A DNA stretch of 64,000 nt. Source: Proteromonas lacertae (lineage: Eukaryota). The position numbers were made by a program, and so were the translations under genes. Below are positions 1 through 64,000 of the stretch, one piece after another. Where the stretch lies: NCBI GenBank assembly GCA_002245135.1, contig NGBS01000010.1, positions 124,001-188,000 of the forward strand, given 5' to 3'. The notes below the pieces were generated by a model. It was not told where the DNA came from. It worked only from the letters and a program-made list of their open reading frames with translations, and ran no database searches. Each line of letters begins with the position of its first letter. Position 1 is the first letter of the stretch.

Positions 1-701
1 AAAGGACCAGGCACAGAAAAATACTTGATAAATGTAACAAAAACTAGCAATATTAAATAAATATACTCAACATAATCTATTATAACCATCGATATTTTGT
101 ATTTATCATATAATATATAAGATAAACAACCTAGAAGTAATTCCCATATTCTAGTATCAATCAAGAAATATGTATATTCAGCATGACTCTTATAATTCAC
201 ACATAAAAGTATATATGATACAATTGTAATTCCTAATACTACATATTTAAATATAATATTACACATTATAAATATTATAGGATAAAATATATAAAATTGA
301 TTCTCAATAGATAAAGACCAAAAATGTAAAATTGGTGATTGATAGCCACAATAGAAATAATTGACTGATGATTTGTAAAATCTAATATTAGCTATATATA
401 CAGTTGCTGATTGAATATCTTTCAGTAAAGTAATGCTTTTAAAATAATGAGTATTATCTACTAATATCCACCATAAGCAAACATAGGCTGCTGGATATAT
501 TCTATTTATTCTTCTCTGATAAAATTTTAAGCAACTAAAGCCTTTTCTATATAAACTATTGGTAATTACAAATCCAGATACTACAAATAATATATCAACT
601 CCATATACACCATTTACCAAAAAAGATGTATAATAATGAAACAATAATACAAAGAGAATAGAAACTCCTCTTAAACCTTCTATATCATCTCTAAAATTCA
701 T
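1..701 (-). CDS. Acyltransferase-3 (OafA/OatA-like) O-acyltransferase, 3' end outside window
   Basis: Not in the ORF track. Manual translation from the ATG at 701 gives MNFRDDIEGLRGVSILFVLLFH...GVYGVDILFVVSGFVIT...FYQRRINRIYPA...ILHFWSLSIENQFYIFYP, which are AT3 family motifs. Paralog of the 728-2530 gene. Confidence 0.88.
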   Translation of the reverse strand, partial: MNFRDDIEGLRGVSILFVLLFHYYTSFLVNGVYGVDILFVVSGFVITNSLYRKGFSCLKFYQRRINRIYPAAYVCLWWILVDNTHYFKSITLLKDIQSATVYIANIRFYKSSVNYFYCGYQSPILHFWSLSIENQFYIFYPIIFIMCNIIFKYVVLGITIVSYILLCVNYKSHAEYTYFLIDTRIWELLLGCLSYILYDKYKISMVIIDYVEYIYLILLVFVTFIKYFSVPGP

Positions 702-727
702 CTTAATAATGACAAACTAGAATTGAA

Positions 728-2530
728 TTATTTGATTATATCCTCCAAAACTTTATTATAATTTGTTACTGATTCAAATCCATACCTATAAATTGTATAA
801 GTATTATTTCTATCAATTATTGACATATTCAATTGTTTTGAAAAATCTTCAAGTAATTTGATTGTTATATGAGGTAAAATATGATTATCATCTTTATATA
901 ATGATCTTCCATTTATAAATACATCGCAATCATTCTGACAAAACCACTTATTCACAAAAATATATTTGACATGAGAGTAATTCAATAATGGAAATTGATT
1001 CCATGTTGCATTTACACCTAATTTTGCTTTAACATTGTATATGTTGTTCAAAGTGAATGGTTCAAACAACAGAAATGGAGTATCTTGAATAACATAAACA
1101 TGATTTGAATATTTATTTATTTCTTTCAAATAAATAGGCCATTTTTCTTTTACAACTTCTTCTTTGATATGCCAATGATTATAATCCAATGAATGAGATA
1201 AAAATATATTATAAATTCTTCCTGTATAACTGAATATCTTTGATAATGTAGAAAAATCAATCGAAAGAATAGAAGAAATATACATATTGAAGTATATTAT
1301 CTTTCTTGTTGGAAATAAATCCAATCTCAAAAATATAGGAAACCATTGAAGAATATGAGAATCTCCAATAAAGAATGTTCCATTAAAATTCTTCAATTTT
1401 GATGAATCTCCACACCACATGTATGTTCTATCAAGTGTAATCCATTCTAATCTTGCTTCTTCCATCTTTTGGGTTATATTCAATTCACTATTAAATTCTA
1501 ACTGAAATTCTGTATATCTAACTGATATTATAACCAAAATAATAACTCCAATCACAATTGTAAGAATTGTATATGTTTTTAATTGCATTTTGTTTATTGG
1601 TTTTTCTATCATGTAATACAATAGCAAGGTCAAAAGGAATATCATTATATAGTTGATTGATAATGAATATTCTGATAATTTCAATATAGAATAGTGAACT
1701 AAATACAATGAAAATGATATATTACCAATAAATACCAGCAATGAGAAATTAAAAACATTACTCTTCTCATTTGCCATTAAATACAGACAAACCAACATTG
1801 CTGGTAAAATAGACATATATCCAGGATATGTAATGATTTGAGTATTATATAAATACAAACAAATCATTATTCCTATCATTGAAACATATTTCACAATGTG
1901 GGATAATCTGTAATTTATAATACTACAAAACATTCCACAAATAAATTCCCATAATCTTGATTCTATTGAAAAATATGAATAACTATGATTGGAGTAAGTG
2001 GTTAAACAACAAATTATAAAGGATAAGAACAACATCATCAACAAAACATTATTCAATATTTTTGCACTGAATGTATTATACATGAATAAAAAGATGATGA
2101 AAAAATGCCATTCTATTGATAAAGACCAATAATGAAGAATATATGATTGTATAGTTGGAGAGTAATAATCTAACACTTTCATGTAAAATTTAATATTCAA
2201 CACTTGAAGAACTGCATATTGAATATCATTTATAAATTCTTTTCTATATATTTCTGGTATTATGTTGATAAATATTAGTAAAACAACTAACACAAAATAT
2301 GAAGCTGGTAATAATCTTTTACATCTTTTTGATATATTAATTATAAAACCATTCTGTCTTTTCAGACTTGGCAATATTAGAAAACCTGAAATAATATAGA
2401 AAATATCAACACCCAAATAACCTCCAGGCAAATATTCTTCATTTGTATGATATACTAAAACAGCTAAACAAGCAATTCCTCTTAAAAATTGAATATCATA
2501 TCTAAATAATGTATTTGACAAATGTTTCAT
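728..2530 (-). CDS. AT3 acyltransferase fused to a C-terminal SGNH domain (OafA-like O-acetyltransferase)
   Basis: FRYDIQFLRGIA, GGYLGVDIFYIISGF, HYWSLSIEWHF, SRLWEF, GNISFSLYLVHY and many TM segments, then SGNH motifs FIGDSH and YKDDNH. First ATG is at 2530 (the track starts at TTG 2539). No introns seen. Confidence 0.9.
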   Translation of the reverse strand: MKHLSNTLFRYDIQFLRGIACLAVLVYHTNEEYLPGGYLGVDIFYIISGFLILPSLKRQNGFIINISKRCKRLLPASYFVLVVLLIFINIIPEIYRKEFINDIQYAVLQVLNIKFYMKVLDYYSPTIQSYILHYWSLSIEWHFFIIFLFMYNTFSAKILNNVLLMMLFLSFIICCLTTYSNHSYSYFSIESRLWEFICGMFCSIINYRLSHIVKYVSMIGIMICLYLYNTQIITYPGYMSILPAMLVCLYLMANEKSNVFNFSLLVFIGNISFSLYLVHYSILKLSEYSLSINYIMIFLLTLLLYYMIEKPINKMQLKTYTILTIVIGVIILVIISVRYTEFQLEFNSELNITQKMEEARLEWITLDRTYMWCGDSSKLKNFNGTFFIGDSHILQWFPIFLRLDLFPTRKIIYFNMYISSILSIDFSTLSKIFSYTGRIYNIFLSHSLDYNHWHIKEEVVKEKWPIYLKEINKYSNHVYVIQDTPFLLFEPFTLNNIYNVKAKLGVNATWNQFPLLNYSHVKYIFVNKWFCQNDCDVFINGRSLYKDDNHILPHITIKLLEDFSKQLNMSIIDRNNTYTIYRYGFESVTNYNKVLEDIIK

Positions 2531-2606
2531 TATAAACAACTATTATACAAAATAAATATTGAAAATATAAATCTAAACAAGCTATAATAAATAATTATAA
2601 ATTATT

Positions 2607-3725
2607 TTACCAAAACTCTTTTCTTTCATAACCATATTCACTAAAATATATATTTCCATTTTCAAAATATGGATAATTCAATGAAAAACCAACTGTATTC
2701 TTAAATTCATCTATTATTCTAACAACATTACTAGCTCTAGTACCACTAAATGCAATACAATGTAATGCTGTTTTAACATCAGCAATAAAATTCAATGTCA
2801 TTTTATCTCCTTTATTTAAATTTTCTGTATAATTATCATTTAATCTTTTAAAATTTAAATAGTAAACATCAGAATAATGCTTTTGAAAATAATCTATCAC
2901 TTCTGGATCATCAGATGATAAGTAAATTGGGATTTTTTTCTTAACAATGGAATTAAATAACTTTACAGAATGCAAGTATTTATCTGATGTTAATAATTGC
3001 ATTTCTTTATACTTATCTCCATGTCTAACCCATACATTAATACAACCAGACTCTAAATCATTTCCTACTGAATCTTTAATCATTTCACTTACTCTGTTAT
3101 TTGTTTTTTCATTCAATCTAAAAATATATGTTGTTGATTGTATTCTCCAGTAAGGCAGTAGATTCTCTTTTGGAATGACAGAATTTGACAGTAGTTTACT
3201 AACATAGGCTGGTACACAGTCAATACAATTATATAACATCCTTAGATATAAATATTTCTCTGTTTGAGAGCTGTTTTGATATTCAGTAGTATTTATAAAA
3301 GCTGTTCTAGGTAATGAACAGTTGGTTAACGGTTCAAAATAACATTCCCATGTTGTTATGTTATTACAGAACTCTCCAACTGTTTTTTTATTTTGGTAGA
3401 AAGGATCAAATACAACAATTCTGTTTATTGTAAGAGCTAATGCCAAATATGTACTGAGTACATGAATTTCAGATCCATGCCCTGTATCAAATCCGCTGAT
3501 TATAAGAAATGACTTATTTTCACAATTTTGAGGATTTTGATGTTGAAAAATATATTTTTGTACTTCATAGGTGTGTGATATAACATTTTTACAATTTGAT
3601 TTGGTATTGGGTGTCATTCTGTAATATGATTTATGAGGAAACTCACCTTTTACACTAATAACCTTTTTATTGTTATAACAATATAGTCTGTTAAATATTA
3701 CATAATGGTTTCTTTTGTGGATGTT
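2607..3725 (-). CDS. Alpha-1,6-fucosyltransferase-like protein (GT23/FUT8-like); 5' end uncertain
   Basis: GxGSEIH, WECYFEP, NVWVRHGDKYKE, IYLSSDDPEV and FSGTRASNVVRII match FUT8/NodZ-type motifs. The frame stays open upstream of ATG 3617 to ~3725. A hydrophobic MLLIYLF start near 3806 is out of frame, probably because of an indel. Confidence 0.72.
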   Translation of the reverse strand, partial: NIHKRNHYVIFNRLYCYNNKKVISVKGEFPHKSYYRMTPNTKSNCKNVISHTYEVQKYIFQHQNPQNCENKSFLIISGFDTGHGSEIHVLSTYLALALTINRIVVFDPFYQNKKTVGEFCNNITTWECYFEPLTNCSLPRTAFINTTEYQNSSQTEKYLYLRMLYNCIDCVPAYVSKLLSNSVIPKENLLPYWRIQSTTYIFRLNEKTNNRVSEMIKDSVGNDLESGCINVWVRHGDKYKEMQLLTSDKYLHSVKLFNSIVKKKIPIYLSSDDPEVIDYFQKHYSDVYYLNFKRLNDNYTENLNKGDKMTLNFIADVKTALHCIAFSGTRASNVVRIIDEFKNTVGFSLNYPYFENGNIYFSEYGYERKEFW

Positions 3726-3863
3726 TTAGTAAATAATATTATTTTCACGTTTTTTCTATGGTGTTGTTCAAATCAACTAAGTGTAAAACAAATATATAAG
3801 CAACATTATAAGGTGAATAAATTAGGCAATATACTCTTTCTTATATAATCGATTAATTGACTT

Positions 3864-4934
3864 ATGTTTTACCATTTGTTGTATATATCCTCAATTATAC
3901 TTATTTTTATATTTTATTCGATTGTATTTAATAAAAATGTAAATAGTAATTCGTATATGCCTTTTGTAGGAATGAGTTTAATTCACAAAACTAACTATTC
4001 CAAATATAACAACGCTAAGAGAAAAAGTGATAGGAATATAGCAGTAGTTACAACTTTAGCAAACTATCCATTTAATTTTATAAAAAGTTTCGTATATAGT
4101 TTAAAAAATGTAGATTATAAAGGGCACATCATATTGTTTGTAAGTGATATATATGATTTTAATTTATCTTATCCAATAATTCATCAAATTCTAGTAAATA
4201 ATAATTATCCTTATTATTTATCAGATAATAAAGAGTTTCCAATATCAAAAGATGTTTTATTAGAATATATCCCAAATCATTGTCATTGGAATACAAACAG
4301 ATATTATTTGTTTAGTATATGGTTAAAATTTTATCATTCAAAGTTCAATTATTTCTATTACTGTGATGGAAGAGATGTATTATTCCAACTAAATCCATCA
4401 ATGTGGAATTTTGGTCTAGGTGTGTATTTAACACTAGAAAGCGATAAAGTTAAGATAAAAAACAGTAATATTAATGTTATTTGGACAAGAGATTTTAAAA
4501 TGGATAAATCAATATATGAAGAACATGTTATAAATAGTGGTACAATATTTGGATCCTCAAATGAAATAACGCTATATATTTCCGAACTATTGTATATGCT
4601 CAAATATATAAATATGACATGTAATAATGATCAAGGCGCATTTATATATTATTACTATTCACATCCTCCTTTTCCTTATCCAGTTTATTTACAGAAACAA
4701 GGATATGGATTTGCTTTAACTTTAGTTGATTTAGGATGTGATTCATTCTTTACTGATTATTGTAAAAATAGCATTTCTATAAATGATAGTAAAATTTATA
4801 ACTTAGACGAAACTATTCCAATCATTGTTCATGGATTAGAAAGGTGGAAAAATACAAAGAATGAGACGAGAAAAAATGAGTATTACAACTTCATAAATAA
4901 ATATTATCCAAATTATTCATCAAAAAATAGCTAA
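3864..4934 (+). CDS. Type II membrane putative GT-A-fold glycosyltransferase (DxRDVxFQ family)
   Basis: N-terminal signal anchor. Motifs CDGRDVLFQLNP, INSGTIFG, NDQGAF and PIIVH. Paralog of 6070-7095. Confidence 0.65.
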   Translation: MFYHLLYISSIILIFIFYSIVFNKNVNSNSYMPFVGMSLIHKTNYSKYNNAKRKSDRNIAVVTTLANYPFNFIKSFVYSLKNVDYKGHIILFVSDIYDFNLSYPIIHQILVNNNYPYYLSDNKEFPISKDVLLEYIPNHCHWNTNRYYLFSIWLKFYHSKFNYFYYCDGRDVLFQLNPSMWNFGLGVYLTLESDKVKIKNSNINVIWTRDFKMDKSIYEEHVINSGTIFGSSNEITLYISELLYMLKYINMTCNNDQGAFIYYYYSHPPFPYPVYLQKQGYGFALTLVDLGCDSFFTDYCKNSISINDSKIYNLDETIPIIVHGLERWKNTKNETRKNEYYNFINKYYPNYSSKNS

Positions 4935-4942
4935 AAATGACA

Positions 4943-6057
4943 CTAAGTATAAAATGATAATCCAATTTTCCTCTTTACCTTTTCTGCTATTTTTTCAATT
5001 CTTTTCATAGTTTTATTCTTTATACTTTTCCTAAACTCTCTGCATAAACTCTCCATTCCACTTTTCATGTGCCTTGTATGTCTTAAATAAGCAATATTTG
5101 GATCAATCCATGTCTCTGTGATATTCATATGAATAGGAACATTGTGTACTTCTAATCCAGATACTTTAAAAGGACTAGCAATTACATATTTTCTAGCAAA
5201 TCCATTATATGTTTGACATGAAGAATTAATATTAAACATATTAATATCTTTTAATGGAATTGTTCTGTCATACTTTGATTCAACTACAATATGAGATGTA
5301 GGAAATAATCTTGTGTGTGTCCAATAAACATCATATTTGGGCAAGCTATTAAACAAATCATCATAACTATTTCCAATAACTGGCCACAATATTTCATCGT
5401 AATCACATTCCATTATATATTCTGCTATTTCTTGGTATTGATGAAAACAATGATTAAGTTTAGCTACTTCTCCATAATAAATGTTTCTCCACGCTATTTC
5501 CATTCCTTCATCATATTTATATAAATCCAAAATACCGTCTTTTATATAATAGTCTAATACTTTCATAACATCTAATGAAGAGCTTGTTAAGTAACTTACA
5601 ACCTTTGACACACCAAAATATTTTAATGATTCAAAATGTTGGACTAAATAGTTTGCTCTTGAGTAATTTACCAATATTCTTGAACATATTACATACTTAT
5701 ACTTCTTGTGAATTGGTTCAGGTATTTTTATATCCACATTGTTAATTCTAACATAATTTGGCTTTTCATTACTCTCAGTTAATATTTTTATATCAAAGAA
5801 TGAACTATCTATTTCACCATAGTATTTGCTGAATTTTGCTGTGCAATTAACACTTTTTCTACTATATATTAGTCCACATTTATTGATTTTTATATCAGAA
5901 TGAGGTGAATAACCATGTAATAATATTTGATTGTTACTTTTTTTATAAAATACTCCATTTATATAAGAACTTTTAAAAATTTGATAATGTATAGAAAAAA
6001 AAATATCGCTCCTATTGTAATAAGATAAGAGTTATATGTGATTATATTGATTAGCAT
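4943..6057 (-). CDS. GT92/DUF23-like glycosyltransferase (one apparent missing base near 6034)
   Basis: FGVSKVVSY, NHCFHQY, IMECDYDEILWP (DxD), KY and H motifs. The frame is open from the track's GTG at 5737 up to ~6031. ATG 6057 (MLINIITY..LLSYY) joins with a one-base correction. Confidence 0.7.
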
Positions 6058-6069
6058 TAATTTAAAAAA

Positions 6070-7095
6070 TTATATATTCAAAAATCTATGTTGATATTTT
6101 TTTGTTAAATTATAATCTCTATCATATTGATGAACAATTAAAGGAATAGTACCATCTTCATTATATAATGTTTCATTAATAATTCTCAAATTCACAAAAT
6201 TCCTGAAATGAGTTAAATCTAAGGCTAAACTATACACTACTCCCTTTTCATTTCTATTTATATAGAATTTTATGTTTTTAAAATAATTTGAGTAATATAA
6301 GAAAATAAATGTTCCTTGATCAATTGTGTCAGTATTGTTATCTCTTATAAAATTTGAATATTGACTCATAAATGGTATGAAATAATTCGATGAGCCAATT
6401 ATAGTACCAGAATTTAATACTTTGTTATTCAGTATTTGCTGTGACTTTGTATAAGCAGATACCCATATTCTATTATAGACTTCTCCATTAATTGTCATAT
6501 TATATTTTGTTTCATCAACAAGATAAACACCATCTTGAAAATTCCAATTAAATGGATTTCCTTGAAATACAACGTCTTTAACATCTACACTAATAATGTG
6601 GGTGTATTTTGAGCCATACGTCTTTAACCAACAATTTAATATTGACACTCTGTATATTGGCCATGGACATCCATATGATCTATTTCCAATCATACAATCA
6701 TTCAATACACTCTTTTCAATTGGAAAAAATGTATTATTCTTTGAATAAAATGGCCATTCATTCTCAATTAGAATAGGTTTTATTTTAAACTCTTCAATTT
6801 TTTCTTTCATCTCTTCATACTTATTTAATGAAATTCCCATTATCAAATCCCCATTATAACTATTTCTTAAAGAAGTAACAAACATAGACATTTTATCCCA
6901 ATTAAAACTTGCTGCAAATCCAAATACAACAGGATTTTTAATATTATAAATTATATTTTGATCATAATATAAGTAAGATGAATGAGTATAATTGTTATTT
7001 TGTATGGGAAAAAGACTTTTCTTTTTATAGATTGAACAAATTATAAATATAAATGATATTATAAATAGAAATATCAATAAATTCACAATGTTCAT
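6070..7095 (-). CDS. Type II membrane putative GT-A-fold glycosyltransferase, paralog of 3864-4934
   Basis: Signal anchor. Motifs FVTSLR, VDVKDVVFQGNPF, LNSGTIIG, IDQGTF and PLIVHQYDR. Confidence 0.68.
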   Translation of the reverse strand: MNIVNLLIFLFIISFIFIICSIYKKKSLFPIQNNNYTHSSYLYYDQNIIYNIKNPVVFGFAASFNWDKMSMFVTSLRNSYNGDLIMGISLNKYEEMKEKIEEFKIKPILIENEWPFYSKNNTFFPIEKSVLNDCMIGNRSYGCPWPIYRVSILNCWLKTYGSKYTHIISVDVKDVVFQGNPFNWNFQDGVYLVDETKYNMTINGEVYNRIWVSAYTKSQQILNNKVLNSGTIIGSSNYFIPFMSQYSNFIRDNNTDTIDQGTFIFLYYSNYFKNIKFYINRNEKGVVYSLALDLTHFRNFVNLRIINETLYNEDGTIPLIVHQYDRDYNLTKKYQHRFLNI

Positions 7096-7099
7096 CCTT

Positions 7100-8661
7100 T
7101 TAAGGTATATTCAAATATTCTTGAGTCATATTACATGAACAACCAAACACTACATGAAATTCATGACAATTTCTTGTTTTGGGTATTTTGTTAAATAAGC
7201 TAATTCCTCTCTTATTTTGTATATTGCTTAAATTCTATTAATAGAATAATATGTATTTATGTACACTTCCAAAATGAGCAATATCAAATAATGTTGAATG
7301 TAAATCATATCCTGTTACAAATCTATTTTGGTTAATTTTCATATTCATATTTATTTCAGGATACTTTTTTGAAAACCATTTAGGAAAAACCTATTCAAGT
7401 TATTATTTATATATTAATGTTTTATACCATAAACATCAATGGAAGAGAATGATCTAAAGTTCCAAACTACAACTATATAAAATATTATTCATACATTTGT
7501 TGCTTTATATGGACCATAATGAATTCCATGATCAGAAAAAATAATAAGCACAGAATCATTTAAAATTCTCTCTTTATGAAGGAATTTTATATAATCTGAT
7601 AAATCTTTGTCAATTCTTGGGAGTGATAATAATAAATAATCATGTGCTTCTAGAAAAACTGATACAGAAAAAGTAGGTTGTTTCTTTAAATGATAATATT
7701 TAATAGACTCTTTTAAATATTCAAATGCATATTTGTGAATCTCTTTATGACCTACACATCTTGCATGATGACCATATTGACCTTCTCCTCCTACATTACT
7801 ATAAATATAACAAATGATACATAAATAGTAATACTTATATCTGGGATCTTCACATAAGAAATTCACATAATGATCAGAACCATTATAATTATTATTTGCT
7901 GTTAATTTTTCATATGGATCTACGAATAGAACAGTATTTATAGTTTTATATCCTTCTTCTTTAAAATCTTCAAATATGATTTTATTGATATTTTGTCCTT
8001 CTGTCTCATTTACCCCATAAAATAATGTTGGATAATGTGGATTGGAATTAGCAGCTAAAGTATGATATCTTAACATATCATAAGTAGAGTAATGAGATGA
8101 AATAGATTTTAATGTCTTTACTGTTTGTTGTAATTGCTTTTTAGCAACATATCTTGATACTGCATCAATTAATAGTAAGTTTACAGATAATTTTTCACTC
8201 TTTATATTATTATCAATGTGTTGCGGTATGAATTTGATATACCAATCATAATCCTTCCCAGTATAATTTGATTTGGTTCTTACCACTTCAGACTGTAAAG
8301 CAATTGACTCTCCTTTATGAAGTGATTTAGTTCTGATTGTATATTTCTTTATATTTCTAACATATTGTGATATTTCTGTATTGATCAACGCATATATAGT
8401 ATTATTCTGTATTAAAATGGATGGTTTGACTAAAGGACAAGATTCATTATTTGATTTAACAATAATTGTATAATTATTCTCTGCATAACATGGTAATCTA
8501 CACAATTCTTGATCAAAATCATATTCAACATTATCAATTAAACTTGAACATAAATAATTTCTTATTTGTGTATTTTCATACTTGTATATATAATTTATTG
8601 TGGTAATAATTAAAATCATCATTATCAAGCTATATAAAAATATGTAATATATTCTTCTCAT
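7100..8661 (-). CDS. DUF229-like alkaline phosphatase/sulfatase-superfamily protein, 4 introns
   Basis: Signal anchor from ATG 8661. Motifs LLIDAVSR, EAHD and IIFSDHGIHYG. Removing introns 7799-7834 (36 nt), 7467-7494 (28), 7391-7427 (37) and 7235-7264 (30) gives GTLDHSLPLMFMVFPKWF...NQNRFVTGYDLHSTL...GISLFNKIPKTRNC..CSC, with the stop at 7100-7102. Confidence 0.8.
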
Positions 8662-8787
8662 CGTTATTAAAACCACTTCACCTTTAGTTATAAAAATAGA
8701 AATAATAACAATAAGGTTAGAAAAATGTAACAATATAAATTATATTCATTTACTAATAGAAACATATATTAACAAAAACTAAATTCT

Positions 8788-9497
8788 CTATTTCTTTTCA
8801 TTTATAAGGCTAAAAATTGTATCACATTGTGATATAAATATATCATTTTTATAATACCCATTACTTTTCAACAAATCTTCCATAGATTTCATAACTTCTG
8901 TACTTAAATGATTAGTTTCAATCATCCAGTGAGATACAGTTATATTAAAATCGAAAGTCATTAATACTTCCAATTCTGCACTTTCAACATCTAATGAAAA
9001 ATAGTCTATGTGTTTTACATTGTAAGAATTTAGAATAGTTCCTAACTTATAACATTTTGTCTTCGGATCTTTTTTATTATTACGATCTATACTTCCTCCT
9101 GTTCCTCCTTGCCAAAATACTGTATCATTAGTATTACATATTAATGAACAAACAATTTCTTAATTTTTTCTTACATTCTTATTATTCACCAGCTTTTTTA
9201 CAGTTATTTTCTCCTCCTTCTATTAATAATCCTTTCCAATTATAATTCTTTTCATAAAAATATGTATTACTCAACCATATTCCATCATAAGCACCCATTT
9301 CTACGAAAAATCCATCTCTTTTATTTTGAAAGAAATGACTAAACATTAATAAATCTTGACCAAACTGACTTTTAGCATTAGTTACATTAATTATATTGGG
9401 ACATTCTTTTGTAGTAACATCAAATACAGAATATATATTATAAATAAAAAAACCTTGCTAAGATTGATAGAAAAATGATAAAATAAATAATATTCAT
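8788..9497 (-). CDS. FkbM-family SAM methyltransferase with N-terminal anchor; frame disrupted (errors, an atypical intron or a pseudogene)
   Basis: SQFGQD, GFFVEMGAYDGIWLSNTYFYEKNYNWKGLLIEG and HIDYFSLDVESAELEVL. There are +1 shifts near 9455 and 9195 and an in-frame TAA at 9160-9162. Confidence 0.78.
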
Positions 9498-10355
9498 TTA
9501 AAACTTTAATGAATGGTAGAATTTATTTGTTGTTTTATTCTCTATTTTATTCCACATTTCTTCTGAAACATGTGTATTCCAACTGAAATAATCTCCTATA
9601 TATTTTTTGTCTATTATTACATACGAATAATTTGAAAAAATAACACTCTCTGGAACACTTGTTTCTGATATAGCATGTATTCCTTTTGATAATAGCTCAC
9701 TTATTCTATTTATCATTCTACTTGACCATCTTTGAACAAATTCCTTAGAAAAATATCCAACTGAGTTATTTGAATATATCATTCTCCATCTTGTATAATT
9801 ATCAGTACAACAATGAAGAAGCGGCCATAATGTATCACTATAAAGAGTTATTTCAGATGTTATAAAATCATAATCAGTCTTATCATATACTTTAAAAAAA
9901 TCGTTTAAAACACCACTATAACCAATATCTTGTTCTAATACCCAAACATATTTATATTTTTCTTTACACTTCTTATACCACTCTATTATTGACTCTGTGT
10001 GAGAAATCCAAGGATAAAATACTTCATCAGGAACATTTCCATGTCTACAATGTCCAGGTGTTCTTAAATCTTTTATTAGTGGATATCTTCGAATTATAAA
10101 ATCAGTATCAATTCTAAATACATTTCTAAACGAAAAATTGAATGTCGTTTTAGAATTTGTAATAATCCAAAATGTATATATTTTTTCTAGTTTTTTTATC
10201 CACGACAAATATCTCTTCTGTTGGTTGATTGCTGGATTAACAGCTCTTATTACAACAGCAATAGGATCATTATTTCTTCTCCCGTAATAAATTAATATAT
10301 TTAACAGAATAAATATTAAAAGTATCGCTATAAAAATAAATACATTTATTAACAT
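9498..10355 (-). CDS. Type II membrane protein, putative GT-A-like glycosyltransferase
   Basis: Intact 285-aa ORF with a signal anchor. YKYVWVLEQDIGYSG is an ExD variant of DxD, and the C-terminus is FYHSLKF. Confidence 0.55.
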   Translation of the reverse strand: MLINVFIFIAILLIFILLNILIYYGRRNNDPIAVVIRAVNPAINQQKRYLSWIKKLEKIYTFWIITNSKTTFNFSFRNVFRIDTDFIIRRYPLIKDLRTPGHCRHGNVPDEVFYPWISHTESIIEWYKKCKEKYKYVWVLEQDIGYSGVLNDFFKVYDKTDYDFITSEITLYSDTLWPLLHCCTDNYTRWRMIYSNNSVGYFSKEFVQRWSSRMINRISELLSKGIHAISETSVPESVIFSNYSYVIIDKKYIGDYFSWNTHVSEEMWNKIENKTTNKFYHSLKF

Positions 10356-10407
10356 AAATAAAAAACATCATTTTATAATAGGCTCGACTTGAGATTCTTT
10401 GTAAATA

Positions 10408-11821
10408 ATGAATAATATCATTGCTATATTAGTAGTATGTACAATAATTATTATTTTATCTTCTATTATTATCTGCAAATATCAATATAAAGGTCTTAAT
10501 AACGAATGTGAGTTTTTCTATAATGATTGTGCTTTGAAGATGTTTAAAGAAATATCGCATTATAATGTAGTACCTATTACCACTGTTTCATACAAATTTT
10601 TATCGCAATTCTATAATTTTTGGTTAGTTTCTGCAACAAAAACTGGATTTAAAAGATTCATTGTTATAGCTTATGATATTCAGTCATATAAATTTGCAAA
10701 GAATTTAACTCCATTTGTGCTGAAGAATAAACAATTAATAAATCAAACAGATGAAGTTGTGTTTTCAAATAAAGATTATATAAAGGTGATTATGTCAAGA
10801 ATGTTATTAACAAAACATTTAATTGATAATGGTTTTTCAGTTTTTGTAATGGACTCAGATATAATTCTTTTTAAAAATCCTATACCATACCTATTATTGC
10901 ATAATAATTATGATATTGTTTCACATAAAGAATTACCATATGATAATAAAAATGATATAAATTGTGGTTTTATGTATTATAATATTTATAATAGCTAGAA
11001 TGTTTCGACAATCAAAAAAAATGAGAATTTTCTTTAAGAATCTAACTGAAGCAGAAGAATATGCAAATGGCACAATTATTTATGATCAAGGATATATAAA
11101 TGATAATATAATTTCAGGAAAATATAACCTTTCAGTGTATAAATTTACATTAAATCAAGCAGTATCAGGATGGATTATGATGAATACATTAGGTTTGTAT
11201 TATTATGAAGATGTTGAAAAGAGTATACTAGATTATTTAATATTACATAGTAAAAGAAAATCTAATTGTAATTCATTTTGATTGGATAATATCTTTATTT
11301 GAAAAGGAGTATAGACAAAGGGAAATGTTATATTATGAATATGATGAGAATAATTATTATTCATCATTTAGTACCAAATATTTTCAATTAAATTATAATG
11401 CAGAGAATTTGGATTTAGAGAAAAAAATAACTCTCTTTGGATTACATATCGCTCTTGTATCAGGAAGAAAATTTATTATGCCAAAATATAATTGCAGCTA
11501 CAAAAACAGATTCACGAACATTAAAGGTAAAAAGTGTACTTTAGCAGACATGTTTAATGTTGGAGGATTATCAAAGGCAAAACATTTATTTAGAGAAAAT
11601 GTATATATATATTAATTTTATAATCACAATAGTCTTTCTTAAAAAATAAAAACATACCAAGTACTATAAAATCTTCGGTTATAACATTTCATGTAAATAT
11701 TATTACTGAAAAAAGTATTAATGAACTTCTGAAAAATAAAGAAAAAGTTGTGCATATATATTTCAAGAATATCAGTTGGGATGAAAGAAATGTAAATTAT
11801 AAAATAAAGAACATTATTTGA
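10408..11821 (+). CDS. Nucleotide-diphospho-sugar transferase (GT77-like), 3 introns
   Basis: Signal anchor. Motifs MDSDIILFKNP, INCGF, DQGYIN and HFDW..K. Introns 10974-10998 (25 nt), 11223-11250 (28) and 11601-11632 (32) join three track ORFs in frame, with TGA at 11819-11821. Confidence 0.8.
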
Positions 11822-11832
11822 TAAATATTTTT

Positions 11833-12943
11833 TTACAAAATGTGAGGAAATCTAATACATTTGTTTAATTTATTATTGTCTTTTACATCTGTATATCTTT
11901 CATTGTTTATAATTTCACCATTTTCATTTATAAATGCAATTCTGTTCTTTATTTCTTCATACTTTTTATTTTTGAAGAACATATACAAAACCAGTTTAGA
12001 GTATGTACTGTAATCATTCACAATTAAATAATCAGTCATGCTAGCAAAAATAATATCCCCTACAGTTTTTTCTATACTCCTATTATCGTATACTTTAGCG
12101 CTGTGTTTAGGAATTACATTTGGCCATAATAATACAGTTTTGTTATAATTGTAAGATAATTTACTATATAAAATTGAGTTTGCTGAACTAATAAACAACC
12201 AGCATTTCTTATTGCGAGTAAGGTTATTCACAACATTAATTATTCTTTCTATAATTGAATTTTCTATATCACAATGATTAGAAATAATACAACCATCATT
12301 TGATCTATAATGTAATCCTATTTTACATTCACTATTGTATGATTCTACATACTTCAATACTTTTATTCTTATTCTCTTTTTCAGTACTACAACATTACTA
12401 AATATTTTACTGTTAGTTTGATATATTTTTTCTTTTACACTACTTCTAATATCTTTTATATATTTGTTCTTCTTAAACCATTTTAATAATTTTTTACACT
12501 TTAACAAGGTCGGTATTAAATCTAACACGTCTATTATTACATACCCTGATTTACTTGATTTAAATAGGTTATTATAGAAATCACATATATCATCGCAATA
12601 TCCTTCCCACATAAACTGAATTAGTGTATAATTAATTGAAACATATTTAATAGGATTTAAATATGCATTACTATCAATATAGTCTTTGACATATTCATAT
12701 TTATTTACTATTTTATAGAGTTGATTTTTTTATTATACAGAATAGTTTTCTATGTGATAATTGTGATAGAATAAAACTACTTGAAATTCCAAACAATCTA
12801 TTACTCAATCCACTAAAAATAATATCATTAACAAACACCTTCTTTGTCTTTCTTATTCTAAAACATACACATATGGCTACAATAGTAATTGTAACAGCTG
12901 AAATAAATGTTGATATTTTTACCATTATAATATAAACCACCAT
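11833..12943 (-). CDS. Fucosyltransferase-like GT-B protein (GT11/GT23/GT37-like), 1 intron
   Basis: Signal anchor. Motifs SGLSNRLFGISS, IGLHYRSND, LFISS and STYS. A 31-nt intron at 12708-12738 joins the two track ORFs. Confidence 0.68.
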
Positions 12944-13491
12944 ATAAACAATTGTTTTATTTATTTTACCTTTATTTTTTACTCTTTCTTTTTATCAATT
13001 TCGCAAATTATATAATATTTAATACCATAACATACATAGTAAATTTTAAAAACTAATAAAATTTATGTTTCATCCATAAAACAACATATATGTTGATTGT
13101 GAAGGTCATATTATTTTTTAAAGTGTTTATAGTATTAAAAAATTTGCTTCTACTTTAAAAAGACAAATCAGAATAAATCAAATGTAAATCAGTTACAGTT
13201 GGGCCACATTTAATTTATTTATATATTAGCTGATATATTTTTCTACACTATGGAAATAGAAGACATGATTTCTAACATACCAAAAACATATATGCTATCA
13301 TGTTAGTTTCACGCAATTTATTACCTTTATTATGTCAACGAATTTGATTTTCCTCTTAACATTCACTTTTTTAATTTTTTAATTGTCAAGCCTAAATATA
13401 AGCTTGAATCAAAATTTTTAAAAAATTTGATAATTGACACTATTTCGTATATAGCATATATAATTTAAACAACCAAAAATTCCTACAACAA

Positions 13492-16400
13492 ATGGATGAT
13501 ATACAAACAAGGTATATTTATTCTGTCTTATTATTTACTATAGAAATGTAGTAGCTTCACAATATGTATGTAATATATTTTATAGAATAGATCTTGCAAT
13601 TTGAGAATATACTGGATGATTTACAGAACAATGTAACAGATATACTGCAAAACACCTGCAGCACTATAGAAACGGATCGTTTTAGTAAAGATATTCACAC
13701 ATTATTCGATCCATTGAGATCAAATCTAAAGAAATGCTTTATTAGTTGTTCAAATATATCAAAGTTACAATCAAAGCTTGAAGAGATATACAAAACAGTA
13801 GATCAATATATAGAAATAAATAAAAGTAGTAATAGCAACTTACTAACTAGTAATGAATACTTAGTAATTCTAGAAACAATCACCAAAACTCAAAGGAAGA
13901 TAATAACTGATTTACTCGTTCCAGATGAAGATATTCTTTCAATATCATACAATAATATAATACAAAATGTTCCATCTCCAACAGCATCCTATTCTAGACG
14001 TAAAGATTCAGTTTGTTCCTGTTCATCACCAATTCATACTGACGAACCATTGGATAATGATTTAAATGAAACATCCAAATCATTATTAGAAACGGTGAAG
14101 AATAAATTGATTAGTTATCAATGTGAATTTGAGAATAACCTAGTGGAAAGATTTGTATCAGATTCTAGAGAGAAAGATGAACAGATTCAGATGTTGGAAA
14201 TGGAGTTAGAATCATGTAAACAAAATTCAAATTTTGATGAAATTAGAAAAGAATATGAGCCAATTATTGATGAGTTAGAGAATCAAATAAAGCAGTTAAA
14301 GAATGATAATAAAGATCTTCGCTTAGATTATGAGTTTGTATTATCAAATATTTCATCATTAGCCAATATTGAGAGTAATAATGATAATAATGATAATGAC
14401 GAGAATGGTGTATTTACAGATGGTTTAACTCCTTCATCTTGTTATATTGATAATTTGGAAAAGATCCAAAAAGACTTAATGACAATGAATAAAGAATTGA
14501 AAGGAATAATTGAAAGAAAGAATTTATATATAAACTCATTAGACTTGGAGAAAATAGAGAAATATAATGAGAATATAAAAGCTGTAGATGAGATAGTAAA
14601 AGAGTCAATAGATCATCCTAACAAGTTATTAGCTAAACAATTCCAACAGATTAGTTTATTAATAAAGAATATAGGTGATATATCTCAAGATTATCAGAAT
14701 ATGAAAAACCAAATAAAAGATGAAATGAGATTAGAAATGAAAGAATCATATAGAGCAATTGAACAAGAACATACATTCAAATACCAAAAATTATTAGAAA
14801 AATACCAAAAAGAAGTAGAGCAACATTCATTAGATAAATCAAAATATGAAAAATTAAAAATTGACACAAATCTACTAATCAGTTGGTATAAAGAGGAGTT
14901 GAAACAATATTTAGAATCTTACCCAATGGAAGATGATAATGACAATATAGATACTGAAGATCCAACTACTATTGATGGACCAAAACGATATAAAGACTTA
15001 TTATATGAATATCATTTACAACATCATCAATCTACCTTAAAAGATGTAACAATACAATATTTAAGAGGAGTATTAGATAAAGAGAAAAAGAAGAGAATAA
15101 TATCAAACCAAAGGTTTGTGGATATGATAAAAGATTTTGATGATTTGAAGAAACAATATTTGAAGTTGTTAATATCTGATAATACGAAGATAAGTGAGTT
15201 AAATAGTTTGAGATCGACATTAAAACATACACTATTAGAGAGAAAAGAGAATGGTGATGAAGAGTTGAATGATATACCACTCAAGGAGGATTATAAATCC
15301 ATTCCAATTTGATACATCTATTGATTTAGTAGTAGATAAAATTGATGAAACTCTGAGTGATATAAATGAAATTTGTAATATAGATGAAGTTCCAAAAACA
15401 GGTAAAGAGACTGTATATAGCAAATGGTCAAAGAAAATAACAGAATTGGAAGATATTATTGAACAAAGAGATGATTCTTTAAATGATAAAGAGTTTTTAT
15501 TGAAACAGAATAATAAACTGATTGAATTAGAATCAAAGATAAGAGAGAAAGATAATCAAATTAATGACTTTGTAGTACAATTAAATGAGATTCAAAATGG
15601 TGTTTTTGTAATGGAAGATATTGATAAGAATGAAGATGGTAATGGTAATAATGATAGTAGTGATGTATCTACAAATTCAAAGAAATTTAAGAATCTGTTA
15701 AAAGAAAAAGAAAAGGAAAATCGATGAACTAAATCAAACTTTAGAAGATTTAACAATAGAAAATGATAATATGAAATACTTATTAGATGGTTCAAGAGAA
15801 TCAACAATTGGATCAATTGTCACTGTTACCAACAAATATAAAACTAACAGTCAATGAATATTCTGATTTGAACATATTTGAAACATCCATTGAAGATGTT
15901 GAAGATGTGAGTGACACTGCAGAATATCAAGCGTTATTACACGATTTTGATTTATTAACTATTGAGTATAATAAACTAAAATCAAGAAAAGGAGATAATG
16001 AAAATGGTGAATATGATGATAATGAAAATGATAATTTGGAGAGTAGAAAGTTGGATGAAGCATTAGTAGAGAATGAAGAATTGAAGTTGGAACTACAAAA
16101 TGCTGATGAATTGAATGCAGATTTACAAGCTGAAATATCATCTCTACGATATAAATTAGAGAATAAAGAAGATAAGAGTCTAAATGAAAGAGTTTGATAT
16201 AGATGAAATGAAGATTGAAATAGATAATTATAAGAGTCAAATAAAACTGTTGGAAGAACAACATCATAATGATGCTGATAATTATGAAAGTGAATTATTA
16301 TCGAAAGATGAAGAACTTATAAAGTTAAGAGATGAATATGAGAGATTGCAGAAAGAAATGGAGTTATTAAAGAATAGTGATGAAATAAGTAAAGAAGGAA

Positions 16401-19400
16401 TAGATGAAAATGCTAAAGAGATTCAGAATTTAAGTCTTCAATTAGATGAAAAGGATGAAGTGATTATTAATTATGAAGAAGAAATAGATAAGTTAAAGAA
16501 TAGAGTGAGTAAGTTAGAGAATGATTTACAGAATAAAAAGAATGAAACGAGTATATTAGAAGATAATTTAGCTGATGTATCATCCTTACAATCTGCCTAT
16601 GATCTTTTACTTGTAGAAAAGTCAATATATGAAGAAGAGAATCAAAAATTAAAGAAACAATTGGATGATTTGAATTTACATATTCAGAATAACAATGATA
16701 ATTTCTTAGCTGATTTAAGAAGTCAATACGAGTCAAAATTACAGGAATTACAAGATCAGGTAAATAGAATAACATTATCACCAGTTGCAGATGATAATAA
16801 TAATACTGAAGATAATAATAATAATAATAATAATAATGGTGAAGGTATGGATTTAAGAAGAAGTAAAAAGATAGGAATTGAAGATTTACAGAAACAAAAT
16901 GAATTAGTATGGAATGAGAATAGAAATTTGAGAGATAAATTAAGACAAATTGAAACAAAGTTATTGGTTTTAGAAACATCAAAGCAAGTAGAAATCGAAG
17001 AGAAAGATCAAATAATTAATTCATTAAATGAACAGTTAAAGAAATCGAATGAGGGGAATATAAATGCAATGAAGAAGAGGTATGAAAATCGAATAATTGA
17101 ACTAACCAATGAATTGAATGAATTAAAAGCATTACAAACCATTAAAGAGGAAACAAATGAACAGAATTATTCTTCAATTGTATTTGAGAAAAATGCACAA
17201 ATTATGAATTTAAAGATGGAGAATTCTCAATTGAAAGATGGTATAGAATCAATAAAAGAAGAATATGATAACAAAATTCATGAATTAGAAACTAGAAATA
17301 TATTACTACAAGATAGTATGGAAACATTAACAAAGACTAATTCAACATTAAAAGAAAAGATAAACGAGCAATTGAACTTAATATCACAGAATCAATCAAC
17401 TGATTATGAATTACAAATGTTACGAAAAGAAAAAGAAAAGAATATGGAGATTATTAGCCAACTACAGAAGACAATAGAAACAATCGAATTATTGAAGAAT
17501 CAACCTGAATTATTAGCGAAATATATTGATCAAACAGATAGAATAAAAGACTTGACTTCTTTATTGGATGAACAAACAAAAAGATATGTTATAGAAATAT
17601 CAGAAATGTCTAATTATGTGAATGAATTAAAGAGTGATAAATCACTCTTACAACTTGATTATGAGACATTATACAGTCAATATTTGAATGAGAAAAAGAA
17701 GAATGATGAAGAGAATTCTGATAAAATACATCACTTGAAAGAATTGGAAGATGAAATAAAGAGAATAACAAAAGATAATGATTATGAAACATGTGAATTT
17801 CTACAATCATATGCAAAGAAATTAATAAAGACTGTTGAATCAGATATGGAAGTTGAAACTCATTTATATAAAGACTATATATCACAGAATTTGTCACAAA
17901 TCATAACACTACTTCAAGCATTATATGATCAATTAATAAAGAAAGATGGAAAAATGCCAAAGTCAAAAGAACTTCGTAATAAATTAGAAGATATTAGAAT
18001 TTTAATTCAGCAATATCCTGATGCAATGACAAGTGCATTACAGATTTCTAAGAAAGATCGAAGAGATATCAAAATATTGAAACGAAATGGCAAACATTTT
18101 GAAGAATATTATAAGAAAGTAAAGAATGAAAAAATGAAACAAGAGAAAAAATTCAATGAAGAAAGAAGAAAGTGGAGATATGATTATTATAGAAAATTGA
18201 GAATAATTCAAGAAGAATGTGATCAAAAAGTGGCAAGTCTTTGTTCTAGACTACGAAAAATAGAAGAAAAGCATAATAAAGAAGTTAAAGAATTAGGTAA
18301 GAATTATTGGGATAAATTCTTAAAAGCTGAAAAGGCTAATCGTAATAGATTATTGAGTTTGAGAAGTAATGATACTTCCTATCAATATAATGGTAAAGAT
18401 TATGGAAGAGCAAGAAGACAGTCAACGCTGTTATTAAAAGCATTAGCTCCATTGCCAGAAGAGAAAGAAGATGAAGAAAAGAAGGGTAATAATACAATAA
18501 AGAGTAGTAATGCAAATAATAATAAAACAATGAAAAATGCAGTAAAGAAAGTGTCAAATGGTATTAAAACTACAAAATTAATGAAACCAACAACAAAGAC
18601 TAATGTAAAACCAATAACCAAATCAGCTCCAATTGCTAAAAGAAAGGTAAAAGAAGATAATAAAAAACCTCTATATAAAACACAAATGACTAATAAACTA
18701 AGTAAATATGAAAGTAAATTAAGAAAACCGACTGTAAAGGCAGTAACATTAGCAACAATTGGATTTAGTAAGAAATCTAATAATAAACCAAAAACACAAA
18801 AAGTAGAAGATGTTCCTGTTAAAAAGACAATTAGATCAACAATTCCATCACATATTATACCTAAAAGTAAAAAACTTTTGAAGAAAAAAGTGAATGAAGA
18901 TAGTAATGATGAAAAATCAAAAATACCAAGAAGTCCTAAGATGAAGAGAATGAATAATATTCCAAATGAGAAAAATGAAAAAGAAGAAGAAGAAAAAGAT
19001 AATGAAGAAACAACACACACAATGATTCCAAAACCTGGAACTATACACTTCAATAAAGAAGATAATGACAATAATACTATAACCAATAGCAAATCATTAT
19101 CAAACTCAAGAAGAATATCCAAAATCAAACCACCAACAGATGTGAAATTATCATTTTCATCTAATGATAATGACAATATTATAAATAATCAGATGAGTAT
19201 GTCAGTCGATGGAAGAAGAAGAATTTCAAAAATAAAACCTCCAACAAATCTTAGTAGTAGTTATCGAGATAAAAACAGTCAGAATTTGAAACAGTTTAGT
19301 AATAAAGATCTTCCTCCACCTAAACCTATTAATAGAAACAAACAAATGAATGATTTAGCAAAATCGAAAGAAGAAAATGAATATGATACTCCAGAAAAGA

Positions 19401-19543
19401 GAAACAGAGTTAATTCAATTGAACCATTATTAGATAATTCAGATTCTGAACCATCAATGCTAACAAATTTCTTAAAACCTCCAAGTGAATATGCTAATAT
19501 AATATCGAAGAGAAAATCGACTTTAAAGAAAGGTAATGAATAA
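13492..19543 (+). CDS. Large (~2000 aa) coiled-coil protein with a basic S/P/K-rich tail; 2 introns and four +1 frameshifts
   Basis: ATG at 13492 with introns 13512-13543 (32 nt) and 13566-13590 (25 nt) leads in frame into the ORF at 13594. Track ORFs 13594, 15269, 15787 and 16184 plus a short linker join through +1 shifts near 15297, 15718, ~15840 and 16189. Heptad E/K/L/Q composition throughout. Confidence 0.75.
16794..16837 (+). repeat. (AAT)n coding microsatellite (poly-Asn)
   Basis: gat aat aat aat act gaa gat (aat)8. Confidence 0.85.
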
Positions 19544-19617
19544 TGTATTGTGTTTATAAATAAAATGTATTAAAGAATAATAATAATATATTGTAATTTT
19601 AACTTTTTTTTTATTTT

Positions 19618-20000
19618 TTAATAATATTTAATAATAAAATTGATTATTCTAAATTGCAGAATTCTTTTTATTTCAATTGATGAAAATGTATTTAACAATG
19701 ATTTTAATTCTGATCTATTAATATTTTCTTTTATTGTTATTGATAATTCATCTAAACAATTAAAGACTTCTTCATTTTCTTTCATTATCTTCAATTCACC
19801 TCGTTTAATACATTTCCTGATATATCTATCTTTCTTATTAAATCTACTTCATTAGCATTTTTTTCTATACCGCTCTTTTATCATTTTCATAAAAATGCAT
19901 ATAATACTTCTAAATTTGATAAATTATTTTAAATATATGTTTCAATATCAAGATTTTGAGAAAATGAAATAATGAAGAAAGCATTTATGAAGATATACAT
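19618..20000 (-). CDS. Possible small hypothetical gene or remnant
   Basis: Open frame FNKKDRYIRKCIKRGELK...FIIKYY*, a candidate 27-nt intron at 19844-19870, and a hydrophobic MYIFINAFFIISFS at 20000 that does not join cleanly. Confidence 0.3.
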
Positions 20001-20056
20001 ATTAAAGTATCTATCCTACTAGAAAACAGTTTAGAATCAAAATAAAGTAATATGCT

Positions 20057-20508
20057 TTAGAAATTATATATTAATGCGTTACCATCATCACCACTAGCCA
20101 CTAAACAGTTTTCAGTTGCAGCTATGCAACGAACTGCAGCTTGATTTGCTCCTAAACCATACAATAGTTTACCTTCTTTCATATCATGAGCCATTAACAT
20201 ACCTCTTCCATCTCCACTTAAACAAATATCACCAACTAAATGCAATGAATAAATAAAGTCAGTATGTTCTGTAAAAGTGTATAAAGGGTAATTGGCATTT
20301 CGAATATCCAGAACATGAACTTGATTATCAGCTCCAGCAGTAGCAACAAAAGGTATACCATTATAATTTGTATACTATACACACAATATACAATATAATA
20401 ACATATATATACTTCAATATTACCAACAGCTCCACATCCATGTAATGGCAAATTCTTCACACAGTGTTTTGTATCTCGTGGATCCCATATTTTAACACAA
20501 CCATCCTA

Positions 20509-20548
<40 letters not shown>

Positions 20549-21807
20549 GTGCACCAGTGTATAATAAAGGTGTATCAAATACAACAGGTGGTAATATTCT
20601 TACTGCAGTAACATGACCTTTATGACCACTTAATTTAGCAGTATTTCTTCCATTTCCTATATCCCAAACTGCAGCCACACTTCCTCTATCTCCTGTCAAT
20701 AAATAACCACAATTCCAATCCATACATAATATTGGAGCACTATTTGAAACATAATTATATATATATACTTATGACCAAATAATCTATCACTCATTGATTT
20801 ACTTCTAGTATCCCAAACAATTATAGATTTATCATAACTTGTACTGATTATATACGATCCAGTTTCACTAGACATTACACACGATACTGATTCACTATGA
20901 CCAATCAAATCAAAGCAACGAGTACCACCACTTGGCCATAAACAAATCTTCTTATCCATTGCTCCACTGGCTATTCTTCCATCAGGTAAATAACATACAC
21001 AAGTAACCCATTCTTCATGTCCATGATGTCTTTGTATATAAAGTTCTTCTCTTTTTACCTGTTAAATCATATTCATATAATGCATGATCTGCGTTACCAA
21101 GTACAAATGTATTTTTAAGTAAATCCATACATAAAACATTTCTGTCACTTGAATCACATAATATTCCATCAGGATTGATTGGTTGTTTATACCATTGTCT
21201 TGCTATTTAATTATATTATATATTATATATATATATATATATACATAATATTCCACTGATATATCTATGGAATCCATCACCATATACTCCTGATTGAATA
21301 TGAATTTGACTTGGATCTTGAATATTTGGTAAATCGATTTTTTCACCATGACTATTTATATTATTAATCTATTATAAATATATACGCTCTTAATATATCA
21401 TCAAATTCTGCCATATATGCATCATTTGTTTCATGAGAATTAGCCATACTGCCTTTTGGAGCACCTGATACAGTTTTAGCTTTCTTTGCTGCAGCTGCTG
21501 CTGATGCTCTATATATTACAATTACTACCACATGAATCAATACGTTAATCTTTTCACAGAGGATGGTTTAACAAATAATCCTCTACCTGGTTTGCATTCA
21601 AAATATCTAACTCCTTCTAAACTTCCATCATTTTTGCCAGTATCATCATCTAGTTCAACACCAATCCAAGTTCCTGGCTATGAAAATTACATCAAAAAGT
21701 CTTACCTGACAATATGTATCTCCTATATATCTCACTGTTCCAACTCTAATTGGTTTACCTTTAACTTCAACTGAAACTCTTTCTCCAATATCAACTAAAA
21801 CAGGCAT
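20057..21807 (-). CDS. CAP-Gly domain + WD40-repeat protein, about 7 short introns
   Basis: Spliced N-terminus [52 protein letters not shown] contains the GKNDG CAP-Gly signature. WD40 repeats follow: [40 protein letters not shown]. One +1 shift near 21031. The start codon is approximate. Confidence 0.85.
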
Positions 21808-21917
21808 AAAAGTGAAAAGAAAAACAACATAAAACGGCTGTATTTTTTATTTAAAACATTTAAATGCTGTTTTTCTCAATAAGGAATTATTTTAAGATAT
21901 TTGTAAATAAGAGATCA

Positions 21918-22880
21918 ATGTCAGATATAGTATTAACACCTAAAGGGTTCATCAGAAAAAGAAATACTGAAGTATAGAAGAATTGTTTGTAATTATAGAA
22001 AATATATCTTCCATACTACTTTCCTTTCAAATCAATACCTTATGATCCAAAGATGCATGATGTATTTCCATCATATTATACTGATTTACTTTTACATCAA
22101 GTTCTACAAACAAATAAACTAACTCCTTTAGAATTAAACAATAGTATTTAATATAATTATGTTGTTAATAGTGTTTTCACAAAGCATTATTAAAATATTG
22201 ACAAATATGAATAAAATTAACAGAAAACTAAGGTCACTCATGCATTTGAAATTATTTAATTATTTTCAATACATGAACAAGAATTGTATATATATAATAT
22301 ATCTATTTGCCAATGTATTTAGTAAGTGATAAAGGGTTTAAACTAGAATATGGTTATAAAGATATAGACTATTGTTCTTTTTATGATATAAAGTTTCTAT
22401 TAAATGTTTTTCGTAATTATAATATCACATCAGAGAAAGAATTACCCCATGTATATATGGTTAACAAAAAATATCCTATTTGGGTTGAAAAGAGTATGAA
22501 ATTATGGTTAATTTTATGATTAGAATTTCTAGAAGCTTTATCTCCTGAATCACTTAAGCCACAAGAAATATTTGATCAATTCCAAGGTGGAACATTAGTA
22601 ATAAAGATGAAAATAATAGGAAATGAGAAATTTAAAGTAATTGCAGATGATAACAAGACTATATTGGAAGGAGATGATAATGTATAGAAATATTAATTAT
22701 AATGTAATTGAATAGTATCATTTAGGATATCATATCTTTCAATTTGAAGTTGAATTAGATAAAAACCAACTGTTTCCTAGACCAGCATATGTATCTGATA
22801 TAAATAGTGTATTAGGGGGAAATTTAATAAGTTTACCACATAAGCCAGTATTAGATAGGAATAAATTAATATCTTCTTAA
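21918..22880 (+). CDS. Hypothetical protein with 5 introns (C-terminus weakly reminiscent of a Tim44-like domain)
   Basis: Introns 21972-21998, 22144-22171, 22286-22322, 22494-22523 and 22682-22715 give a continuous frame from MSDIVLTPKG to HIFQFEVELD..YVSDINSVLGGN...SS*. Confidence 0.7.
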
Positions 22881-22963
22881 TTTTGGTGTTAAAAGATACT
22901 ATCTCTTTTTAACAAAACAGAATAATAATAATAATAATAATAGCAATATTTATAAGTATTACT

Positions 22964-23684
22964 CTATAAATTTGGATGAACACCTAAAAATTGTGAATCT
23001 ATTTCTCTAATTCCGTTTACATCAACAACTTTAGTTATAAAATTGGTTTCGTTAATAAATGATCTAGTGTAAAGTGCATTAACACATGTCTTTAATAGTG
23101 ATTTAGCTTCATCTAAATTCATATTATCCTAAATAAAAAATAAAAATATATATATTGTATATCTAATACTTTGTATTGTTCATCGCATATAGCTTGAGTG
23201 AATGTACCGGCTACTCCTTGCACCGTGTATTTCATTGGACGTAATGCTGCCATATAGTCAAGATAGTAGAGTGATGGACCACAATCATCATCATAACCTG
23301 CAATAAGCATATCACATTGATAAGGTCCTTTTCTCAAAGCTTCGGCCAATTCTTTTCTGATGAAATGAGCTGCTGAGTGAGTACTTGATTCATATGAATT
23401 TCTGAGTCTGAAAAGTGTTAAATTCTTTTGTATATATTCTGAAAAAACGACTCTATCACCTGCATCTCCAACTAAAGCAAGCATTTTTCTATTATCAATT
23501 GAAACAATCTATTTCATATAGAAAATGCAAATTAAAAAATACTTTATCTTCATCTTGTTTATAGTTCAAAAAAGAATAAGGAGCATTACTATCAGCGGTA
23601 ATTATAACAAAGCTACATAAAAAAATAGGCAAATGAATAACTTATAGTATACTCTTTGCCTTTAATTCCGATAAGAGCTTCCAT
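22964..23684 (-). CDS. PSMB2: 20S proteasome subunit beta type-2 (beta4), 3 introns
   Basis: MEALIGIKGKDFVIITAD...KQDEDKI...GDAGDRVVFSEYIQKNL...AAHFIRKELAEALRKGPYQ..LIAGYD...GPSLYYLDY...KVVDVNGIRE. Introns are 23613-23652, 23509-23542 and 23129-23169. Confidence 0.95.
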
Positions 23685-23919
23685 ATGCGATTGCTATGTC
23701 AAAAATGCAAAGAAGTAAAGTTAGAATTTATGATGTTTTCGAACACCAATTTTAATTGGGAAGAATAAAGTGACTTTTTTACCACTTTTTGGCGGTCAAA
23801 CCAAGCTTTTTGTATTACGTTGGTAGGATCATTTTTTTGACTATAAATACATTTGTCCAACGTATAAATATCATTTTATTCATTATCTGATTATAATTGT
23901 ATAGGGTCTACAACTAAAA

Positions 23920-26900
23920 ATGCTTACTTTAAGGCCAATGATTAATTTGATCCTTATTCCTTCATTATTATTTATATTGGTTCAGTGTTCAGGTATAAAA
24001 ATCGTATTAATTTGTTTAATAGTAGTTCCAGAATCTATTGTATTTATTGAACCTGTATCAAGTTCTTCAGCTGATTTGAAGTGGAATTATCCTGATATAG
24101 AGACTGTTAATGATTTAAAGTCTATAACAGCAATGTACACAATAAATAAAGGTGTAGATGAAGTTCAAAAGCTTGAAATTAGAGTAAATGATGATCCAGG
24201 ATGTGTTGATACAATCGAGACATATGCAAAACATATTGATGAAGTACAGGCAATAGTGGCTTACATATCTGAAGAAAATAGAGAGAGTGAAATACAGATT
24301 ATTACATTAATCCCACCATCAAGAGTTGAGTTGACAGAACCATTTATTCTTCAGTACAGTCCATCAGACGAAGTACAATATCAAAGTGATTTATTACCAG
24401 TCAATATAACTGAAGAAGATTTAAAAGTGGAAATAGAAAAATTTCATTTAAGTGTAGAAAAAGTTGTAAAAATATCAACCAACGAATCATCATCATTAAA
24501 CACTTTAATGTGGGAAATTACATATAATGAAACAATAGGTAATATACCACAGTTATATATCTTTTCAATGCAGGATAATACCAAATCAATCAGTACTACT
24601 AAGATAAATGGTAGTTCATTAAATATCAATTTTCATATACAATATGGTAATGAAAATACAACTACAGTTTTAAATGCAGAAACAGCTACATCTTATGATA
24701 TTCAGTCTGCATTATATTCATTACCATCTTATCATATTATATCCACTGTCCATATGATTCAACCTGATTTGTTTAGTAAGATATGGATGATAACATTTGA
24801 TGATATGAATTTGTATGGAAATATAGAGAATTTAATTATCCATACTGTTGATGATATAAACAATGAAGATGTTAATATGACAGTATGTAGTGAAGATAGT
24901 AATGATTTATTATGTGAAAATATCGATACTATTAATGGAAATGAGATAGGTGGAAGTTTTGATATAATCATTAAAGATCAAACCTTGTCAAACCTATCAT
25001 CAAAAATTACAGCAAATGAATTAGAAGAGAGATTATTGTCATTAAAAGGTGATAATAATCAAACTGTAGTTGGCGCTATCAAAGTTGAAAGAGAATTAAT
25101 TTCCAGAGAATATGGTTATAAATGGACTATATTTTATATTAATAATTCAAATCCACCAAAATTAGAGATTAAATCACATTTAACAGGAGTCGAAGCAAAA
25201 ATATCATTAAGAAGTGAAAATGGAGAAGATCGATCAAGTGGGTTATATGAAGTAGGTGATTATCTATTTGGTGAATTTAGAATAGGATATAAAGGAAAAT
25301 ATACAGATTATTATGATTTAAATAGTATAGATTCAACTATACAAATTGGATTAAGATCTTTATTTCAAAACGACAATATTAAAGTTGAATCTGATGTTAA
25401 TAATAGAATAATGAATGAGAATTATGTATGGTCAGTCACATTTCCATCTGAAATGGGTATGATTGAAGCATTAACAATTGATACATCATTAATATATAAT
25501 GGAACTGCATTAGGAATATCAACTATTAGAAACAAACCAGAAAAGCCATTATTTGAAGGAGATAATAACCATATTATAATGATCAATGATATAAGTGCAA
25601 TGAAATATAGAATTAATGATTTAGAGAGTAATAAACCATTATATTTTAAAGTTAAATTCAATACAATATCAGGTAATAATGAATATGAATATGATTTGGG
25701 TAGAATAATATGTAGAAATATGAAACCTTCTCCACCTGCTAAAGTATCATTAAAACAAGAACAACCTAATCAATTAAGTATAATTATTACACCAGGTAGT
25801 ACCGATGGAGGATTACCAATCAATTTTATTGGATTAGAAATGATGAAAGTTCCATTCGAGAATGAAGTTCAAATGATTGAATTAATTGGTAATACAAAAT
25901 CAGAAATTCAAATGGTTCATATTACATATAATGATGATAGTAACAATGATTATTATTACTTGAAGTTATATGGTTATAAGACAGGAAGAATTTTACCTTC
26001 AACAATGGAAAATGGAATTAAATATCAGTTAGAACAATTGCCATTTATCAATACAGTGAAAGTGAGTAAAGTGTATGGTTCAAATAGAAAGGATATTAAA
26101 TGGTATATTACATTTACATCCTTAAGTGGTAGATTTCCAACAAGTAGTGGTAATATTGAAGAATTGAATTATGAGACTTCACCTTATTTTAAAGGAGAAA
26201 TTGAAATACAAACAGTTGTAGATGGTCAAAAATCGATGGGTGGAACATTTAAATTGAATTTTGGTGGACAAATTACTAGTCCAATTCCATGGAATGCCTC
26301 TCCTTCCTATTTGAAATTAACTTTAGAAAAATTATCAACAATTGGTGTAGTTGATGTTAGTTTGTTAGAATTCCCATCATCTAGACAGTTACTAGTAACA
26401 TTTGTTGGATGTAGATTAGATGAAATTAGTGATGTTATAGTATGTAATTCAGGTCCACAATCATTATTTACTACAGATGCAAATCAATTAATTGGAGGAA
26501 TGGTTAATATCGAAAGAATAAAAAGAGGATCTGGTGCTAATATTGAAAGATATTCAGTCGATTCATTAGAAAAGAGAGAAAAAGATTTAGTTAAAGTTAT
26601 TTCAATCACATCTACAGAAGAATTTATTATCGTGTAGCATTAGAGAATAATATGGGATTGAGTTTACCAGTCATATCTACACCACCATCATTTTCCATGA
26701 AATCAAGTTTACCTGGTGAATGTAGTGAAATATTTGTAAAAAGTAATACTGTTACATCATTGTTTTTAGGATGGTTATCACCTATTTTGAATGGTCAATC
26801 TCCAATATTAGGTTATTTATTATATATGAATGATATGAGTGATAATAGTAATGATAATAATAATGGATATGAATTAATTGCCAATACAACTGCAACTGAA

Positions 26901-29900
26901 TATAATGTTGATGGTTTAATAGAGAATAATATTTATAACTTCAAAGTCCAAGCTTATAATGAATTTGGTGTAGGATTAATGAGTGGAGAAGTAACATTAG
27001 TACCACATCTATCATATACACCAGAAACACCATTTCCACCACAATTAGTGACAATAATAAAAGATAATAACAACAACAGCAACATGATGATGATGATGAG
27101 AATAAAGTAAAAGCAAAGATAAAATGGAAAATTTCAATTAATTATGGTCCAAATATAATGAAATATTACATATTCAATAGAGATATGAATAATAATAATA
27201 AAGAGACATTATTAAAAGTTTATGAAGTTAAAGATATTACTTTATATTATACAACAATATTAGATGATATGATATATGGTGAAAAATATAATGTATTTAT
27301 TCAATCTATCAATGAAAGAGGTGTTTATAGTCCAAAGAGTTCAATAACAGAGATAATAATAGATACAATCCCATTAAAACCATCACAACCAACTATTAAT
27401 AGAATTTCTAGCACAAATATAACTGTGAGTTGGAATAGAAATAAAGAATATGTTTTACCAGTATTAGGTTATAAGTTATATCAATTTATGGATATTGAAA
27501 CAATAACTCCTGAAGTATATCAATTATCTATTAGTGGTTGTACTGGAGGTACATTCTCCTTAATATTGAATAATGATGATAATATAGCAACTAAAGATAT
27601 AGGTTGTAATGCAAAAGCACAAGATATTGAAGAAGCTATAAATGAATTACATAAAATACCAATTGTTAAAGTATCAAGTGATTTATCATCTTCATCTTCA
27701 TCTTCATCAACAACGTTTCTTATTACATTTCCAAACCAATTATCACCTGCTATTCCATTAAAAGTAGCATCTGGCAGATTAATAGGTGATAATGTTATTG
27801 TTAAGAATGAATTATATCAAAGTGGTTTTGTAGGTAGTTTAGTTTATAATGGTGTGAATAAACCAATGAAATTGAACACAAAGTTAGAAATACAACAAGG
27901 ACATACATATTTGTATGTATTACAATGTTATAATGAATATGGAGAAAGTGAATGGAGTATATCATCAGAGTTATTGACACTCTATGATAAACCATCTTCA
28001 ACTTATTCATATGTCGATATTAATTCAACTATTCTTCCTATTTCTACTGGATTTGCTGGTTATAGTTATGAAAAACAGAAGATTACATTGAAATCATATG
28101 GAAATATTGAAGGTAATTATACTGTATCAATTGGTAAAAATGGTATTGGAAGTATAATGTTGAATGTTAATAGTAGTAAAAATGAATTAGAAAATTCATT
28201 AAACCAATTACAATTAAGTAATGGCGAATATATTAATGTATATGTATCAAAAACAACCAACAACTTTATTACAGATTATATAATTACATTTAATGATTAT
28301 GGAGATATACCATTATTATATATTATTAATAACAATATAATAGGTGGAGAAATAGAAATAAGTGAAATAAATAGAGGTAGAGGTAATGAAGTATTAATAG
28401 TTCCAAGAAGTGAAGATAATAAACCAATCAATACAGTGGATAGAGATGATGATAATACTGTTTATATTGGTGAAATATATAATAATAATAATAATGAATT
28501 TGTTACATCTACATCTTATTCTAGAGTAATTCAACCAATAATGAATATACAACAATTACAAGTTTATAAATGTAATTATGATTCATATGAATATATATTA
28601 TTATATAAAGATACAAAAGTAACTGGTGTTAGAATTGATAGTGTAGAATCTATTAAAGAAGCAATTCTTTCTATTCCTTCTATTAAAGATATTGATGTTT
28701 CTTATGAAGTAATTGATGAAGATATGTCCTATTATACAGTTACATTTAACTCTAATTTTGGTGAAATGGATTTATTAGAACTTAGTTATGCTAGTGAAGA
28801 TAGAGATTCAGTTGAATGTACTATAAATACAATATTATTACAACAAAATAAACCAGAAATACAGAAAGTACATATACCAAAGAGTGATAGTTATAAATAT
28901 ATAAAAGTCACATTTGAAGATGAAGAACAATCAGCTATAATTGAATCAGAATCAAATGTAGAAGAAATAGTTGAAAAAATAAGTTCAATTCCTTCAATTA
29001 AAGAAGTACAAGTAACAATTGTTAGTAGTAAAGAAGATGATTCTTATGATTGGTTAATTACTTTTACACAGTTGAAGGGAAATGTCCCATTATTAAAAGT
29101 AGAACCTTCACCATCACTTATACAGAAAATAGAAATAGAATCACAATCAACATTAACTGGTTCATTTTCATTTTTATATAATAATAAGAAATCTGATTCA
29201 ATATCATTAACATCTACAAATGCAAATGATATGATTAGTAAATCATTAGAATCAATAATAAATACTCCAGTAGAAGTGAACAGGTTTATAAATAATGGAA
29301 ATAAGTTGGAATTGTTTGTTACATTTTATGTAAGTAATAATGATAATAAAGATGACATTTATAATTTATTATCAATAGATGAAACAGGTTTAAATGGTAG
29401 AAAAATACAATACAATATAACTACTGTTAATTCAAATATAGAAGATTCATCATTCTTAGTTGATATTAATGATATAATCGTTACAGAAATACAATATGGA
29501 AATCCTAATTATCTATTAGACTATCATGTTGATAAAATAGGAGAATATAATATACATATATACCAATTAATACAAGGAGGATTATTAGGAAAATATTATA
29601 ATAATATATACTATTATAAAGATCCAATAGTAACAAGAGTAGATAATGAATTGAATTTCAATTGGAATAATGGTATTGTTGTTCATAGAAAATCAGATTT
29701 AATTGCTGTTGAATGGCAAGGAAGATTAAAACCACCACATTCTGATGAATTTATATTGTATTTAACATGTGATGATAAATGTAGATTATTTATAGATAAT
29801 ACTCTATTTATTGATATTTGGGATAAAGGTATTAATCAAGGATGGAATTATATTACATTAAATAAAGAGAAATATTATAAATTAAGAGTTGAATATATTG

Positions 29901-32900
29901 AAATGAGTAGTAATGCATATGTGAAATTAGAATGGAGTAGTTCATTATTCCATAAACAGATTATTTCAACAGAATATTTATATTATGATTCTGAGATAGT
30001 GAATAGTCCATTTATAGCAAATATAATACCTAATTATCCATTTTATGTTTTCAGTAATATAATGAATGTTAAAGAGAATGGAATTGCAGGAATTGAAGAT
30101 TCATTTATTATTCAAGCTTTTGATCAAACTGGTAATAATATAATAGAAAGCAATAATAATAATGTGAATTATAATGTCAGAATAGTGATGAATAATAAAG
30201 AATATCCAAGTAGTATTAAATATACAGAAAATGGTAAATATGAAGTAACTTATAATTTAACAATAGTTGGTGAATATACAGTATATGTCACTTTAGATGA
30301 TAAAGATTTACAATGTGGAAATATAGATATTAATAATAATAATAAATGTAGTCCATTTAAAATAACAATATCACAAGCTACAAGTTCATTAGAATATTCA
30401 ATAATTGAAGGTTTAAATCCAACATACAACTACTTTGCTGGTTATAAATACTCATTTATATTTACAGTCTATGATTCATATCAAAATGTAATGAATAAAG
30501 GAGGAGATGAAGTAACATTAATGGTTGAGAATATTGAACATCCTATTTATTATTTAGCAAATACAACTGATTATAATAATGGAAGTTATGAATTATCATT
30601 TTCAATCAAAGAAGTTGGTCCTTACAGATTAATACTCAATTTGAATGGTAAGAAGTATAACCATGAGTTATTAGATGAATATTTATACTTTATAAGATCA
30701 AATGTTGTTTCTCCATCTAATTGCCTTGTTAATGGATTAGATAATTATAATAATTACTCAACAAAATATTCATTTAATGTAATATCTATGGATGAATATG
30801 ATAATATGAGAGATGGTAAATATGGCTGTATATTTGAAGATAAAGAATGTACTGATGGTAGTATTGATACATTTAATGTGGAAATAACACATGTTGAAAG
30901 TGGTAATAAATACTATTCAAGTTCAGCTGTACATGTTTTATCAATTAGTGGTATTAATTTGAGAGGAACATTTACATTAACATTCTATAATAAAACAACA
31001 ACTAATGATATTCCATATAATATTACAGCTTATTCACTTCAAGCAATTATTAATAGTTTATATTATGATGAATATAGAGTATTAGTTGAAAGAAAAACAA
31101 CAGAAACTGGATTTATTTGGATTATTACTTATTTAGATCATTTTGGCGAGTGGTTACCCACAGTATTAACAATTAATAGTGATAAATTAGAAGCAAATGA
31201 TGAAGTGAATGTAATAATTGATACTAGAGGAAAAGGTGGAATTTATCCAATATCATATGATTTACCAAATAAAGGATTATATTCAATACAAATCTATTAT
31301 CATGGTAATAAAATCAATGAAAATCTAATTATCATCAATGTGACTGGATCTACAATGTCAAGCCATTCTTCCTATGCTGAAGGTAATGGTTTATATTATG
31401 GAACAGCTGGTGAAAAAGCAATGTTTTATATCCATTCACAAGATGAAAGATTACCAGGAGTATATCATTATTATCTTGATTATAAATTAAGTGAAGAAGA
31501 AAAGGAATTATTTAAACCAACATCACATACATTCGAGTGTAATGCTGTAAATGGTTTATTCTCATTGAAATATTTTGATTTCTTAGTGATTGATGTTGAT
31601 TATAACACTACAATTGATGATTTCGAGAGAATATTAAGATCTAATGATGTGTTGGGAAATGTAAATATTAGATTAACAGGTAATAACGGTAATACAATAT
31701 GTTCTGGTGAAGAATTAACTATTACATATTCTACCTATATATCTCCATTAGAAATACCACGAATTAACACTAATGATTTGAATGGTACAGTTGAAATGAC
31801 AATGAAAAGTGAAGGATGTTCTGGTATAATGGGTGATTATAAAATATCAATAAATGGAATAGAATCAATACCAATAAGATTTGATGCTAGTAAAACAGAA
31901 TTAGAATATGCATTATCTAAATATACAGATTATTTATTCAATTATGAAGTGGAAGTTGATTATTTACACTCTACAAATACATCATTATATTCATTATATA
32001 AATTCTATACAATTTATTATTATGATTCTCCAATACCATCTCAAAGAAAACCTTTTACATTATCAATGGATATTTCCTCCATAATAACGTCAAATGATAT
32101 TAAACAACCAATATTGTATTTATCACATTTAAGAAATGTATCTGCAGGTAATCCAAGACCAAAGGATGTAGATATCAATACATTATATTTGAGTTTAACT
32201 CACTTAACTCACAGAGTTCACAATATAGAGTATAAAATAAGTGATAAAAAGATACAATTATTGTATTGCACTGCTACAAGCGGATCATTTTCTATAGTTT
32301 ATGATGGTTATTCAGAAGTTGAAATTACACCAACAATGAATGGAGTGGAATTCTTAGAAATATTGAATGATCATTTTGGTTTAAGTGATATGACAATTAG
32401 TAATAAATATGATATATTATGTAATGGAATTGATAGTTTTATTTCTTCATTAAATAATAAGACATTCCCAACATTATTAATATCAAAGAATAACTTAAAG
32501 GATGGAGAATTATATTTTGATGTAATTCAAGAAGGAACATTAGAATTAAAACCATTAGAAGAAAGTGATGAAGGTATTTATGAATATAGTTATATACCAT
32601 ACATTTCTGGTCAATATGAATTATCATTGAAGATGAATAATTTGAATTTATATTATCCAAATACAACTTATATTTTAGTTAATTCTAGTAAACCATACGC
32701 TCCATACTCAATTCATGATTCAAAATCAATCGCATTTCAAGGACAAACTTATACATTCAATTTAGCTTTGTATGATGAATATAAAAACAAATATGAATCA
32801 AGAATATTAGTGAAATATGAAAAAATAACAGCTTATTTGTTAAATATAAATAATAAAAATAATGATAGAGTTATAGCAGATATTGAATTATCAATTCCAT

Positions 32901-35900
32901 ATACATTTGGTAACTATACAATATCATATATTCCACCTGATCCAGGTAGTGGTGATTATTTATTATATGTTAATTTAATTCAAAAAGGAGGATTATTGAG
33001 TTATTATTATGGTTCAATAGATTTCCAATTCTTAAAACTAGGTGATTTATATCATTGTCCAATTGGTACAATAATATGTGATTCTACAAGAATTGATAAT
33101 AGTTTGAATATGAATTGGGGTTTATCATCTCCATTAGTTGGTTTTCCACCTGATTATTTCACTGTAAGATGGGAAGGATATATTATTGCACCAGAAGATG
33201 ATATTTATACATTAACATTTGAAGGAGGAGATAAGTTAATGATTTATATTAATAACACTGTAGTATTGAATGATTGGATAGAAAACATTGAATCAAAGAT
33301 TCATGTAGTGAATGAAATTCAATTAAGTTCTACTGAATTAATATCTATTAAAATAGAGTATTTAAGTTTAAGTGGTGATTCAGAAGCTAAGTTATATTGG
33401 AATTCAAGTGTTATAAATCCAAAAGAAATTATTCCATCAGATTATTTATATTATGAACAACATATTCATAATATTCCATTAGGTATTACAATTCTACCAG
33501 GTAATTTATCATCAGAAACAACAACAATAGAAATAGACAACGAGAAAGAATATATAGCTGGAAATATGGTAGAATTTGATATAATATCAAGAGATGAAAG
33601 TAATATGATATTATATAATCAAGGAAATATTAATTTTGATATTGTTATAAAAGATTCAAATAATAAAGTGGTAGAAAATACAATTATTCCATATGATTGG
33701 AATTTATTATGTAGTAAATGCATTCATGCAACTTACAACAGTACCACATTGACTGTATTTTATATTGTAAAAGATAGTTTATTAATTGGTGATAGATTAT
33801 CAATAAACAATGAAATTGTGATTGTTTCAGATATTTCTATTAAATATATTACCATATCAAAACCATATCAAAGTCAATCCATTGAATATACTGATTTATA
33901 TAAAGTAGGAAATAACACTGGCATTTATCATTCATCATTTATACCAACAGTAAGTGGTAGATATGAAATAAATGTAAATACTCCAAGTTTGAATGAAGTT
34001 CAAGTATTTACATTAACATCTAAAAGTCCAATTTATGGATTTATTTCATTTATTAATAATGATAAAATATCTGAAGATATATCTGTTGATGGTAGAATAA
34101 GTGTAATGGAGCAAATGCTTAATAATATAATAGATAATGGTAAAGTAGAAATTGAAACAAATAATATCAATGATAATGAAAATGATAATTACCAAAAACA
34201 ATGGATTATTACATATTTAATGAATAATAATGAAAAAGCACCATCTTTAGTATTAAATACAGAAAGTACATTAGGAAATAATCTAACAAGTACATTTGAA
34301 GTATTACAGAAACAACAGTTAAATATCCCAGTAAAGAATAGTCCACAATATATTACAGTTATTCCAGATATTACATCATCCAAACATTCACTTGTTAGTG
34401 GTAGTGGTTTAGGTAAAAGTGTTGCAGGAAATGATTTATTATTATATATCCAATCAAAAGATAAATATAATAATAACAGATTAGATTCACAAGAAAGAGA
34501 TTTTTATGAAGTTAATATATTCTCTATTAATCCAAATACTGAAGATGAAAAGGTAATCACATTACCTGTAAGTTATATATCGAACGGAAGATATAGTACA
34601 AATTATACATTGAATGAAACTGGTGTATATACAGTAGCTGTATCATTATCAACACAATATTCAATACAACAGATTATATCACCATTAGCACAGAATGAAT
34701 CATGGTGTGTAATGTTGAATAATAAGACAAGTGCAATATTATCACCATTTATAACAAGTGATGATTTATCAATAGCAATAACACAATTGAATGATAATAA
34801 ACATGTTGATGTGTCATTTGATCTTCAAGAGAAAATATACACTATTACATTCAGTTCAATAGTAGGAAATACACCATTATTATCTGCATTTACATATGAT
34901 AATAATGAAGCAATTATATGTAAAGAAATACAACCAGGCAAATCAGTGTTAGTAGGTAATGCAGATTATATAAAGTATGAAACTCAAGTAATAGCAATAG
35001 ATTGTGCTAATATGAAAGGATATTTCAAATTATCATTTAAACATTATACTACAGAACCATTATACATAGATAATGTAACTGATGTAGAAATATCCACTGC
35101 TTTGAACAAATTAAAACCAATTAATAGTGTAACAGTAGAAAATGTAATAAATACAGAATCAATAAAACAATATAAAATCATATTTAATCCTATTGAAGAT
35201 GACAATATAAAGTTAATCACAAATGTTGGTAATTTACCTACAATTCAAGTAGATAAATCACATTTAGAATGTTCATCTTATCATCCTATAACCTCAACAT
35301 TTGAAACTAATGGTGAATATCCATATTCAATAGAAATAAGTGCATCTGATGCTGTTAGTAGTAGTAAAACAACAATTTTCCAAAAAGAGAATGGTGGATT
35401 AACACAAACAACAGCTAATGAAACATCATCATTTTATATAACATTAAGAGATGAATATTCTAATTTAGTGACAGTTCAACCAAGAAATGAAATACAATTA
35501 TTACATGTTCCATATTCCAATTTATTCCAATGTAATTATATCATTACATTTAATAATGAAAATAGTAGAGATATTGCATGTAGAGCAAATGAAAGTGAAA
35601 TAGAATATGAAATTAACAGAATACCATCAATTGGTTATGTGAAAGTAGAAGTATATGATAATAGTTCAAGTGATGAATATACACTTTATGCAATAACATT
35701 TATTACTTTATTAGGAGATATACCAACATTATCAGTGAAATCAGTTGAATTAGGTGGTAGTATTAGATTATATGGATGCAATATCAATAATGTACAAAAG
35801 ATAAGTATTACTGGAGATTTAGGAAATACAATAACTGGTAATTATTCAATATTATATGGTAAGGATGAAATTAGATCTATTTCAATAGAAGCAAGTATAG

Positions 35901-38900
35901 AAGAAATGAAAGAAGAAGTAATGAAGTTCAGTATAGTGAAAGATGTAAATATTGAAGTAATAGATATTCCAAATTGTATTAATTGTAAAACATATACACT
36001 TACTATTATACCAAATGCCAATAAAATCGAATTATTTAATTTGGATATAGCAACATTAGATGGTAAGAATATCAAAGGAAGTGTAGAAGAAGTATGTCCA
36101 AAAGGAACACAAGCTGGAGTTATAGGTGAAGAATTTGTTATATTAATATCAAATGTAAATGAAACAATTTATGGTGATTATGATTATATTAATCCAGGAT
36201 TAATACAAGTTGACTATATGACTAAATTGACAGGAACTTATGATATTAATATACAAATGTCAGAAAGAGGTGGTTTAATTGGCAATTATTATGATAATAA
36301 GAATTTCTATTATAGTCCAATCAAAACATCAGTTGTTGATAGCTTAATTGATTTTAAATGGGATGATTTTATTACAGAAACTGGTAGGGAATATGTAAGT
36401 ATAAAATGGAATGGTTATATTCAAACACCATTCAGTGAAGATTATGTATTTATAGTAAAAGCAGATGATGGTGTTGAAGTTACATTTAATAATGAAATTA
36501 TCATTAACCAATTAGATTCTGTAGATTATAATACATATGAATCAAAGCCAATTTCCTGTTTAGAAAATCATATTTATCCAATAGAAATCAAGTATAGACA
36601 ATTAAGTGGTAATGCTGAAATTCATTTATATTGGAGAAGTAATAGCCAATTAGAAAGTATTATTCCATCCAATAGATTATTTACAAAACTCAACAAAGTA
36701 GATAAAACACATACAATTACAAGTTTCCCTAATCCAAAAACTACTAAACCAATACCATATATTCCACCTGATGAAATAGTAGGTAAACCAGCAAGACCAG
36801 GTTATGTGAATGTAATATTAGCACCAAGTGAAGCTAATGCATTAGTGGTATATTATTCAAAACCATCAGAACCAGAAGGTGGTAATAATGGTTCACAGAT
36901 TACAGCTTATATGATTGAATGGAAAAGAGAACCATTTGATGAAAATGGAACTATTTATTTCATTGAAATTCGTCCACCTAAATTTACACTATTATCATCA
37001 CTTTATAGACATAAAATAACTGGTTTATTACCTGGATTTAAGTATTATATAAGAGTAGCTGCAATGAATCATTATGGTATTGGTGAATATAACACATATC
37101 CAAGAGCAATTATTCCAATGTCATCTCCAGAACCAATTCAATCAAATCAAGTAACTTTAGAAGTTGTTCCACATGATAACATCCATTCTGTGAATATATC
37201 ATCAACATCATTACATTTATTCTGGTTGCCTTCCTTGAATGATTATGGTAGTCCAATTACTGAATATAGAATACAATATTGGGAGAGAAAAGATGAATTA
37301 ACATATACAAGATATAATGTTAAAATTGATAATAAAGATTGTACTTCTTATCGATTGAAATTCCTTAATGAAATAACAGATTATATTTCACCAGAAAGTA
37401 CAGAACAAGAGATTCAATATGCTATTCAAGCATTAACAATGATTCCAAAAGCTACTGTTAAATATGCAAGTAATTTAAATCATTATGAATATAACATTTA
37501 CTTGGATAAATTATTTGATGAGAATATTATTGATGGTAAATTTGAATTTGTTCCAAATGAAGAAACAGTAGCAAATCAATGTAAATTAACAATAACAGGA
37601 CCATCAGAAAAACCATCAGTAGAATCATATAATTCAATATCAATTCCAGCTAATCCAGAAGCAACTACATATGATAGATTATTATTCAATTTAAAGAATG
37701 GTGTTGAATATAGTGTATGTGTATCACCGAAGAATATATTAGGTTATGCAGAACCAGAATTATCAACACCTGTATCTTTAGCACCACCAAAACAAAAACC
37801 AGATAAGCCAAGAAATGTAACTGTTGAAGTAGCATCAGACTCATCATTACTAGTAAGATTTGAAGAGCCAGAATCAAATGGAGGTAGTGAGATATTATTC
37901 TATAGAATAGAATGGGATACTTCACCTAACTTCAATTCAGGAGAATTAACGAATTATTATTTGAGTGATAATATTTCATATGAATATGAAATAAAAGATT
38001 TAAGTAGAAGTGTGTATTATTATATTAGAGTATTTTCATATAATTTCTATGGTTATTCAAAAGAAGCAGGATATAGTACACCATCAAAATTAGCACCACA
38101 AACATTACCAAGCTGTCCAACCAATATAAAAGCATATGTTCAAAATAGTACAACAATCTTAGTAACATTTGATGAACCATTAGATAATGGTGGTTCAGAG
38201 ATTCAACATTATCTAATACAATGGGATGTACAATCATATGTAGCATTTGAATATGGTAATGATGAACCAGCAAGATATAATGATTATGATATTTATATGT
38301 TAAAAACATCATCTTATGAGAATGATATAGAAGGTGAATTTTCATTAGATTTTGAAGGATATACAACTGAATTGATGAAATATGATGTTTCTGCTGATGA
38401 ACTACAAAGAAAATTGATGAAATTACCAACTGTTGGTTCAGTTAGTGTTTTAAGAAAATCCAATTTCCCATATGGTTTTATATGGATTATTCAGTTTGAT
38501 ACAAATAGAATAAAAGACTATGACAATGATTTTGTTATTAGTAATAATGAAATAGAAGGATCAAATGCAAATATTACATTGGAAGTTGCAGCTAAATATA
38601 TGTTTGGTTATGCTTATCAAACTGTAAGAATAAAGAATAATGTAAAGAAATATAAGTTAACATTGAATGGCAATACAACAAGTGAATTTATTGTTCCAAC
38701 ATATACTACTCCTGGAACTTCATTGATGGATATAAGAAAAGAATTATCTGATATATTTGGAACAGATGTATTTGTTACATTGACTATAGCAAATGATACT
38801 AAAGATGTTTTATTGAAAGTTGTGTTTTTAACTCCATTAGAAGCTGTTGATCCTATGATTCCAACAGTAATAGATCCAACAGATGTAAAAGAAGATGATG

Positions 38901-41900
38901 TAGAGAAATATATTACAGTTGAAGTATATAATGGAAGTTATCCTGATTTTACAACACCTTTACTCTTACAAGATACAGTGAAAGCAGTTGAAGGCAAATC
39001 ACATTATGTATATTACATAAACACTATTCGTAATGATGCAATGTATGTTATAAAAGTATCAGCATGGAATGGTTATAATAATGAATATGGTAAAGGATGT
39101 TATGCATCTCCAGTATTATCAAAACCACAAAGAAAGCCAGATAGACCAAGTTCAATATCATTAGAACCACTATCATTGACAAGCATTAATGTGTCATGGA
39201 CAAGACCTTATAGTGATGGTGATTATCCAATACAATCATATGTATTAGAATATGATGGACATGAGAGTGTACCTGAAGTTCAGGATATTATATTTACTAA
39301 TGTAGATAGTGGATATTTCAAAATTAGTTTTAAAAACGTTTCAACTGAGAAGATATTCTATCCACCAAATGTTGAATTATTTACTGAATTATTAAAGAAT
39401 ATGTCAACTATCAGTAATGTTAATGTAACAAGAAGAGTATCTGAAACTAATAGAAACGAATTAATTTATTCAATTACATTTGTTAATCATGTTGGTCCTC
39501 AGCCATTGTTTGTAATTGATTCATTTGGTTTAAAAGGATATCATAAGGATGTAAAAGTTGTTGAAGTTCAGAAAGGAACATATCCATTATTTGATCAAGG
39601 AACAATTGATACAACAATTTTACCATTGAAAACAGTTGTTTTAACATTAGGAAATGAAGTTCAAGAAATATTTATAAGTGCAGATACTGAAGATATTCAT
39701 GGTGAGTTTACAGTTAGATTTATGAATGAAATATCAGTACCAATTAGCTATGATGATAGTGATGATATTGTTAAAGCGAAATTAGAGTCATTATCAACAA
39801 TTAGCGTAGTTAATGTTACAACAAAAGAATATTCACAAAGCACAATTCCACCATTAACAAGATATGGGAAATCATTTATTATAAAATTCGTTGATCAAAA
39901 GGGTGATATTCCATCAATATTAGTAGAAACAAATACTAATTTTATACACAATATTACAGCTAGAGGTTATACACTGAGAGGAACAGCTCCAGTGGTTGAA
40001 GTGAGAGAAATAGAAAGTGGAGGTATTCCAACAAGTTATATAATGAATGATCTTGATCCTAAATCAGTGTATTATGCAAGAGTATCAGCAACCAATTTAG
40101 CAGGTCAAAGTGAGAAATTATTAGTGAATTATAGTGAAACTGCTAGAAGAATGCCACCATCTCCACCAAGAGATGTTTATATATATTCTTTCAATTCTTC
40201 ATCAATCTCTGTATTTTGGAAAACACCATCTTCATTTGATTATGAAAGAATTACAGCTTATGGTATAGAATATTCATCCGAAGATGCAAATTATAATTTC
40301 ATATTTTATAATGGTTCAGAATTTGATATTAATTCTACTACACAGCATTATACAATTCAGAATTTAAATACTTCATTAAGATATTATATTAGAGTTATTG
40401 CTTATAATGTAATTGGTTATAGCATTCCAGTGAAAGCAGTTCCTTATTGGAATTCATTAGGATCTTTGTACAAAGTTAAACCATCAGCTACATTGAAATT
40501 GAATGATAAAGAAATTGAAGTAAAAGAATATACATCTGCTTTATCTCTACAAACAGTAATTCAAAATGAATTTGAAATACAAAATGTGGATGTACAAATC
40601 ATTTATACAGAAGATAAAGAAATTGATTATTATTTGATATTCTTTTTCAAGAAAGTAGAGTTAAATAAGAATAGAAATAATGATGTTGAAGAAATAGTAA
40701 ATGGATATGAAGATGATAAATCAATAACATTACAACCAAATAATAACTTACCATCTGGTCCAAATAAACCAATTGTAACACCAGTATCAAAGAAAGCTGT
40801 TGGTTTGACATGGTATAAACCATTATATGAAGGTGGTTCAGATATAACAAAATATTATTTACAATATTCAAATGAAAGAATCTTTAATGATAATGATACA
40901 ACAACAATTATAATAGAAGCTAATGAAGATACGAAATATTTACATAAATTTGATAATCTTAATGAAAAGGATTATTATTTTAGGTTAAGAAGTAGTAATG
41001 ATTTAGGATATAGTTCAGCTGTTGTAGCAGAAGGATCTCCAATTATTCCAACCCTTCCAACTCCATATTATTTATCAGTTACCAACATCACTTTAATACC
41101 AACAACATCGAAACAAATGTTATTAGTCTTTTCATCACCGAAGTTCAATAAAGAAGGATTTAAAGTAACTGGTGAAGAATTAGAAATTAGTGATTATGAA
41201 ATAGAATGGTCATTAAATGCAGATTTCAATGAATCATTTGTTTATAAATACATACTAAGAGATGAAGATGAATATTGTGATGAGGAATGTATGTTTAATA
41301 TAGGAGCTGAAGTAGTAACAATAACAATGAAATGTAGTGATAATGATAATGCTATTAATTATCATTTTGCTGATGATAAAGACAAGAATATCTTTAATTG
41401 TACTTCCAATGAAGATGATATAGAAAGTATTATTAATAAAGTGTTAATGAATGTAGAAGTACTACCAGATGATTATATTGTTAAAGTATTTGATAATAGT
41501 GATAAATCAAAAAGAGAAATACAAATAATAGGAGGAACAAATTCTACATCATATTCAACTAAACAGTTAATTGATTATCTCAACATAAAATCAACAATAA
41601 CTGAAACAGCAGCTGAATCAAATGAAGAATTAGTAAAATCAGTTATTCCATTTAACAGTCTAATTCCAGGATATAACTATTACATAAGAATCAGAGCAAT
41701 TAATCCAAGTGGAAATGGAACATGGACTGAATCAACTCCATATCCAATCAAAGCATATGGACCAACAGAAAGACCACAGAAAGTAAAAGCATATCCAGTA
41801 AGAAATAACAAATATGCATTAAATATTCAATGGAGAAAATTACCAGAGGAAGAAACTAATGGCAGTCCAATTTTATATTATAATATAAAAGCATGTTTAG

Positions 41901-44900
41901 TAGGAGATGAAAATAACTGTACATTTACACAAGCTTGTGTTTTCCACCATGGTGAAGTAGATAATACAACTTGTGTTATTGGAACTAAAAAGCCAGTATT
42001 AATCACAAGAATAATAGAAGGTTTAATACCTGGTAGAGAATATACTGTTCAAGTAGCTGCTGTAAATGAAGCTGAAGTATATTATTATTCAAAGAATGCA
42101 GAACCATTATGTGAAAATGATTTACCATATTGTAAAGCATTGATGATTCCAAGACAATTACCAGATACTGTAAAGAATTTAACAATAAGTAATATTCATA
42201 ATTCATTCTTATTTACATATAATTCATTGACAGTTGCTTGGAAATATCCTGATTTATATGAAAGTGGAGTAATACCAACCACATTCTTAATAGAATGGAG
42301 ATCTAAAATCATATCATATAATAGTTACAAATATGAAGTAAATGAAACAAATGTTGAATCATTATTAGAATTATCAAATGGATATTTCTGTTACAATATA
42401 ACTAATCTATATCAAGGTTATAATATCAATATATCAGTAACTGTATTGAATAATTTAGGATATGGAAATTTGACTTTTGAACTTGGAACAGCATTGAAAT
42501 CTCCATCATTAATTGAAGGAATTAAGTTAACAGAAATACCAAATTCAGAGAGTAAAAAAGATGCCAGTAATAGTCTTGATTTAATCATTCCATTACCTAT
42601 TGACAATGGAGGATCTCCTGTTACACAATTCTTTATTGAATATGCAACAGAGTCGTTTAATGATACTGAGACAATGTTTGAAATTGATATATCTGAATGT
42701 AAATCAGGAAGTAGTTATAGATTAATGGTTAATAATGAATATGAAACTGCTTATTTATATGCTGGTAATAATAATATTGATGATTTAGATAAAGTAAGAA
42801 TTGCACTTGAGAATATATTAAATATAAGTACAGTAGAAATATATAATGATGATTATAATGATGATGATGATGATGATAATACATATACTAATAGTAATGA
42901 TGTTTATAATGTTTTTAATTTAACAATAGTAGCTCCAATTAGTGAATATACATTGAATTATACTTCAGATAGCAGTTGTAAACCAAAAATTACACTCCTT
43001 ACATCAAATATAATAAATATACCAGAAAATTACATTTCAAAATATGTAGACGTAGACTCTGAAGCTTCATTACCACCTTATACAATTAGATTTACAAATT
43101 TGACAGTTAATACAACTTATTATTTCAGAGTTGCAGCTGTAAATGAGATCGGATTAGGAAAAATATCAATTCCATATCCTGACTCATTAAAACCACCAGT
43201 ACAACCTCCAGATCCACCAATATCACCATATGGTTGTGTTGAAAGATTACCAATCTTAACAGTAATAAATGAAACATGTTTATTGGTTGAGTATGAAGAG
43301 CCAATCTATAATGGTGGTGCTGAAATAATTAGTTATATAATACAATGGTCACAATATAAACAATTCACTTATATAGAGAATACAGCCAATACAACAGAGA
43401 AATATTATTATATTAATGATTTAATACCTGGTAATGAATATTATGTAAGAATTGCAGCTGTAAATGCAAGAGAAGAATTACCAAATAGAAGTCCTTATGC
43501 TAAGACAAATCCATTAAGTGAAATACCTAGAACAATTCCAACAAAACCAATTAATTTAGCCTATGAATCAATAGGAGATAATTCTGTGAATATTACTTGG
43601 GAAAATGATAATAAGAATGGAGGAATTATTGATAAATATATTGTTGAATATTATGAGAAATTATTAGTTGAACCACATCATGGAAGTGGTCAAAAATTCT
43701 TATTTACTTTTAATGAAAGTATATTAAATGATACAGAAAATGAAAATGACAAATTTTATATCTATTATGGTGATAATTACAATGAATTTGAAGGTATAGT
43801 AAATGAAACTTCATTAACAACATTTACAATAACTGAAGATATAATGAGATATATTGATGTAGGAGATATATTATTAATTGATAATGAATATAAAAGAATT
43901 ATTAAATCAATGGCAATAAATGAATATGGAAATATAACAACAGTTGAAGTTACTGAAGATTTTATGAAATATACAATAGATAGTGTATCAATGAAACCAA
44001 AGACATATGCAATATCAACATCAAGTAGTGAAGATGAAATAAAAGATGCTTTACAACAATTACCAGGAATAAGTTCAATTAGTGTGGAAATATTAAGTGA
44101 AACTAGTTTAGTGGTTGAATTTAATAGTGATTATTATTTAGATGAATCATTATTTGAATTTAATTTATATAATACTAGTGCAACAGGTTGTATTGTTACA
44201 GAAATGGAAAAGTCAATAATTCCAACTAATTATTACTTCAATATAACATCTAATAATGATACATTCTTTATAATATCCAATTTGACACTTGGTGAAGAAT
44301 CTTATATTAGAATAATTCCACATAATGATAAAGGATATGGTGAAAGATCAGAACCATTAAGAATAATTCCAGTAGAAACACCAACAACAGTAGTAAATGC
44401 AGAATTAGTGTTATATAATAGAACATCATTGAAGTTGAAGTATGATGAAAATGCTGATAATAGTGGTTCATCCTTAACATCTCATGTAATTGAATGGAGT
44501 TATTCTCCATTGTTTAATGAAATAATAGGAAAAGCTGAAATACCAATAAATGTAAATAATCAGAAAGTACTAAGTGAAAGTGAATTAAATGGATTAAAAG
44601 GTGAATATTATTTGTATTATGGATCTTGTAAAGGAAATTATAATTATGATGAACCATTGTGTTATAGTTGTGCAACATTAGAAAAAGGAAATAACTATAT
44701 TACAGTATTAAATGGTTCACTTGTATTTTACAGTGGTGAATTTATACATGTTTCAGGTAAAGAGTTTAGAATATGTGAAAATATTAATGATAATGATAAT
44801 AATAGCAAAATACCAATTTGTGAATTAAGTGATGCAAGAACACCTCATATTATAACAACAGAAGAATCAATAAGTGATGGTTATATATTGAAAATGGATA

Positions 44901-47900
44901 CTTTAGTAGGATATGTTAAAGAAATGAATATAACAGAGAAAGGATGGAAGTGTATTTAGTTTTAATGATGATGGATATGAGTTAGATAATGGAGATTATA
45001 TTTGTGTAGGTAATTCATTAAATGATGCTCAATTCAGAGTTAAAAAGATGAATAATAATGAATATGAATTGGAAGATATTAAACATTATCAACCAATATT
45101 ATTTGAATTAGAAGATTTAGATAAATATAACCATAGAATACCAATTTATAGACCTCAAAGAACATCAGCAATTGATATAAATGAAGAAGCTGATTCATTG
45201 AAAAAGAAATTAGAGAAATTATATCAAATCGGAAGAGTAGATGTTGAGAAAGAGAAACAAGGATATGGCTATTTATATACAATGAAAATAACACAATATA
45301 ATAACTTAACAAAATTACTAGTAAATGATTTGAATATAATTGGATTTAATAATGCAAAATCATCCGTTACAACTTATACATATAACGAATATATTATTTC
45401 GCCATTAGATGATAAGAAGTTTGTATATGTTCGAATTGCAGCTTGCAATATAGTTGGATGTGGTAATTATTACCAAATACCCATACCATTACAGCCAAAG
45501 AATACTGTACCAAGTGAAGTAACTCAAACTAATATAAGATATATAACTGATCATAATGTATTATGTGAATGGAATAAAGCTAAAGAGAATGGCGGTTTGA
45601 ATATTGACAGTTATACAGTTGAAATAGAAACTGGTACATCATTTGGTAGTAATTCTAATAAAGAAATTATTGAAGTGAATGATACAAAACCAACTAAACA
45701 TATTGAAAGAATTACATTGTCTTATAATAACCATACAAAATGGAATACATTTTTAATTGGTTTTTATGGTCAATACACCAATCCATTACCTTATGATATA
45801 TTATCTGAAGATATGGAAGTAGAATTGAATAGATTATGTACAATTCAAAAAGTGAGTGTTTATAGAACAATATTGAAGAATGGTTTTAGTTGGACAATTA
45901 CCTTTGATGAAATGGAATATGGTGGTGATTTATCCAATCAATTAACAGTAAAATCATTAGGGTTAGGAGAAGAATCACAAGATCAAATAATTGTTGAGAA
46001 TATTCCAGTCAAAAGAGGAAATTTACCATATTATATAATAGTAGAAAAACAATATGCAATTAAATCACCTCAATCTTGTAGAGTATATACACACAATTCA
46101 TTAGGTAATAGTAAAGAATCAATTAGAACAGTAAATCAATTGAATGATGATTATTCAACAATATATCCATTAGCTCCATTAGATATTAAAGTGGAGAATT
46201 CAGGTAGTACATCATTAACAGTGGAATGGCTAAGACCTTTCTATTATAATACTTATAAATATAATATGATGAATATGAGTTATACAATTGAATGGGATAT
46301 TATAAATACATTTAATAGTGAATGTAAAGAGAGTAATGATACTGAATGTTATCCAGATGATTTACAGCCAAAAGGTAGAAGTAAATTAGTTCCATATACT
46401 CATTCAACAAATCCAAAAGCAAAGAATAGTTATATAATTAATGATTTAATACCTGGTGTGTCTTATTTCGTTCAAATATATGTGTATAATGGTAAATATA
46501 GAGGAGAATCTGTTATATCAACCATGAAAGTATATCCATCAGGAAAACCGAATTTGCCATACAATATTAACTATTATAATTACAAAGTGAATGAGTTCTT
46601 ATTAGAATATGATGTTCCAGACAGTTTAACACCTTATGGAAATAATGGAGATGCAATAGAAACATTTACAATTGATATTGGAAGAAGATATATATCAAAA
46701 TATGAATTGAAATATGTTCATATTCCATTAGACACAACAGAGAAGTATAAATTGAAATATAATAACTATGAAACTAATGATATTGATATATATTGTGAAG
46801 CTGAAATTATAAAGAAAGAATTAGAGTTATTACCTGATATAGATATTGTTACAGTAGAAAGAATAGATGATGAAACTTATTCTATATTATTGAATGGTAA
46901 TAAGATGAATATACCAAAGGAATTAAGTGTAAATGTTGATGTTATGATATTAACAAAGTTACAAGATGGATATCCAGAGATTGTACCTCCAATAATGAGA
47001 ATTGAATCAAAGTCGATGAATAATAAAGAAGTTAGTAACAGTAATGGTTTTTTAATTGGTTTGAATCATATAGGAAATTATAAGTTCTATTCAGATATTA
47101 AAGTTGTTAAACCAAATGTTATTCAATTATATGATGATAATGATGAAAATGGAGAGTTATATATTGGTGAAAGAGTAATGATAAATAATACTGAAGAACA
47201 TATAGTAATTAATAAGATAAATGGAGAATATGTTTTAGATAGTCCAATATTAATGAAGAGTGATGAAAATAACGATTTAACTCTCTATACATTAGCAACT
47301 GTGTTAGGTGAAGGAAAATGTGAGTTTATTAATAATACATATTACTTAGTAACAGGAATTAACAATTTGACTGAATTGATTGTGTATAATGAAGATGAAA
47401 TAATAAGAGTTGAGAATAAAACTGGTTATGGTTACATAGTCAACAAATGTTCAAAATTAAATGAAAATAGAGTAATTAATTCAATACAAACAACTACAAT
47501 ATCCTGTAGATCAGAATCAGATGAAATATATAAGAAGTTAATGAAAGATTTACCAAGTTTAGGAGTAATAGAAGTAACAAATACAGGACCATCTTTATAT
47601 TATGAATATATATGGTATATAACATTTAAATCATATGTTGGAGAAATTAAAGACTTTTATTTTGAATATATTCCAACAGATAGTAATGTTGAAGTAACTT
47701 ATAGTTTTGTTTCAAAAGGTGAACCAAATGATAATTCATTATTACACTATGAACATACACAAGAACAAGAGAGAAATAGACAAGAGAGTCAAGAAATATT
47801 GATTTATGAAAATGATTTAGATGAATTCCCAAGTGGTTTAATTCAATCATTAGATTGTGAATTTTCATTAGATGTTAAATCAACTTCTGATGATTTGGTT

Positions 47901-50900
47901 TATTATTTAGAGAATGTATGTCAATTGGGTAGAATTAATGTAGTGAAACAAGATATTTATAATGAATATCCAGTAATGATTGGTTATAGATGGATTATTA
48001 ACTTTGAAACCTATCCAGGTGATTTACCATTGTTAAGATTTATGGAATTAGAAAGTTTCAAAGGTTATTTTGAAGTGAATGAAATAGAAAATGGATATTT
48101 AGCAAAGAACAAAACAATAATAAATTATGAAAATATAGAAGTTGGAAATAACTATTTCGTGAAAATATCTGCAAATAATTCATTGGGTAGAAGTGTTGAA
48201 ACTACAATGAATAAACAGAATATAGGTGAAGGTGTAAATCCAGTAGAATTAAAAGCACATTATCGACCAGAATCACCTGTAATTGATAATTATTATACAT
48301 TAAGTCCAAGTGAAATAGAAATATCCTATCATCCAAATGGAGATAGAGGAAGTGGTATAAGTGAATATAAAATAGAATGGTTTGAAGAGAATTATAAATT
48401 GTCAGTTATTTCTTATACAATTGAATCTAATAAAAATGATAATTTAGTATTTGGTAAATATCAAATACAATATAAAACAGCTCATACATGGTATTTAGAG
48501 TATAATTCAACAGCTGAAGAAGTAGAAAATGCATTAAATATGTTAACTACAATCCAATCAACTGTAAGTGTAAAGAGAGAAGATATAAAGGGATTATTAG
48601 GTTATAAATATACAATTACATTTGATTTGGATGTAATAGATGAAAGAAATATCAAAGAATTTAAAGTATTAGATTCAAGATTATACAATCATAAAGTAGT
48701 AGTATTTGGTATTGAACAGAATAGTAGTTACAAGTATTATGATTTACAGAAACTAACAATGGATAGTAATCAATGTGGAGGATTAATTGATAATCAAATA
48801 GAAAGTGGTGTTTGTGTTTTAGGAACTCCAGATATACAATCAATTGTATTAGAATATTACAAAGATGATTCTATTCCAACATTAAGTGGATATTTCACAT
48901 TGTTTTATAATAATACTGAATCATCACCAATTAAACCTGATATATCATCATATGAATTAACTCAGTTATTATTTAATGATTTTAATTTCAAAGTGAAAGT
49001 ACAAAAATCAGAAGAAAAAGAATATAAGAATGGAAAAGAAAATGATTTCTATTATAGAAAATTGATGGTTAGAGTATGGTATATTGAAGTATTAGAACCA
49101 ACAGGAACAATTGATTTATTAGTACCAAAATATAACCATTTAAGAGGACAATCAGCAACAGTGACAATAATGAGAAGTGTATATTCATCAATGTCAGATT
49201 TAAAGAGTGAATTAAATTGTCAATTCAGATTAGAATTTGGTGTATATCAAACAGAATTAATATCGTATGATGTATCTAATGATTTGTCAAAATTGAATAA
49301 AAATATTGAGAATAGAGTGAATGAATTAGAGATTGTAGATACAACATATGTTTCAGTATATCAACCAAAGATGGAATTACCAGGAAGATCTTTTATTACA
49401 TCAATAAATCCATCAATTATAGTATCACATACGTTAGAATGGGAAATACAAGAAGGTGAAAATATCACATTTTATGATGATGTATATACAGTTGTTGAAT
49501 GTAATGTAACAACTGTTACTATTGAAAAGATAAAGGATAATGATAGTGATGATGATGAGGAGATAATACCACAATATATACTTAATTGGTTTAAGAATAA
49601 AGAAGAGTTTAAAGTGAATAAACTAATCAAAGGATTTTCATTTTATATAATAGCTAAAGGTAATAATTTGAATATAAATTCATATAATTTTAAATTGTAC
49701 AATTATGGAGGTAGAAGTATGACGTTGAATAATAGATTAAGTTATGGTACAAAACCATATACATTTAGAATTGGATCTCCATTATTTAAATATGATGTAA
49801 CATTTGATCCTGCAATTAAGGACTTGAAAGAAACTAAATTAAAGTCAATAATGATTGGAACTAATATGAAATCTCAAGTATGTATAAATATTGGTGAAGA
49901 TAAATTGATAGATGAAAAGGATAATTATGTTAGTTTTGAATGGAATAAAGTGTATGATGAATATATTTTGAATATTAACTTTTATAAATATTATGAAACA
50001 GTAGTGAAATATGTAGTTGTTACAGGTAATTATACAAAAATCAATTGTCTTAATGTTGAAGAAGAAGAAGAAAGTGAAGGATTAGTTGAAAATGATGAAT
50101 ATGAAAATGATGAACTTGATGATATTGAAATAACAATCAAAGAGAATCTAAATAATAGAAACATGAATGAATTTAATCACTATTTCTTATCTCATTCCTA
50201 TTCATTTTTATTCAATAAGAATAATTATGTATTACGTTTATCAGCAAAGAATGATTATGGATATAGTAAACCATATTATATGAAATTAGAAAAACCAAAT
50301 CTTAATACATTACCATCAAAACCAACATCATTAACAATCAAACAACAATATAATTCATCATCTGTAGAAGTATATTATCAACCACAATTATACGATGGAG
50401 GTGAAAGAATATCTAAATATCGAGTGGAATATGATATATCTCCATATTTCAATACTTCTGAAAGAAAACAGAAAGACATTTACAGTATTCCTGAAATACA
50501 AAGAATTGTAACTAATTTGAAAGAAACTGATAGTTTTATAGTAAATTGGAATGGAAATAGTGTTAGAATATTAAGAAGTGATAATTTAGAAACAATTAGA
50601 AACAAATTCGATGAATTAATTAGTAAGAATACAATTCAAAATGATATAACAATATATGTTGATTATGAGACTAATTGTTACTATTCTACTTATACAGTTA
50701 CATTCAATAAGATATGTGGAAGTGTAGGAGTTATGGAAGCTGAAATATCACCAATAACAAATGATGGTAATAGAAATAGTTATATTTATGTTTATAGATT
50801 ACAGAAAGGAGAATGTAATATTGTACCTAATGATTATACATATGAAAAACAAATGTTGAGGTTTAACAGTCACAATAGCTGTAAATATAAATTATTATTT

Positions 50901-53900
50901 GAAGGTGTATTAACTGAAACTATAAAATATACTTATTCTAATCCAAGAGATAATAAAGAGAATATAGAAAAAGCCTTAAAAGGATTAATTACATTATATA
51001 AGTTTGATGTTAAATATGAATCAATGGGATTATATTCAATCAATCTACGTCATTTAAATCATGAAATAAATGAAGGATATGGTGAAAATGTATATATTAT
51101 TCCATTTATAGAAGATGGAGGATGTGATATAACAACTTATAAACAAATACAAGGATCTTTACCAAAGACAATAATTATTAGTGATTTAACTCCATATATT
51201 ACATATTATTATCGTGTTCAAGCATTTACAAGAAGAGGATGGAGTGAATTCTCAGAAGTACAAAGTTATACAACATATGATAAACCATCCACACCAAAAT
51301 CAATAAATGTTACAGTTACAGAAACATCATTATTAGTAGAATATGAACAAAGTGAAGATAATGGAAATTCTGAAATTACTCATTATGAATTTGTTATTTA
51401 TGAATCTGGTATATATGAAGTACAAAGAGTATCAATTGGAAGTGGTGATTTAAAGGTTGATGAAAAGAGTATTTATACTGAGAAACAACGAGTATTATTC
51501 TATTATGATGATAAAGAAGATGATTTATTAAGTGGATCGTTTATGATTGCCTATAAGAATGAAATAACTCATCCAATATATTACACAAAAGATAAGGATG
51601 AATTAGCAAAAAGAATAGAATATTCAATTAATCTATTATATATTTTAAGTGGTTCAATAGTAAAATGTTATAATGATTATGATGAATTAAAGTATGTTGA
51701 ATGTGATATTGATTTCCACTCCAATTTTGGTTATGATGAATATATAAATGTAACAACTTCTCATGATTTTAAAGGACATATTGGTGTTTCAAGTATTAGA
51801 AAATCAATACCAACAATTGGAGGATATTTCTCCTTATGTTATTTACCAAATAATGATATAACTGAATGTACTTATAATTTACCATATGATGTAGAAGCTG
51901 ATGAAATGAAAATAGCATTAGAATCATTGAAATCATTGAATGAAGTGAAGATTAATAGGTTTAGAAGTGGACATGGATTTGATTGGTATATTACGTTTAA
52001 TGGTAATTGTGAAGAAACACCATTATTGTTATTAAATACAGTTCATTTAGCTGGTGTATCAACGAATGGAAAAGTAACAAGAATTCAGCAAGCTAAGTTT
52101 GTTGGATTGAATAAAACAAATTTAGAACCATCCAATAATAGATTTGAAATTATTAATGTAGATGATGATGTGAATTATAAAATAATGATTAGAGCCGTTA
52201 CAGAGAAAGGATTTAGTTATTTCAGAAAGAACTTCAATGATAATAATGTTATTGCTGGATTAATACCAACAAAAGTAACAAATCTAACAACAATTGTAAT
52301 GTCATCTAGAATGTTGAAAGTAGTGTTTAATTCACCATTAAAATCATTTGGATCTGATGTAAATGCTTTTATTATAGAATGGGATTATGAATATGATTTT
52401 AGAAACGTTGAGAACAACAGTTGGAGTTTCACATTAACTAACTTAACCAATTTCAAGAATTATGATAAGTATTGGTATAATATCTATTTACCTGATTCAA
52501 AGACATATTATATTCGTGTAGCTGCAGTTAATAGTTTTGGTATAAGTGAATGGGATAAAGTATATGATACTCCAATGAACAGAGCACCAGCAAAACCAAA
52601 GGATATTATATTGACAGTTGCATCTCCAACTCAGTCATATGTTACATGGATGAATTCTACAATAGATTCAGATGTATTTGGTGGAGATGGTGGTAGGCCA
52701 ATATTGTATTATAAAATAGAATATAGTAATGAAACATCATTTAAGAATGCAATATTATTGAATGTATGGGATGATAGTAATAAATATATAATTGGTAATA
52801 GAAGTATAGAAGATGGAAGTAGTTCAGAATTCCCAAAGAATGTATATGTTAGAATATCTGCAGTAAATGATATTGGTATTGGTGATGCTGGTAATGGTAA
52901 ATGGGAAGATATCGATTTAAGTGTTAGACCTCCATCTACAATACAAAATATAACAATAAGTCCAAAGAAAGAGAATTCATTCTTTATTGAGTGGGAAAGT
53001 CCATTTACTGATGGTGGATCTCCAATAGTTGGAGTTTTGATTAAGTATAGTCCAAATAAGACATTCCCATATCAACAAACATATGAAGTTCATTTGCCAG
53101 TTACATCTCCTGAAAGAATTGATCTTGTAATAAAGAAAAAGAAAGATCAAAAATCATCATTTACAATAAAACCAACAAATTTAGAAGAATTGTTAAATGC
53201 TAGAGAAAGTAGAACTAGAAGAAGTAGAAGATTATATAGAATAAAAGAAGATCAATCTGATGATGATGATGAAATATTAGTAAAAAGACAAAATAGAGAT
53301 AAAAAATACACAGAAGATGATGTTTATACAAAAGATGAATTTATAACAGAAGATTTCTATACAAATGATGATAATTATACTGAAGATGATAATACAACTG
53401 ATGAAGATGAATTTACAGATGAAACAACTGAAGAAGAGACATATTCAACCATTGATGAAGCAACAACAACTGAACCACCCATCCTTCCAGATTATCCTGA
53501 TGAGATTGAAATAACAGTTGGTGATAATGATTCATATATATTAAATATAACAGAAATAGAGGATGAAGAAGGAAGAGAGAGAATAAGAAAGAATTTAGAA
53601 GATTATTTGAAAGAAATATTTGAAGGAGATGGAATGTTGGTAGAAGTAAGAATAGAAGTTGTGTATTTAAATGATATGAATGTATTGCCTGTAGTAACAA
53701 ACACTTATATATTAGGATATAAGTTTATCATCCGATTCTATCATTTTAAGAATGGTTATCCAGATGGAACTTGTTATTTTTATCCAACTATAAAAATTAC
53801 AGGAATGGAAGTAGAAATTGAATCTTATTGTACAAGATCTTTGAATTCATTATACATGTCATTATATTATGGTGAAAATGGTGATAATATCAATACTAGA

Positions 53901-56900
53901 TCAGTTGTTGATGATGAAAATCTTGAACATACTGAATCAGAGGAAGAAGAGGAAGATGAAATAGTTGATGGAGTATTTAAGATTAATTTCAATAATAATA
54001 AGAACTTCTTGAAAGAAGTAAATAGAATATCTAAATATGGAAGTGCAACAGTGAATGACAAGCCAGAATTAATATCATCAACATTGATTGAAGTAAATTC
54101 AAAGTTAATTAAATCAAAAATGAGTAATATTACAGAATCTGAATTCTATATTGATGATATAACCAAATTCTATGTTGGTCAAAAGATAAGAATATTACCT
54201 AATAGTCAACAGATAAATGATTATAATGATATCTTATTAGGAACTTACAATGTAACATCTTCACATTCTTTGTTATTAATATCCAAAGAACCATTATATT
54301 ATATTACATCAATGGATGATATAGTTAGAATCAATGGTAGATTATGTGAAATAATAAGTTACACTAATATAACAATTGAAATAGAAGAGAAATGCAGTTT
54401 CTTAGTTGGTGAACAACATATAGTCAGTAAATTGCCTAGAATTTACACAATTAAATCAGTAAGAAAAGAAGATGAGACTGTAGAATCAAATAAAAGAGGT
54501 TTTATTGTATTAGATCAATTATTGGATATAAAGAGAAGTGATAATGATAATGTGAATTTGAAATTAGCATTTTATGAAATGGATGGAATAAGATTCTTAA
54601 TTCATTATGATAATCCTTATCAAAAGATGGATCCAATTCAAATAAGAACAATTCCTGATTTATCAGAAAATGAATTACATAATTTAATAACAATATCTCA
54701 TGGTTTTATATCCAATTATACTTTAGAAGTGATTTATCCAAGATATTTGAATTATTTATATTATTTCCAAATACAAGCTTATTCAATCTACAATGATGAA
54801 GTGTTGTATTCTGAACCGTCTTTACCATTACCAACCTGTTATTTAGTTGCAACACCTCCAAAACCATTGAATTTTGAAGTGAGTAGATCAAATCATGTAG
54901 ATGAAATACAAAGAATTACTTTATCATCAAAATTCATACCAGAAATAAGAAATATCTCAGTAACAGCTCCATTTATTAAAGAAATACAAACAATACATAC
55001 AACTGCTAAACAAGGTATGAATCATACATCAGATTTTGATATTTATTTAACACTTCCAGAATCTCCTTACAAGAAAGATAAAACAGATGATGACAAAGAA
55101 ACAATAAGTGTTTCAATGAGAAATACTATATATCAAGTGAGATTAACAGATATAGAAGGAAATTTACCAACAGGAAGATTTTATTTAATAGAAGAATCGT
55201 TAGATGATGATGAAGAAGAATTATATAAAAGAGAAAGAACAAGAAGAATGAATGAAGATACAACTGAAAATGATGATAATGATAATGAGGTTCAGACTCC
55301 AAGTGATATTAAAACTACACATATATGTGTTGATCTTGAGGATGATAATAATTTGAATTTATTATATGCAAAAGTATACAAAGAAATAACCAAAGAAAAT
55401 GAAATTGTTTATTCATTTATCTATGATAATCCTTCAATGATGATAAATGTAACTAATCATGAATTTTGTGTATTAAATGAAGGAAGTAATTATGAAGTAG
55501 ATTATAATTGTAGAGATTGTGATTATTTATCATCTGATATAAGTGAAGAAGATTTGAAATATCGATTTGATTTTATCCCTTTAATAGGTGATATAACAAT
55601 ACATCGTAGTGTAGAAGATATTTTTAATGGTTATTTCTGGACAGTTTATTTTGATAGTTATGTTGGTAATTTCGATGATATGAAATGTGAGGTAAAAGAT
55701 AAAGAAAATACTTCATGTGATGTTAGAACAATACAAGATGGTAATGAAATAGGAGGTAACTTTAGTTTATCAATAAAAGATGAAGTTGGAGCAGTTACAA
55801 CATGTAATTTAGATAGTAATTTTGATGTGGATGAATTGATTGAATGTTTACATTATAATATTGAAGTATTTAAGAAAGAAGAAGATGAGAATATTATGGG
55901 TCATACATGGTTAATTACATTCATAGATGATAATATTGGTGATATTGAAGAATTTACATTCAATTCTTACAATTTGTTAGGTGTAAATGTAACTCTATCA
56001 ATAGAAACAATTCAAAATACAAATTATCTAAATGGAAGTTATAATTTGATATATAATGATGAATCAACAGTAGATATAGAATATGATACAACATCTGAAA
56101 GAATAAAAGAAGCACTAGAATCATTGGAGAGCATTAATAGAGTTGATGTATTATTAAAAGAAGTCAAAGTGAATTATAGAAGTTATGATATAACATTCAT
56201 AGACACTAAAGATGAAAGTGAAGATGTGGAGTTATTAAGATATAATAATAAATTGAATGGAATTGATAGTTCAATATTAGTTCAAGAAGTAGTGAAAGGA
56301 GCATCACATAATGGAAATGAATTAAGTGTAAGTTTTGAGCCATCTTCAACATTAACATCATTATTGAATGGATATACAATTAATTATGAAGAAATTGATT
56401 TAAAGAATAAGAATGTACTTAGATGGAAAGAAGAACCATTAGTATTAAATGATACTGAATTTATGTACAGAATTGAAACAATTGAATGTAAAGGAAATAG
56501 TCCAAAATATCCTTGTGGAAAATCACCATCAGATACATTCCAATTACAATTCGGAGATGAAATGACTGAAGAAATTCCATATAATGTTGATGTGATGAAA
56601 TTGAGATTAATTTTAGAAAAATTAAATGGAATAAAAGCTGTATCAGTTAAGAGAAGATCAATCGGATTAATGTCTGAAAGAATTGGTAGATTAGAATCAT
56701 ATAAAAATAATTCAGATATTCCTAATATAGAATTGAATGAAGGTTATAATCCAAGTAGAATGTGGATAAATGGACATGAATATTGTATGAGAGGAAGATA
56801 TTTCACAGAATGTAATTATCCATATGGTAAAAGACATCCACCAGAAAAGACTGATATTTATATAGATACAGGAATAAGATGGGAAATTACCTTAATAGGA

Positions 56901-59900
56901 ATATCATCAGAAATAATAAACAACCCATTAATCAAATTATTCTCTCATATTGACAACGAAAATACTCAATTGAGATTATACCATCAGAAGTGTAATAAAT
57001 GTTATTATATAAAATCATTAACAGCTGGTAGAACATATAATGTATCATTAACACCTGAAACTGGATATTTATCAGGTATTCCAAGTTATACAGTAGGAAT
57101 TCCAATGCAAATACCTGATAAGCCAATCATAACATCATTTGATGTAATATCAATGAAAAGATTAGAAGTATATTGGAAAGAACCAGAATCAAATGGTGGA
57201 TCAAATATAACATATTTTGATGTTGAATTATGTACAAATGAATATTTCACTAATTGTGTTTATCAATTGAGAGTGAACTATAATCAGAATATATCAGATT
57301 ATCATTCAGTATTTTATGAATTGAAAGAAATCAATTATTGGGTAAGAATAGCAGCAAGAAATGAAGTTCCACCTGAGAAGATAGTAGTAAGTAAAGAGAA
57401 TGAAATAGATAATACAAATTGGGCAGTAGAAGGACCAATAATGCCAATTAATATATCACCATTTAAACCATCCAAAGTAGAAGCATTTAATATAAGAAAT
57501 GATACAATTAGATTAATGATAAGTGAACCATTTAGAAAAGGAGGATTAAAATTAGAGTATTTTGATGTAAAGTATTGGATAAAAGAAGATGAAGATAAAG
57601 TAAATCCAATAGTGAATGAAATAAGCTTAAAAGTACCAAATATAACTAGATTTAAAACAAAATATCATTATAGACAGTATTTATATGACATTGATGGTTT
57701 AATACAAGGAAAGAATTATTCATTTATAGTAAGAAGTGTTACAAATAGAGAAAATGGATTTATTAGTAATTATACTGAACCAATATATGAAGTACCAAGA
57801 AATGTTCCAGATATTCCAAGAAATTTAACCGTTTTATCACATAATTTAAATGATGAGATAGATCCATATTCGTTGAGAGTTAGTTGGAATAAACCAGTAA
57901 ATGATGGTGGTTATGAAATAACTTATTATGTATTACAGTATTATAAATCAAATATAACAATACCAACCAAACATTCAATATCTTGTACAAGTGATATATT
58001 ATTTAATGTTACTTATTATCCATATGTGAATGAAACTGTAAAAATAGAAAATCTGAATGTTAGTAATAATCCATATCATATAAGAAAAACAATTATGAAA
58101 TCTCATTCATATTTTAAACCAATTGAAATAGTATATGACTCGTTTAACCAAATTAATATAACATATGAATGTAATACAAATATAAGTGGTGGAGTAAGAG
58201 ATATTAAGTTAGAAAGTAATGATTTAAGATATAAATGTTCATTTAATAGAATTAATAATGGAAGTAGAGCTGGAGGTTATCATCGAATTAATTCATTTAT
58301 ATTATATGGAGATAAAGTAAACAGTTGGTTTAGACCAATCATAGGAAATAAAAAAGAAGAAGGTAATTTAGTGAAGTATGAAAATTGTAAAGAAAGTGGA
58401 AGATTATTAGCTGAATCATTAAGTCATATGAAGTTAATAGGTGGAGAAGTAAATGTAAGAACTAAGACTTTAGAAGAAGATGAATTATCATTGAAATGTT
58501 ATTTTGAAGTAGAATATGTAAAGAATTTCGAAGATGTAGAAAGATTAGATATAGAAGTAATGGATTATATGTCATTAAGATATGTAGAAATACCTGTATT
58601 AGATATATGTAATGATGAAGTTGATATGAATGAATTATGTAGTAATAATCATCCAAATGCACATTTTGCAGAAGTTCCTGAAGGTTATAAAGAAATAATT
58701 ATAAAGGAGAGAGATGAAAATGATGAACTTATAACAAAATATGAAATAAAAGATTTAATCGTAGGTCAACCATACAGAATAAGAATATTAGCTGTAAATG
58801 ATGAAGGATCAAGTTATCCATTAGAAATCAATAAACCATATATAATACCATTAGTTAGACCTGATCCACCAATGAATATAAGATTAAATTATACAAAGAG
58901 AAGAGATTGGTTATATTTGTATTATGATGAACCAAAATCAAGTGGTAATTTACCAATAATAAAATATGAAATAGAATGGTGTTATGATAAGATATTCTAT
59001 AATAGTCATTTATTTAGAGTTAATATAAGTAATGTAGTTTATGATAGTAATGATATAAGATGTCCAGAATATAATAATCCATTGGTTTATATCTTAAATA
59101 CAACAATAATTGCTAATAAACCTAAATCATTATTGATTGATGATGATGATTATGATAATTACATGGATAATTCTTACTTTACATTAGAAATAAAGATGAA
59201 AGATAATGATAAAATATATGAAACAAAACCAATTTCATTAAACAAAATAGTTGGTGAATCAAATGAAGAAAATGGTGATAATATATATGATTCTGAAGAT
59301 GAAAAATCAATTGGATCTTTACAATCAATATTATATGATCAATTACATTTATCCAATATAAATGTACAAAGATATAGTAATGAGAAGAATATGTATTTTG
59401 AAATAACATTCTTGGAAGAGAGTAATATTGAATATTTCATAGTAAAGAATGTAACAAATAAAAATATTCATTTAAATGTAAAGAATAACACTGGAGTGTA
59501 TTACAAATATTGTGTTGGTAAAGAAGATCAACCATTATTGTTAATAAATATAAATAAGAGTGTATTATACTATGTTAGAGTTAGATCAATGACAGTATTA
59601 GGATATAGTGATTATGGTTATGCATTGGAAGGAATAAAACCCAAAATAATCCCATCAGCACCAAGTGATGTTAGAGTGAAAGTATATAATGGAAGTAGAT
59701 TAATATTGACATATAATAGTCCAGTAGATTATGGAAGTGATGATATAGATTATTATGAAATAGAAATTGATAGAAATCCATTATTTAATTCTGAATCAAT
59801 GAGAATAATTAAAAATACTGAGTTGAAAGTGTTGAAAGATAGTTTTATAACTTATATTGACGATATAGAGAGTGGTATCAATTATTATATAAGAATAAGA

Positions 59901-60677
59901 TGTCATAATAGTGTTGGTTACAGTGATTATAGTGAAAGTTATCCTAATACAATAATAGCTTATAATAAACCATCCAAACCAATGAATTTATATATGAATA
60001 CAACATCTGATAGTATAATAACTGTTAGTTTTGATAAAGCATTATCTAATGGAGGTGATGTGTTATTATATTATCGAATTGAATGGTCAAATAAGAAAGA
60101 TTTCCATCCAATCATTGGAAGTGATAAAATAATTGATGATGGTAGTAATACATATCATTATTTAATGAAGAATTTAGATGTAAATAAATATTACTATGTT
60201 CGAGTAGTTAGTATTAATAAAGAAGGTGAAAGTAGTTATTCAACAATAAGAAATAGTTTAAAACCTCATTTGTGTGTTCCAGGTAAACCAATAATAAAAT
60301 TATTAGAAAAAGTGAATAAGAATACAATTCATATTCGAATATCAGGTCCAAATTTACCTTATCATGAGATAGAATGTGGTAATAGTGATAATAAAGTAGA
60401 ATCTTGTGGTTGTAATAGTAAAAATGAAATAGTGAATATATGTAATGGTGGTTCTAGAATATTATTTAATCGAATATATTTGAGTGATAAACCATCTTTT
60501 GAAAATGTTCGAGAATTTGATAGAGAAGTAATAACAAATAGTGAATATAGTGATGTGTATATAGAGAATGTGTTAAGTGGAAAATATTATTTGAAAGTGT
60601 CTTGTCATAATTCAATAGGAGGATCAAAATCAAATGATAAAGATGAGAATAATAATAAATTGGAAATAAAAATATAA
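23920..60677 (+). CDS. Giant (~12,240 aa) secreted FN3 / filamin-like / PA14 / EVQ-repeat protein ('titin-like')
   Basis: Signal peptide and an in-frame 30-nt intron at 23993-24022. Four track ORFs join through single-base shifts near 26623 (restores the FN3 motif YYRVALENNMG), 27084 and 44940, with coding-like linkers. Dozens of FN3 motifs (P..P...W..P..NGG..I..Y.IEW; YY.RV.A.N..G). Confidence 0.85.
23993..24022 (+). other. 30-nt in-frame GT-AG intron right after the signal peptide
   Basis: GTATAAAAATCGTATTAATTTGTTTAATAG. The track reads through it as GIKIVLICLI. Removal gives ...LVQCS|VVPES. Confidence 0.75.
29576..29990 (+). other. PA14 domain 1 of the giant protein
   Basis: GGLLGKYYNN..TRVDNELNFNW..VEWQGRLKPP..TCDDKCRLFID..LRVEY..LEWSS. 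Confidence 0.8.
32988..33455 (+). other. PA14 domain 2 of the giant protein
   Basis: GGLLSYYY..TRIDNSLNMNWG..FTVRWEGYI..GGDKLMIYIN..IKIEY..LYWNS. Confidence 0.78.
36268..36685 (+). other. PA14 domain 3 of the giant protein
   Basis: GGLIGNYYDN..DSLIDFKW..SIKWNGYI..KADDGVEV..IEIKY..LYWRS. Confidence 0.8.
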
Positions 60678-60685
60678 TTTGTTTT

Positions 60686-60703
60686 ATATATATATATATA
60701 TAT
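60686..60703. repeat. (TA)n microsatellite just after the giant gene; similar (TA)n and (AAT)n tracts lie in introns at ~20507-20546 and ~21225-21243 and at 22921-22941
   Basis: Read directly from the sequence. Confidence 0.85.
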
Positions 60704-61871
60704 ACTATTTTTTTGTAGATTTGTAATTCATACCTTATAAATTAATTAATTTCTTAGATATTGCATATATGAGATATTCTCATGAATAAAATAATAAAAT
60801 TTATATTCAATTATCATTTATACAACTAAAAAATATCATTCGAAAATTATGTAACGACTATATTTTTAGAATTACAAATTTGCATTTCTAATAAATCGCT
60901 AATTAGATTATTTTATTATTAGATATACAAATATATATTATATGGCATATCATAAGCAATCGATTGATGTAGTTAGATTTGATTTTTGTTTCATAATCAA
61001 AGATGATTTAGATTGTTGCCTGAAATGAGATATTGATATAATTGAGATGGGTATATACCCTAGTAAGTATATATAAATTATAGTTAGCTAAAGTCAATTC
61101 GTTTTGTATCAAGAGTACATTATAATACTCTGTATTAAGTGTATTAATACTATATTTATAGAAACAATGAATCAACGCATAGTATACTTCAAAGAAATTC
61201 CTAACCAGTATACTGAGAAGGAATTTGACAACATTCTCTTTAATGAGCAATAATTCAAAGACATATTAGAGATTGCAGTAGATATAAGTATATTATATAT
61301 ATTATATATATTTTAAATATCATTTAACATAATTTATGTGTTTCTGGGATAAGTTAATAATGTCAAAAAAATTCATTTAGCATTTACAATGTATATCAAT
61401 ACTTATTTAGAAATATTGTAAGTAAATTAAATATATTATGTATATATAGCTATATGATAGTTCCATTTTGTTTAGATTCTACAACTAAATCTACTTAATT
61501 AACACACTTTTCTATCTTATTTTCTTTCTAAAGATATCAATTAACAAATACTTTTGTACTAGCTGGTAAAAGTGAAATTAATTCATCGCCTAAAAGAAAT
61601 ATAAAACAAAATACCTATTTCATTTAGAAATTTAGTCGTTACATTATTCATTTTTCTCTCCTTTTTCATAAAATATACTATGAATGCGAAGTTTATCTTT
61701 CATTTTGTTATATATGCACTGCAATCTATTGATTTAAAACAAAAACAAACATTACATAATTTGATTAAAAAGCTATAAATAACAGATTAAAAACCATATC
61801 ATGTCAAAATAAACTATACTTATTTTTCATTTATCTATAAAATTACAACCCAAAACAACAACTGCACGAGA

Positions 61872-61921
61872 AAAACGAAAAATTCGATATATAAAATTCG
61901 ATATATACGGGTTTGACTGTA
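61872..61921 (-). mobile_element. Probable solo terminal inverted repeat of a pogo/Tc1-mariner-type element or MITE
   Basis: The minus strand reads TA|CAGTCAAACCCGTATATATCGAATTTTATATATCGAATTTTTCG: a TA target, a CAGT terminus and a 14-bp internal tandem repeat. No partner TIR was seen in the window. Confidence 0.45.
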
Positions 61922-62531
61922 CTTTTATTAACTTAACTCTGTTATATTAAATGTAGAAGTGAAACATTATTATTTCCTATTTTTTTATTCATTATGACTT
62001 ATTCTCACTTTAAATTCAATCTAAATCTCAATAAATATTAATAATATATACCACAAATTAGTTTTAGTAATCACTTCTGCATAATTCAGTGGGAAATAAT
62101 TTCTTTGTTGACAAAAGGGACAAATCAATAACTTACTTCTAAAATCAATTCTTTAAAACACAACCACAACTTGCTCCTTTGCATCTGATGGGTTGATAAG
62201 GTAATATAGCAGGCATGTCTTCTAGAATCTTAAATGGTGAGTATCTAGCAATACATAAATAACAAATAGATAAATACAAACAATTAGATGGTACATGAAT
62301 TATTCTTACTTCTATCTTAGTTGAAGGCCATATTCCCCACAAAAAACGAAGTCCGTCCTTATCTTCAGTTGATTATGTGTCATCAATGTTCATTCAAATT
62401 TTTATACCAGATTTTTTTCATATAACAATATACTTACAGAGAAAAAAAGGATTTTAAATTAATACAATTAATACAAATGTATTAAGTGTATTTGTTTCAA
62501 ATTTTCAAATTCTTCATTAATCGGAAAATAA

Positions 62532-64000
62532 ATGGATTTGAAATGTGGAATAGATTTAGGATCAAACTATTTAGTGTCTTCATATTTTCGAGATAGTTGT
62601 ATTGTTTTAGAAAATGAGTTGAGTAAAAGAAAGACTCCAGTAGGTTTAGTATATAAAGACATGCATTTACTGCTTGGTGATACAGGTAAATCAAGTGAAA
62701 GACGAAATTATAATATGAGCTTTTATAATATAAGCGATCTATACAGTTGTGTTTTTACCGAAAAATATAAAGAAAATCACCCTAAAATTGAGTTGGACAA
62801 ATATATAAAACACGAAAATAATCAATTTGAATACATAGGAATAAAGATGTTGAAAGAAGAAGAAGTCTACCCTGAAACAGTATTGCTAATACTAATAAAT
62901 AATATTCAAAAACAAATAAAGATGAAAAACAAAAATAAATCTCTCAGTTGTACATTTGCAGTTCCTCCGATTTATAATGAAAAAGAAGTAAGATATTTAT
63001 ATGGTTTGTTTAAAGAGATGAAAATCAGTTGTAATAACATAATATCTACTTCATTATGTGAAGCATTATCCTATGGATATGAAAATAATATAAAATATAA
63101 AGATAATGATAAAGAATATGTGATGATAGTTGATTGTGGTTATTTATACTCTTCAATAAGCTGTATAGAATACCAGAAAAATAGGTTGAGAATGGTGTAT
63201 GAAGAGAGTTATATGTATAGAGCAGGTGAAAAAGAAGATTTTCATTTGTTAGAAATATTAAATGAAAAAATAAAAAAGAGTGAAGAATTTAAGAATATAG
63301 ATATTTATTCATCTTCAAATTATTATTTAAAATGTAAAGAATCAATAATCAAAAACAAAGAAAAACTATCTGCAACTGGTGCTGATACTGTAAGTATAGA
63401 AATATCTGATTTATATAAAGATGAAGATTTTAGTACAACTCTTAGTGTAGAAGAAATAAATAATAAATTAAGAGAAAAGAATATAATCAGTTGTTCTTTA
63501 GCAACTATGATATTTCGTGGTTTTAAAGAATATGAAAGAAAATGTAAAGATTTTAACATTAAGCAATTTCAAATAGTTATTCAAGGAGGAACTTGTAGAA
63601 TTCCATTTATACAAGAATCAATCAATGGAATATTGGAAGGAAAAGGTGTAAAACCAAGTGTAATAAATCAAACTCTAAATCTGGATGAGAGTGTAGCAAA
63701 TGGATGTTCTTATTATGAATTAATAAAAAGTAAAACATGGAGATATGAAATAGAAGAGTTTAATCCAAATAGCATTACTAATAAAGATAAAAAACATAAA
63801 AATAAGCAATGCAGTAGAGATATAAAATTAGATAAATCAATTGAACTGAGTGTTGAAGAAATTAATCATATAAAAGAAATAGTAGATCAAGCAAATAATA
63901 TGATAAATAAATCAAAGGAAATAGATTTACTGTTGATGAAGAAAAACGAATATGAAGCAGAATTATATAGTATTCAGAATAATGTAAAAGGTACAGACAT
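62532..64000 (+). CDS. Divergent Hsp70/Hsp110-like protein, 3' end outside window
   Basis: Not in the ORF track. MDLKCGIDLGS..LENELSKRKTP..CTFAVP..ALSYG..MIVDCG..KEKLSA..IQGGTCRIPFIQE..TLNLDESVANGC..KKNEYEAELY. No intron seen. Confidence 0.85.
   Translation, partial: MDLKCGIDLGSNYLVSSYFRDSCIVLENELSKRKTPVGLVYKDMHLLLGDTGKSSERRNYNMSFYNISDLYSCVFTEKYKENHPKIELDKYIKHENNQFEYIGIKMLKEEEVYPETVLLILINNIQKQIKMKNKNKSLSCTFAVPPIYNEKEVRYLYGLFKEMKISCNNIISTSLCEALSYGYENNIKYKDNDKEYVMIVDCGYLYSSISCIEYQKNRLRMVYEESYMYRAGEKEDFHLLEILNEKIKKSEEFKNIDIYSSSNYYLKCKESIIKNKEKLSATGADTVSIEISDLYKDEDFSTTLSVEEINNKLREKNIISCSLATMIFRGFKEYERKCKDFNIKQFQIVIQGGTCRIPFIQESINGILEGKGVKPSVINQTLNLDESVANGCSYYELIKSKTWRYEIEEFNPNSITNKDKKHKNKQCSRDIKLDKSIELSVEEINHIKEIVDQANNMINKSKEIDLLLMKKNEYEAELYSIQNNVKGTD

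Follow-up and report, generated by a model that had tools for sequence, protein, structure and literature searches.

An eleven-gene run of glycan-related enzymes

The window analyzed here (the whole 64,000-nt stretch of DNA) begins with 11 consecutive gene models, G1 to G11, all of which are glycan-related (11/11; positions 1–12,943) and have no gene of another type in between, as the initial annotation had described. We favor, with moderate confidence, the explanation that this is a native, very compact cluster whose membrane-anchored enzymes, which build and decorate glycans, likely act jointly on a single lineage-specific glycan within the secretory pathway. Beyond this, we infer a single pathway with a fucosylated, methylated, and acetylated product, the product being read from the family names.

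The genes are tightly packed. Spacers measure 0, 4, 8, 11, 12, 26, 52, 76, 126, and 246 nt, so that 95.7% of positions 1–12,943 is taken up by gene models. Both strands are used, with G4 and G10 on the plus strand and the other nine on the minus strand. Nine of the 11 models are uninterrupted frames of 285–600 aa (233 aa to the window edge for G1). When the proteins were compared with Pfam, seven scored above the curated cutoff (G1, G2, G3, G5, G7, G8, and G10), and G4, G6, G9, and G11 had no match in the profile search. We count about eight or nine families, which agrees with the roughly eight unrelated families first proposed. Seven members are presumed transferases: a GT92, a GT77, three proteins of predicted GT-A fold that match no Pfam family, and two fucosyltransferase-like proteins; the suggestion that transferases are accompanied by decorating enzymes of the acyl, methyl, and possibly phospho type also holds. 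Most non-AT3 members were expected to carry an N-terminal anchor, and six of the nine do so in frame (G4, G6, G7, G9, G10, and G11; Kyte-Doolittle 19-residue mean >2.2), with an out-of-frame segment in G5 and G8 and none in G3. Two paralogue pairs, G1/G2 (34% identity) and G4/G6 (33% identity), show that part of the run arose through local duplication. In the rest of the window, from 13.6 to 64 kb, none of the 24 other ORFs/exons scanned (10 + 14) encodes a glycan enzyme.

The host is a eukaryote with an AT-rich genome. Four of the 11 genes (G7, G8, G10, and G11) contain a total of eight GT..AG introns of 25–37 nt, of which seven start with GTA and seven end with TAG. These introns, together with neighboring proteasome, WD40, and CAP-Gly genes, confirm the eukaryotic assignment made initially. 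GC3 is 0.15–0.21 in the cluster and 0.10–0.22 in the flanks; because the two are the same, the cluster genes look native.

Predicted glycosyltransferases

Two of the transferases match the GT92 and GT77 profiles. G5 (4943..6057, minus strand; main ORF 4943–6031) matches Glyco_transf_92 over nearly the full profile (E = 6.8e-25, 88.5 bits vs. a cutoff of 23, profile positions 2–237 of 249). Its sole upstream ATG (6057) and hydrophobic segment lie in a different frame, across a T9 run at 5995–6003. G10 (10408..11821, plus strand; 442 aa) is a GT77, with exon 1 matching Nucleotid_trans (PF03407; E = 1.3e-15, 58.4 bits vs. a cutoff of 22), and its frame is open after removal of the introns at 10974–10998, 11223–11250, and 11601–11632.

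Two further genes are fucosyltransferase-like. G3 (2607..3617, minus strand; 336 aa) matches FUT8_N_cat (E = 1.3e-9, 37.8 bits vs. a cutoff of 27.6, profile positions 191–429 of 499), with similarity confined to the catalytic part of the profile and no SH3 match. It has no N-terminal anchor (Kyte-Doolittle maximum 0.69), and a search upstream for an anchor-bearing exon found none. We considered whether G3 is a FUT8 orthologue and ruled this out. FUT8 itself combines a type-II anchor and an N-terminal coiled coil with a C-terminal SH3 domain; since G3 lacks both the hydrophobic N-terminus and the SH3 domain and only the catalytic part matches, we describe it as GT23-like (FUT8/NodZ-type). Without an anchor, G3 may be active in another compartment. 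The second fucosyltransferase-like gene, G11 (11833..12943, minus strand; 359 aa), has an intron at 12708–12738 that is supported by its relative P0015, in which the exon 1 and exon 2 sequences form one continuous protein. G11 has four relatives (43–68% identity), and neither it nor these four match Pfam; an hhalign comparison of G11 with G3 was not significant. Its motifs presumably resemble those of the GT-B fucosyltransferase clan. In the language-model-based Atlas, the ten best named clusters for the homologue P0015 all fall in the NodZ/FUT8/O-FucT clan (scores 0.93–0.95). We treat membership of G11 in the GT-B fucosyltransferase clan as a lead only, coming from language-model neighbors and not from alignment.

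The paralogues G4 (3864..4934, plus strand; 356 aa) and G6 (6070..7095, minus strand; 341 aa) are type-II anchored, GT-A-like proteins of an unnamed family, aligning by BLASTP over 286 residues (E = 1e-33). G4 has six relatives at 53–63% identity. A GT-A enzyme would be expected to have an acidic DxD-type motif; alignment A1, which includes G6, has invariant D168 and D171, and G6 keeps all 24 invariant columns of this alignment, being itself a member. The family has no match by sequence in the PDB. The AlphaFold model of G4 has a pLDDT of 62, and its best Foldseek matches are retaining GT-A enzymes of GT6/GT8 (E = 6e-6), with TM-scores of only 0.30–0.45. Distant relatives of G4/G6 (19–34% identity) are found on bacterial, viral, and metagenome contigs. 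One bacterial relative of G4 lies within a polysaccharide locus, a Mucilaginibacter block in which nine of the 12 ORFs scanned have Pfam matches (five GT2, two GT4, one GT61, and one DUF5672).

G9 (9498..10355, minus strand; 285 aa) is a type-II anchored protein that is predicted with high confidence (pLDDT 96.6) to have a GT-A fold. The model resembles B3GalT5 (Z = 14.1, rmsd 3.8 over 210 residues) and other GT-A enzymes (Z = 12–14); Z exceeds 11 in all 50 matches listed, and all but one of these are glycosyl- or sugar-phosphate transferases by title. It has 231 relatives (E ≤ 0.001), and its residues W138, E141, and D143 are nearly invariant. We call G9 DUF3405-related: the DUF3405 profile does not match G9 itself but matches 32 of 67 aligned relatives (best E = 6.8e-10). 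Other organisms have proteins that join the G9-type domain to an FkbM methyltransferase (P0072) or to GT32-like transferases (P0128 and P0133). The FkbM fusion points to a functional link between G9 and its FkbM-type neighbor G8.

Acyltransferases and other decorating enzymes

Two AT3 acyltransferase genes lie at the left end of the window. G1 (1..701, minus strand; ATG at 701) is truncated by the window edge, which leaves 233 aa visible and ends the sequence before any SGNH portion; this part matches Acyl_transf_3 (PF01757; E = 3.5e-16, 59.6 bits vs. a cutoff of 31). G2 (728..2530, minus strand) is a single-exon open frame of 600 aa that combines the same AT3 domain (76.2 bits vs. 31) with a C-terminal SGNH domain (28.4 bits vs. 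a cutoff of 27). Its translation contains GDSH and DDNH stretches, which we take to be the catalytic motifs (Ser...Asp-x-x-His) of the SGNH domain.

G7 (7100..8661, minus strand; 488 aa) is a DUF229 protein (PF02995), similar to the alkaline phosphatase superfamily. Once introns 7467–7494, 7391–7427, and 7235–7264 are spliced out, its frame is open; the main exon scores 76.3 bits (cutoff 25), and the C-terminal exon adds 22.1 bits at profile positions 419–455. A sequence search found no relative of G7 with a solved structure. G8 (8788..9497, minus strand; intron 9159–9189) is an FkbM-type methyltransferase whose ATG abuts the G9 stop codon, leaving a spacer of 0 nt. Exon 2 matches Methyltransf_21 (PF05050; E = 3.5e-7, 30.9 bits vs. 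a cutoff of 22.7), and exon 1 matches it weakly (13.6 bits, profile positions 2–41). The ATG at 9497 and the hydrophobic segment lie upstream of a T7 run at 9446–9452 and out of frame with the domain. Because the starts of G5 and G8 are out of frame at T runs, each of these two genes may be either a pseudogene or an assembly error.

Comparison with known glycan gene systems

Tight side-by-side arrangement of glycan enzymes is common in bacteria and rare in eukaryotes, and bacterial O-antigen and capsule loci contain AT3-SGNH acetyltransferases of the OafA/OafB type. The cluster resembles these loci in its very short spacers and in placing unrelated glycosyltransferases beside methyltransferases and acyltransferases of the AT3-SGNH type. 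It differs in having genes on both strands, spliceosomal-type introns, and Golgi-type anchors. Moreover, the Pfam matches of the 11 genes (positions 1–12,943) include no Wzx/Wzy, flippase, polymerase, or ABC exporter, no priming phosphoglycosyltransferase, and no gene for nucleotide-sugar synthesis or transport. As these export, priming, and nucleotide-sugar functions define an O-antigen locus, we reject that identification; the likeness drawn in the initial annotation stands as an analogy of layout only. The further suggestion of a strain-variable serotype locus finds no support. G4, G9, and G11 each have four to six intact relatives in other assemblies (43–80% identity), full length for all three genes, which shows conservation and not variation.

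Among eukaryotes, a comparable layout is that of Ostreococcus tauri chromosome 19, the small outlier chromosome of Mamiellales, where PMC5082852 describes genes for glycosyltransferases, methyltransferases, and sugar metabolism arranged in blocks and proposes a role in shaping surface glycans. There, as here, a unicellular eukaryote has many glycosyltransferases (including GT92) and methyltransferases in one compact region. However, the same text places the Ostreococcus genes over 100–290 kb among many genes of unknown function, with epimerases/dehydratases and sugar transporters present and a partly foreign origin, whereas the cluster here is an unbroken 11 genes in 13 kb without sugar-activation or transport genes and is host-like in composition. 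Expression of the Ostreococcus genes is also reported to change in virus-resistant lines (PMC5082852).

Nematodes offer a functional parallel. Their surface-coat and N-glycan genes include srf-2 and galt-1 (GT92), bus-1 (acyltransferase), bus-2/bus-4, and fut-8 (PMC10151413, PMC5936828, and PMC6422873). A surface glycan bearing fucose and galactose is thus made there by the enzyme families also seen here: GT92, GT23, an acyltransferase, and GT-A transferases. The GT23-like and GT92 pair found here recalls, as an analogy only, the two nematode enzymes that produce galactosylated core fucose. In contrast to the present cluster, the nematode genes are scattered, and clustering is not described in the part of PMC10151413 available.

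Origin and function of the cluster

The genes might instead be co-located while serving several glycans, if genes for secretory-pathway enzymes were duplicated locally and accumulated neutrally in a very compact genome, which we consider possible but doubtful. The G1/G2 and G4/G6 pairs fit such a history, as do the anchorless G3, unlike the other members, and the lack of a sugar-activation, transport, or export gene that would unite the set; in nematodes, moreover, enzymes of the same families (GT92, an acyltransferase, and other glycosyltransferases) shape the surface coat although their genes are scattered (PMC10151413). Duplication alone, however, cannot produce at least eight distinct families side by side, and the joining of G9-type domains to FkbM or GT32-like domains elsewhere and the lack of glycan enzymes among the genes scanned in the other 51 kb likewise argue against chance accretion.

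Bacterial polysaccharide loci commonly encode AT3-SGNH and FkbM enzymes, and this, with the very short spacers between head-to-tail genes and the distant G4/G6 relatives on bacterial, viral, and metagenome contigs, could point to a block acquired from a bacterium or giant virus that still works like a bacterial polysaccharide locus. We judge this improbable in view of the spliceosomal-type introns in four of 11 genes, the flank-like GC3, and the type-II anchors. GT92, GT77, DUF229, FUT8-like, and DUF3405-like proteins are, in addition, mostly eukaryotic families; searches found no close relatives of G2 among 185,579 prokaryote genomes, of G9 and G11 in viral contigs, or of G9 in JGI metagenomes. 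Least probable of all, in our estimation, is a decaying or misassembled region in which some genes are pseudogenes and what looks like a cluster no longer serves a function. The frame breaks that separate the ATG and anchor from the catalytic domain in G5 and G8 would suit that explanation, but breaks confined to homopolymers are typical of sequencing error, frames are unbroken in the other nine models, and G4, G9, and G11 have full-length relatives.

The favored explanation, a native cluster acting on one glycan, draws on the gene content, the independent links between members (the G9-type fusions and the polysaccharide locus around the bacterial relative of G4), the anchors, the introns and host-like GC3, the contrast with the rest of the window, the conservation of G4, G9, and G11, and the tight packing. 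Weighing against it are the lack of nucleotide-sugar synthesis, transporter, and export genes in the cluster, the out-of-frame starts of G5 and G8, the missing anchor of G3, the two paralogue pairs, the low pLDDT and TM-scores for G4, and the language-model basis of the G11 assignment. Such a cluster would have precedent. The initial statement that eukaryotic Golgi enzymes are usually scattered passes over known clustered cases (PMC4817252 and PMC5082852). In the Aspergillus fumigatus galactosaminogalactan cluster, uge3, sph3, ega3, agd3, and gtb3 are clustered and co-regulated, and physically grouped eukaryotic genes make and modify one extracellular glycan; its five genes encode one transferase of the synthase type together with an epimerase, hydrolases, and a deacetylase (PMC4817252). 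None of these families was found among the 11 genes described here, which comprise seven presumed transferases with acyl-, methyl-, and phospho-type decorators. The Aspergillus cluster is nonetheless accepted proof that such eukaryotic clusters exist.

In the cluster described here, the seven presumed transferases (GT92, GT77, three of predicted GT-A fold, and two fucosyltransferase-like, putatively GT-B enzymes) would extend the glycan from nucleotide sugars, and the FkbM enzyme could O-methylate it. The two AT3 proteins would move acyl groups across the membrane for O-acylation of the glycan, and the DUF229 protein may put on or take off a phospho- or sulfo-type group. Altogether, the glycan built in this way would be a single sugar chain with decorations, either secreted or at the cell surface.

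A densely packed run of eleven glycan-related genes

Eleven consecutive genes at window positions 1–12,943 (G1 to G11, left to right) are all glycan-related, which confirms the eleven-gene glycan cluster in a eukaryote proposed in the initial annotation. We curated the gene models by hand from a six-frame read and checked that every spliced frame is open; an automatic splice-model search was discarded, as it over-spliced and merged neighboring genes. The minus-strand genes include two AT3 acyltransferases, G1 (1–701) and G2 (728–2530), which share 34% identity and of which G2 also carries an SGNH domain. They further include G3 (2607–3617), whose match to the FUT8 profile covers the catalytic part; G5 (4943–6057), a GT92; G7 (7100–8661), a DUF229 gene with three introns; and G8 (8788–9497), an FkbM methyltransferase with one intron. 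On the plus strand, G10 (10408–11821; three introns) is a GT77. The GT-A-like G4, G6, and G9 and the fucosyltransferase-like G11 matched no Pfam family.

The gene models occupy 95.7% of 1–12,943, with spacers of 26, 76, 246, 8, 12, 4, 126, 0, 52, and 11 nt in order from G1 to G11, and the gene next to the cluster is 650 nt off. The stop codon of G9 directly abuts the ATG of G8 (0 nt), only 4 nt lie between G7 and G6, 12 nt between G6 and G5, and 26 nt between G2 and G1, and the divergent pair G9/G10 is separated by just 52 nt. The spacers within 728–10408 are too short for ordinary promoters, which suggests either that promoters lie within the genes upstream or that neighboring genes are co-transcribed.

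A strongly hydrophobic, in-frame N-terminal segment, as is usual for Golgi enzymes with type-II topology, is present in six of the nine non-AT3 proteins. G3 has no anchor, and a search for an upstream exon with an anchor found none. In G5 and G8, a hydrophobic segment follows the ATG, but in a different frame than the catalytic domain. The frame changes at a T9 run in G5 (5995–6003) and at a T7 run in G8 (9446–9452), reflecting either homopolymer assembly errors or real frameshifts.

Host genome and neighboring genes

The eight introns in the cluster are all GT..AG introns of 25–37 nt; seven of them start with GTA, and seven end with TAG. Adjoining the cluster are genes for a proteasome subunit, WD40, CAP-Gly, Hsp70-like, and coiled-coil proteins, and giant fn3/PA14/filamin proteins. 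These neighbors and the very short introns show that the host is a eukaryote. Searches of the window for tRNA genes and Rfam families gave no match. G+C content across the 64 kb is 23–30%, and the stops closing 18 long frames are TAA (11), TAG (4), and TGA (3), with all three standard stops in use; in the standard code, one frame runs for 5,933 codons without a stop. In its tiny GTA...TAG introns, ~25% G+C, standard code with a preference for TAA, and very high gene density, the genome resembles those of ciliates without codon reassignment, although ciliate affinity is conjectural. The gut ciliate Muniziella is described in the excerpted text of PMC11316547 as having a genome of ~26% GC that uses the standard code, with TAA the most frequent stop (>50%); however, its introns are ~100 bp, versus 25–37 nt in the cluster here.

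Several other features were observed outside the cluster. At 23920–60677 on the plus strand, four adjoining frames of 905, 152, 5,933, and 5,209 aa, with gaps of 14–88 nt, bear fn3, PA14, and filamin domains; a hydrophobic, signal-like segment opens the first of them. These frames may belong to a single gene for a giant secreted or surface protein, or to several genes. Because PA14 domains bind sugars, the proteins could partner with the cluster enzymes close by or serve as their substrates. Runs of ATA triplets (10 and ~15 copies at 20516–20545 and 16794–16837, respectively) sit within or beside coding frames, in the region of the WD40 gene and in the coiled-coil gene. A divergent Hsp70-family frame (62532–63998, plus strand), scoring just 100 bits against the Hsp70 profile, is cut by the right edge of the window.

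Families behind the cluster genes without clear names

G9 has four close relatives (51–80% identity), and an exhaustive profile search yielded 231 relatives at E <= 0.001; DUF3405 was matched in 32 of 67 aligned relatives. The predicted model of G9 is excellent (pLDDT 96.6) and aligns with GT-A enzymes, with Z = 14.1 to B3GalT5 and Z = 12–14 to chondroitin synthase, B3GalT6, B3GNT2, LARGE1, and others. Fusions occur in 3 of the 11 G9 relatives scanned, which were the longer or top-ranked ones. In one (P0072), an FkbM methyltransferase domain is fused with the G9-type, DUF3405-like GT-A domain, while in the other two (P0128 and P0133) the G9-type domain is joined to Caps_synth/Gly_transf_sug (GT32-like) domains. 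A literature search on DUF3405 found no paper.

G4 and G6 are paralogs (33% identity) of an unnamed family. Six G4 relatives at 53–63% identity are known solely from assemblies of public reads, and more distant ones (19–39% identity) are found on metagenome, viral, and bacterial contigs; those in the JGI metagenome collection are distant only, at 21–39%. The predicted G4 model is mediocre (pLDDT 62). The top structural matches of its confident core are retaining GT-A enzymes (ABO transferases, alpha-3-GalT, LgtC, glycogenin, and LARGE1), with E values from 6e-6 and TM scores of 0.30–0.45 for this pLDDT 62 model. On a Mucilaginibacter chromosome (L172:1–12624), a G4/G6 relative lies inside a same-strand block in which 9 of the 12 ORFs scanned have a Pfam match: five GT2, two GT4, one GT61, and one DUF5672. 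The ORFs lacking a match are the G4/G6 relative itself and two others. In Geotalea (L160:1007–4386), a G4 relative has a flagellin gene in its vicinity, along with a TPR protein that combines GT9-like and GT47-like parts, a locus that may be a flagellin glycosylation island.

G11 has four relatives (43–68% identity), one of which (P0015) is full length and continuous across what are exons 1 and 2 in G11, supporting the G11 intron. The Atlas, a language-model protein-cluster atlas, places P0015 among NodZ, FUT8, and O-FucT clusters, and its best ten named matches all belong to one clan. Since profile searches and alignment gave no confirmation, membership of G11 in the fucosyltransferase clan remains a lead. 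The translation of G7 shows DAVS and SDHG stretches, which we take to resemble the metal sites of the alkaline phosphatase superfamily; among the matches listed in a literature search on DUF229, none was about this family. Sequence searches of the PDB with the G9 family (5 and 67 sequences), the G4 family, the G11 family, and G7 found nothing significant. With shallow profiles, hhalign comparisons were likewise not significant for the G9 family against the G4 family, the G4 family against G10, and the G11 family against G3.

Chance, origin, and comparison with known clusters

All 11 cluster genes are glycan-related, versus none of the other ORFs and exons that were scanned across the other 51 kb of the window. 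The run draws on at least eight families, so duplication alone is an insufficient explanation. Recent acquisition from a foreign source is unlikely, because GC3 in the cluster (0.15–0.21) is the same as in the flanks (0.10–0.22), 4 of the 11 genes contain introns, and close relatives were not found in viral contigs (G9 and G11 families), the JGI metagenomes (G9 family), or 185,579 prokaryote genomes (G2).

Glycan pathways are typically clustered in bacteria and giant viruses; to our knowledge, such clusters are documented in just a few eukaryotes. The initial annotation had likened the cluster to an O-antigen or capsule locus. It is not such a locus, since O-antigen and capsule loci include export, priming, and sugar-activation genes, all of which are missing from the visible part here. 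The initial interpretation is thus partly supported: the cluster is real, while a single pathway, its product, and strain variability are conjectural. Among eukaryotes, available excerpts describe five co-regulated, clustered genes for galactosaminogalactan in Aspergillus (PMC4817252), an outlier chromosome rich in glycosyltransferase and methyltransferase genes and tied to virus resistance in Ostreococcus and relatives (PMC5082852), and, in nematodes, the same enzyme families acting from scattered loci (PMC10151413). The present cluster differs from the known cases in lineage, enzyme mix, its unbroken run, and extreme packing. A literature search on glycosyltransferase gene clusters in ciliates found no paper.

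Proposed function and significance

In the most likely reading, the cluster enzymes would act together as a secretory-pathway assembly line on a glycan. This glycan would be extended by seven transferases, methylated by the FkbM enzyme, and acylated by the AT3 proteins, with G2 employing its own SGNH domain, while the role of the DUF229 protein would concern a phospho- or sulfo-type group. Joint action beyond adjacency is supported because G9-type and FkbM domains are fused elsewhere while G9 and the FkbM gene abut here, and because GT23 and GT92 enzymes are the pair that makes galactosylated core fucose in nematodes, according to excerpts of PMC5936828 and PMC6422873. The locus could also be operon-like, in what would be a ciliate-type eukaryote, with runs of genes co-transcribed and the whole block determining a surface glycan that is specific to the lineage and perhaps variable. 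Between genes in head-to-tail order, spacers of 0, 4, 12, and 26 nt are too small to hold separate promoters, so that gene runs would be transcribed together; even so, we consider the operon-like locus as a whole improbable.

With eleven enzymes of eight or nine families encoded in uninterrupted succession, the cluster would rank among the largest such eukaryotic sets. It would also offer guilt-by-association clues to DUF229, the DUF3405-like GT-A family of G9, and the unnamed GT-A family of G4/G6, for which we know of no assigned function. The near-zero spacing raises the separate question of how neighboring genes are transcribed in this genome. If the operon-like reading were true, the locus would come closer to a bacterial O-antigen locus than any other eukaryotic locus found so far.

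Follow-up and report, generated by a model that had tools for sequence, protein, structure and literature searches.

Five closely packed genes for membrane-anchored, glycan-modifying proteins probably reflect a hyper-compact genome rather than an operon

Introduction

In microsporidia and nucleomorphs the mean spacer between genes is roughly 100 nt, and Williams et al. 2005 is cited on overlapping transcription in compact genomes. Close packing is also found in the spliced-leader operons of nematodes, tunicates (Oikopleura), flatworms and kinetoplastids, in which co-directional runs of genes, sometimes functionally related, are separated by very short intercistronic distances. Termination-reinitiation at UAAUG-type junctions is known from caliciviruses and from influenza B segment 7, and green algae have polycistronic mRNAs. 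The known cases of reinitiation need either a special upstream RNA element or upstream ORFs that are short or poor in AUGs; long upstream ORFs with many ATGs do not favour either reinitiation or leaky scanning.

In E. cuniculi and A. locustae, whose genomes are compact, transcripts are reported to overlap neighbouring genes, either by beginning within the upstream gene or by running on into the downstream one (PMC3629993). Ultra-short introns with a reduced 5' signal, 'GTa', are described for some animals and ciliates (myxobolid myxozoans, Dicyema and the Paramecium type) in PMC13644364 and PMC6543705. These animal genomes are not hyper-compact, since they measure 60-75 Mb with roughly 5,000-9,000 genes, figures drawn in part from PMC13644364.

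Here we describe a cluster of five genes in a 64,000-nt stretch of contig NGBS01000010.1 of Proteromonas lacertae, referred to below as the window, to which all positions refer. In and around the cluster, as in microsporidia and nucleomorphs, the spacers cannot accommodate UTRs and control signals, whichever way the genes are oriented. It resembles spliced-leader operons in its co-directional genes, very short spacing and related functions, and the caliciviruses, influenza B and green algae in that a stop codon abuts or nearly abuts the next AUG.

Results

Five co-directional genes and their products

Inspection of the junction sequences gave spacers of 0, 126, 4 and 12 nt between each stop codon and the next ATG in five minus-strand genes, the same arrangement and coordinates as had been reported in a first-pass annotation of this DNA:

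Gene 1, 9498..10355, minus strand: ORF of 285 codons, membrane anchor at the N-terminus, no match to a known family; stop TAA 9500-9498
Junction 1 (gene 1/gene 2), minus strand: TAA 9500-9498 directly abuts ATG 9497-9495
Gene 2, 8788..9497, minus strand: FkbM-like methyltransferase, frame broken twice; stop TAG 8790-8788
Junction 2 (gene 2/gene 3), minus strand: TAG 8790-8788, 126 nt, ATG 8661
Gene 3, 7100..8661, minus strand: DUF229, 488 codons; stop TAA 7102-7100
Gene 3 exons, minus strand: 8661-7495, 7466-7428, 7390-7265 and 7234-7100
Gene 3 introns, minus strand: 7494-7467, 7427-7391 and 7264-7235, GTA...TAG, of 28, 37 and 30 nt
Junction 3 (gene 3/gene 4), minus strand: TAA 7102-7100, AAGG, ATG 7095
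Gene 4, 6070..7095, minus strand: 341 codons, type II membrane protein whose model has a GT-A glycosyltransferase fold; stop TAA 6072-6070
Junction 4 (gene 4/gene 5), minus strand: TAA 6072-6070, 12 nt, ATG 6057
Gene 5, 4943..6057, minus strand: GT92 glycosyltransferase, anchor and catalytic ORF in different frames; stop TAG 4945-4943

We agree with that annotation that such spacers offer no space for conventional UTRs, promoters and poly(A) signals. The five genes are separate, encoding distinct families or folds (GT92, DUF229, FkbM and a GT-A fold, with gene 1 unassigned), and their products are type II membrane proteins. A known modifying or glycosyltransferase domain or fold was found for genes 2-5 by profiles or predicted fold. 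The 3' part of gene 2 matched Methyltransf_21 (30.9 bits, cut-off 22.7) and gene 5 matched Glyco_transf_92 (E 6.8e-25, 88.5 bits, cut-off 23). Gene 4 is a predicted GT-A glycosyltransferase: its model (pLDDT 83.4, pTM 0.81, with a helix at 3-26) gave GT6 alpha-1,3-galactosyltransferase, UGGT and LARGE1 as top Foldseek matches (E ~1e-7, TM 0.46-0.54), and Mimivirus R699 was one match among many of the GT-A type. Gene 1 had no Pfam or NCBIfam match, and a single-sequence fold made without an alignment was unusable (pLDDT 38).

The presence of spliceosomal introns in one gene of the cluster, also noted earlier, is borne out by gene 3, in which the three introns restore an open 488-codon DUF229 reading; its exons match the profile colinearly (positions 33-351, 367-406 and 419-455) with a score of 76.3 bits (cut-off 25). 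The introns modelled by script, which come from the DUF229, GT77, fucosyltransferase-like and proteasome beta genes, were all GTA...TAG (8/8) and 25-37 nt long. The cluster genes are nuclear and intron-bearing and, because they bear introns, are presumably transcribed by Pol II, as the first-pass annotation had also reasoned.

The cluster is part of a larger island, 1-12943, that holds some 12 glycan-modifying genes, and giant FN3/PA14/filamin ORFs lie 11 kb from it; that their proteins are substrates of the island enzymes is a possible but speculative connection. The G+C content is 25% and even across the whole window, and a tRNA scan of the window found none. Homologues came only from read-archive assemblies, and no DNA of relatives was found in JGI metagenome contigs or prokaryote genome contigs. 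The best named match of the proteasome beta subunit was a stramenopile protein (48% identity), and similarity leads pointed toward Evosea/Parabasalia for gene 4 and toward diatoms/oomycetes for the FN3 protein. Scores against PDB proteasomes did not discriminate between groups, and published work on myxozoans, dicyemids, orthonectids and rumen ciliates yielded candidates but no match.

Gene starts

All five proteins have their hydropathy maximum (17 residues; values 2.05-3.36) within the first 30 residues, with genes 2 and 5 scored on the anchor frame only; the highest value, 3.36, belongs to gene 1 (residues 6-22). ORF inspection showed in-frame stops close upstream of the cluster ATGs, in gene 4 five codons before ATG 7095. 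The N-termini of homologues match at equivalent positions for gene 2 (homologue P0036), gene 4 (P0004, which begins at the same residue) and gene 5 (eight aligned homologues), and a hydrophobic N-terminus is present in nine of the ten gene 4 homologues, P0011 being the one without. We take the cluster ATGs to be true starts, not chance ATGs, because of these hydrophobic anchors, upstream in-frame stops and homologue N-termini. The same evidence speaks against true starts far downstream, a circumstance that the first-pass annotation had named as one that would undermine its reading.

Tight spacing on both strands

The neighbours of the cluster on the opposite strand are as close as its own members:

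Gene 4 paralogue, 3864..4934, plus strand: 32% identity to gene 4; stop 4932-4934
GT77-type (Nucleotid_trans) gene, 10408..11821, plus strand: divergent from gene 1
Predicted introns of the GT77 gene, plus strand: 10974-10998, 11223-11250 and 11601-11632, one choice among alternative intron models

The gene 4 paralogue and gene 5 converge with 8 nt between their stop codons (4934/4943), and 52 nt separate the ATGs of gene 1 and the divergent GT77 gene (10355/10408). A second convergent pair (11821/11833) is 11 nt apart if one predicted intron, for which splice-site consensus is the sole support, is accepted, and other tandem spacers are of 26 and 76 nt. The ten junctions in 1-12943 therefore measure 0, 4, 8, 11, 12, 26, 52, 76, 126 and 246 nt (median ~19 nt), and exons make up about 94% of this region by arithmetic from the gene models. 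Short spacers in tandem, convergent and divergent pairs, combined with high coding density, are the pattern of a compact genome; that of an operon, with tight spacing confined to same-strand neighbours, was not found. The label 'operon-like' given to the cluster at first is right in that the genes are co-directional and tightly packed, but it overstates what sets the five apart, because the tightness is common to the whole window and the opposite-strand neighbours share it.

Single-gene mRNAs or a shared transcript

Convergent and divergent pairs are equally tight and cannot share an mRNA; therefore hyper-compaction is favoured over an operon. Of the two earlier alternatives, one message for several genes or control signals lying within adjacent coding sequence, the second is favoured by the 8-nt convergent pair, the 52-nt divergent pair and the ATG-rich cistrons, which count against the polycistron. 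We consider it probable that the cluster consists of five membrane-anchored glycan-modifying genes in a hyper-compact genome, each with its own mRNA and with promoter and 3'-end signals inside the neighbouring coding sequences. Transcription would start from a few to some tens of nt 5' of each ATG, within the 3' portion of the gene before it, so that the 5' UTRs would be very short. The 3' ends would form within the following gene or antisense to it, and neighbouring transcripts would therefore overlap. Each protein would be made from a capped mRNA of its own, with translation beginning at the first AUG. There may well also be read-through RNAs spanning two ORFs, as by-products and not as the translated form; such RNAs have been reported for microsporidia. 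The upstream cistrons contain 19, 26, 45 and 28 ATG triplets, and leaky scanning to a downstream ORF is therefore implausible.

Against the reading as overlapping single-gene mRNAs, a search of the 30 nt upstream of 12 starts gave no robust promoter or initiator word: the best 4-mer, ATAA, was present at 10 of the 12 (P 0.036 that some 4-mer is found at least that often), and neither 5-mers (P 0.58) nor 6-mers (P 0.24) were significant. Around 15 stops no common poly(A)-signal motif was seen by eye. It should also be said against this reading that co-directional, functionally related genes with abutting stops and starts are also what an operon is expected to look like.

That the five genes, or subsets of them (1-2; 3-4-5), form a true polycistronic unit with one promoter and one primary transcript appears unlikely. 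Such a transcript would be either cut to single-gene mRNAs, for example by spliced-leader trans-splicing coupled to polyadenylation, or translated by termination-reinitiation. The functional relatedness and common direction of the genes, the spacers of 0, 4 and 12 nt, the tight junctions without a promoter-like motif and the presence of a single long spacer, the 126 nt ahead of gene 3, which could house an internal promoter, would all suit this view, but an operon is not needed to explain a spacing that neighbours unable to share an mRNA show equally. The 0-, 4- and 12-nt spacers are of the size expected for termination-reinitiation; the upstream ORFs, at 285-488 codons and with 19-45 ATGs, are not short. 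With regard to trans-splicing, an Rfam scan of the window returned no RNA family, spliced-leader RNA included (one chance-level match, E 0.75), although a spliced-leader gene could sit elsewhere in the genome, and the AG dinucleotides upstream of the ATGs had no common context.

Frame breaks in genes 2 and 5

The starts at 9497 and 6057 each need one indel correction, as the first-pass annotation had stated, and in neither gene does a GT-AG intron of 10-200 nt link the anchor to the catalytic ORF. The sequence features concerned are as follows:

Homopolymer at the gene 5 frame break, 5995..6003: plus-strand A9, minus-strand T9
Candidate intron in gene 2, 9159..9189, minus strand: 31 nt, GTG...AAG, atypical for the genome

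One extra T in the T9 run restores the frame of gene 5, for which all eight aligned homologues have an unbroken ORF running from M through a hydrophobic stretch to the catalytic domain. The 5' break of gene 2 lies near a T7 run (9446-9452) and is corrected by one base fewer; this single indel was rightly called for at the outset, but a second break, mid-gene at 9199-9159, had been overlooked. There, the tblastn alignments of homologues P0036 and P0043 to gene 2 fall in two frames and contain an in-frame stop, P0036 itself being a single continuous ORF that includes the N-terminal anchor. The alternative to the candidate intron is a shift at an A6 run (9199-9194) together with an in-frame TAA (9162-9160). 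Introns with relaxed sites were also considered for the 5' breaks of genes 2 and 5 and rejected, since all those listed would cost the protein its anchor or residues that are conserved. An intron across the TAA that would join genes 1 and 2 was rejected, as the sole GT...TAG candidate found by eye gives the wrong frame.

Gene 2 may be decaying or mis-assembled, and a wider form of this idea is that the cluster is partly in decay, with gene 2 and perhaps gene 5 pseudogenes and the 0- and 12-nt junctions relics. On this account an expression mechanism would be needed at a single junction, that of 4 nt separating gene 3 from gene 4. The alignment of gene 2 in two frames points in this direction, as does the fact that its only in-frame rescue is the GTG...AAG intron, set against 8/8 GTA...TAG elsewhere, which would delete about 10 residues retained in both P0036 and P0043. 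Gene 5, for its part, breaks at the longest homopolymer class of the window, in which there are only two 9-base runs and none longer. Yet the ORFs are otherwise open and conserved (70% identity to P0025 over 362 codons for gene 5; 48-56% to P0036 for gene 2), and the breaks sit in homopolymers, at which long-read assemblies commonly err. At least eight other 7-8-base runs lie within ORFs that remain open. The frame also changes at 26.6 kb, and perhaps at 15.3 and 16.2 kb, where no good intron model accounts for it; this suggests about one indel in every 10 kb, a rate that assembly error could explain. Decay on this scale thus seems improbable; still, because two of the five genes are frame-broken in the assembly, two junctions out of the four may lie next to genes whose expression has ceased.

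The homopolymers would take on a different meaning in a genuine nuclear operon with restarts at TAA-ATG, TAA-N4-ATG and TAA-N12-ATG, in which T9 (GT92) and T7 (methyltransferase) serve as slippage-prone on/off switches. Phase-variable bacterial glycosyltransferases provide the model for such switches, but we regard this arrangement as very unlikely.

Viral origin and an altered code as alternatives

A viral source, either giant-virus DNA or an integrated segment, would place short AT-rich promoters used by a viral polymerase in the tiny spacers. Dense packing, 25% G+C, very large ORFs and a glycosylation cluster, of a sort that giant viruses are known to carry, would agree with this, as would the presence of Mimivirus R699 among the Foldseek matches of gene 4. 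It is nevertheless extremely unlikely: the same GTA...TAG introns occur in the cluster and in housekeeping genes, including that for the proteasome beta subunit, G+C is uniform over the window, two scans of a viral contig collection gave no relative, and Pfam scans of the window gave no viral hallmark gene. A code with TAA as a sense codon, as in ciliates, was rejected, as the frames past the stops are riddled with stops and the standard code leaves ORFs of more than 5,000 codons open.

Discussion

The median spacer found here (~19 nt over ten junctions) is smaller than the means of about 100 nt in microsporidia and nucleomorphs. The region differs from those genomes in being intron-rich, with introns of 25-37 nt in lineage-specific and housekeeping genes alike, and in carrying a large set of glycosylation genes besides ORFs of more than 5,000 codons; to our knowledge none of these features is typical of microsporidia or nucleomorphs. 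Spliced-leader operons are tight only among same-strand neighbours within the unit, whereas here convergent and divergent pairs are equally so; moreover, 0-12 nt between stop and ATG leaves no space for a trans-splice acceptor and a 3' UTR, and neither a spliced leader nor its RNA was detected within the window. The reinitiation systems differ in their upstream ORFs, which here have 285-488 codons and 19-45 ATG triplets.

With the myxobolid myxozoans, Dicyema and Paramecium-type ciliates the likeness lies in introns of 22-37 nt with a 'GTa' 5' signal. A 3' TAG is present in all eight introns here; PMC13644364 and PMC6543705 describe TAG for neither dicyemids nor non-myxobolid myxozoans.

The lineage is poorly represented in named databases, with close relatives only in read-archive assemblies. 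If its genes are expressed as overlapping single-gene transcripts, the locus would be a further and unusually extreme case of eukaryotic genome compaction, one that, unlike that of the microsporidia, goes together with numerous tiny introns, giant genes and a rich set of glycosylation enzymes. Overlapping mRNAs would also make it a good system for studying the minimal size of a Pol II promoter, a 5' UTR and a 3'-end signal, and the ways in which coding sequence can also serve for control. If multi-ORF mRNAs were instead translated, the cluster would be a rare example of operon-like translation of long ORFs in the nucleus.

Gene boundaries in the five-gene cluster

The first-pass annotation had described five genes running in the same direction on the minus strand, with stop-to-start spacers of 0, 126, 4 and 12 nt, and direct reading of that strand gave the same four values:

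TAA 9500-9498, then ATG 9497, minus strand: gene 1/gene 2 junction, spacer 0 nt
TAG 8790-8788, then ATG 8661, minus strand: gene 2/gene 3 junction, spacer 126 nt
TAA 7102-7100, then ATG 7095, minus strand: gene 3/gene 4 junction, spacer 4 nt (AAGG)
TAA 6072-6070, then ATG 6057, minus strand: gene 4/gene 5 junction, spacer 12 nt

Within the 126-nt spacer, which precedes gene 3, a different frame contains a hydrophobic mini-ORF of 25 codons (window 8691-8765, minus strand); it could represent a uORF, a leftover or mere chance.

In this window, an ATG that comes after a stop does not on its own prove a gene boundary, since the ATGs at 26652 and 27158 lie inside FN3 domains. Both fall among giant ORFs between 23.9 and 60.7 kb:

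23920-60677, plus strand: four consecutive ORFs of 905, 152, 5,933 and 5,209 codons, with FN3, PA14 and filamin domains

The gaps from stop to ATG among these ORFs (14, 47 and 88 nt) probably reflect introns or shifts of frame inside one or two genes. A candidate GTA...TAG intron (44952-44985 or 44952-45009) could connect the two giant ORFs, and a single gene with as many as about 12,000 codons may therefore be present; for the junction near 26.6 kb no good intron model was obtained, and a frameshift may account for it.

The five clustered genes encode different proteins. Gene 1 (285 codons) found no family match in Pfam and NCBIfam profile searches, gene 2 is an FkbM-type methyltransferase by profile match (6,135 library matches at E up to 0.001), gene 3 falls in the Pfam family DUF229 and gene 5 in GT92 (E 6.8e-25). 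Gene 4 has no Pfam family, and its structure model, built from a 12-sequence alignment (pLDDT 83.4, pTM 0.81), had as best PDB matches the GT-A glycosyltransferases GT6 alpha-1,3-galactosyltransferase, UGGT and LARGE1 (E about 1e-7, TM 0.46-0.54). The FkbM exon aligns with 13 distinct segments of a 3,928-residue library protein (P0034), apparently a tandem array of FkbM domains.

Each of the five genes opens at its ATG with a hydrophobic stretch characteristic of a type II signal anchor, seen in the gene 4 model as a helix at residues 3-26. The gene 4 frame closes five codons upstream of ATG 7095, its next in-frame Met sits past residues conserved in all homologues, and P0004, a library homologue 68% identical to it, starts at the same residue; the N-terminus is hydrophobic in nine of ten gene 4 homologues, the exception being P0011. 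An uninterrupted ORF that begins at Met, passes a hydrophobic stretch and continues into the catalytic part (a conserved block for gene 5) is seen in all eight aligned gene 5 homologues, and likewise in P0036, the closest representative of gene 2. The anchors, together with the homologues of genes 2, 4 and 5, settle the boundaries among the five genes and identify these ATGs, rather than others well downstream, as the true starts.

Frame breaks in genes 2 and 5

The starts at 9497 and 6057 had each been said to depend on one indel correction, and so they do: no GT-AG intron of 10-200 nt joining the anchor to the catalytic ORF was found for either gene 5 or gene 2. Gene 5 would be open throughout if its T9 run (plus-strand A9, 5995-6003) were T10; the window has 21 runs of at least 7 bases, and just two of them, this one included, reach 9. 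Gene 2 would pass its 5' break if the T7 region (9446-9452) had one base fewer. A second break in gene 2, unnoticed in the first pass, closes the frame past the motif region. Only a 31-nt GTG...AAG intron (9189-9159) would restore the frame there, and it differs from all eight GTA...TAG introns modelled in the window; tblastn of P0036 and a second homologue, P0043, runs straight through this segment in another frame, across the in-frame TAA at 9162-9160. Gene 2 thus contains assembly errors at two homopolymers, is undergoing decay or has acquired an odd young intron.

In both genes the breaks coincide with T9, T7 and A6 (9194-9199) runs near the 5' ends. Assembly error or decay could explain them, as could, on a more speculative view, slippage-based switching of the kind found in phase-variable bacterial glycosyltransferases. 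Decay would make two of the junctions relics beside dying genes, which we consider doubtful. About one indel per 10 kb is typical of long-read assemblies, and such a background is plausible here given the further frame changes that have no good intron model (26.6 kb, perhaps 15.3 and 16.2 kb). At least eight other runs of 7-8 bases fall within ORFs that remain open. On the plus strand, consecutive ORFs for acidic, coiled-coil-like proteins share 44 and 14 nt while differing in frame (15269-15312 and 16184-16197), which could point to overlapping genes, to short introns of atypical form (a 22-nt GTT...AAG candidate was seen by eye) or to indels.

Ultra-short introns

The claim of spliceosomal introns stood, as gene 3 yields a single open reading of 488 codons, ending at TAA 7102-7100, only with three introns removed (28, 37 and 30 nt), and its exons are colinear with DUF229 profile segments 33-351, 367-406 and 419-455. 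Eight introns were modelled by script, all GTA...TAG and 25-37 nt long (three in gene 3, three in a GT77 gene, one each in a fucosyltransferase-like and a proteasome gene); where several in-frame options were listed, we chose the GTA...TAG option that kept family-like residues.

7235-7494, 10974-11632, about 12700-12730 and 23509-23542: the eight modelled introns, in housekeeping and lineage-specific genes

By eye, the proteasome gene has a similar ninth intron near 23.17 kb. Ultra-short introns also occur in Paramecium-type ciliates, and litostome ciliates use the standard genetic code. Some rumen ciliates are described as having low-G+C, unfragmented chromosomes (bioRxiv 10.1101/2022.01.05.474053). 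The 'GTa' donor likens the introns of the window to the ultra-short ones described for myxobolid myxozoans and Dicyema (PMC13644364; PMC6543705); these groups, like the ciliates, are no more than candidate relatives.

A glycosylation island

The strand that carries the five genes also has, downstream of them, a FUT8-like gene and two AT3 acyltransferase genes, where the tandem spacers measure 76 and 26 nt. Two neighbours are on the opposite strand, and the island as a whole uses both:

3864-4934, plus strand: gene 4 paralogue, convergent, its stop 8 nt from the gene 5 stop
Divergent from gene 1, plus strand: GT77 gene, 52 nt between the ATGs
1-12943, both strands: two AT3 genes (one fused to SGNH), FUT8-like, two paralogous GT-A, GT92, DUF229, FkbM, GT77, fucosyltransferase-like and one unknown

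The convergent fucosyltransferase-like gene has its stop 11 nt from that of the GT77 gene if a 32-nt intron predicted in the latter is accepted. These roughly 12 adjacent genes for predicted glycan-modifying enzymes, including one without an assigned family, form a eukaryotic 'glycosylation island' that resembles the glycan clusters of bacteria or giant viruses. Its ten spacers are 0, 4, 8, 11, 12, 26, 52, 76, 126 and 246 nt, and the exon share is about 94% by arithmetic from the gene models. The 52-nt divergent spacer (10356-10407) contains the only relatively G+C-rich block among the cluster spacers, GGCTCGACTTGAG (plus strand), which might serve gene 1 and the GT77 gene as a common promoter element.

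Overlapping transcripts or an operon

The first pass had offered two readings of the packing, a polycistronic mRNA or signals embedded in neighbouring coding sequences. The tight co-directional packing is real; of these two options the operon-like one is less probable, since a convergent pair (8 nt between stops) and a divergent pair (52 nt between ATGs), for which a shared mRNA offers no explanation, match the tandem pairs in tightness. The most parsimonious interpretation is hyper-compaction of the entire genome or, at a minimum, of this region. Neighbouring coding sequence would in that case accommodate the promoters, 5' UTRs and 3'-end signals, and transcripts of adjoining genes would overlap; overlapping single-gene mRNAs are accordingly what we predict, with some confidence, for the five genes. 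No shared promoter-like motif was found upstream of 12 starts (5- and 6-mers were not significant; ATAA precedes 10 of the 12, family-wise P 0.036), and inspection of 15 stops by eye revealed no 3' motif in common, so the embedded signals are putative.

A true polycistron would account for the tandem spacing and is improbable: long, ATG-rich upstream cistrons disfavour leaky scanning and reinitiation, and those here, of 285-488 codons with 19-45 ATG triplets, make translation of downstream ORFs unlikely. Overlapping microsporidian transcripts were reportedly first described by Williams et al. in 2005. According to a later source, E. cuniculi transcripts often initiate in upstream genes and A. 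locustae transcripts often terminate in downstream genes (PMC3629993); the same arrangement is proposed here from gene spacing.

Nuclear origin and significance

The window is nuclear DNA from an AT-rich eukaryote. G+C is 23-30% throughout, frames are long under the standard code (the ORFs of 5,933 and 5,209 codons avoid in-frame TAA, TAG and TGA alike), and cellular eukaryotic genes with small introns are present, namely a proteasome beta subunit (PSMB2/beta-4 type), a WD40/CAP-Gly gene and an Hsp70-superfamily gene; a viral origin of the region is hardly credible. A tRNA scan of the 64 kb found no tRNA genes and an Rfam scan no credible family. Close relatives occurred only in read-archive assemblies, at 93% identity for the proteasome exon and 70% for genes 4 and 5; some of their products read through short in-frame introns and thus derive from DNA. 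Among named sequences the best proteasome match is a stramenopile (48% identity), and Atlas leads were Evosea/Parabasalia for gene 4 and diatoms/oomycetes for the FN3 protein.

With its expression predicted from sequence, the five-gene cluster would belong with compact eukaryotic genomes showing overlapping gene expression, a known phenomenon. The distinctive features are the extent of compaction in a genome that is rich in introns and has giant genes, and the 12-gene glycosylation island.

What the first reader, a model, noticed from the sequence alone, without database searches (positions are those of the whole stretch)
23920..60677. A single ~36.7-kb, almost intronless gene for a ~12,240-aa secreted protein with no C-terminal anchor
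Seen: four adjacent ORFs joined by one-base shifts, with coding-like linkers, one signal peptide and only one detectable intron, although neighbouring genes are intron-dense. The C-terminus (..DENNNKLEIKI*) is hydrophilic, with no TM or GPI signal. It combines FN3, filamin-like, three PA14 and EVQ repeats, which are too diverged to show as DNA repeats. Similar 'titin-like' proteins occur in other stramenopiles, and I know of no established function for them. Inference: a megadalton fibrillar surface-coat or adhesin scaffold. It is rich in N-X-S/T sequons and is a plausible substrate or binder of the glycan from the nearby cluster.
Basis: partly seen in the sequence, partly recalled or inferred. 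Interest (0 to 1): 0.75.

Follow-up and report, generated by a model that had tools for sequence, protein, structure and literature searches.

The report
Giant secreted FN3–PA14 protein gene
This is one 36.7-kb gene for a 1.4-megadalton secreted protein built from fibronectin-type, PA14 lectin-type and phage-decoration-like modules; its three frame breaks are likely sequencing errors, and it is predicted to form a sugar-binding fibre outside the cell.

Summary
Four stop-free ORFs (23905-26637, 26595-27110, 27071-44959, 44934-60677, + strand) lie head to tail in three frames in 25% GC DNA. They carry one N-terminal signal peptide, one in-frame 30/33-nt intron, no other hydrophobic segment and a hydrophilic end. 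Single alignments to a 7,325-aa Phytophthora protein and a EukProt protein run across junctions 1 and 2. Other homologues run across junction 3. Reading junctions 1 and 3 as single-base shifts scores better than reading them as short introns. Junction 2 is undecided. The product is about 12,250 aa (1.41 MDa). It contains 45 FN3 hits, 3 PA14, filamin-type Ig domains and 37 'EVQ' units. The EVQ unit has no Pfam model. It is homologous to the surface 'C-terminal extension' domains of mycobacteriophage Bxb1 (PDB 9D93, E 4e-37). It also matches three Ochromonas mastigoneme chains weakly (9UFE, E 0.007-0.02). EVQ units sit inside FN3 domains. Sequons are not enriched, and no test links the protein to the nearby glycan genes. 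Function is inferred: an unanchored extracellular lectin-bearing fibre. No reads or RNA could be checked.

The parts
23920..23992 (+). Exon 1: start codon and signal peptide
   Evidence: First ATG of the open frame. The only hydrophobic stretch of the whole protein lies here. Orthologues P0006 and P0002 also begin with a signal peptide directly followed by an FN3 start, 'VPSAP'.
23993..24022 (+). Short in-frame intron (30 nt; alternative acceptor at 24025 gives 33 nt)
   Evidence: GTAT..AATAG, the same size and ends as the roughly 29-42-nt introns of the neighbouring WD40 gene. Removing it puts the FN3 start directly after the signal peptide, as in the orthologues. Inferred; no RNA was available.
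24023..26622 (+). Coding block 1 (frame 1): N-terminal region with 6 EVQ units and split FN3 domains
   Evidence: No Pfam hit. Six EVQ-unit hits. 941 database proteins match at E<=1e-3. Collinear with P0006 residues 690-1354.
25939..26562 (+). EVQ double module that was folded
   Evidence: AlphaFold2 mean pLDDT 83.3, two beta-alpha-beta-beta-beta units. Foldseek best match is Bxb1 tail tip 9d93. phmmer against PDB gives gp23 at E 7.9e-15.
26623..26625 (+). Junction 1: frame 1 to frame 0, best read as one base missing at a T run
   Evidence: The frame-0 text right after it is an FN3 F-G strand motif. The read-through scores 121 v 109 bits (P0006) and 109 v 97 bits (P0002) against the only size-plausible intron, 26634-26662.
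26626..27047 (+). Coding block 2 (frame 0): end of one FN3, one whole FN3, start of the next
   Evidence: Pfam fn3 E 6.7e-11. A single HSP of P0006 (E 3.6e-38) and one of P0002 (E 7.9e-28) run from block 1 through block 2 into block 3.
27048..27107 (+). Junction 2 zone: frame 0 to frame 2, inside an N/Q/D low-complexity run. Either one base missing or a 32-nt intron (27048-27079)
   Evidence: An FN3 hit of the self-trained HMM (residues 1038-1138, HMM positions 2-91) spans it. The two readings score 73.9 v 72.4 bits. The candidate donor GTGACA is unlike the six GTAT donors seen.
27086..44941 (+). Coding block 3 (frame 2): EVQ/FN3 units, three PA14-filamin cassettes, FN3 array
   Evidence: 5962 open codons. 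Pfam. Collinear with P0006 residues 1825-7253 and with P0005.
27350..27982 (+). Example of an FN3 domain with an EVQ unit inserted after strand C
   Evidence: One FN3 HMM hit 197 residues long encloses EVQ unit 1197-1292. The sequence was read by eye. The AlphaFold2 model is too poor to confirm the fold (pLDDT 55.3).
29579..29944 (+). PA14 domain 1
   Evidence: Pfam PA14 E 4.4e-16.
30077..30310 (+). Filamin-type Ig repeat (further ones near 31.2, 33.9 and 34.4-34.65 kb)
   Evidence: Pfam Filamin E 5.8e-13; weaker hits elsewhere.
33089..33433 (+). PA14 domain 2
   Evidence: Pfam PA14 E 6.5e-17. The nearest solved relatives are PA14 chains 6qe7 (Anti-sigma-I factor RsgI3), E 3.7e-25, and 6qdi, E 2e-21.
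36272..36670 (+). PA14 domain 3
   Evidence: Pfam PA14 E 4.1e-15.
44939..44942 (+). Junction 3: frame 2 to frame 0, best read as one extra base at an A run
   Evidence: The frameshift reading beats the 34-nt intron candidate (44952-44985) against P0168 (95 v 78) and P0003 (90 v 76). It also keeps the homologues' spacing between two motifs (26 v their ~28 residues; the intron reading gives 14).
44943..60677 (+). Coding block 4 (frame 0) and stop codon: 14 EVQ units, 23 FN3 hits, ending just after an FN3
   Evidence: 5247 open codons. Unit counts. Pfam fn3 up to the last 250 residues. The downstream 1.3 kb has no convincing exon.
53205..53504 (+). About 100-residue acidic, low-complexity linker that starts with a cluster of basic residues
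   Evidence: Read. It holds two of the three small tandem DNA arrays. A processing site here is speculation.

Best explanation
The four ORFs at 23,920-60,677 are pieces of one gene, an orthologue of the ~7,300-residue 'fibronectin type III' proteins of oomycetes; its frame breaks are likely single-base assembly errors and its product is predicted to be an unanchored, carbohydrate-binding extracellular fibre.

Shown: the protein reads through as 12,253 residues (1.41 MDa, pI 4.7). It has an N-terminal signal peptide and no other hydrophobic segment. It contains 45 FN3-type hits, three PA14 domains each followed by filamin-type Ig repeats, and 37 'EVQ' units of about 100 residues. The EVQ unit has no Pfam model. 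It is homologous to the surface-exposed C-terminal-extension (CTE) domains of mycobacteriophage Bxb1 capsid, tail tube and gp23.

Shown at sequence level only: EVQ units are inserted inside FN3 domains, after strand C. The chain would therefore be an FN3 backbone with EVQ knobs on its side.

Inferred: the protein is secreted. The FN3/Ig chain gives length. The PA14 domains, and possibly the EVQ knobs, bind glycans on the cell's own coat, on prey or host, or on a substrate. Retention at the surface, if any, would be non-covalent or by cross-linking, since there is no anchor.
For: One gene:
- A single HSP of P. infestans P0006 (query 126-667 to subject 1168-1719, E 3.6e-38) spans junctions 1 and 2. 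So does one of EukProt P0002 (E 7.9e-28).
- P0006 is collinear with window 25264-40885.
- P0003 (E 2.3e-14) and P0009 (E 7e-15) span junction 3.
- FN3 domains straddle junctions 1 and 2.
- EVQ units occur in ORF1 (6), ORF3 (17) and ORF4 (14).

Single-base shifts rather than introns:
- Junction 1 gains 12 bits in both orthologues.
- Junction 3 gains 17 and 14 raw score units and keeps the homologues' spacing.

Assembly error rather than decay:
- 11,200 codons stay open where a stop is expected every ~10.5 codons.
- The breaks at junctions 1 and 3 lie at T and A runs.
- The coiled-coil gene at 13.6-19.5 kb shows four more breaks without good intron candidates.
- There are no long DNA repeats to confuse assembly.

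Secreted and unanchored.

Family: 28 of 4108 scored candidates reach E<=1e-3. The top ones are Aphanomyces (1.2e-278) and P. infestans (6e-252), with the same Pfam set. Named relatives include a Thraustotheca 'secreted protein' and a 7,479-aa MMETSP transcript.

Lectin-type PA14: nearest solved chain is 6qe7 (RsgI3), E 3.7e-25.

EVQ equals the phage CTE-like domain:
- Profile of 18 window units against PDB: gp23 E 1e-26.
- Wider profile: gp23 4e-37, capsid 1.5e-4, tail tube 5.5e-3.
- The AlphaFold2 model (pLDDT 83.3) matches 9d93 by Foldseek at E 7e-5.
- It also matches actinophage tail proteins in BFVD; 4 matches reach E<=0.001.

Nesting: 6 of 6 FN3 hits that cover only the C-terminal half follow an EVQ unit within 25 residues. 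2 of 4 over-long FN3 hits enclose one.
Against: - No reads, RNA or proteome could be examined: no run was listed and no genome is held. Real frameshift mutations therefore cannot be excluded.
- Junction 2 is undecided (73.9 v 72.4 bits).
- At junction 3, P0009 scores slightly better with the intron reading (76.3 v 72.8).
- The last ~20 kb (40.9-60.7 kb) has no collinear counterpart in P0006. Only P0005 and P0003 bridge into it.
- The function of the phage CTE domains is stated to be unknown, and they are dispensable for infection (PMC8704799, passages read).
- 3,485 of 12,253 residues are not assigned to any module.
- The AlphaFold2 model of a nested unit failed (pLDDT 55.3).
- The organism is not identified.
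Confidence: 0.65

Rival explanations
1. A very recent pseudogene, or a null allele. The two or three frame breaks are real mutations in the genome and no full-length protein is made in this strain.
For: Three frame disruptions exist in the sequence as given. No reads could be examined. Giant genes are large mutational targets.
Against: No further stop or shift occurs in 36.7 kb, although a stop is expected every ~10.5 codons by chance. Decay would therefore have to be extremely recent. The breaks at junctions 1 and 3 sit at homopolymer runs. A second long gene in the same window shows four similar breaks, which points to the assembly rather than to this gene.
Confidence: 0.18
2. Junctions 2 and/or 3 are ordinary short introns (27048-27079, 32 nt; 44952-44985, 34 nt). 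The gene would then have two or three introns and only one true frame error.
For: Both candidates have the local intron size. The junction 3 candidate has the local GTAT donor and a TAG acceptor. P0009 scores 76.3 v 72.8 for the junction 3 intron reading. At junction 2 the intron reading gives the consensus distance from the FN3 'P.P' start to the B-strand W (my count).
Against: Junction 3: P0168 (95 v 78) and P0003 (90 v 76) favour the frameshift reading. Both homologues carry a segment that the intron would delete. Junction 2: the donor GTGACA is unlike the six GTAT donors seen, and the intron would remove a good A-strand.
Confidence: 0.25
3. Four separate genes, each with its own transcript.
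For: As deposited, the frames are separate. An annotation pipeline would call separate ORFs.
Against: Only the first ORF has a signal peptide. Protein domains and single homologue alignments run across the junctions. The overlaps of 43, 40 and 26 nt leave no room for promoters or terminators.
Confidence: 0.03
4. A component, or a relative of components, of hair-like extracellular appendages such as the tubular mastigonemes of stramenopile flagella, rather than a general coat or adhesin.
For: The EVQ profile matches three different chains of PDB 9UFE nearly full length with the same motif pattern: OCM5 (E 0.0067), 'Tubular mastigoneme protein' (E 0.018) and OCM6 (E 0.023). E-values improved when the profile was widened (0.29 and 0.079 before). 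ESM-Atlas neighbours at 0.84 and 0.79 are oomycete clusters in which 42-43% of members carry EGF_2. Those scores are below the tool's own 0.9 level for more than a lead.
Against: The E-values are marginal. The known mastigoneme proteins are small EGF-like proteins (bioRxiv 10.64898/2026.09.11.750887, passages), and no EGF domain was found here. Whether this organism has flagella is unknown. The structural check by VIA-align never ran.
Confidence: 0.1

Closest known systems
Oomycete giant 'Fibronectin type III domain' proteins (P. infestans 7,325 aa, P0006; Aphanomyces euteiches 7,320 aa partial, P0005); also a Thraustotheca clavata 'secreted protein', a Pythium insidiosum hypothetical protein, and a diatom (Conticribra) protein
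   Same: Signal peptide followed at once by FN3. The same Pfam set (fn3, PA14, GLEYA, Filamin, GEX2 Ig). Collinear over window 25.3-40.9 kb. EVQ units are present. No paper on their function was found.
   Different: Only 25-28% identical. The window's protein is about 1.7 times longer, with some 20 kb of extra FN3/EVQ sequence after the point where P0006 ends.
C-terminal-extension (CTE / CTE-like) domains of mycobacteriophage Bxb1: capsid gp14, tail tube gp19, three tandem copies in gp23 (PDB 9D93, 9D9W)
   Same: Sequence homology of the EVQ unit (E 4e-37 to gp23, 1.5e-4 capsid, 5.5e-3 tail tube), with the same 'EVQ..GGTF.L.f.g.TT..I.ynAS' motif. Fold match. Both are displayed on the outside of a larger scaffold.
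   Different: In the phage they are C-terminal appendages of virion proteins. Here they are internal insertions in FN3 domains of a eukaryotic secreted protein, 37 per chain. The phage function is unknown and they are dispensable (PMC8704799, passages). [quoted passage not shown]
Giant bacterial repeat adhesins with a PA14 ligand-binding domain (ice-binding adhesin type, PDB 4p99; recalled as a class)
   Same: The working logic: a very long chain of Ig-like/FN3-like extender domains carrying PA14 sugar-binding modules, acidic, megadalton-sized. 4p99 appears only as a chance-level fold match (E 0.39).
   Different: No RTX/T1SS end and no membrane or cell-wall anchor was found. The gene is eukaryotic with a signal peptide and an intron. 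The extender is FN3 with nested EVQ, not BIg repeats.
Titin / twitchin
   Same: Size and FN3 richness. They appear as weaker hits through FN3 alone (E 1e-40 to 1e-80, 22-30% identity over 4-11% of the query).
   Different: Titin and twitchin are cytosolic, with Ig I-set domains and a kinase. This protein has a signal peptide, PA14 and EVQ domains, and no kinase.
PA14 domains of the anti-sigma factor RsgI3 (PDB 6qe7) and of 6qdi
   Same: Closest solved relatives of PA14 domain 2 (E 3.7e-25 and 2e-21), aligned over the whole domain.
   Different: Those are bacterial proteins, which I recall as polysaccharide sensors. Sugar specificity cannot be transferred.

Membership tests
Stramenopile giant secreted FN3/PA14/filamin proteins (oomycete 'Fibronectin type III domain' proteins) | N-terminal signal peptide directly followed by an FN3 domain | tested here: met
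   The hydrophobic N-terminus is the only such segment. P0006 and P0002 begin the same way. With the intron removed, the FN3 start follows the signal peptide directly.
Stramenopile giant secreted FN3/PA14/filamin proteins (oomycete 'Fibronectin type III domain' proteins) | Collinear order: EVQ/FN3 block, then PA14-filamin cassettes, then FN3 array | tested here: met
   tblastn of P0006 gives ordered HSPs from 25264 to 40885. P0005 and P0007 are likewise ordered. The Pfam sets are the same.
Stramenopile giant secreted FN3/PA14/filamin proteins (oomycete 'Fibronectin type III domain' proteins) | Significant full-length sequence similarity | tested here: met
   E 1.2e-278 (946 bits) and 6e-252 (857 bits) at 25-28% identity.
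Bxb1-type CTE-like domain (no Pfam model) | Profile-level sequence similarity, including the EVQ..GGTF.L..G..T..I.y.AS motif | tested here: met
   Profile of 18 window units: gp23 E 1e-26 with three stretches. Wider profile: 4e-37, capsid 1.5e-4, tail tube 5.5e-3.
Bxb1-type CTE-like domain (no Pfam model) | Same fold | tested here: met
   The AlphaFold2 model (pLDDT 83.3) matches 9d93 chains at E 7e-5 and 5.6e-4, probability 1.00. It also matches actinophage tail proteins in BFVD. TM-scores are low (0.3) because the model has two units. VIA-align never ran.
Titin/twitchin family | Cytosolic protein (no signal peptide) with a protein kinase domain and Ig I-set repeats | tested here: not met
   A signal peptide is present. 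No Pkinase or I-set hit appears in any of 62 tiles or 6 blocks.
Fungal PA14 adhesins (Flo/Epa type; features recalled) | N-terminal PA14, Ser/Thr-rich stalk and a C-terminal GPI signal | tested here: not met
   The PA14 domains are internal, at residues ~1890-4250. The C-terminus is hydrophilic with no terminal hydrophobic segment.
Bacterial RTX giant adhesins (features recalled) | C-terminal RTX repeats / type I secretion signal | tested here: not met
   No RTX-type Pfam hit. The gene has a eukaryotic signal peptide and an intron.
Stramenopile tubular mastigoneme proteins (OCM/Mas) | Shared domain with OCM5, OCM6 and 'Tubular mastigoneme protein' of PDB 9UFE | tested here: inconclusive
   E 0.0067, 0.023 and 0.018. 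Two of the matches are nearly full length. No structural comparison could be run.
Stramenopile tubular mastigoneme proteins (OCM/Mas) | EGF-like domains (as stated in bioRxiv 10.64898/2026.09.11.750887, passages) | tested here: not met
   No EGF family hit.

The most novel reading that the evidence does not exclude
The 'EVQ' unit marks an uncatalogued extracellular domain superfamily. It is shared by the virion-surface decorations of actinobacteriophages (Bxb1 gp14, gp19, gp23), the tubular mastigoneme proteins of stramenopile flagella (OCM5, OCM6) and a family of megadalton stramenopile proteins in which it is nested inside FN3 domains. On this reading the giant protein is a hair- or fibre-forming appendage scaffold related to mastigonemes, and the domain is a general module for decorating extracellular filaments.
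Probability: 0.25. Interest if true: 0.7.

Novelty: new member of a known kind. Interest (0 to 1): 0.5.

Why it matters
Gene model: as the sequence stands, an annotator would call four proteins, three of them without a signal peptide. The evidence here says one 1.4-MDa secreted protein. That would place it among the largest secreted proteins predicted in any protist.

Family: it anchors a conserved but unstudied stramenopile family. Oomycete plant and fish pathogens and diatoms have relatives, so the family could bear on adhesion, cyst coats or surface fibres.

Domain: the commonest module of these proteins has no Pfam model yet has a solved homologue (Bxb1, PDB 9D93). That gives a structural template and a concrete question. 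Does this domain bind glycans or build filaments, in phages and in eukaryotes alike?

Architecture: domains nested inside FN3 loops would be an unusual way to build a long fibre with side knobs.

Tried and rejected
- Reads and RNA: the look-up of sequencing runs listed no run for 26300-36200 (none was listed). Read laying was therefore never used.
- Whole genome: not held.
- Close relatives' DNA across junctions 1-2: 262 pattern matches in metagenome contigs, none confirmed.
- Organism: the Hsp70-like neighbour gave only unnamed hits and distant Hsp70s. The organism stays unidentified.
- Intron explanations: all GT..AG pairs of 18-90 nt that restore the frame were listed. They were rejected for junction 1 and junction 3 and left open for junction 2.
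- Self-BLAST of the protein: only 6 internal HSPs at E<=1e-6, so an HMM was needed to see the repeats.
- AlphaFold2 of a nested FN3[EVQ] unit (window 27350-27982, messy 14-row alignment): pLDDT 55.3, unusable.
- VIA-align searches (pdb_via_wide, pdb_via): machine busy in nine attempts. They never ran.
- PHROGs and NCBIfam on three window modules: one PHROG match of unknown function (phrog_29520, E 0.0055) for window:55746-56333, otherwise nothing. Only homologue P0184 hit phage tail PHROGs.
- ESM Atlas on the 755-aa blank (53205-55469): one weak lead (0.85) to oomycete FN3 fragments.
- Literature: searches found no paper on this protein family or on PDB 9UFE. Freeman et al. 2025 (Bxb1 structure) is not held. 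PMC5771568 (passages) only lists secreted FN3 proteins expressed in Saprolegnia cysts; I could not tie them to this family.
- Earlier findings of this scan: none.
- Sequon enrichment: rejected.
- Programmed frameshifting: considered and not favoured. The shifts are -1, -1 and +1 with three different stop contexts.


Full report
**The observation**

Stop-to-stop scanning with the standard code finds exactly four ORFs of 150 codons or more between 22 and 62.5 kb:
- 23905-26637
- 26595-27110
- 27071-44959
- 44934-60677

All lie on the + strand, in frames 1, 0, 2 and 0, and overlap by 43, 40 and 26 nt. The window is 22-30% GC. From its base composition a stop is expected every ~10.5 codons. The 5962-codon ORF therefore has a chance probability of about 1e-258.

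The first ATG is at 23920 and the last residues are ..DENNNKLEIKI. A hydropathy scan (19-residue window, threshold 1.8) finds segments only in residues 3-43 of the first ORF and none in the rest. So there is one signal peptide and no transmembrane or GPI-type tail.

**The 5' intron and the neighbours**

At 23993-24022 (or 24025) lies an in-frame, stop-free GTAT..AATAG element of 30 or 33 nt. Its translation is the second hydrophobic stretch.

The WD40 gene on the other strand at 20-21.5 kb has five introns by my reading. All begin with GTAT, end in ATAG, and are about 29-42 nt long (lengths counted by eye). Removing the element puts an FN3 start right behind the signal peptide, which is how the orthologues P0006 and P0002 begin.

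No other intron can hide inside the long ORFs unless it is stop-free and a multiple of three.

**Are the junctions shifts or introns?**

I listed every GT..AG pair of 18-90 nt that would restore the frame. Each junction has one candidate in the local size range:
- Junction 1: 26634-26662 (29 nt, GTAGCA..TTGAG)
- Junction 2: 27048-27079 (32 nt, GTGACA..AACAG)
- Junction 3: 44952-44985 (34 nt, GTATTT..GTTAG)

Junction 1. The frame-0 text just after the break is an FN3 F-G strand motif. A read-through with X at the break scores 121 against 109 bits with P0006, and 109 against 97 bits with P0002. This is a one-base shift at a T run.

Junction 3. The frameshift reading scores 95 against 78 with P0168 and 90 against 76 with P0003. 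P0159 and P0005 do not reach the junction and tie. The two informative homologues have about 28 residues between two conserved motifs. The frameshift reading has 26 and the intron reading 14. Against this, P0009 scores 76.3 for the intron reading and 72.8 for the shift. I read junction 3 as one extra base at an A run.

Junction 2. It lies in an N/Q/D low-complexity run and cannot be decided (73.9 against 72.4 bits). The atypical donor and the loss of a good A-strand make me lean towards a shift.

**One gene**

- With X at the breaks the protein is 12,253 residues, 1.41 MDa, pI 4.7.
- One HSP of the P. infestans protein P0006 (7,325 aa; query 126-667, E 3.6e-38) crosses junctions 1 and 2. So does one of the EukProt protein P0002 (E 7.9e-28).
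- P0006 is collinear with the window from 25264 to 40885.
- P0003 (a diatom protein, E 2.3e-14) and P0009 (E 7e-15) cross junction 3. P0005 flanks it in order.
- An FN3 hit spans junction 2 (residues 1038-1138).
- The same rare module, the EVQ unit, occurs in ORF1 (6), ORF3 (17) and ORF4 (14).
- Only the first ORF has a signal peptide.

**Error or mutation?**

This could not be tested. No sequencing run was listed, no genome is held, and no close relative's DNA was found.

Three points favour assembly error:
- The rest of the 36.7 kb is flawless.
- The breaks at junctions 1 and 3 are at homopolymers.
- The coiled-coil gene at 13.6-19.5 kb has four further frame changes at about 15,290, 15,720, 15,790 and 16,190 with coding-like text on both sides and no good intron candidate.

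There are no long DNA repeats that could have misled the assembler. I put error at about 0.75 and a real recent lesion at about 0.2.

**What the protein is made of**

Pfam on six blocks and on 62 overlapping 300-residue tiles gives:
- FN3 at 26.7-27.4 kb
- PA14 at about 29.6, 33.1 and 36.3 kb, each followed by filamin-type repeats
- a dense FN3 array at 36.8-44 kb
- scattered FN3 in the last ORF
- nothing at all in ORF1

An FN3 HMM trained on the window's own domains finds 45 hits.

PA14 domain 2 is closest to the solved PA14 chains 6qe7 (RsgI3, E 3.7e-25) and 6qdi (E 2e-21), which I recall as polysaccharide sensors. It is far from anthrax protective antigen (E 2e-3).

Together with the EVQ units, 8,768 of 12,253 residues are assigned. 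The largest blank (residues 9764-10518) opens with an acidic linker of about 100 residues.

Sequons number 178 against 163 expected, so they are not enriched.

**The EVQ unit**

phmmer of ORF1 against 1.84 billion representatives gives 941 proteins at E<=1e-3, 248 at 1e-10 and 32 at 1e-30. Many have 10-30 matched stretches.

Of 20 looked up, 3 carry an informative name: a Thraustotheca clavata 'secreted protein', a Pythium insidiosum protein and a 7,479-residue MMETSP transcript. Two more are named only 'hypothetical protein'.

A unit HMM of about 100 residues (consensus ..NEVQTVTV..GGTFTLSF.GQTT..IPYDASAAEVKAALEALSTIG.VTVTRSG.YTWTVTF..GD.PLL) finds 37 units in the window's protein.

Proteins made of little else (P0184, P0201) have no Pfam hit. 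The window's modules have no NCBIfam hit, and their only PHROG match is one of unknown function (phrog_29520, E 0.0055).

AlphaFold2 on a double unit (25 rows) gives pLDDT 83.3 and two beta-alpha-beta-beta-beta units.
- Foldseek against the PDB finds 2 matches at E<=0.001. Both are chains of the mycobacteriophage Bxb1 tail tip (9d93). The Bxb1 capsid comes next.
- In BFVD, 4 matches reach E<=0.001. Among the best 20 are mycobacteriophage minor tail proteins and a Microbacterium phage major tail protein.

By sequence:
- The double unit hits 'Tail tip cage, gp23' at E 7.9e-15.
- A profile of 18 window units hits it at 1e-26.
- A profile of 16 window units plus 20 units from homologues hits it at 4e-37. 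That profile also hits the Bxb1 major capsid protein (1.5e-4) and tail tube gp19 (5.5e-3), in both cases in their C-terminal parts.

These are the 'C-terminal extensions'. PMC8704799 (passages read) shows them to be external, immunodominant, dispensable and of unknown function. PMC13252515 (passages read) speaks of three CTE-like domains in the Bxb1 distal tail protein. It says the baseplate accessory proteins of Bxb1 and Douge interact with cell-wall glycans.

**A lead to mastigonemes**

The same profile matches three different chains of PDB 9UFE: OCM5 (E 0.0067), 'Tubular mastigoneme protein' (0.018) and OCM6 (0.023). The first two matches are nearly full length and share the motif pattern. 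With the narrower profile the values were 0.29 and 0.079.

This is marginal. I found no paper on the entry, and the structural check never ran.

**Nesting**

Read by eye, several stretches run as follows. First come FN3 strands A-C, ending in the 'Y.veY'-type strand. Then come one or two EVQ units. Then come FN3 strands C'-G with the 'Y.[FY]RV.A.N..G' motif.

In numbers:
- All 6 FN3 hits that cover only the C-terminal half of the HMM follow an EVQ unit within 25 residues.
- 2 of the 4 FN3 hits longer than 130 residues enclose an EVQ unit.

The FN3 broken by junction 1 is of this kind. Homologues P0093 and P0103 show the same order. The AlphaFold2 model of one such unit failed (pLDDT 55.3), so the nesting is a sequence-level inference.

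**How it most likely works**

Shown: a signal peptide, no anchor, lectin-type PA14 domains, and surface-decoration-type EVQ domains on an FN3/Ig chain.

Inferred: the protein is exported and forms or joins a long extracellular fibre. If it extends like other FN3 chains it would be of the order of a micrometre (recalled, about 3-4 nm per domain). Its PA14 domains, and perhaps its EVQ knobs, would bind carbohydrate.

Whether the target is the cell's own coat, prey, host or substrate is open.

The upstream cluster does encode glycan-modifying enzymes: AT3+SGNH acyltransferase, FUT8-like, GT92, DUF229, FkbM methyltransferase and Nucleotid_trans. Only proximity links it to this gene.

**Comparison and novelty**

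It is a member of an existing but uncharacterised stramenopile family. It is about 1.7 times the length of the oomycete orthologues.
- It is not titin-like in any functional sense: no kinase, and secreted.
- It works like the giant bacterial PA14 adhesins but shares none of their secretion or anchoring features.

What I did not find in print:
- the homology of its main module to the Bxb1 CTE domains
- the module's possible presence in mastigoneme proteins
- the nesting inside FN3

Supplements of the Bxb1 papers and the Cell 2025 paper itself were not seen and may already describe the domain's wider distribution.

**Verdict**

The single-gene reading is strongly supported. The error-versus-mutation question is open. 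The function is inferred. Interest is moderate.

Noticed in passing
window 13591-19543 (+): A long coiled-coil gene is split into five open pieces in frames 1, 2, 0, 1, 2. Each step is +1, near 15290, 15720, 15790 and 16190. Coiled-coil-like text lies on both sides and there is no good intron candidate. Three of the four upstream frames end in TGA. These are probably homopolymer indels of the assembly. Four shifts in the same direction are unexplained.
   Followed up: partly
window 1-12991, both strands: A cluster of about ten glycan-related genes, mostly long single ORFs: acyltransferase-3 + SGNH, FUT8-like fucosyltransferase, GT92, DUF229, FkbM methyltransferase, nucleotide-diphospho-sugar transferase, and several ORFs with an N-terminal TM segment but no Pfam hit. 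At least three of them seem to carry 25-34-nt GTAT-type introns, so they are not intronless.
   Followed up: partly
window 53205-53504 (+): Inside the giant protein lies an acidic, low-complexity linker of about 100 residues preceded by a cluster of arginines. It might be a proprotein-convertase-type processing site that would cut the protein in two. This is pure speculation.
   Followed up: no
window 62532-63998 (+) and about 62021-62372 (-): A very divergent Hsp70/Hsp110-like gene; its best named hits are only 21-24% identical, and one unnamed 339-aa protein is 77% identical. On the other strand is a Sec23/24-like zinc-finger exon. The organism seems poorly represented in public protein sets.
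   Followed up: partly
proteins P0147, P0150, P0153, P0189 (hits, seen): Proteins of about 1,000 residues from metagenomes consist of many tandem EVQ/CTE-like units. They have high-GC-style composition and a shared N-terminal 'IWRGD' motif. They look bacterial or phage-borne, so the domain is abundant outside eukaryotes too.
   Followed up: no
protein P0053: A 551-residue fragment from a public read assembly is 79% identical to residues 53-595 of ORF1. A sister species or strain with the same gene therefore exists. Its DNA could settle the frame questions if a longer contig were found.
   Followed up: no
window 44600-45100 (+), residues about 6900-7060: Around junction 3 sits a cysteine-bearing module with two 'GD[FY]I.V.G..FR[IV]' motifs. 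It is conserved in P0168, P0003, P0159 and P0005 and has no Pfam hit. It is a second unnamed domain of this family.
   Followed up: partly
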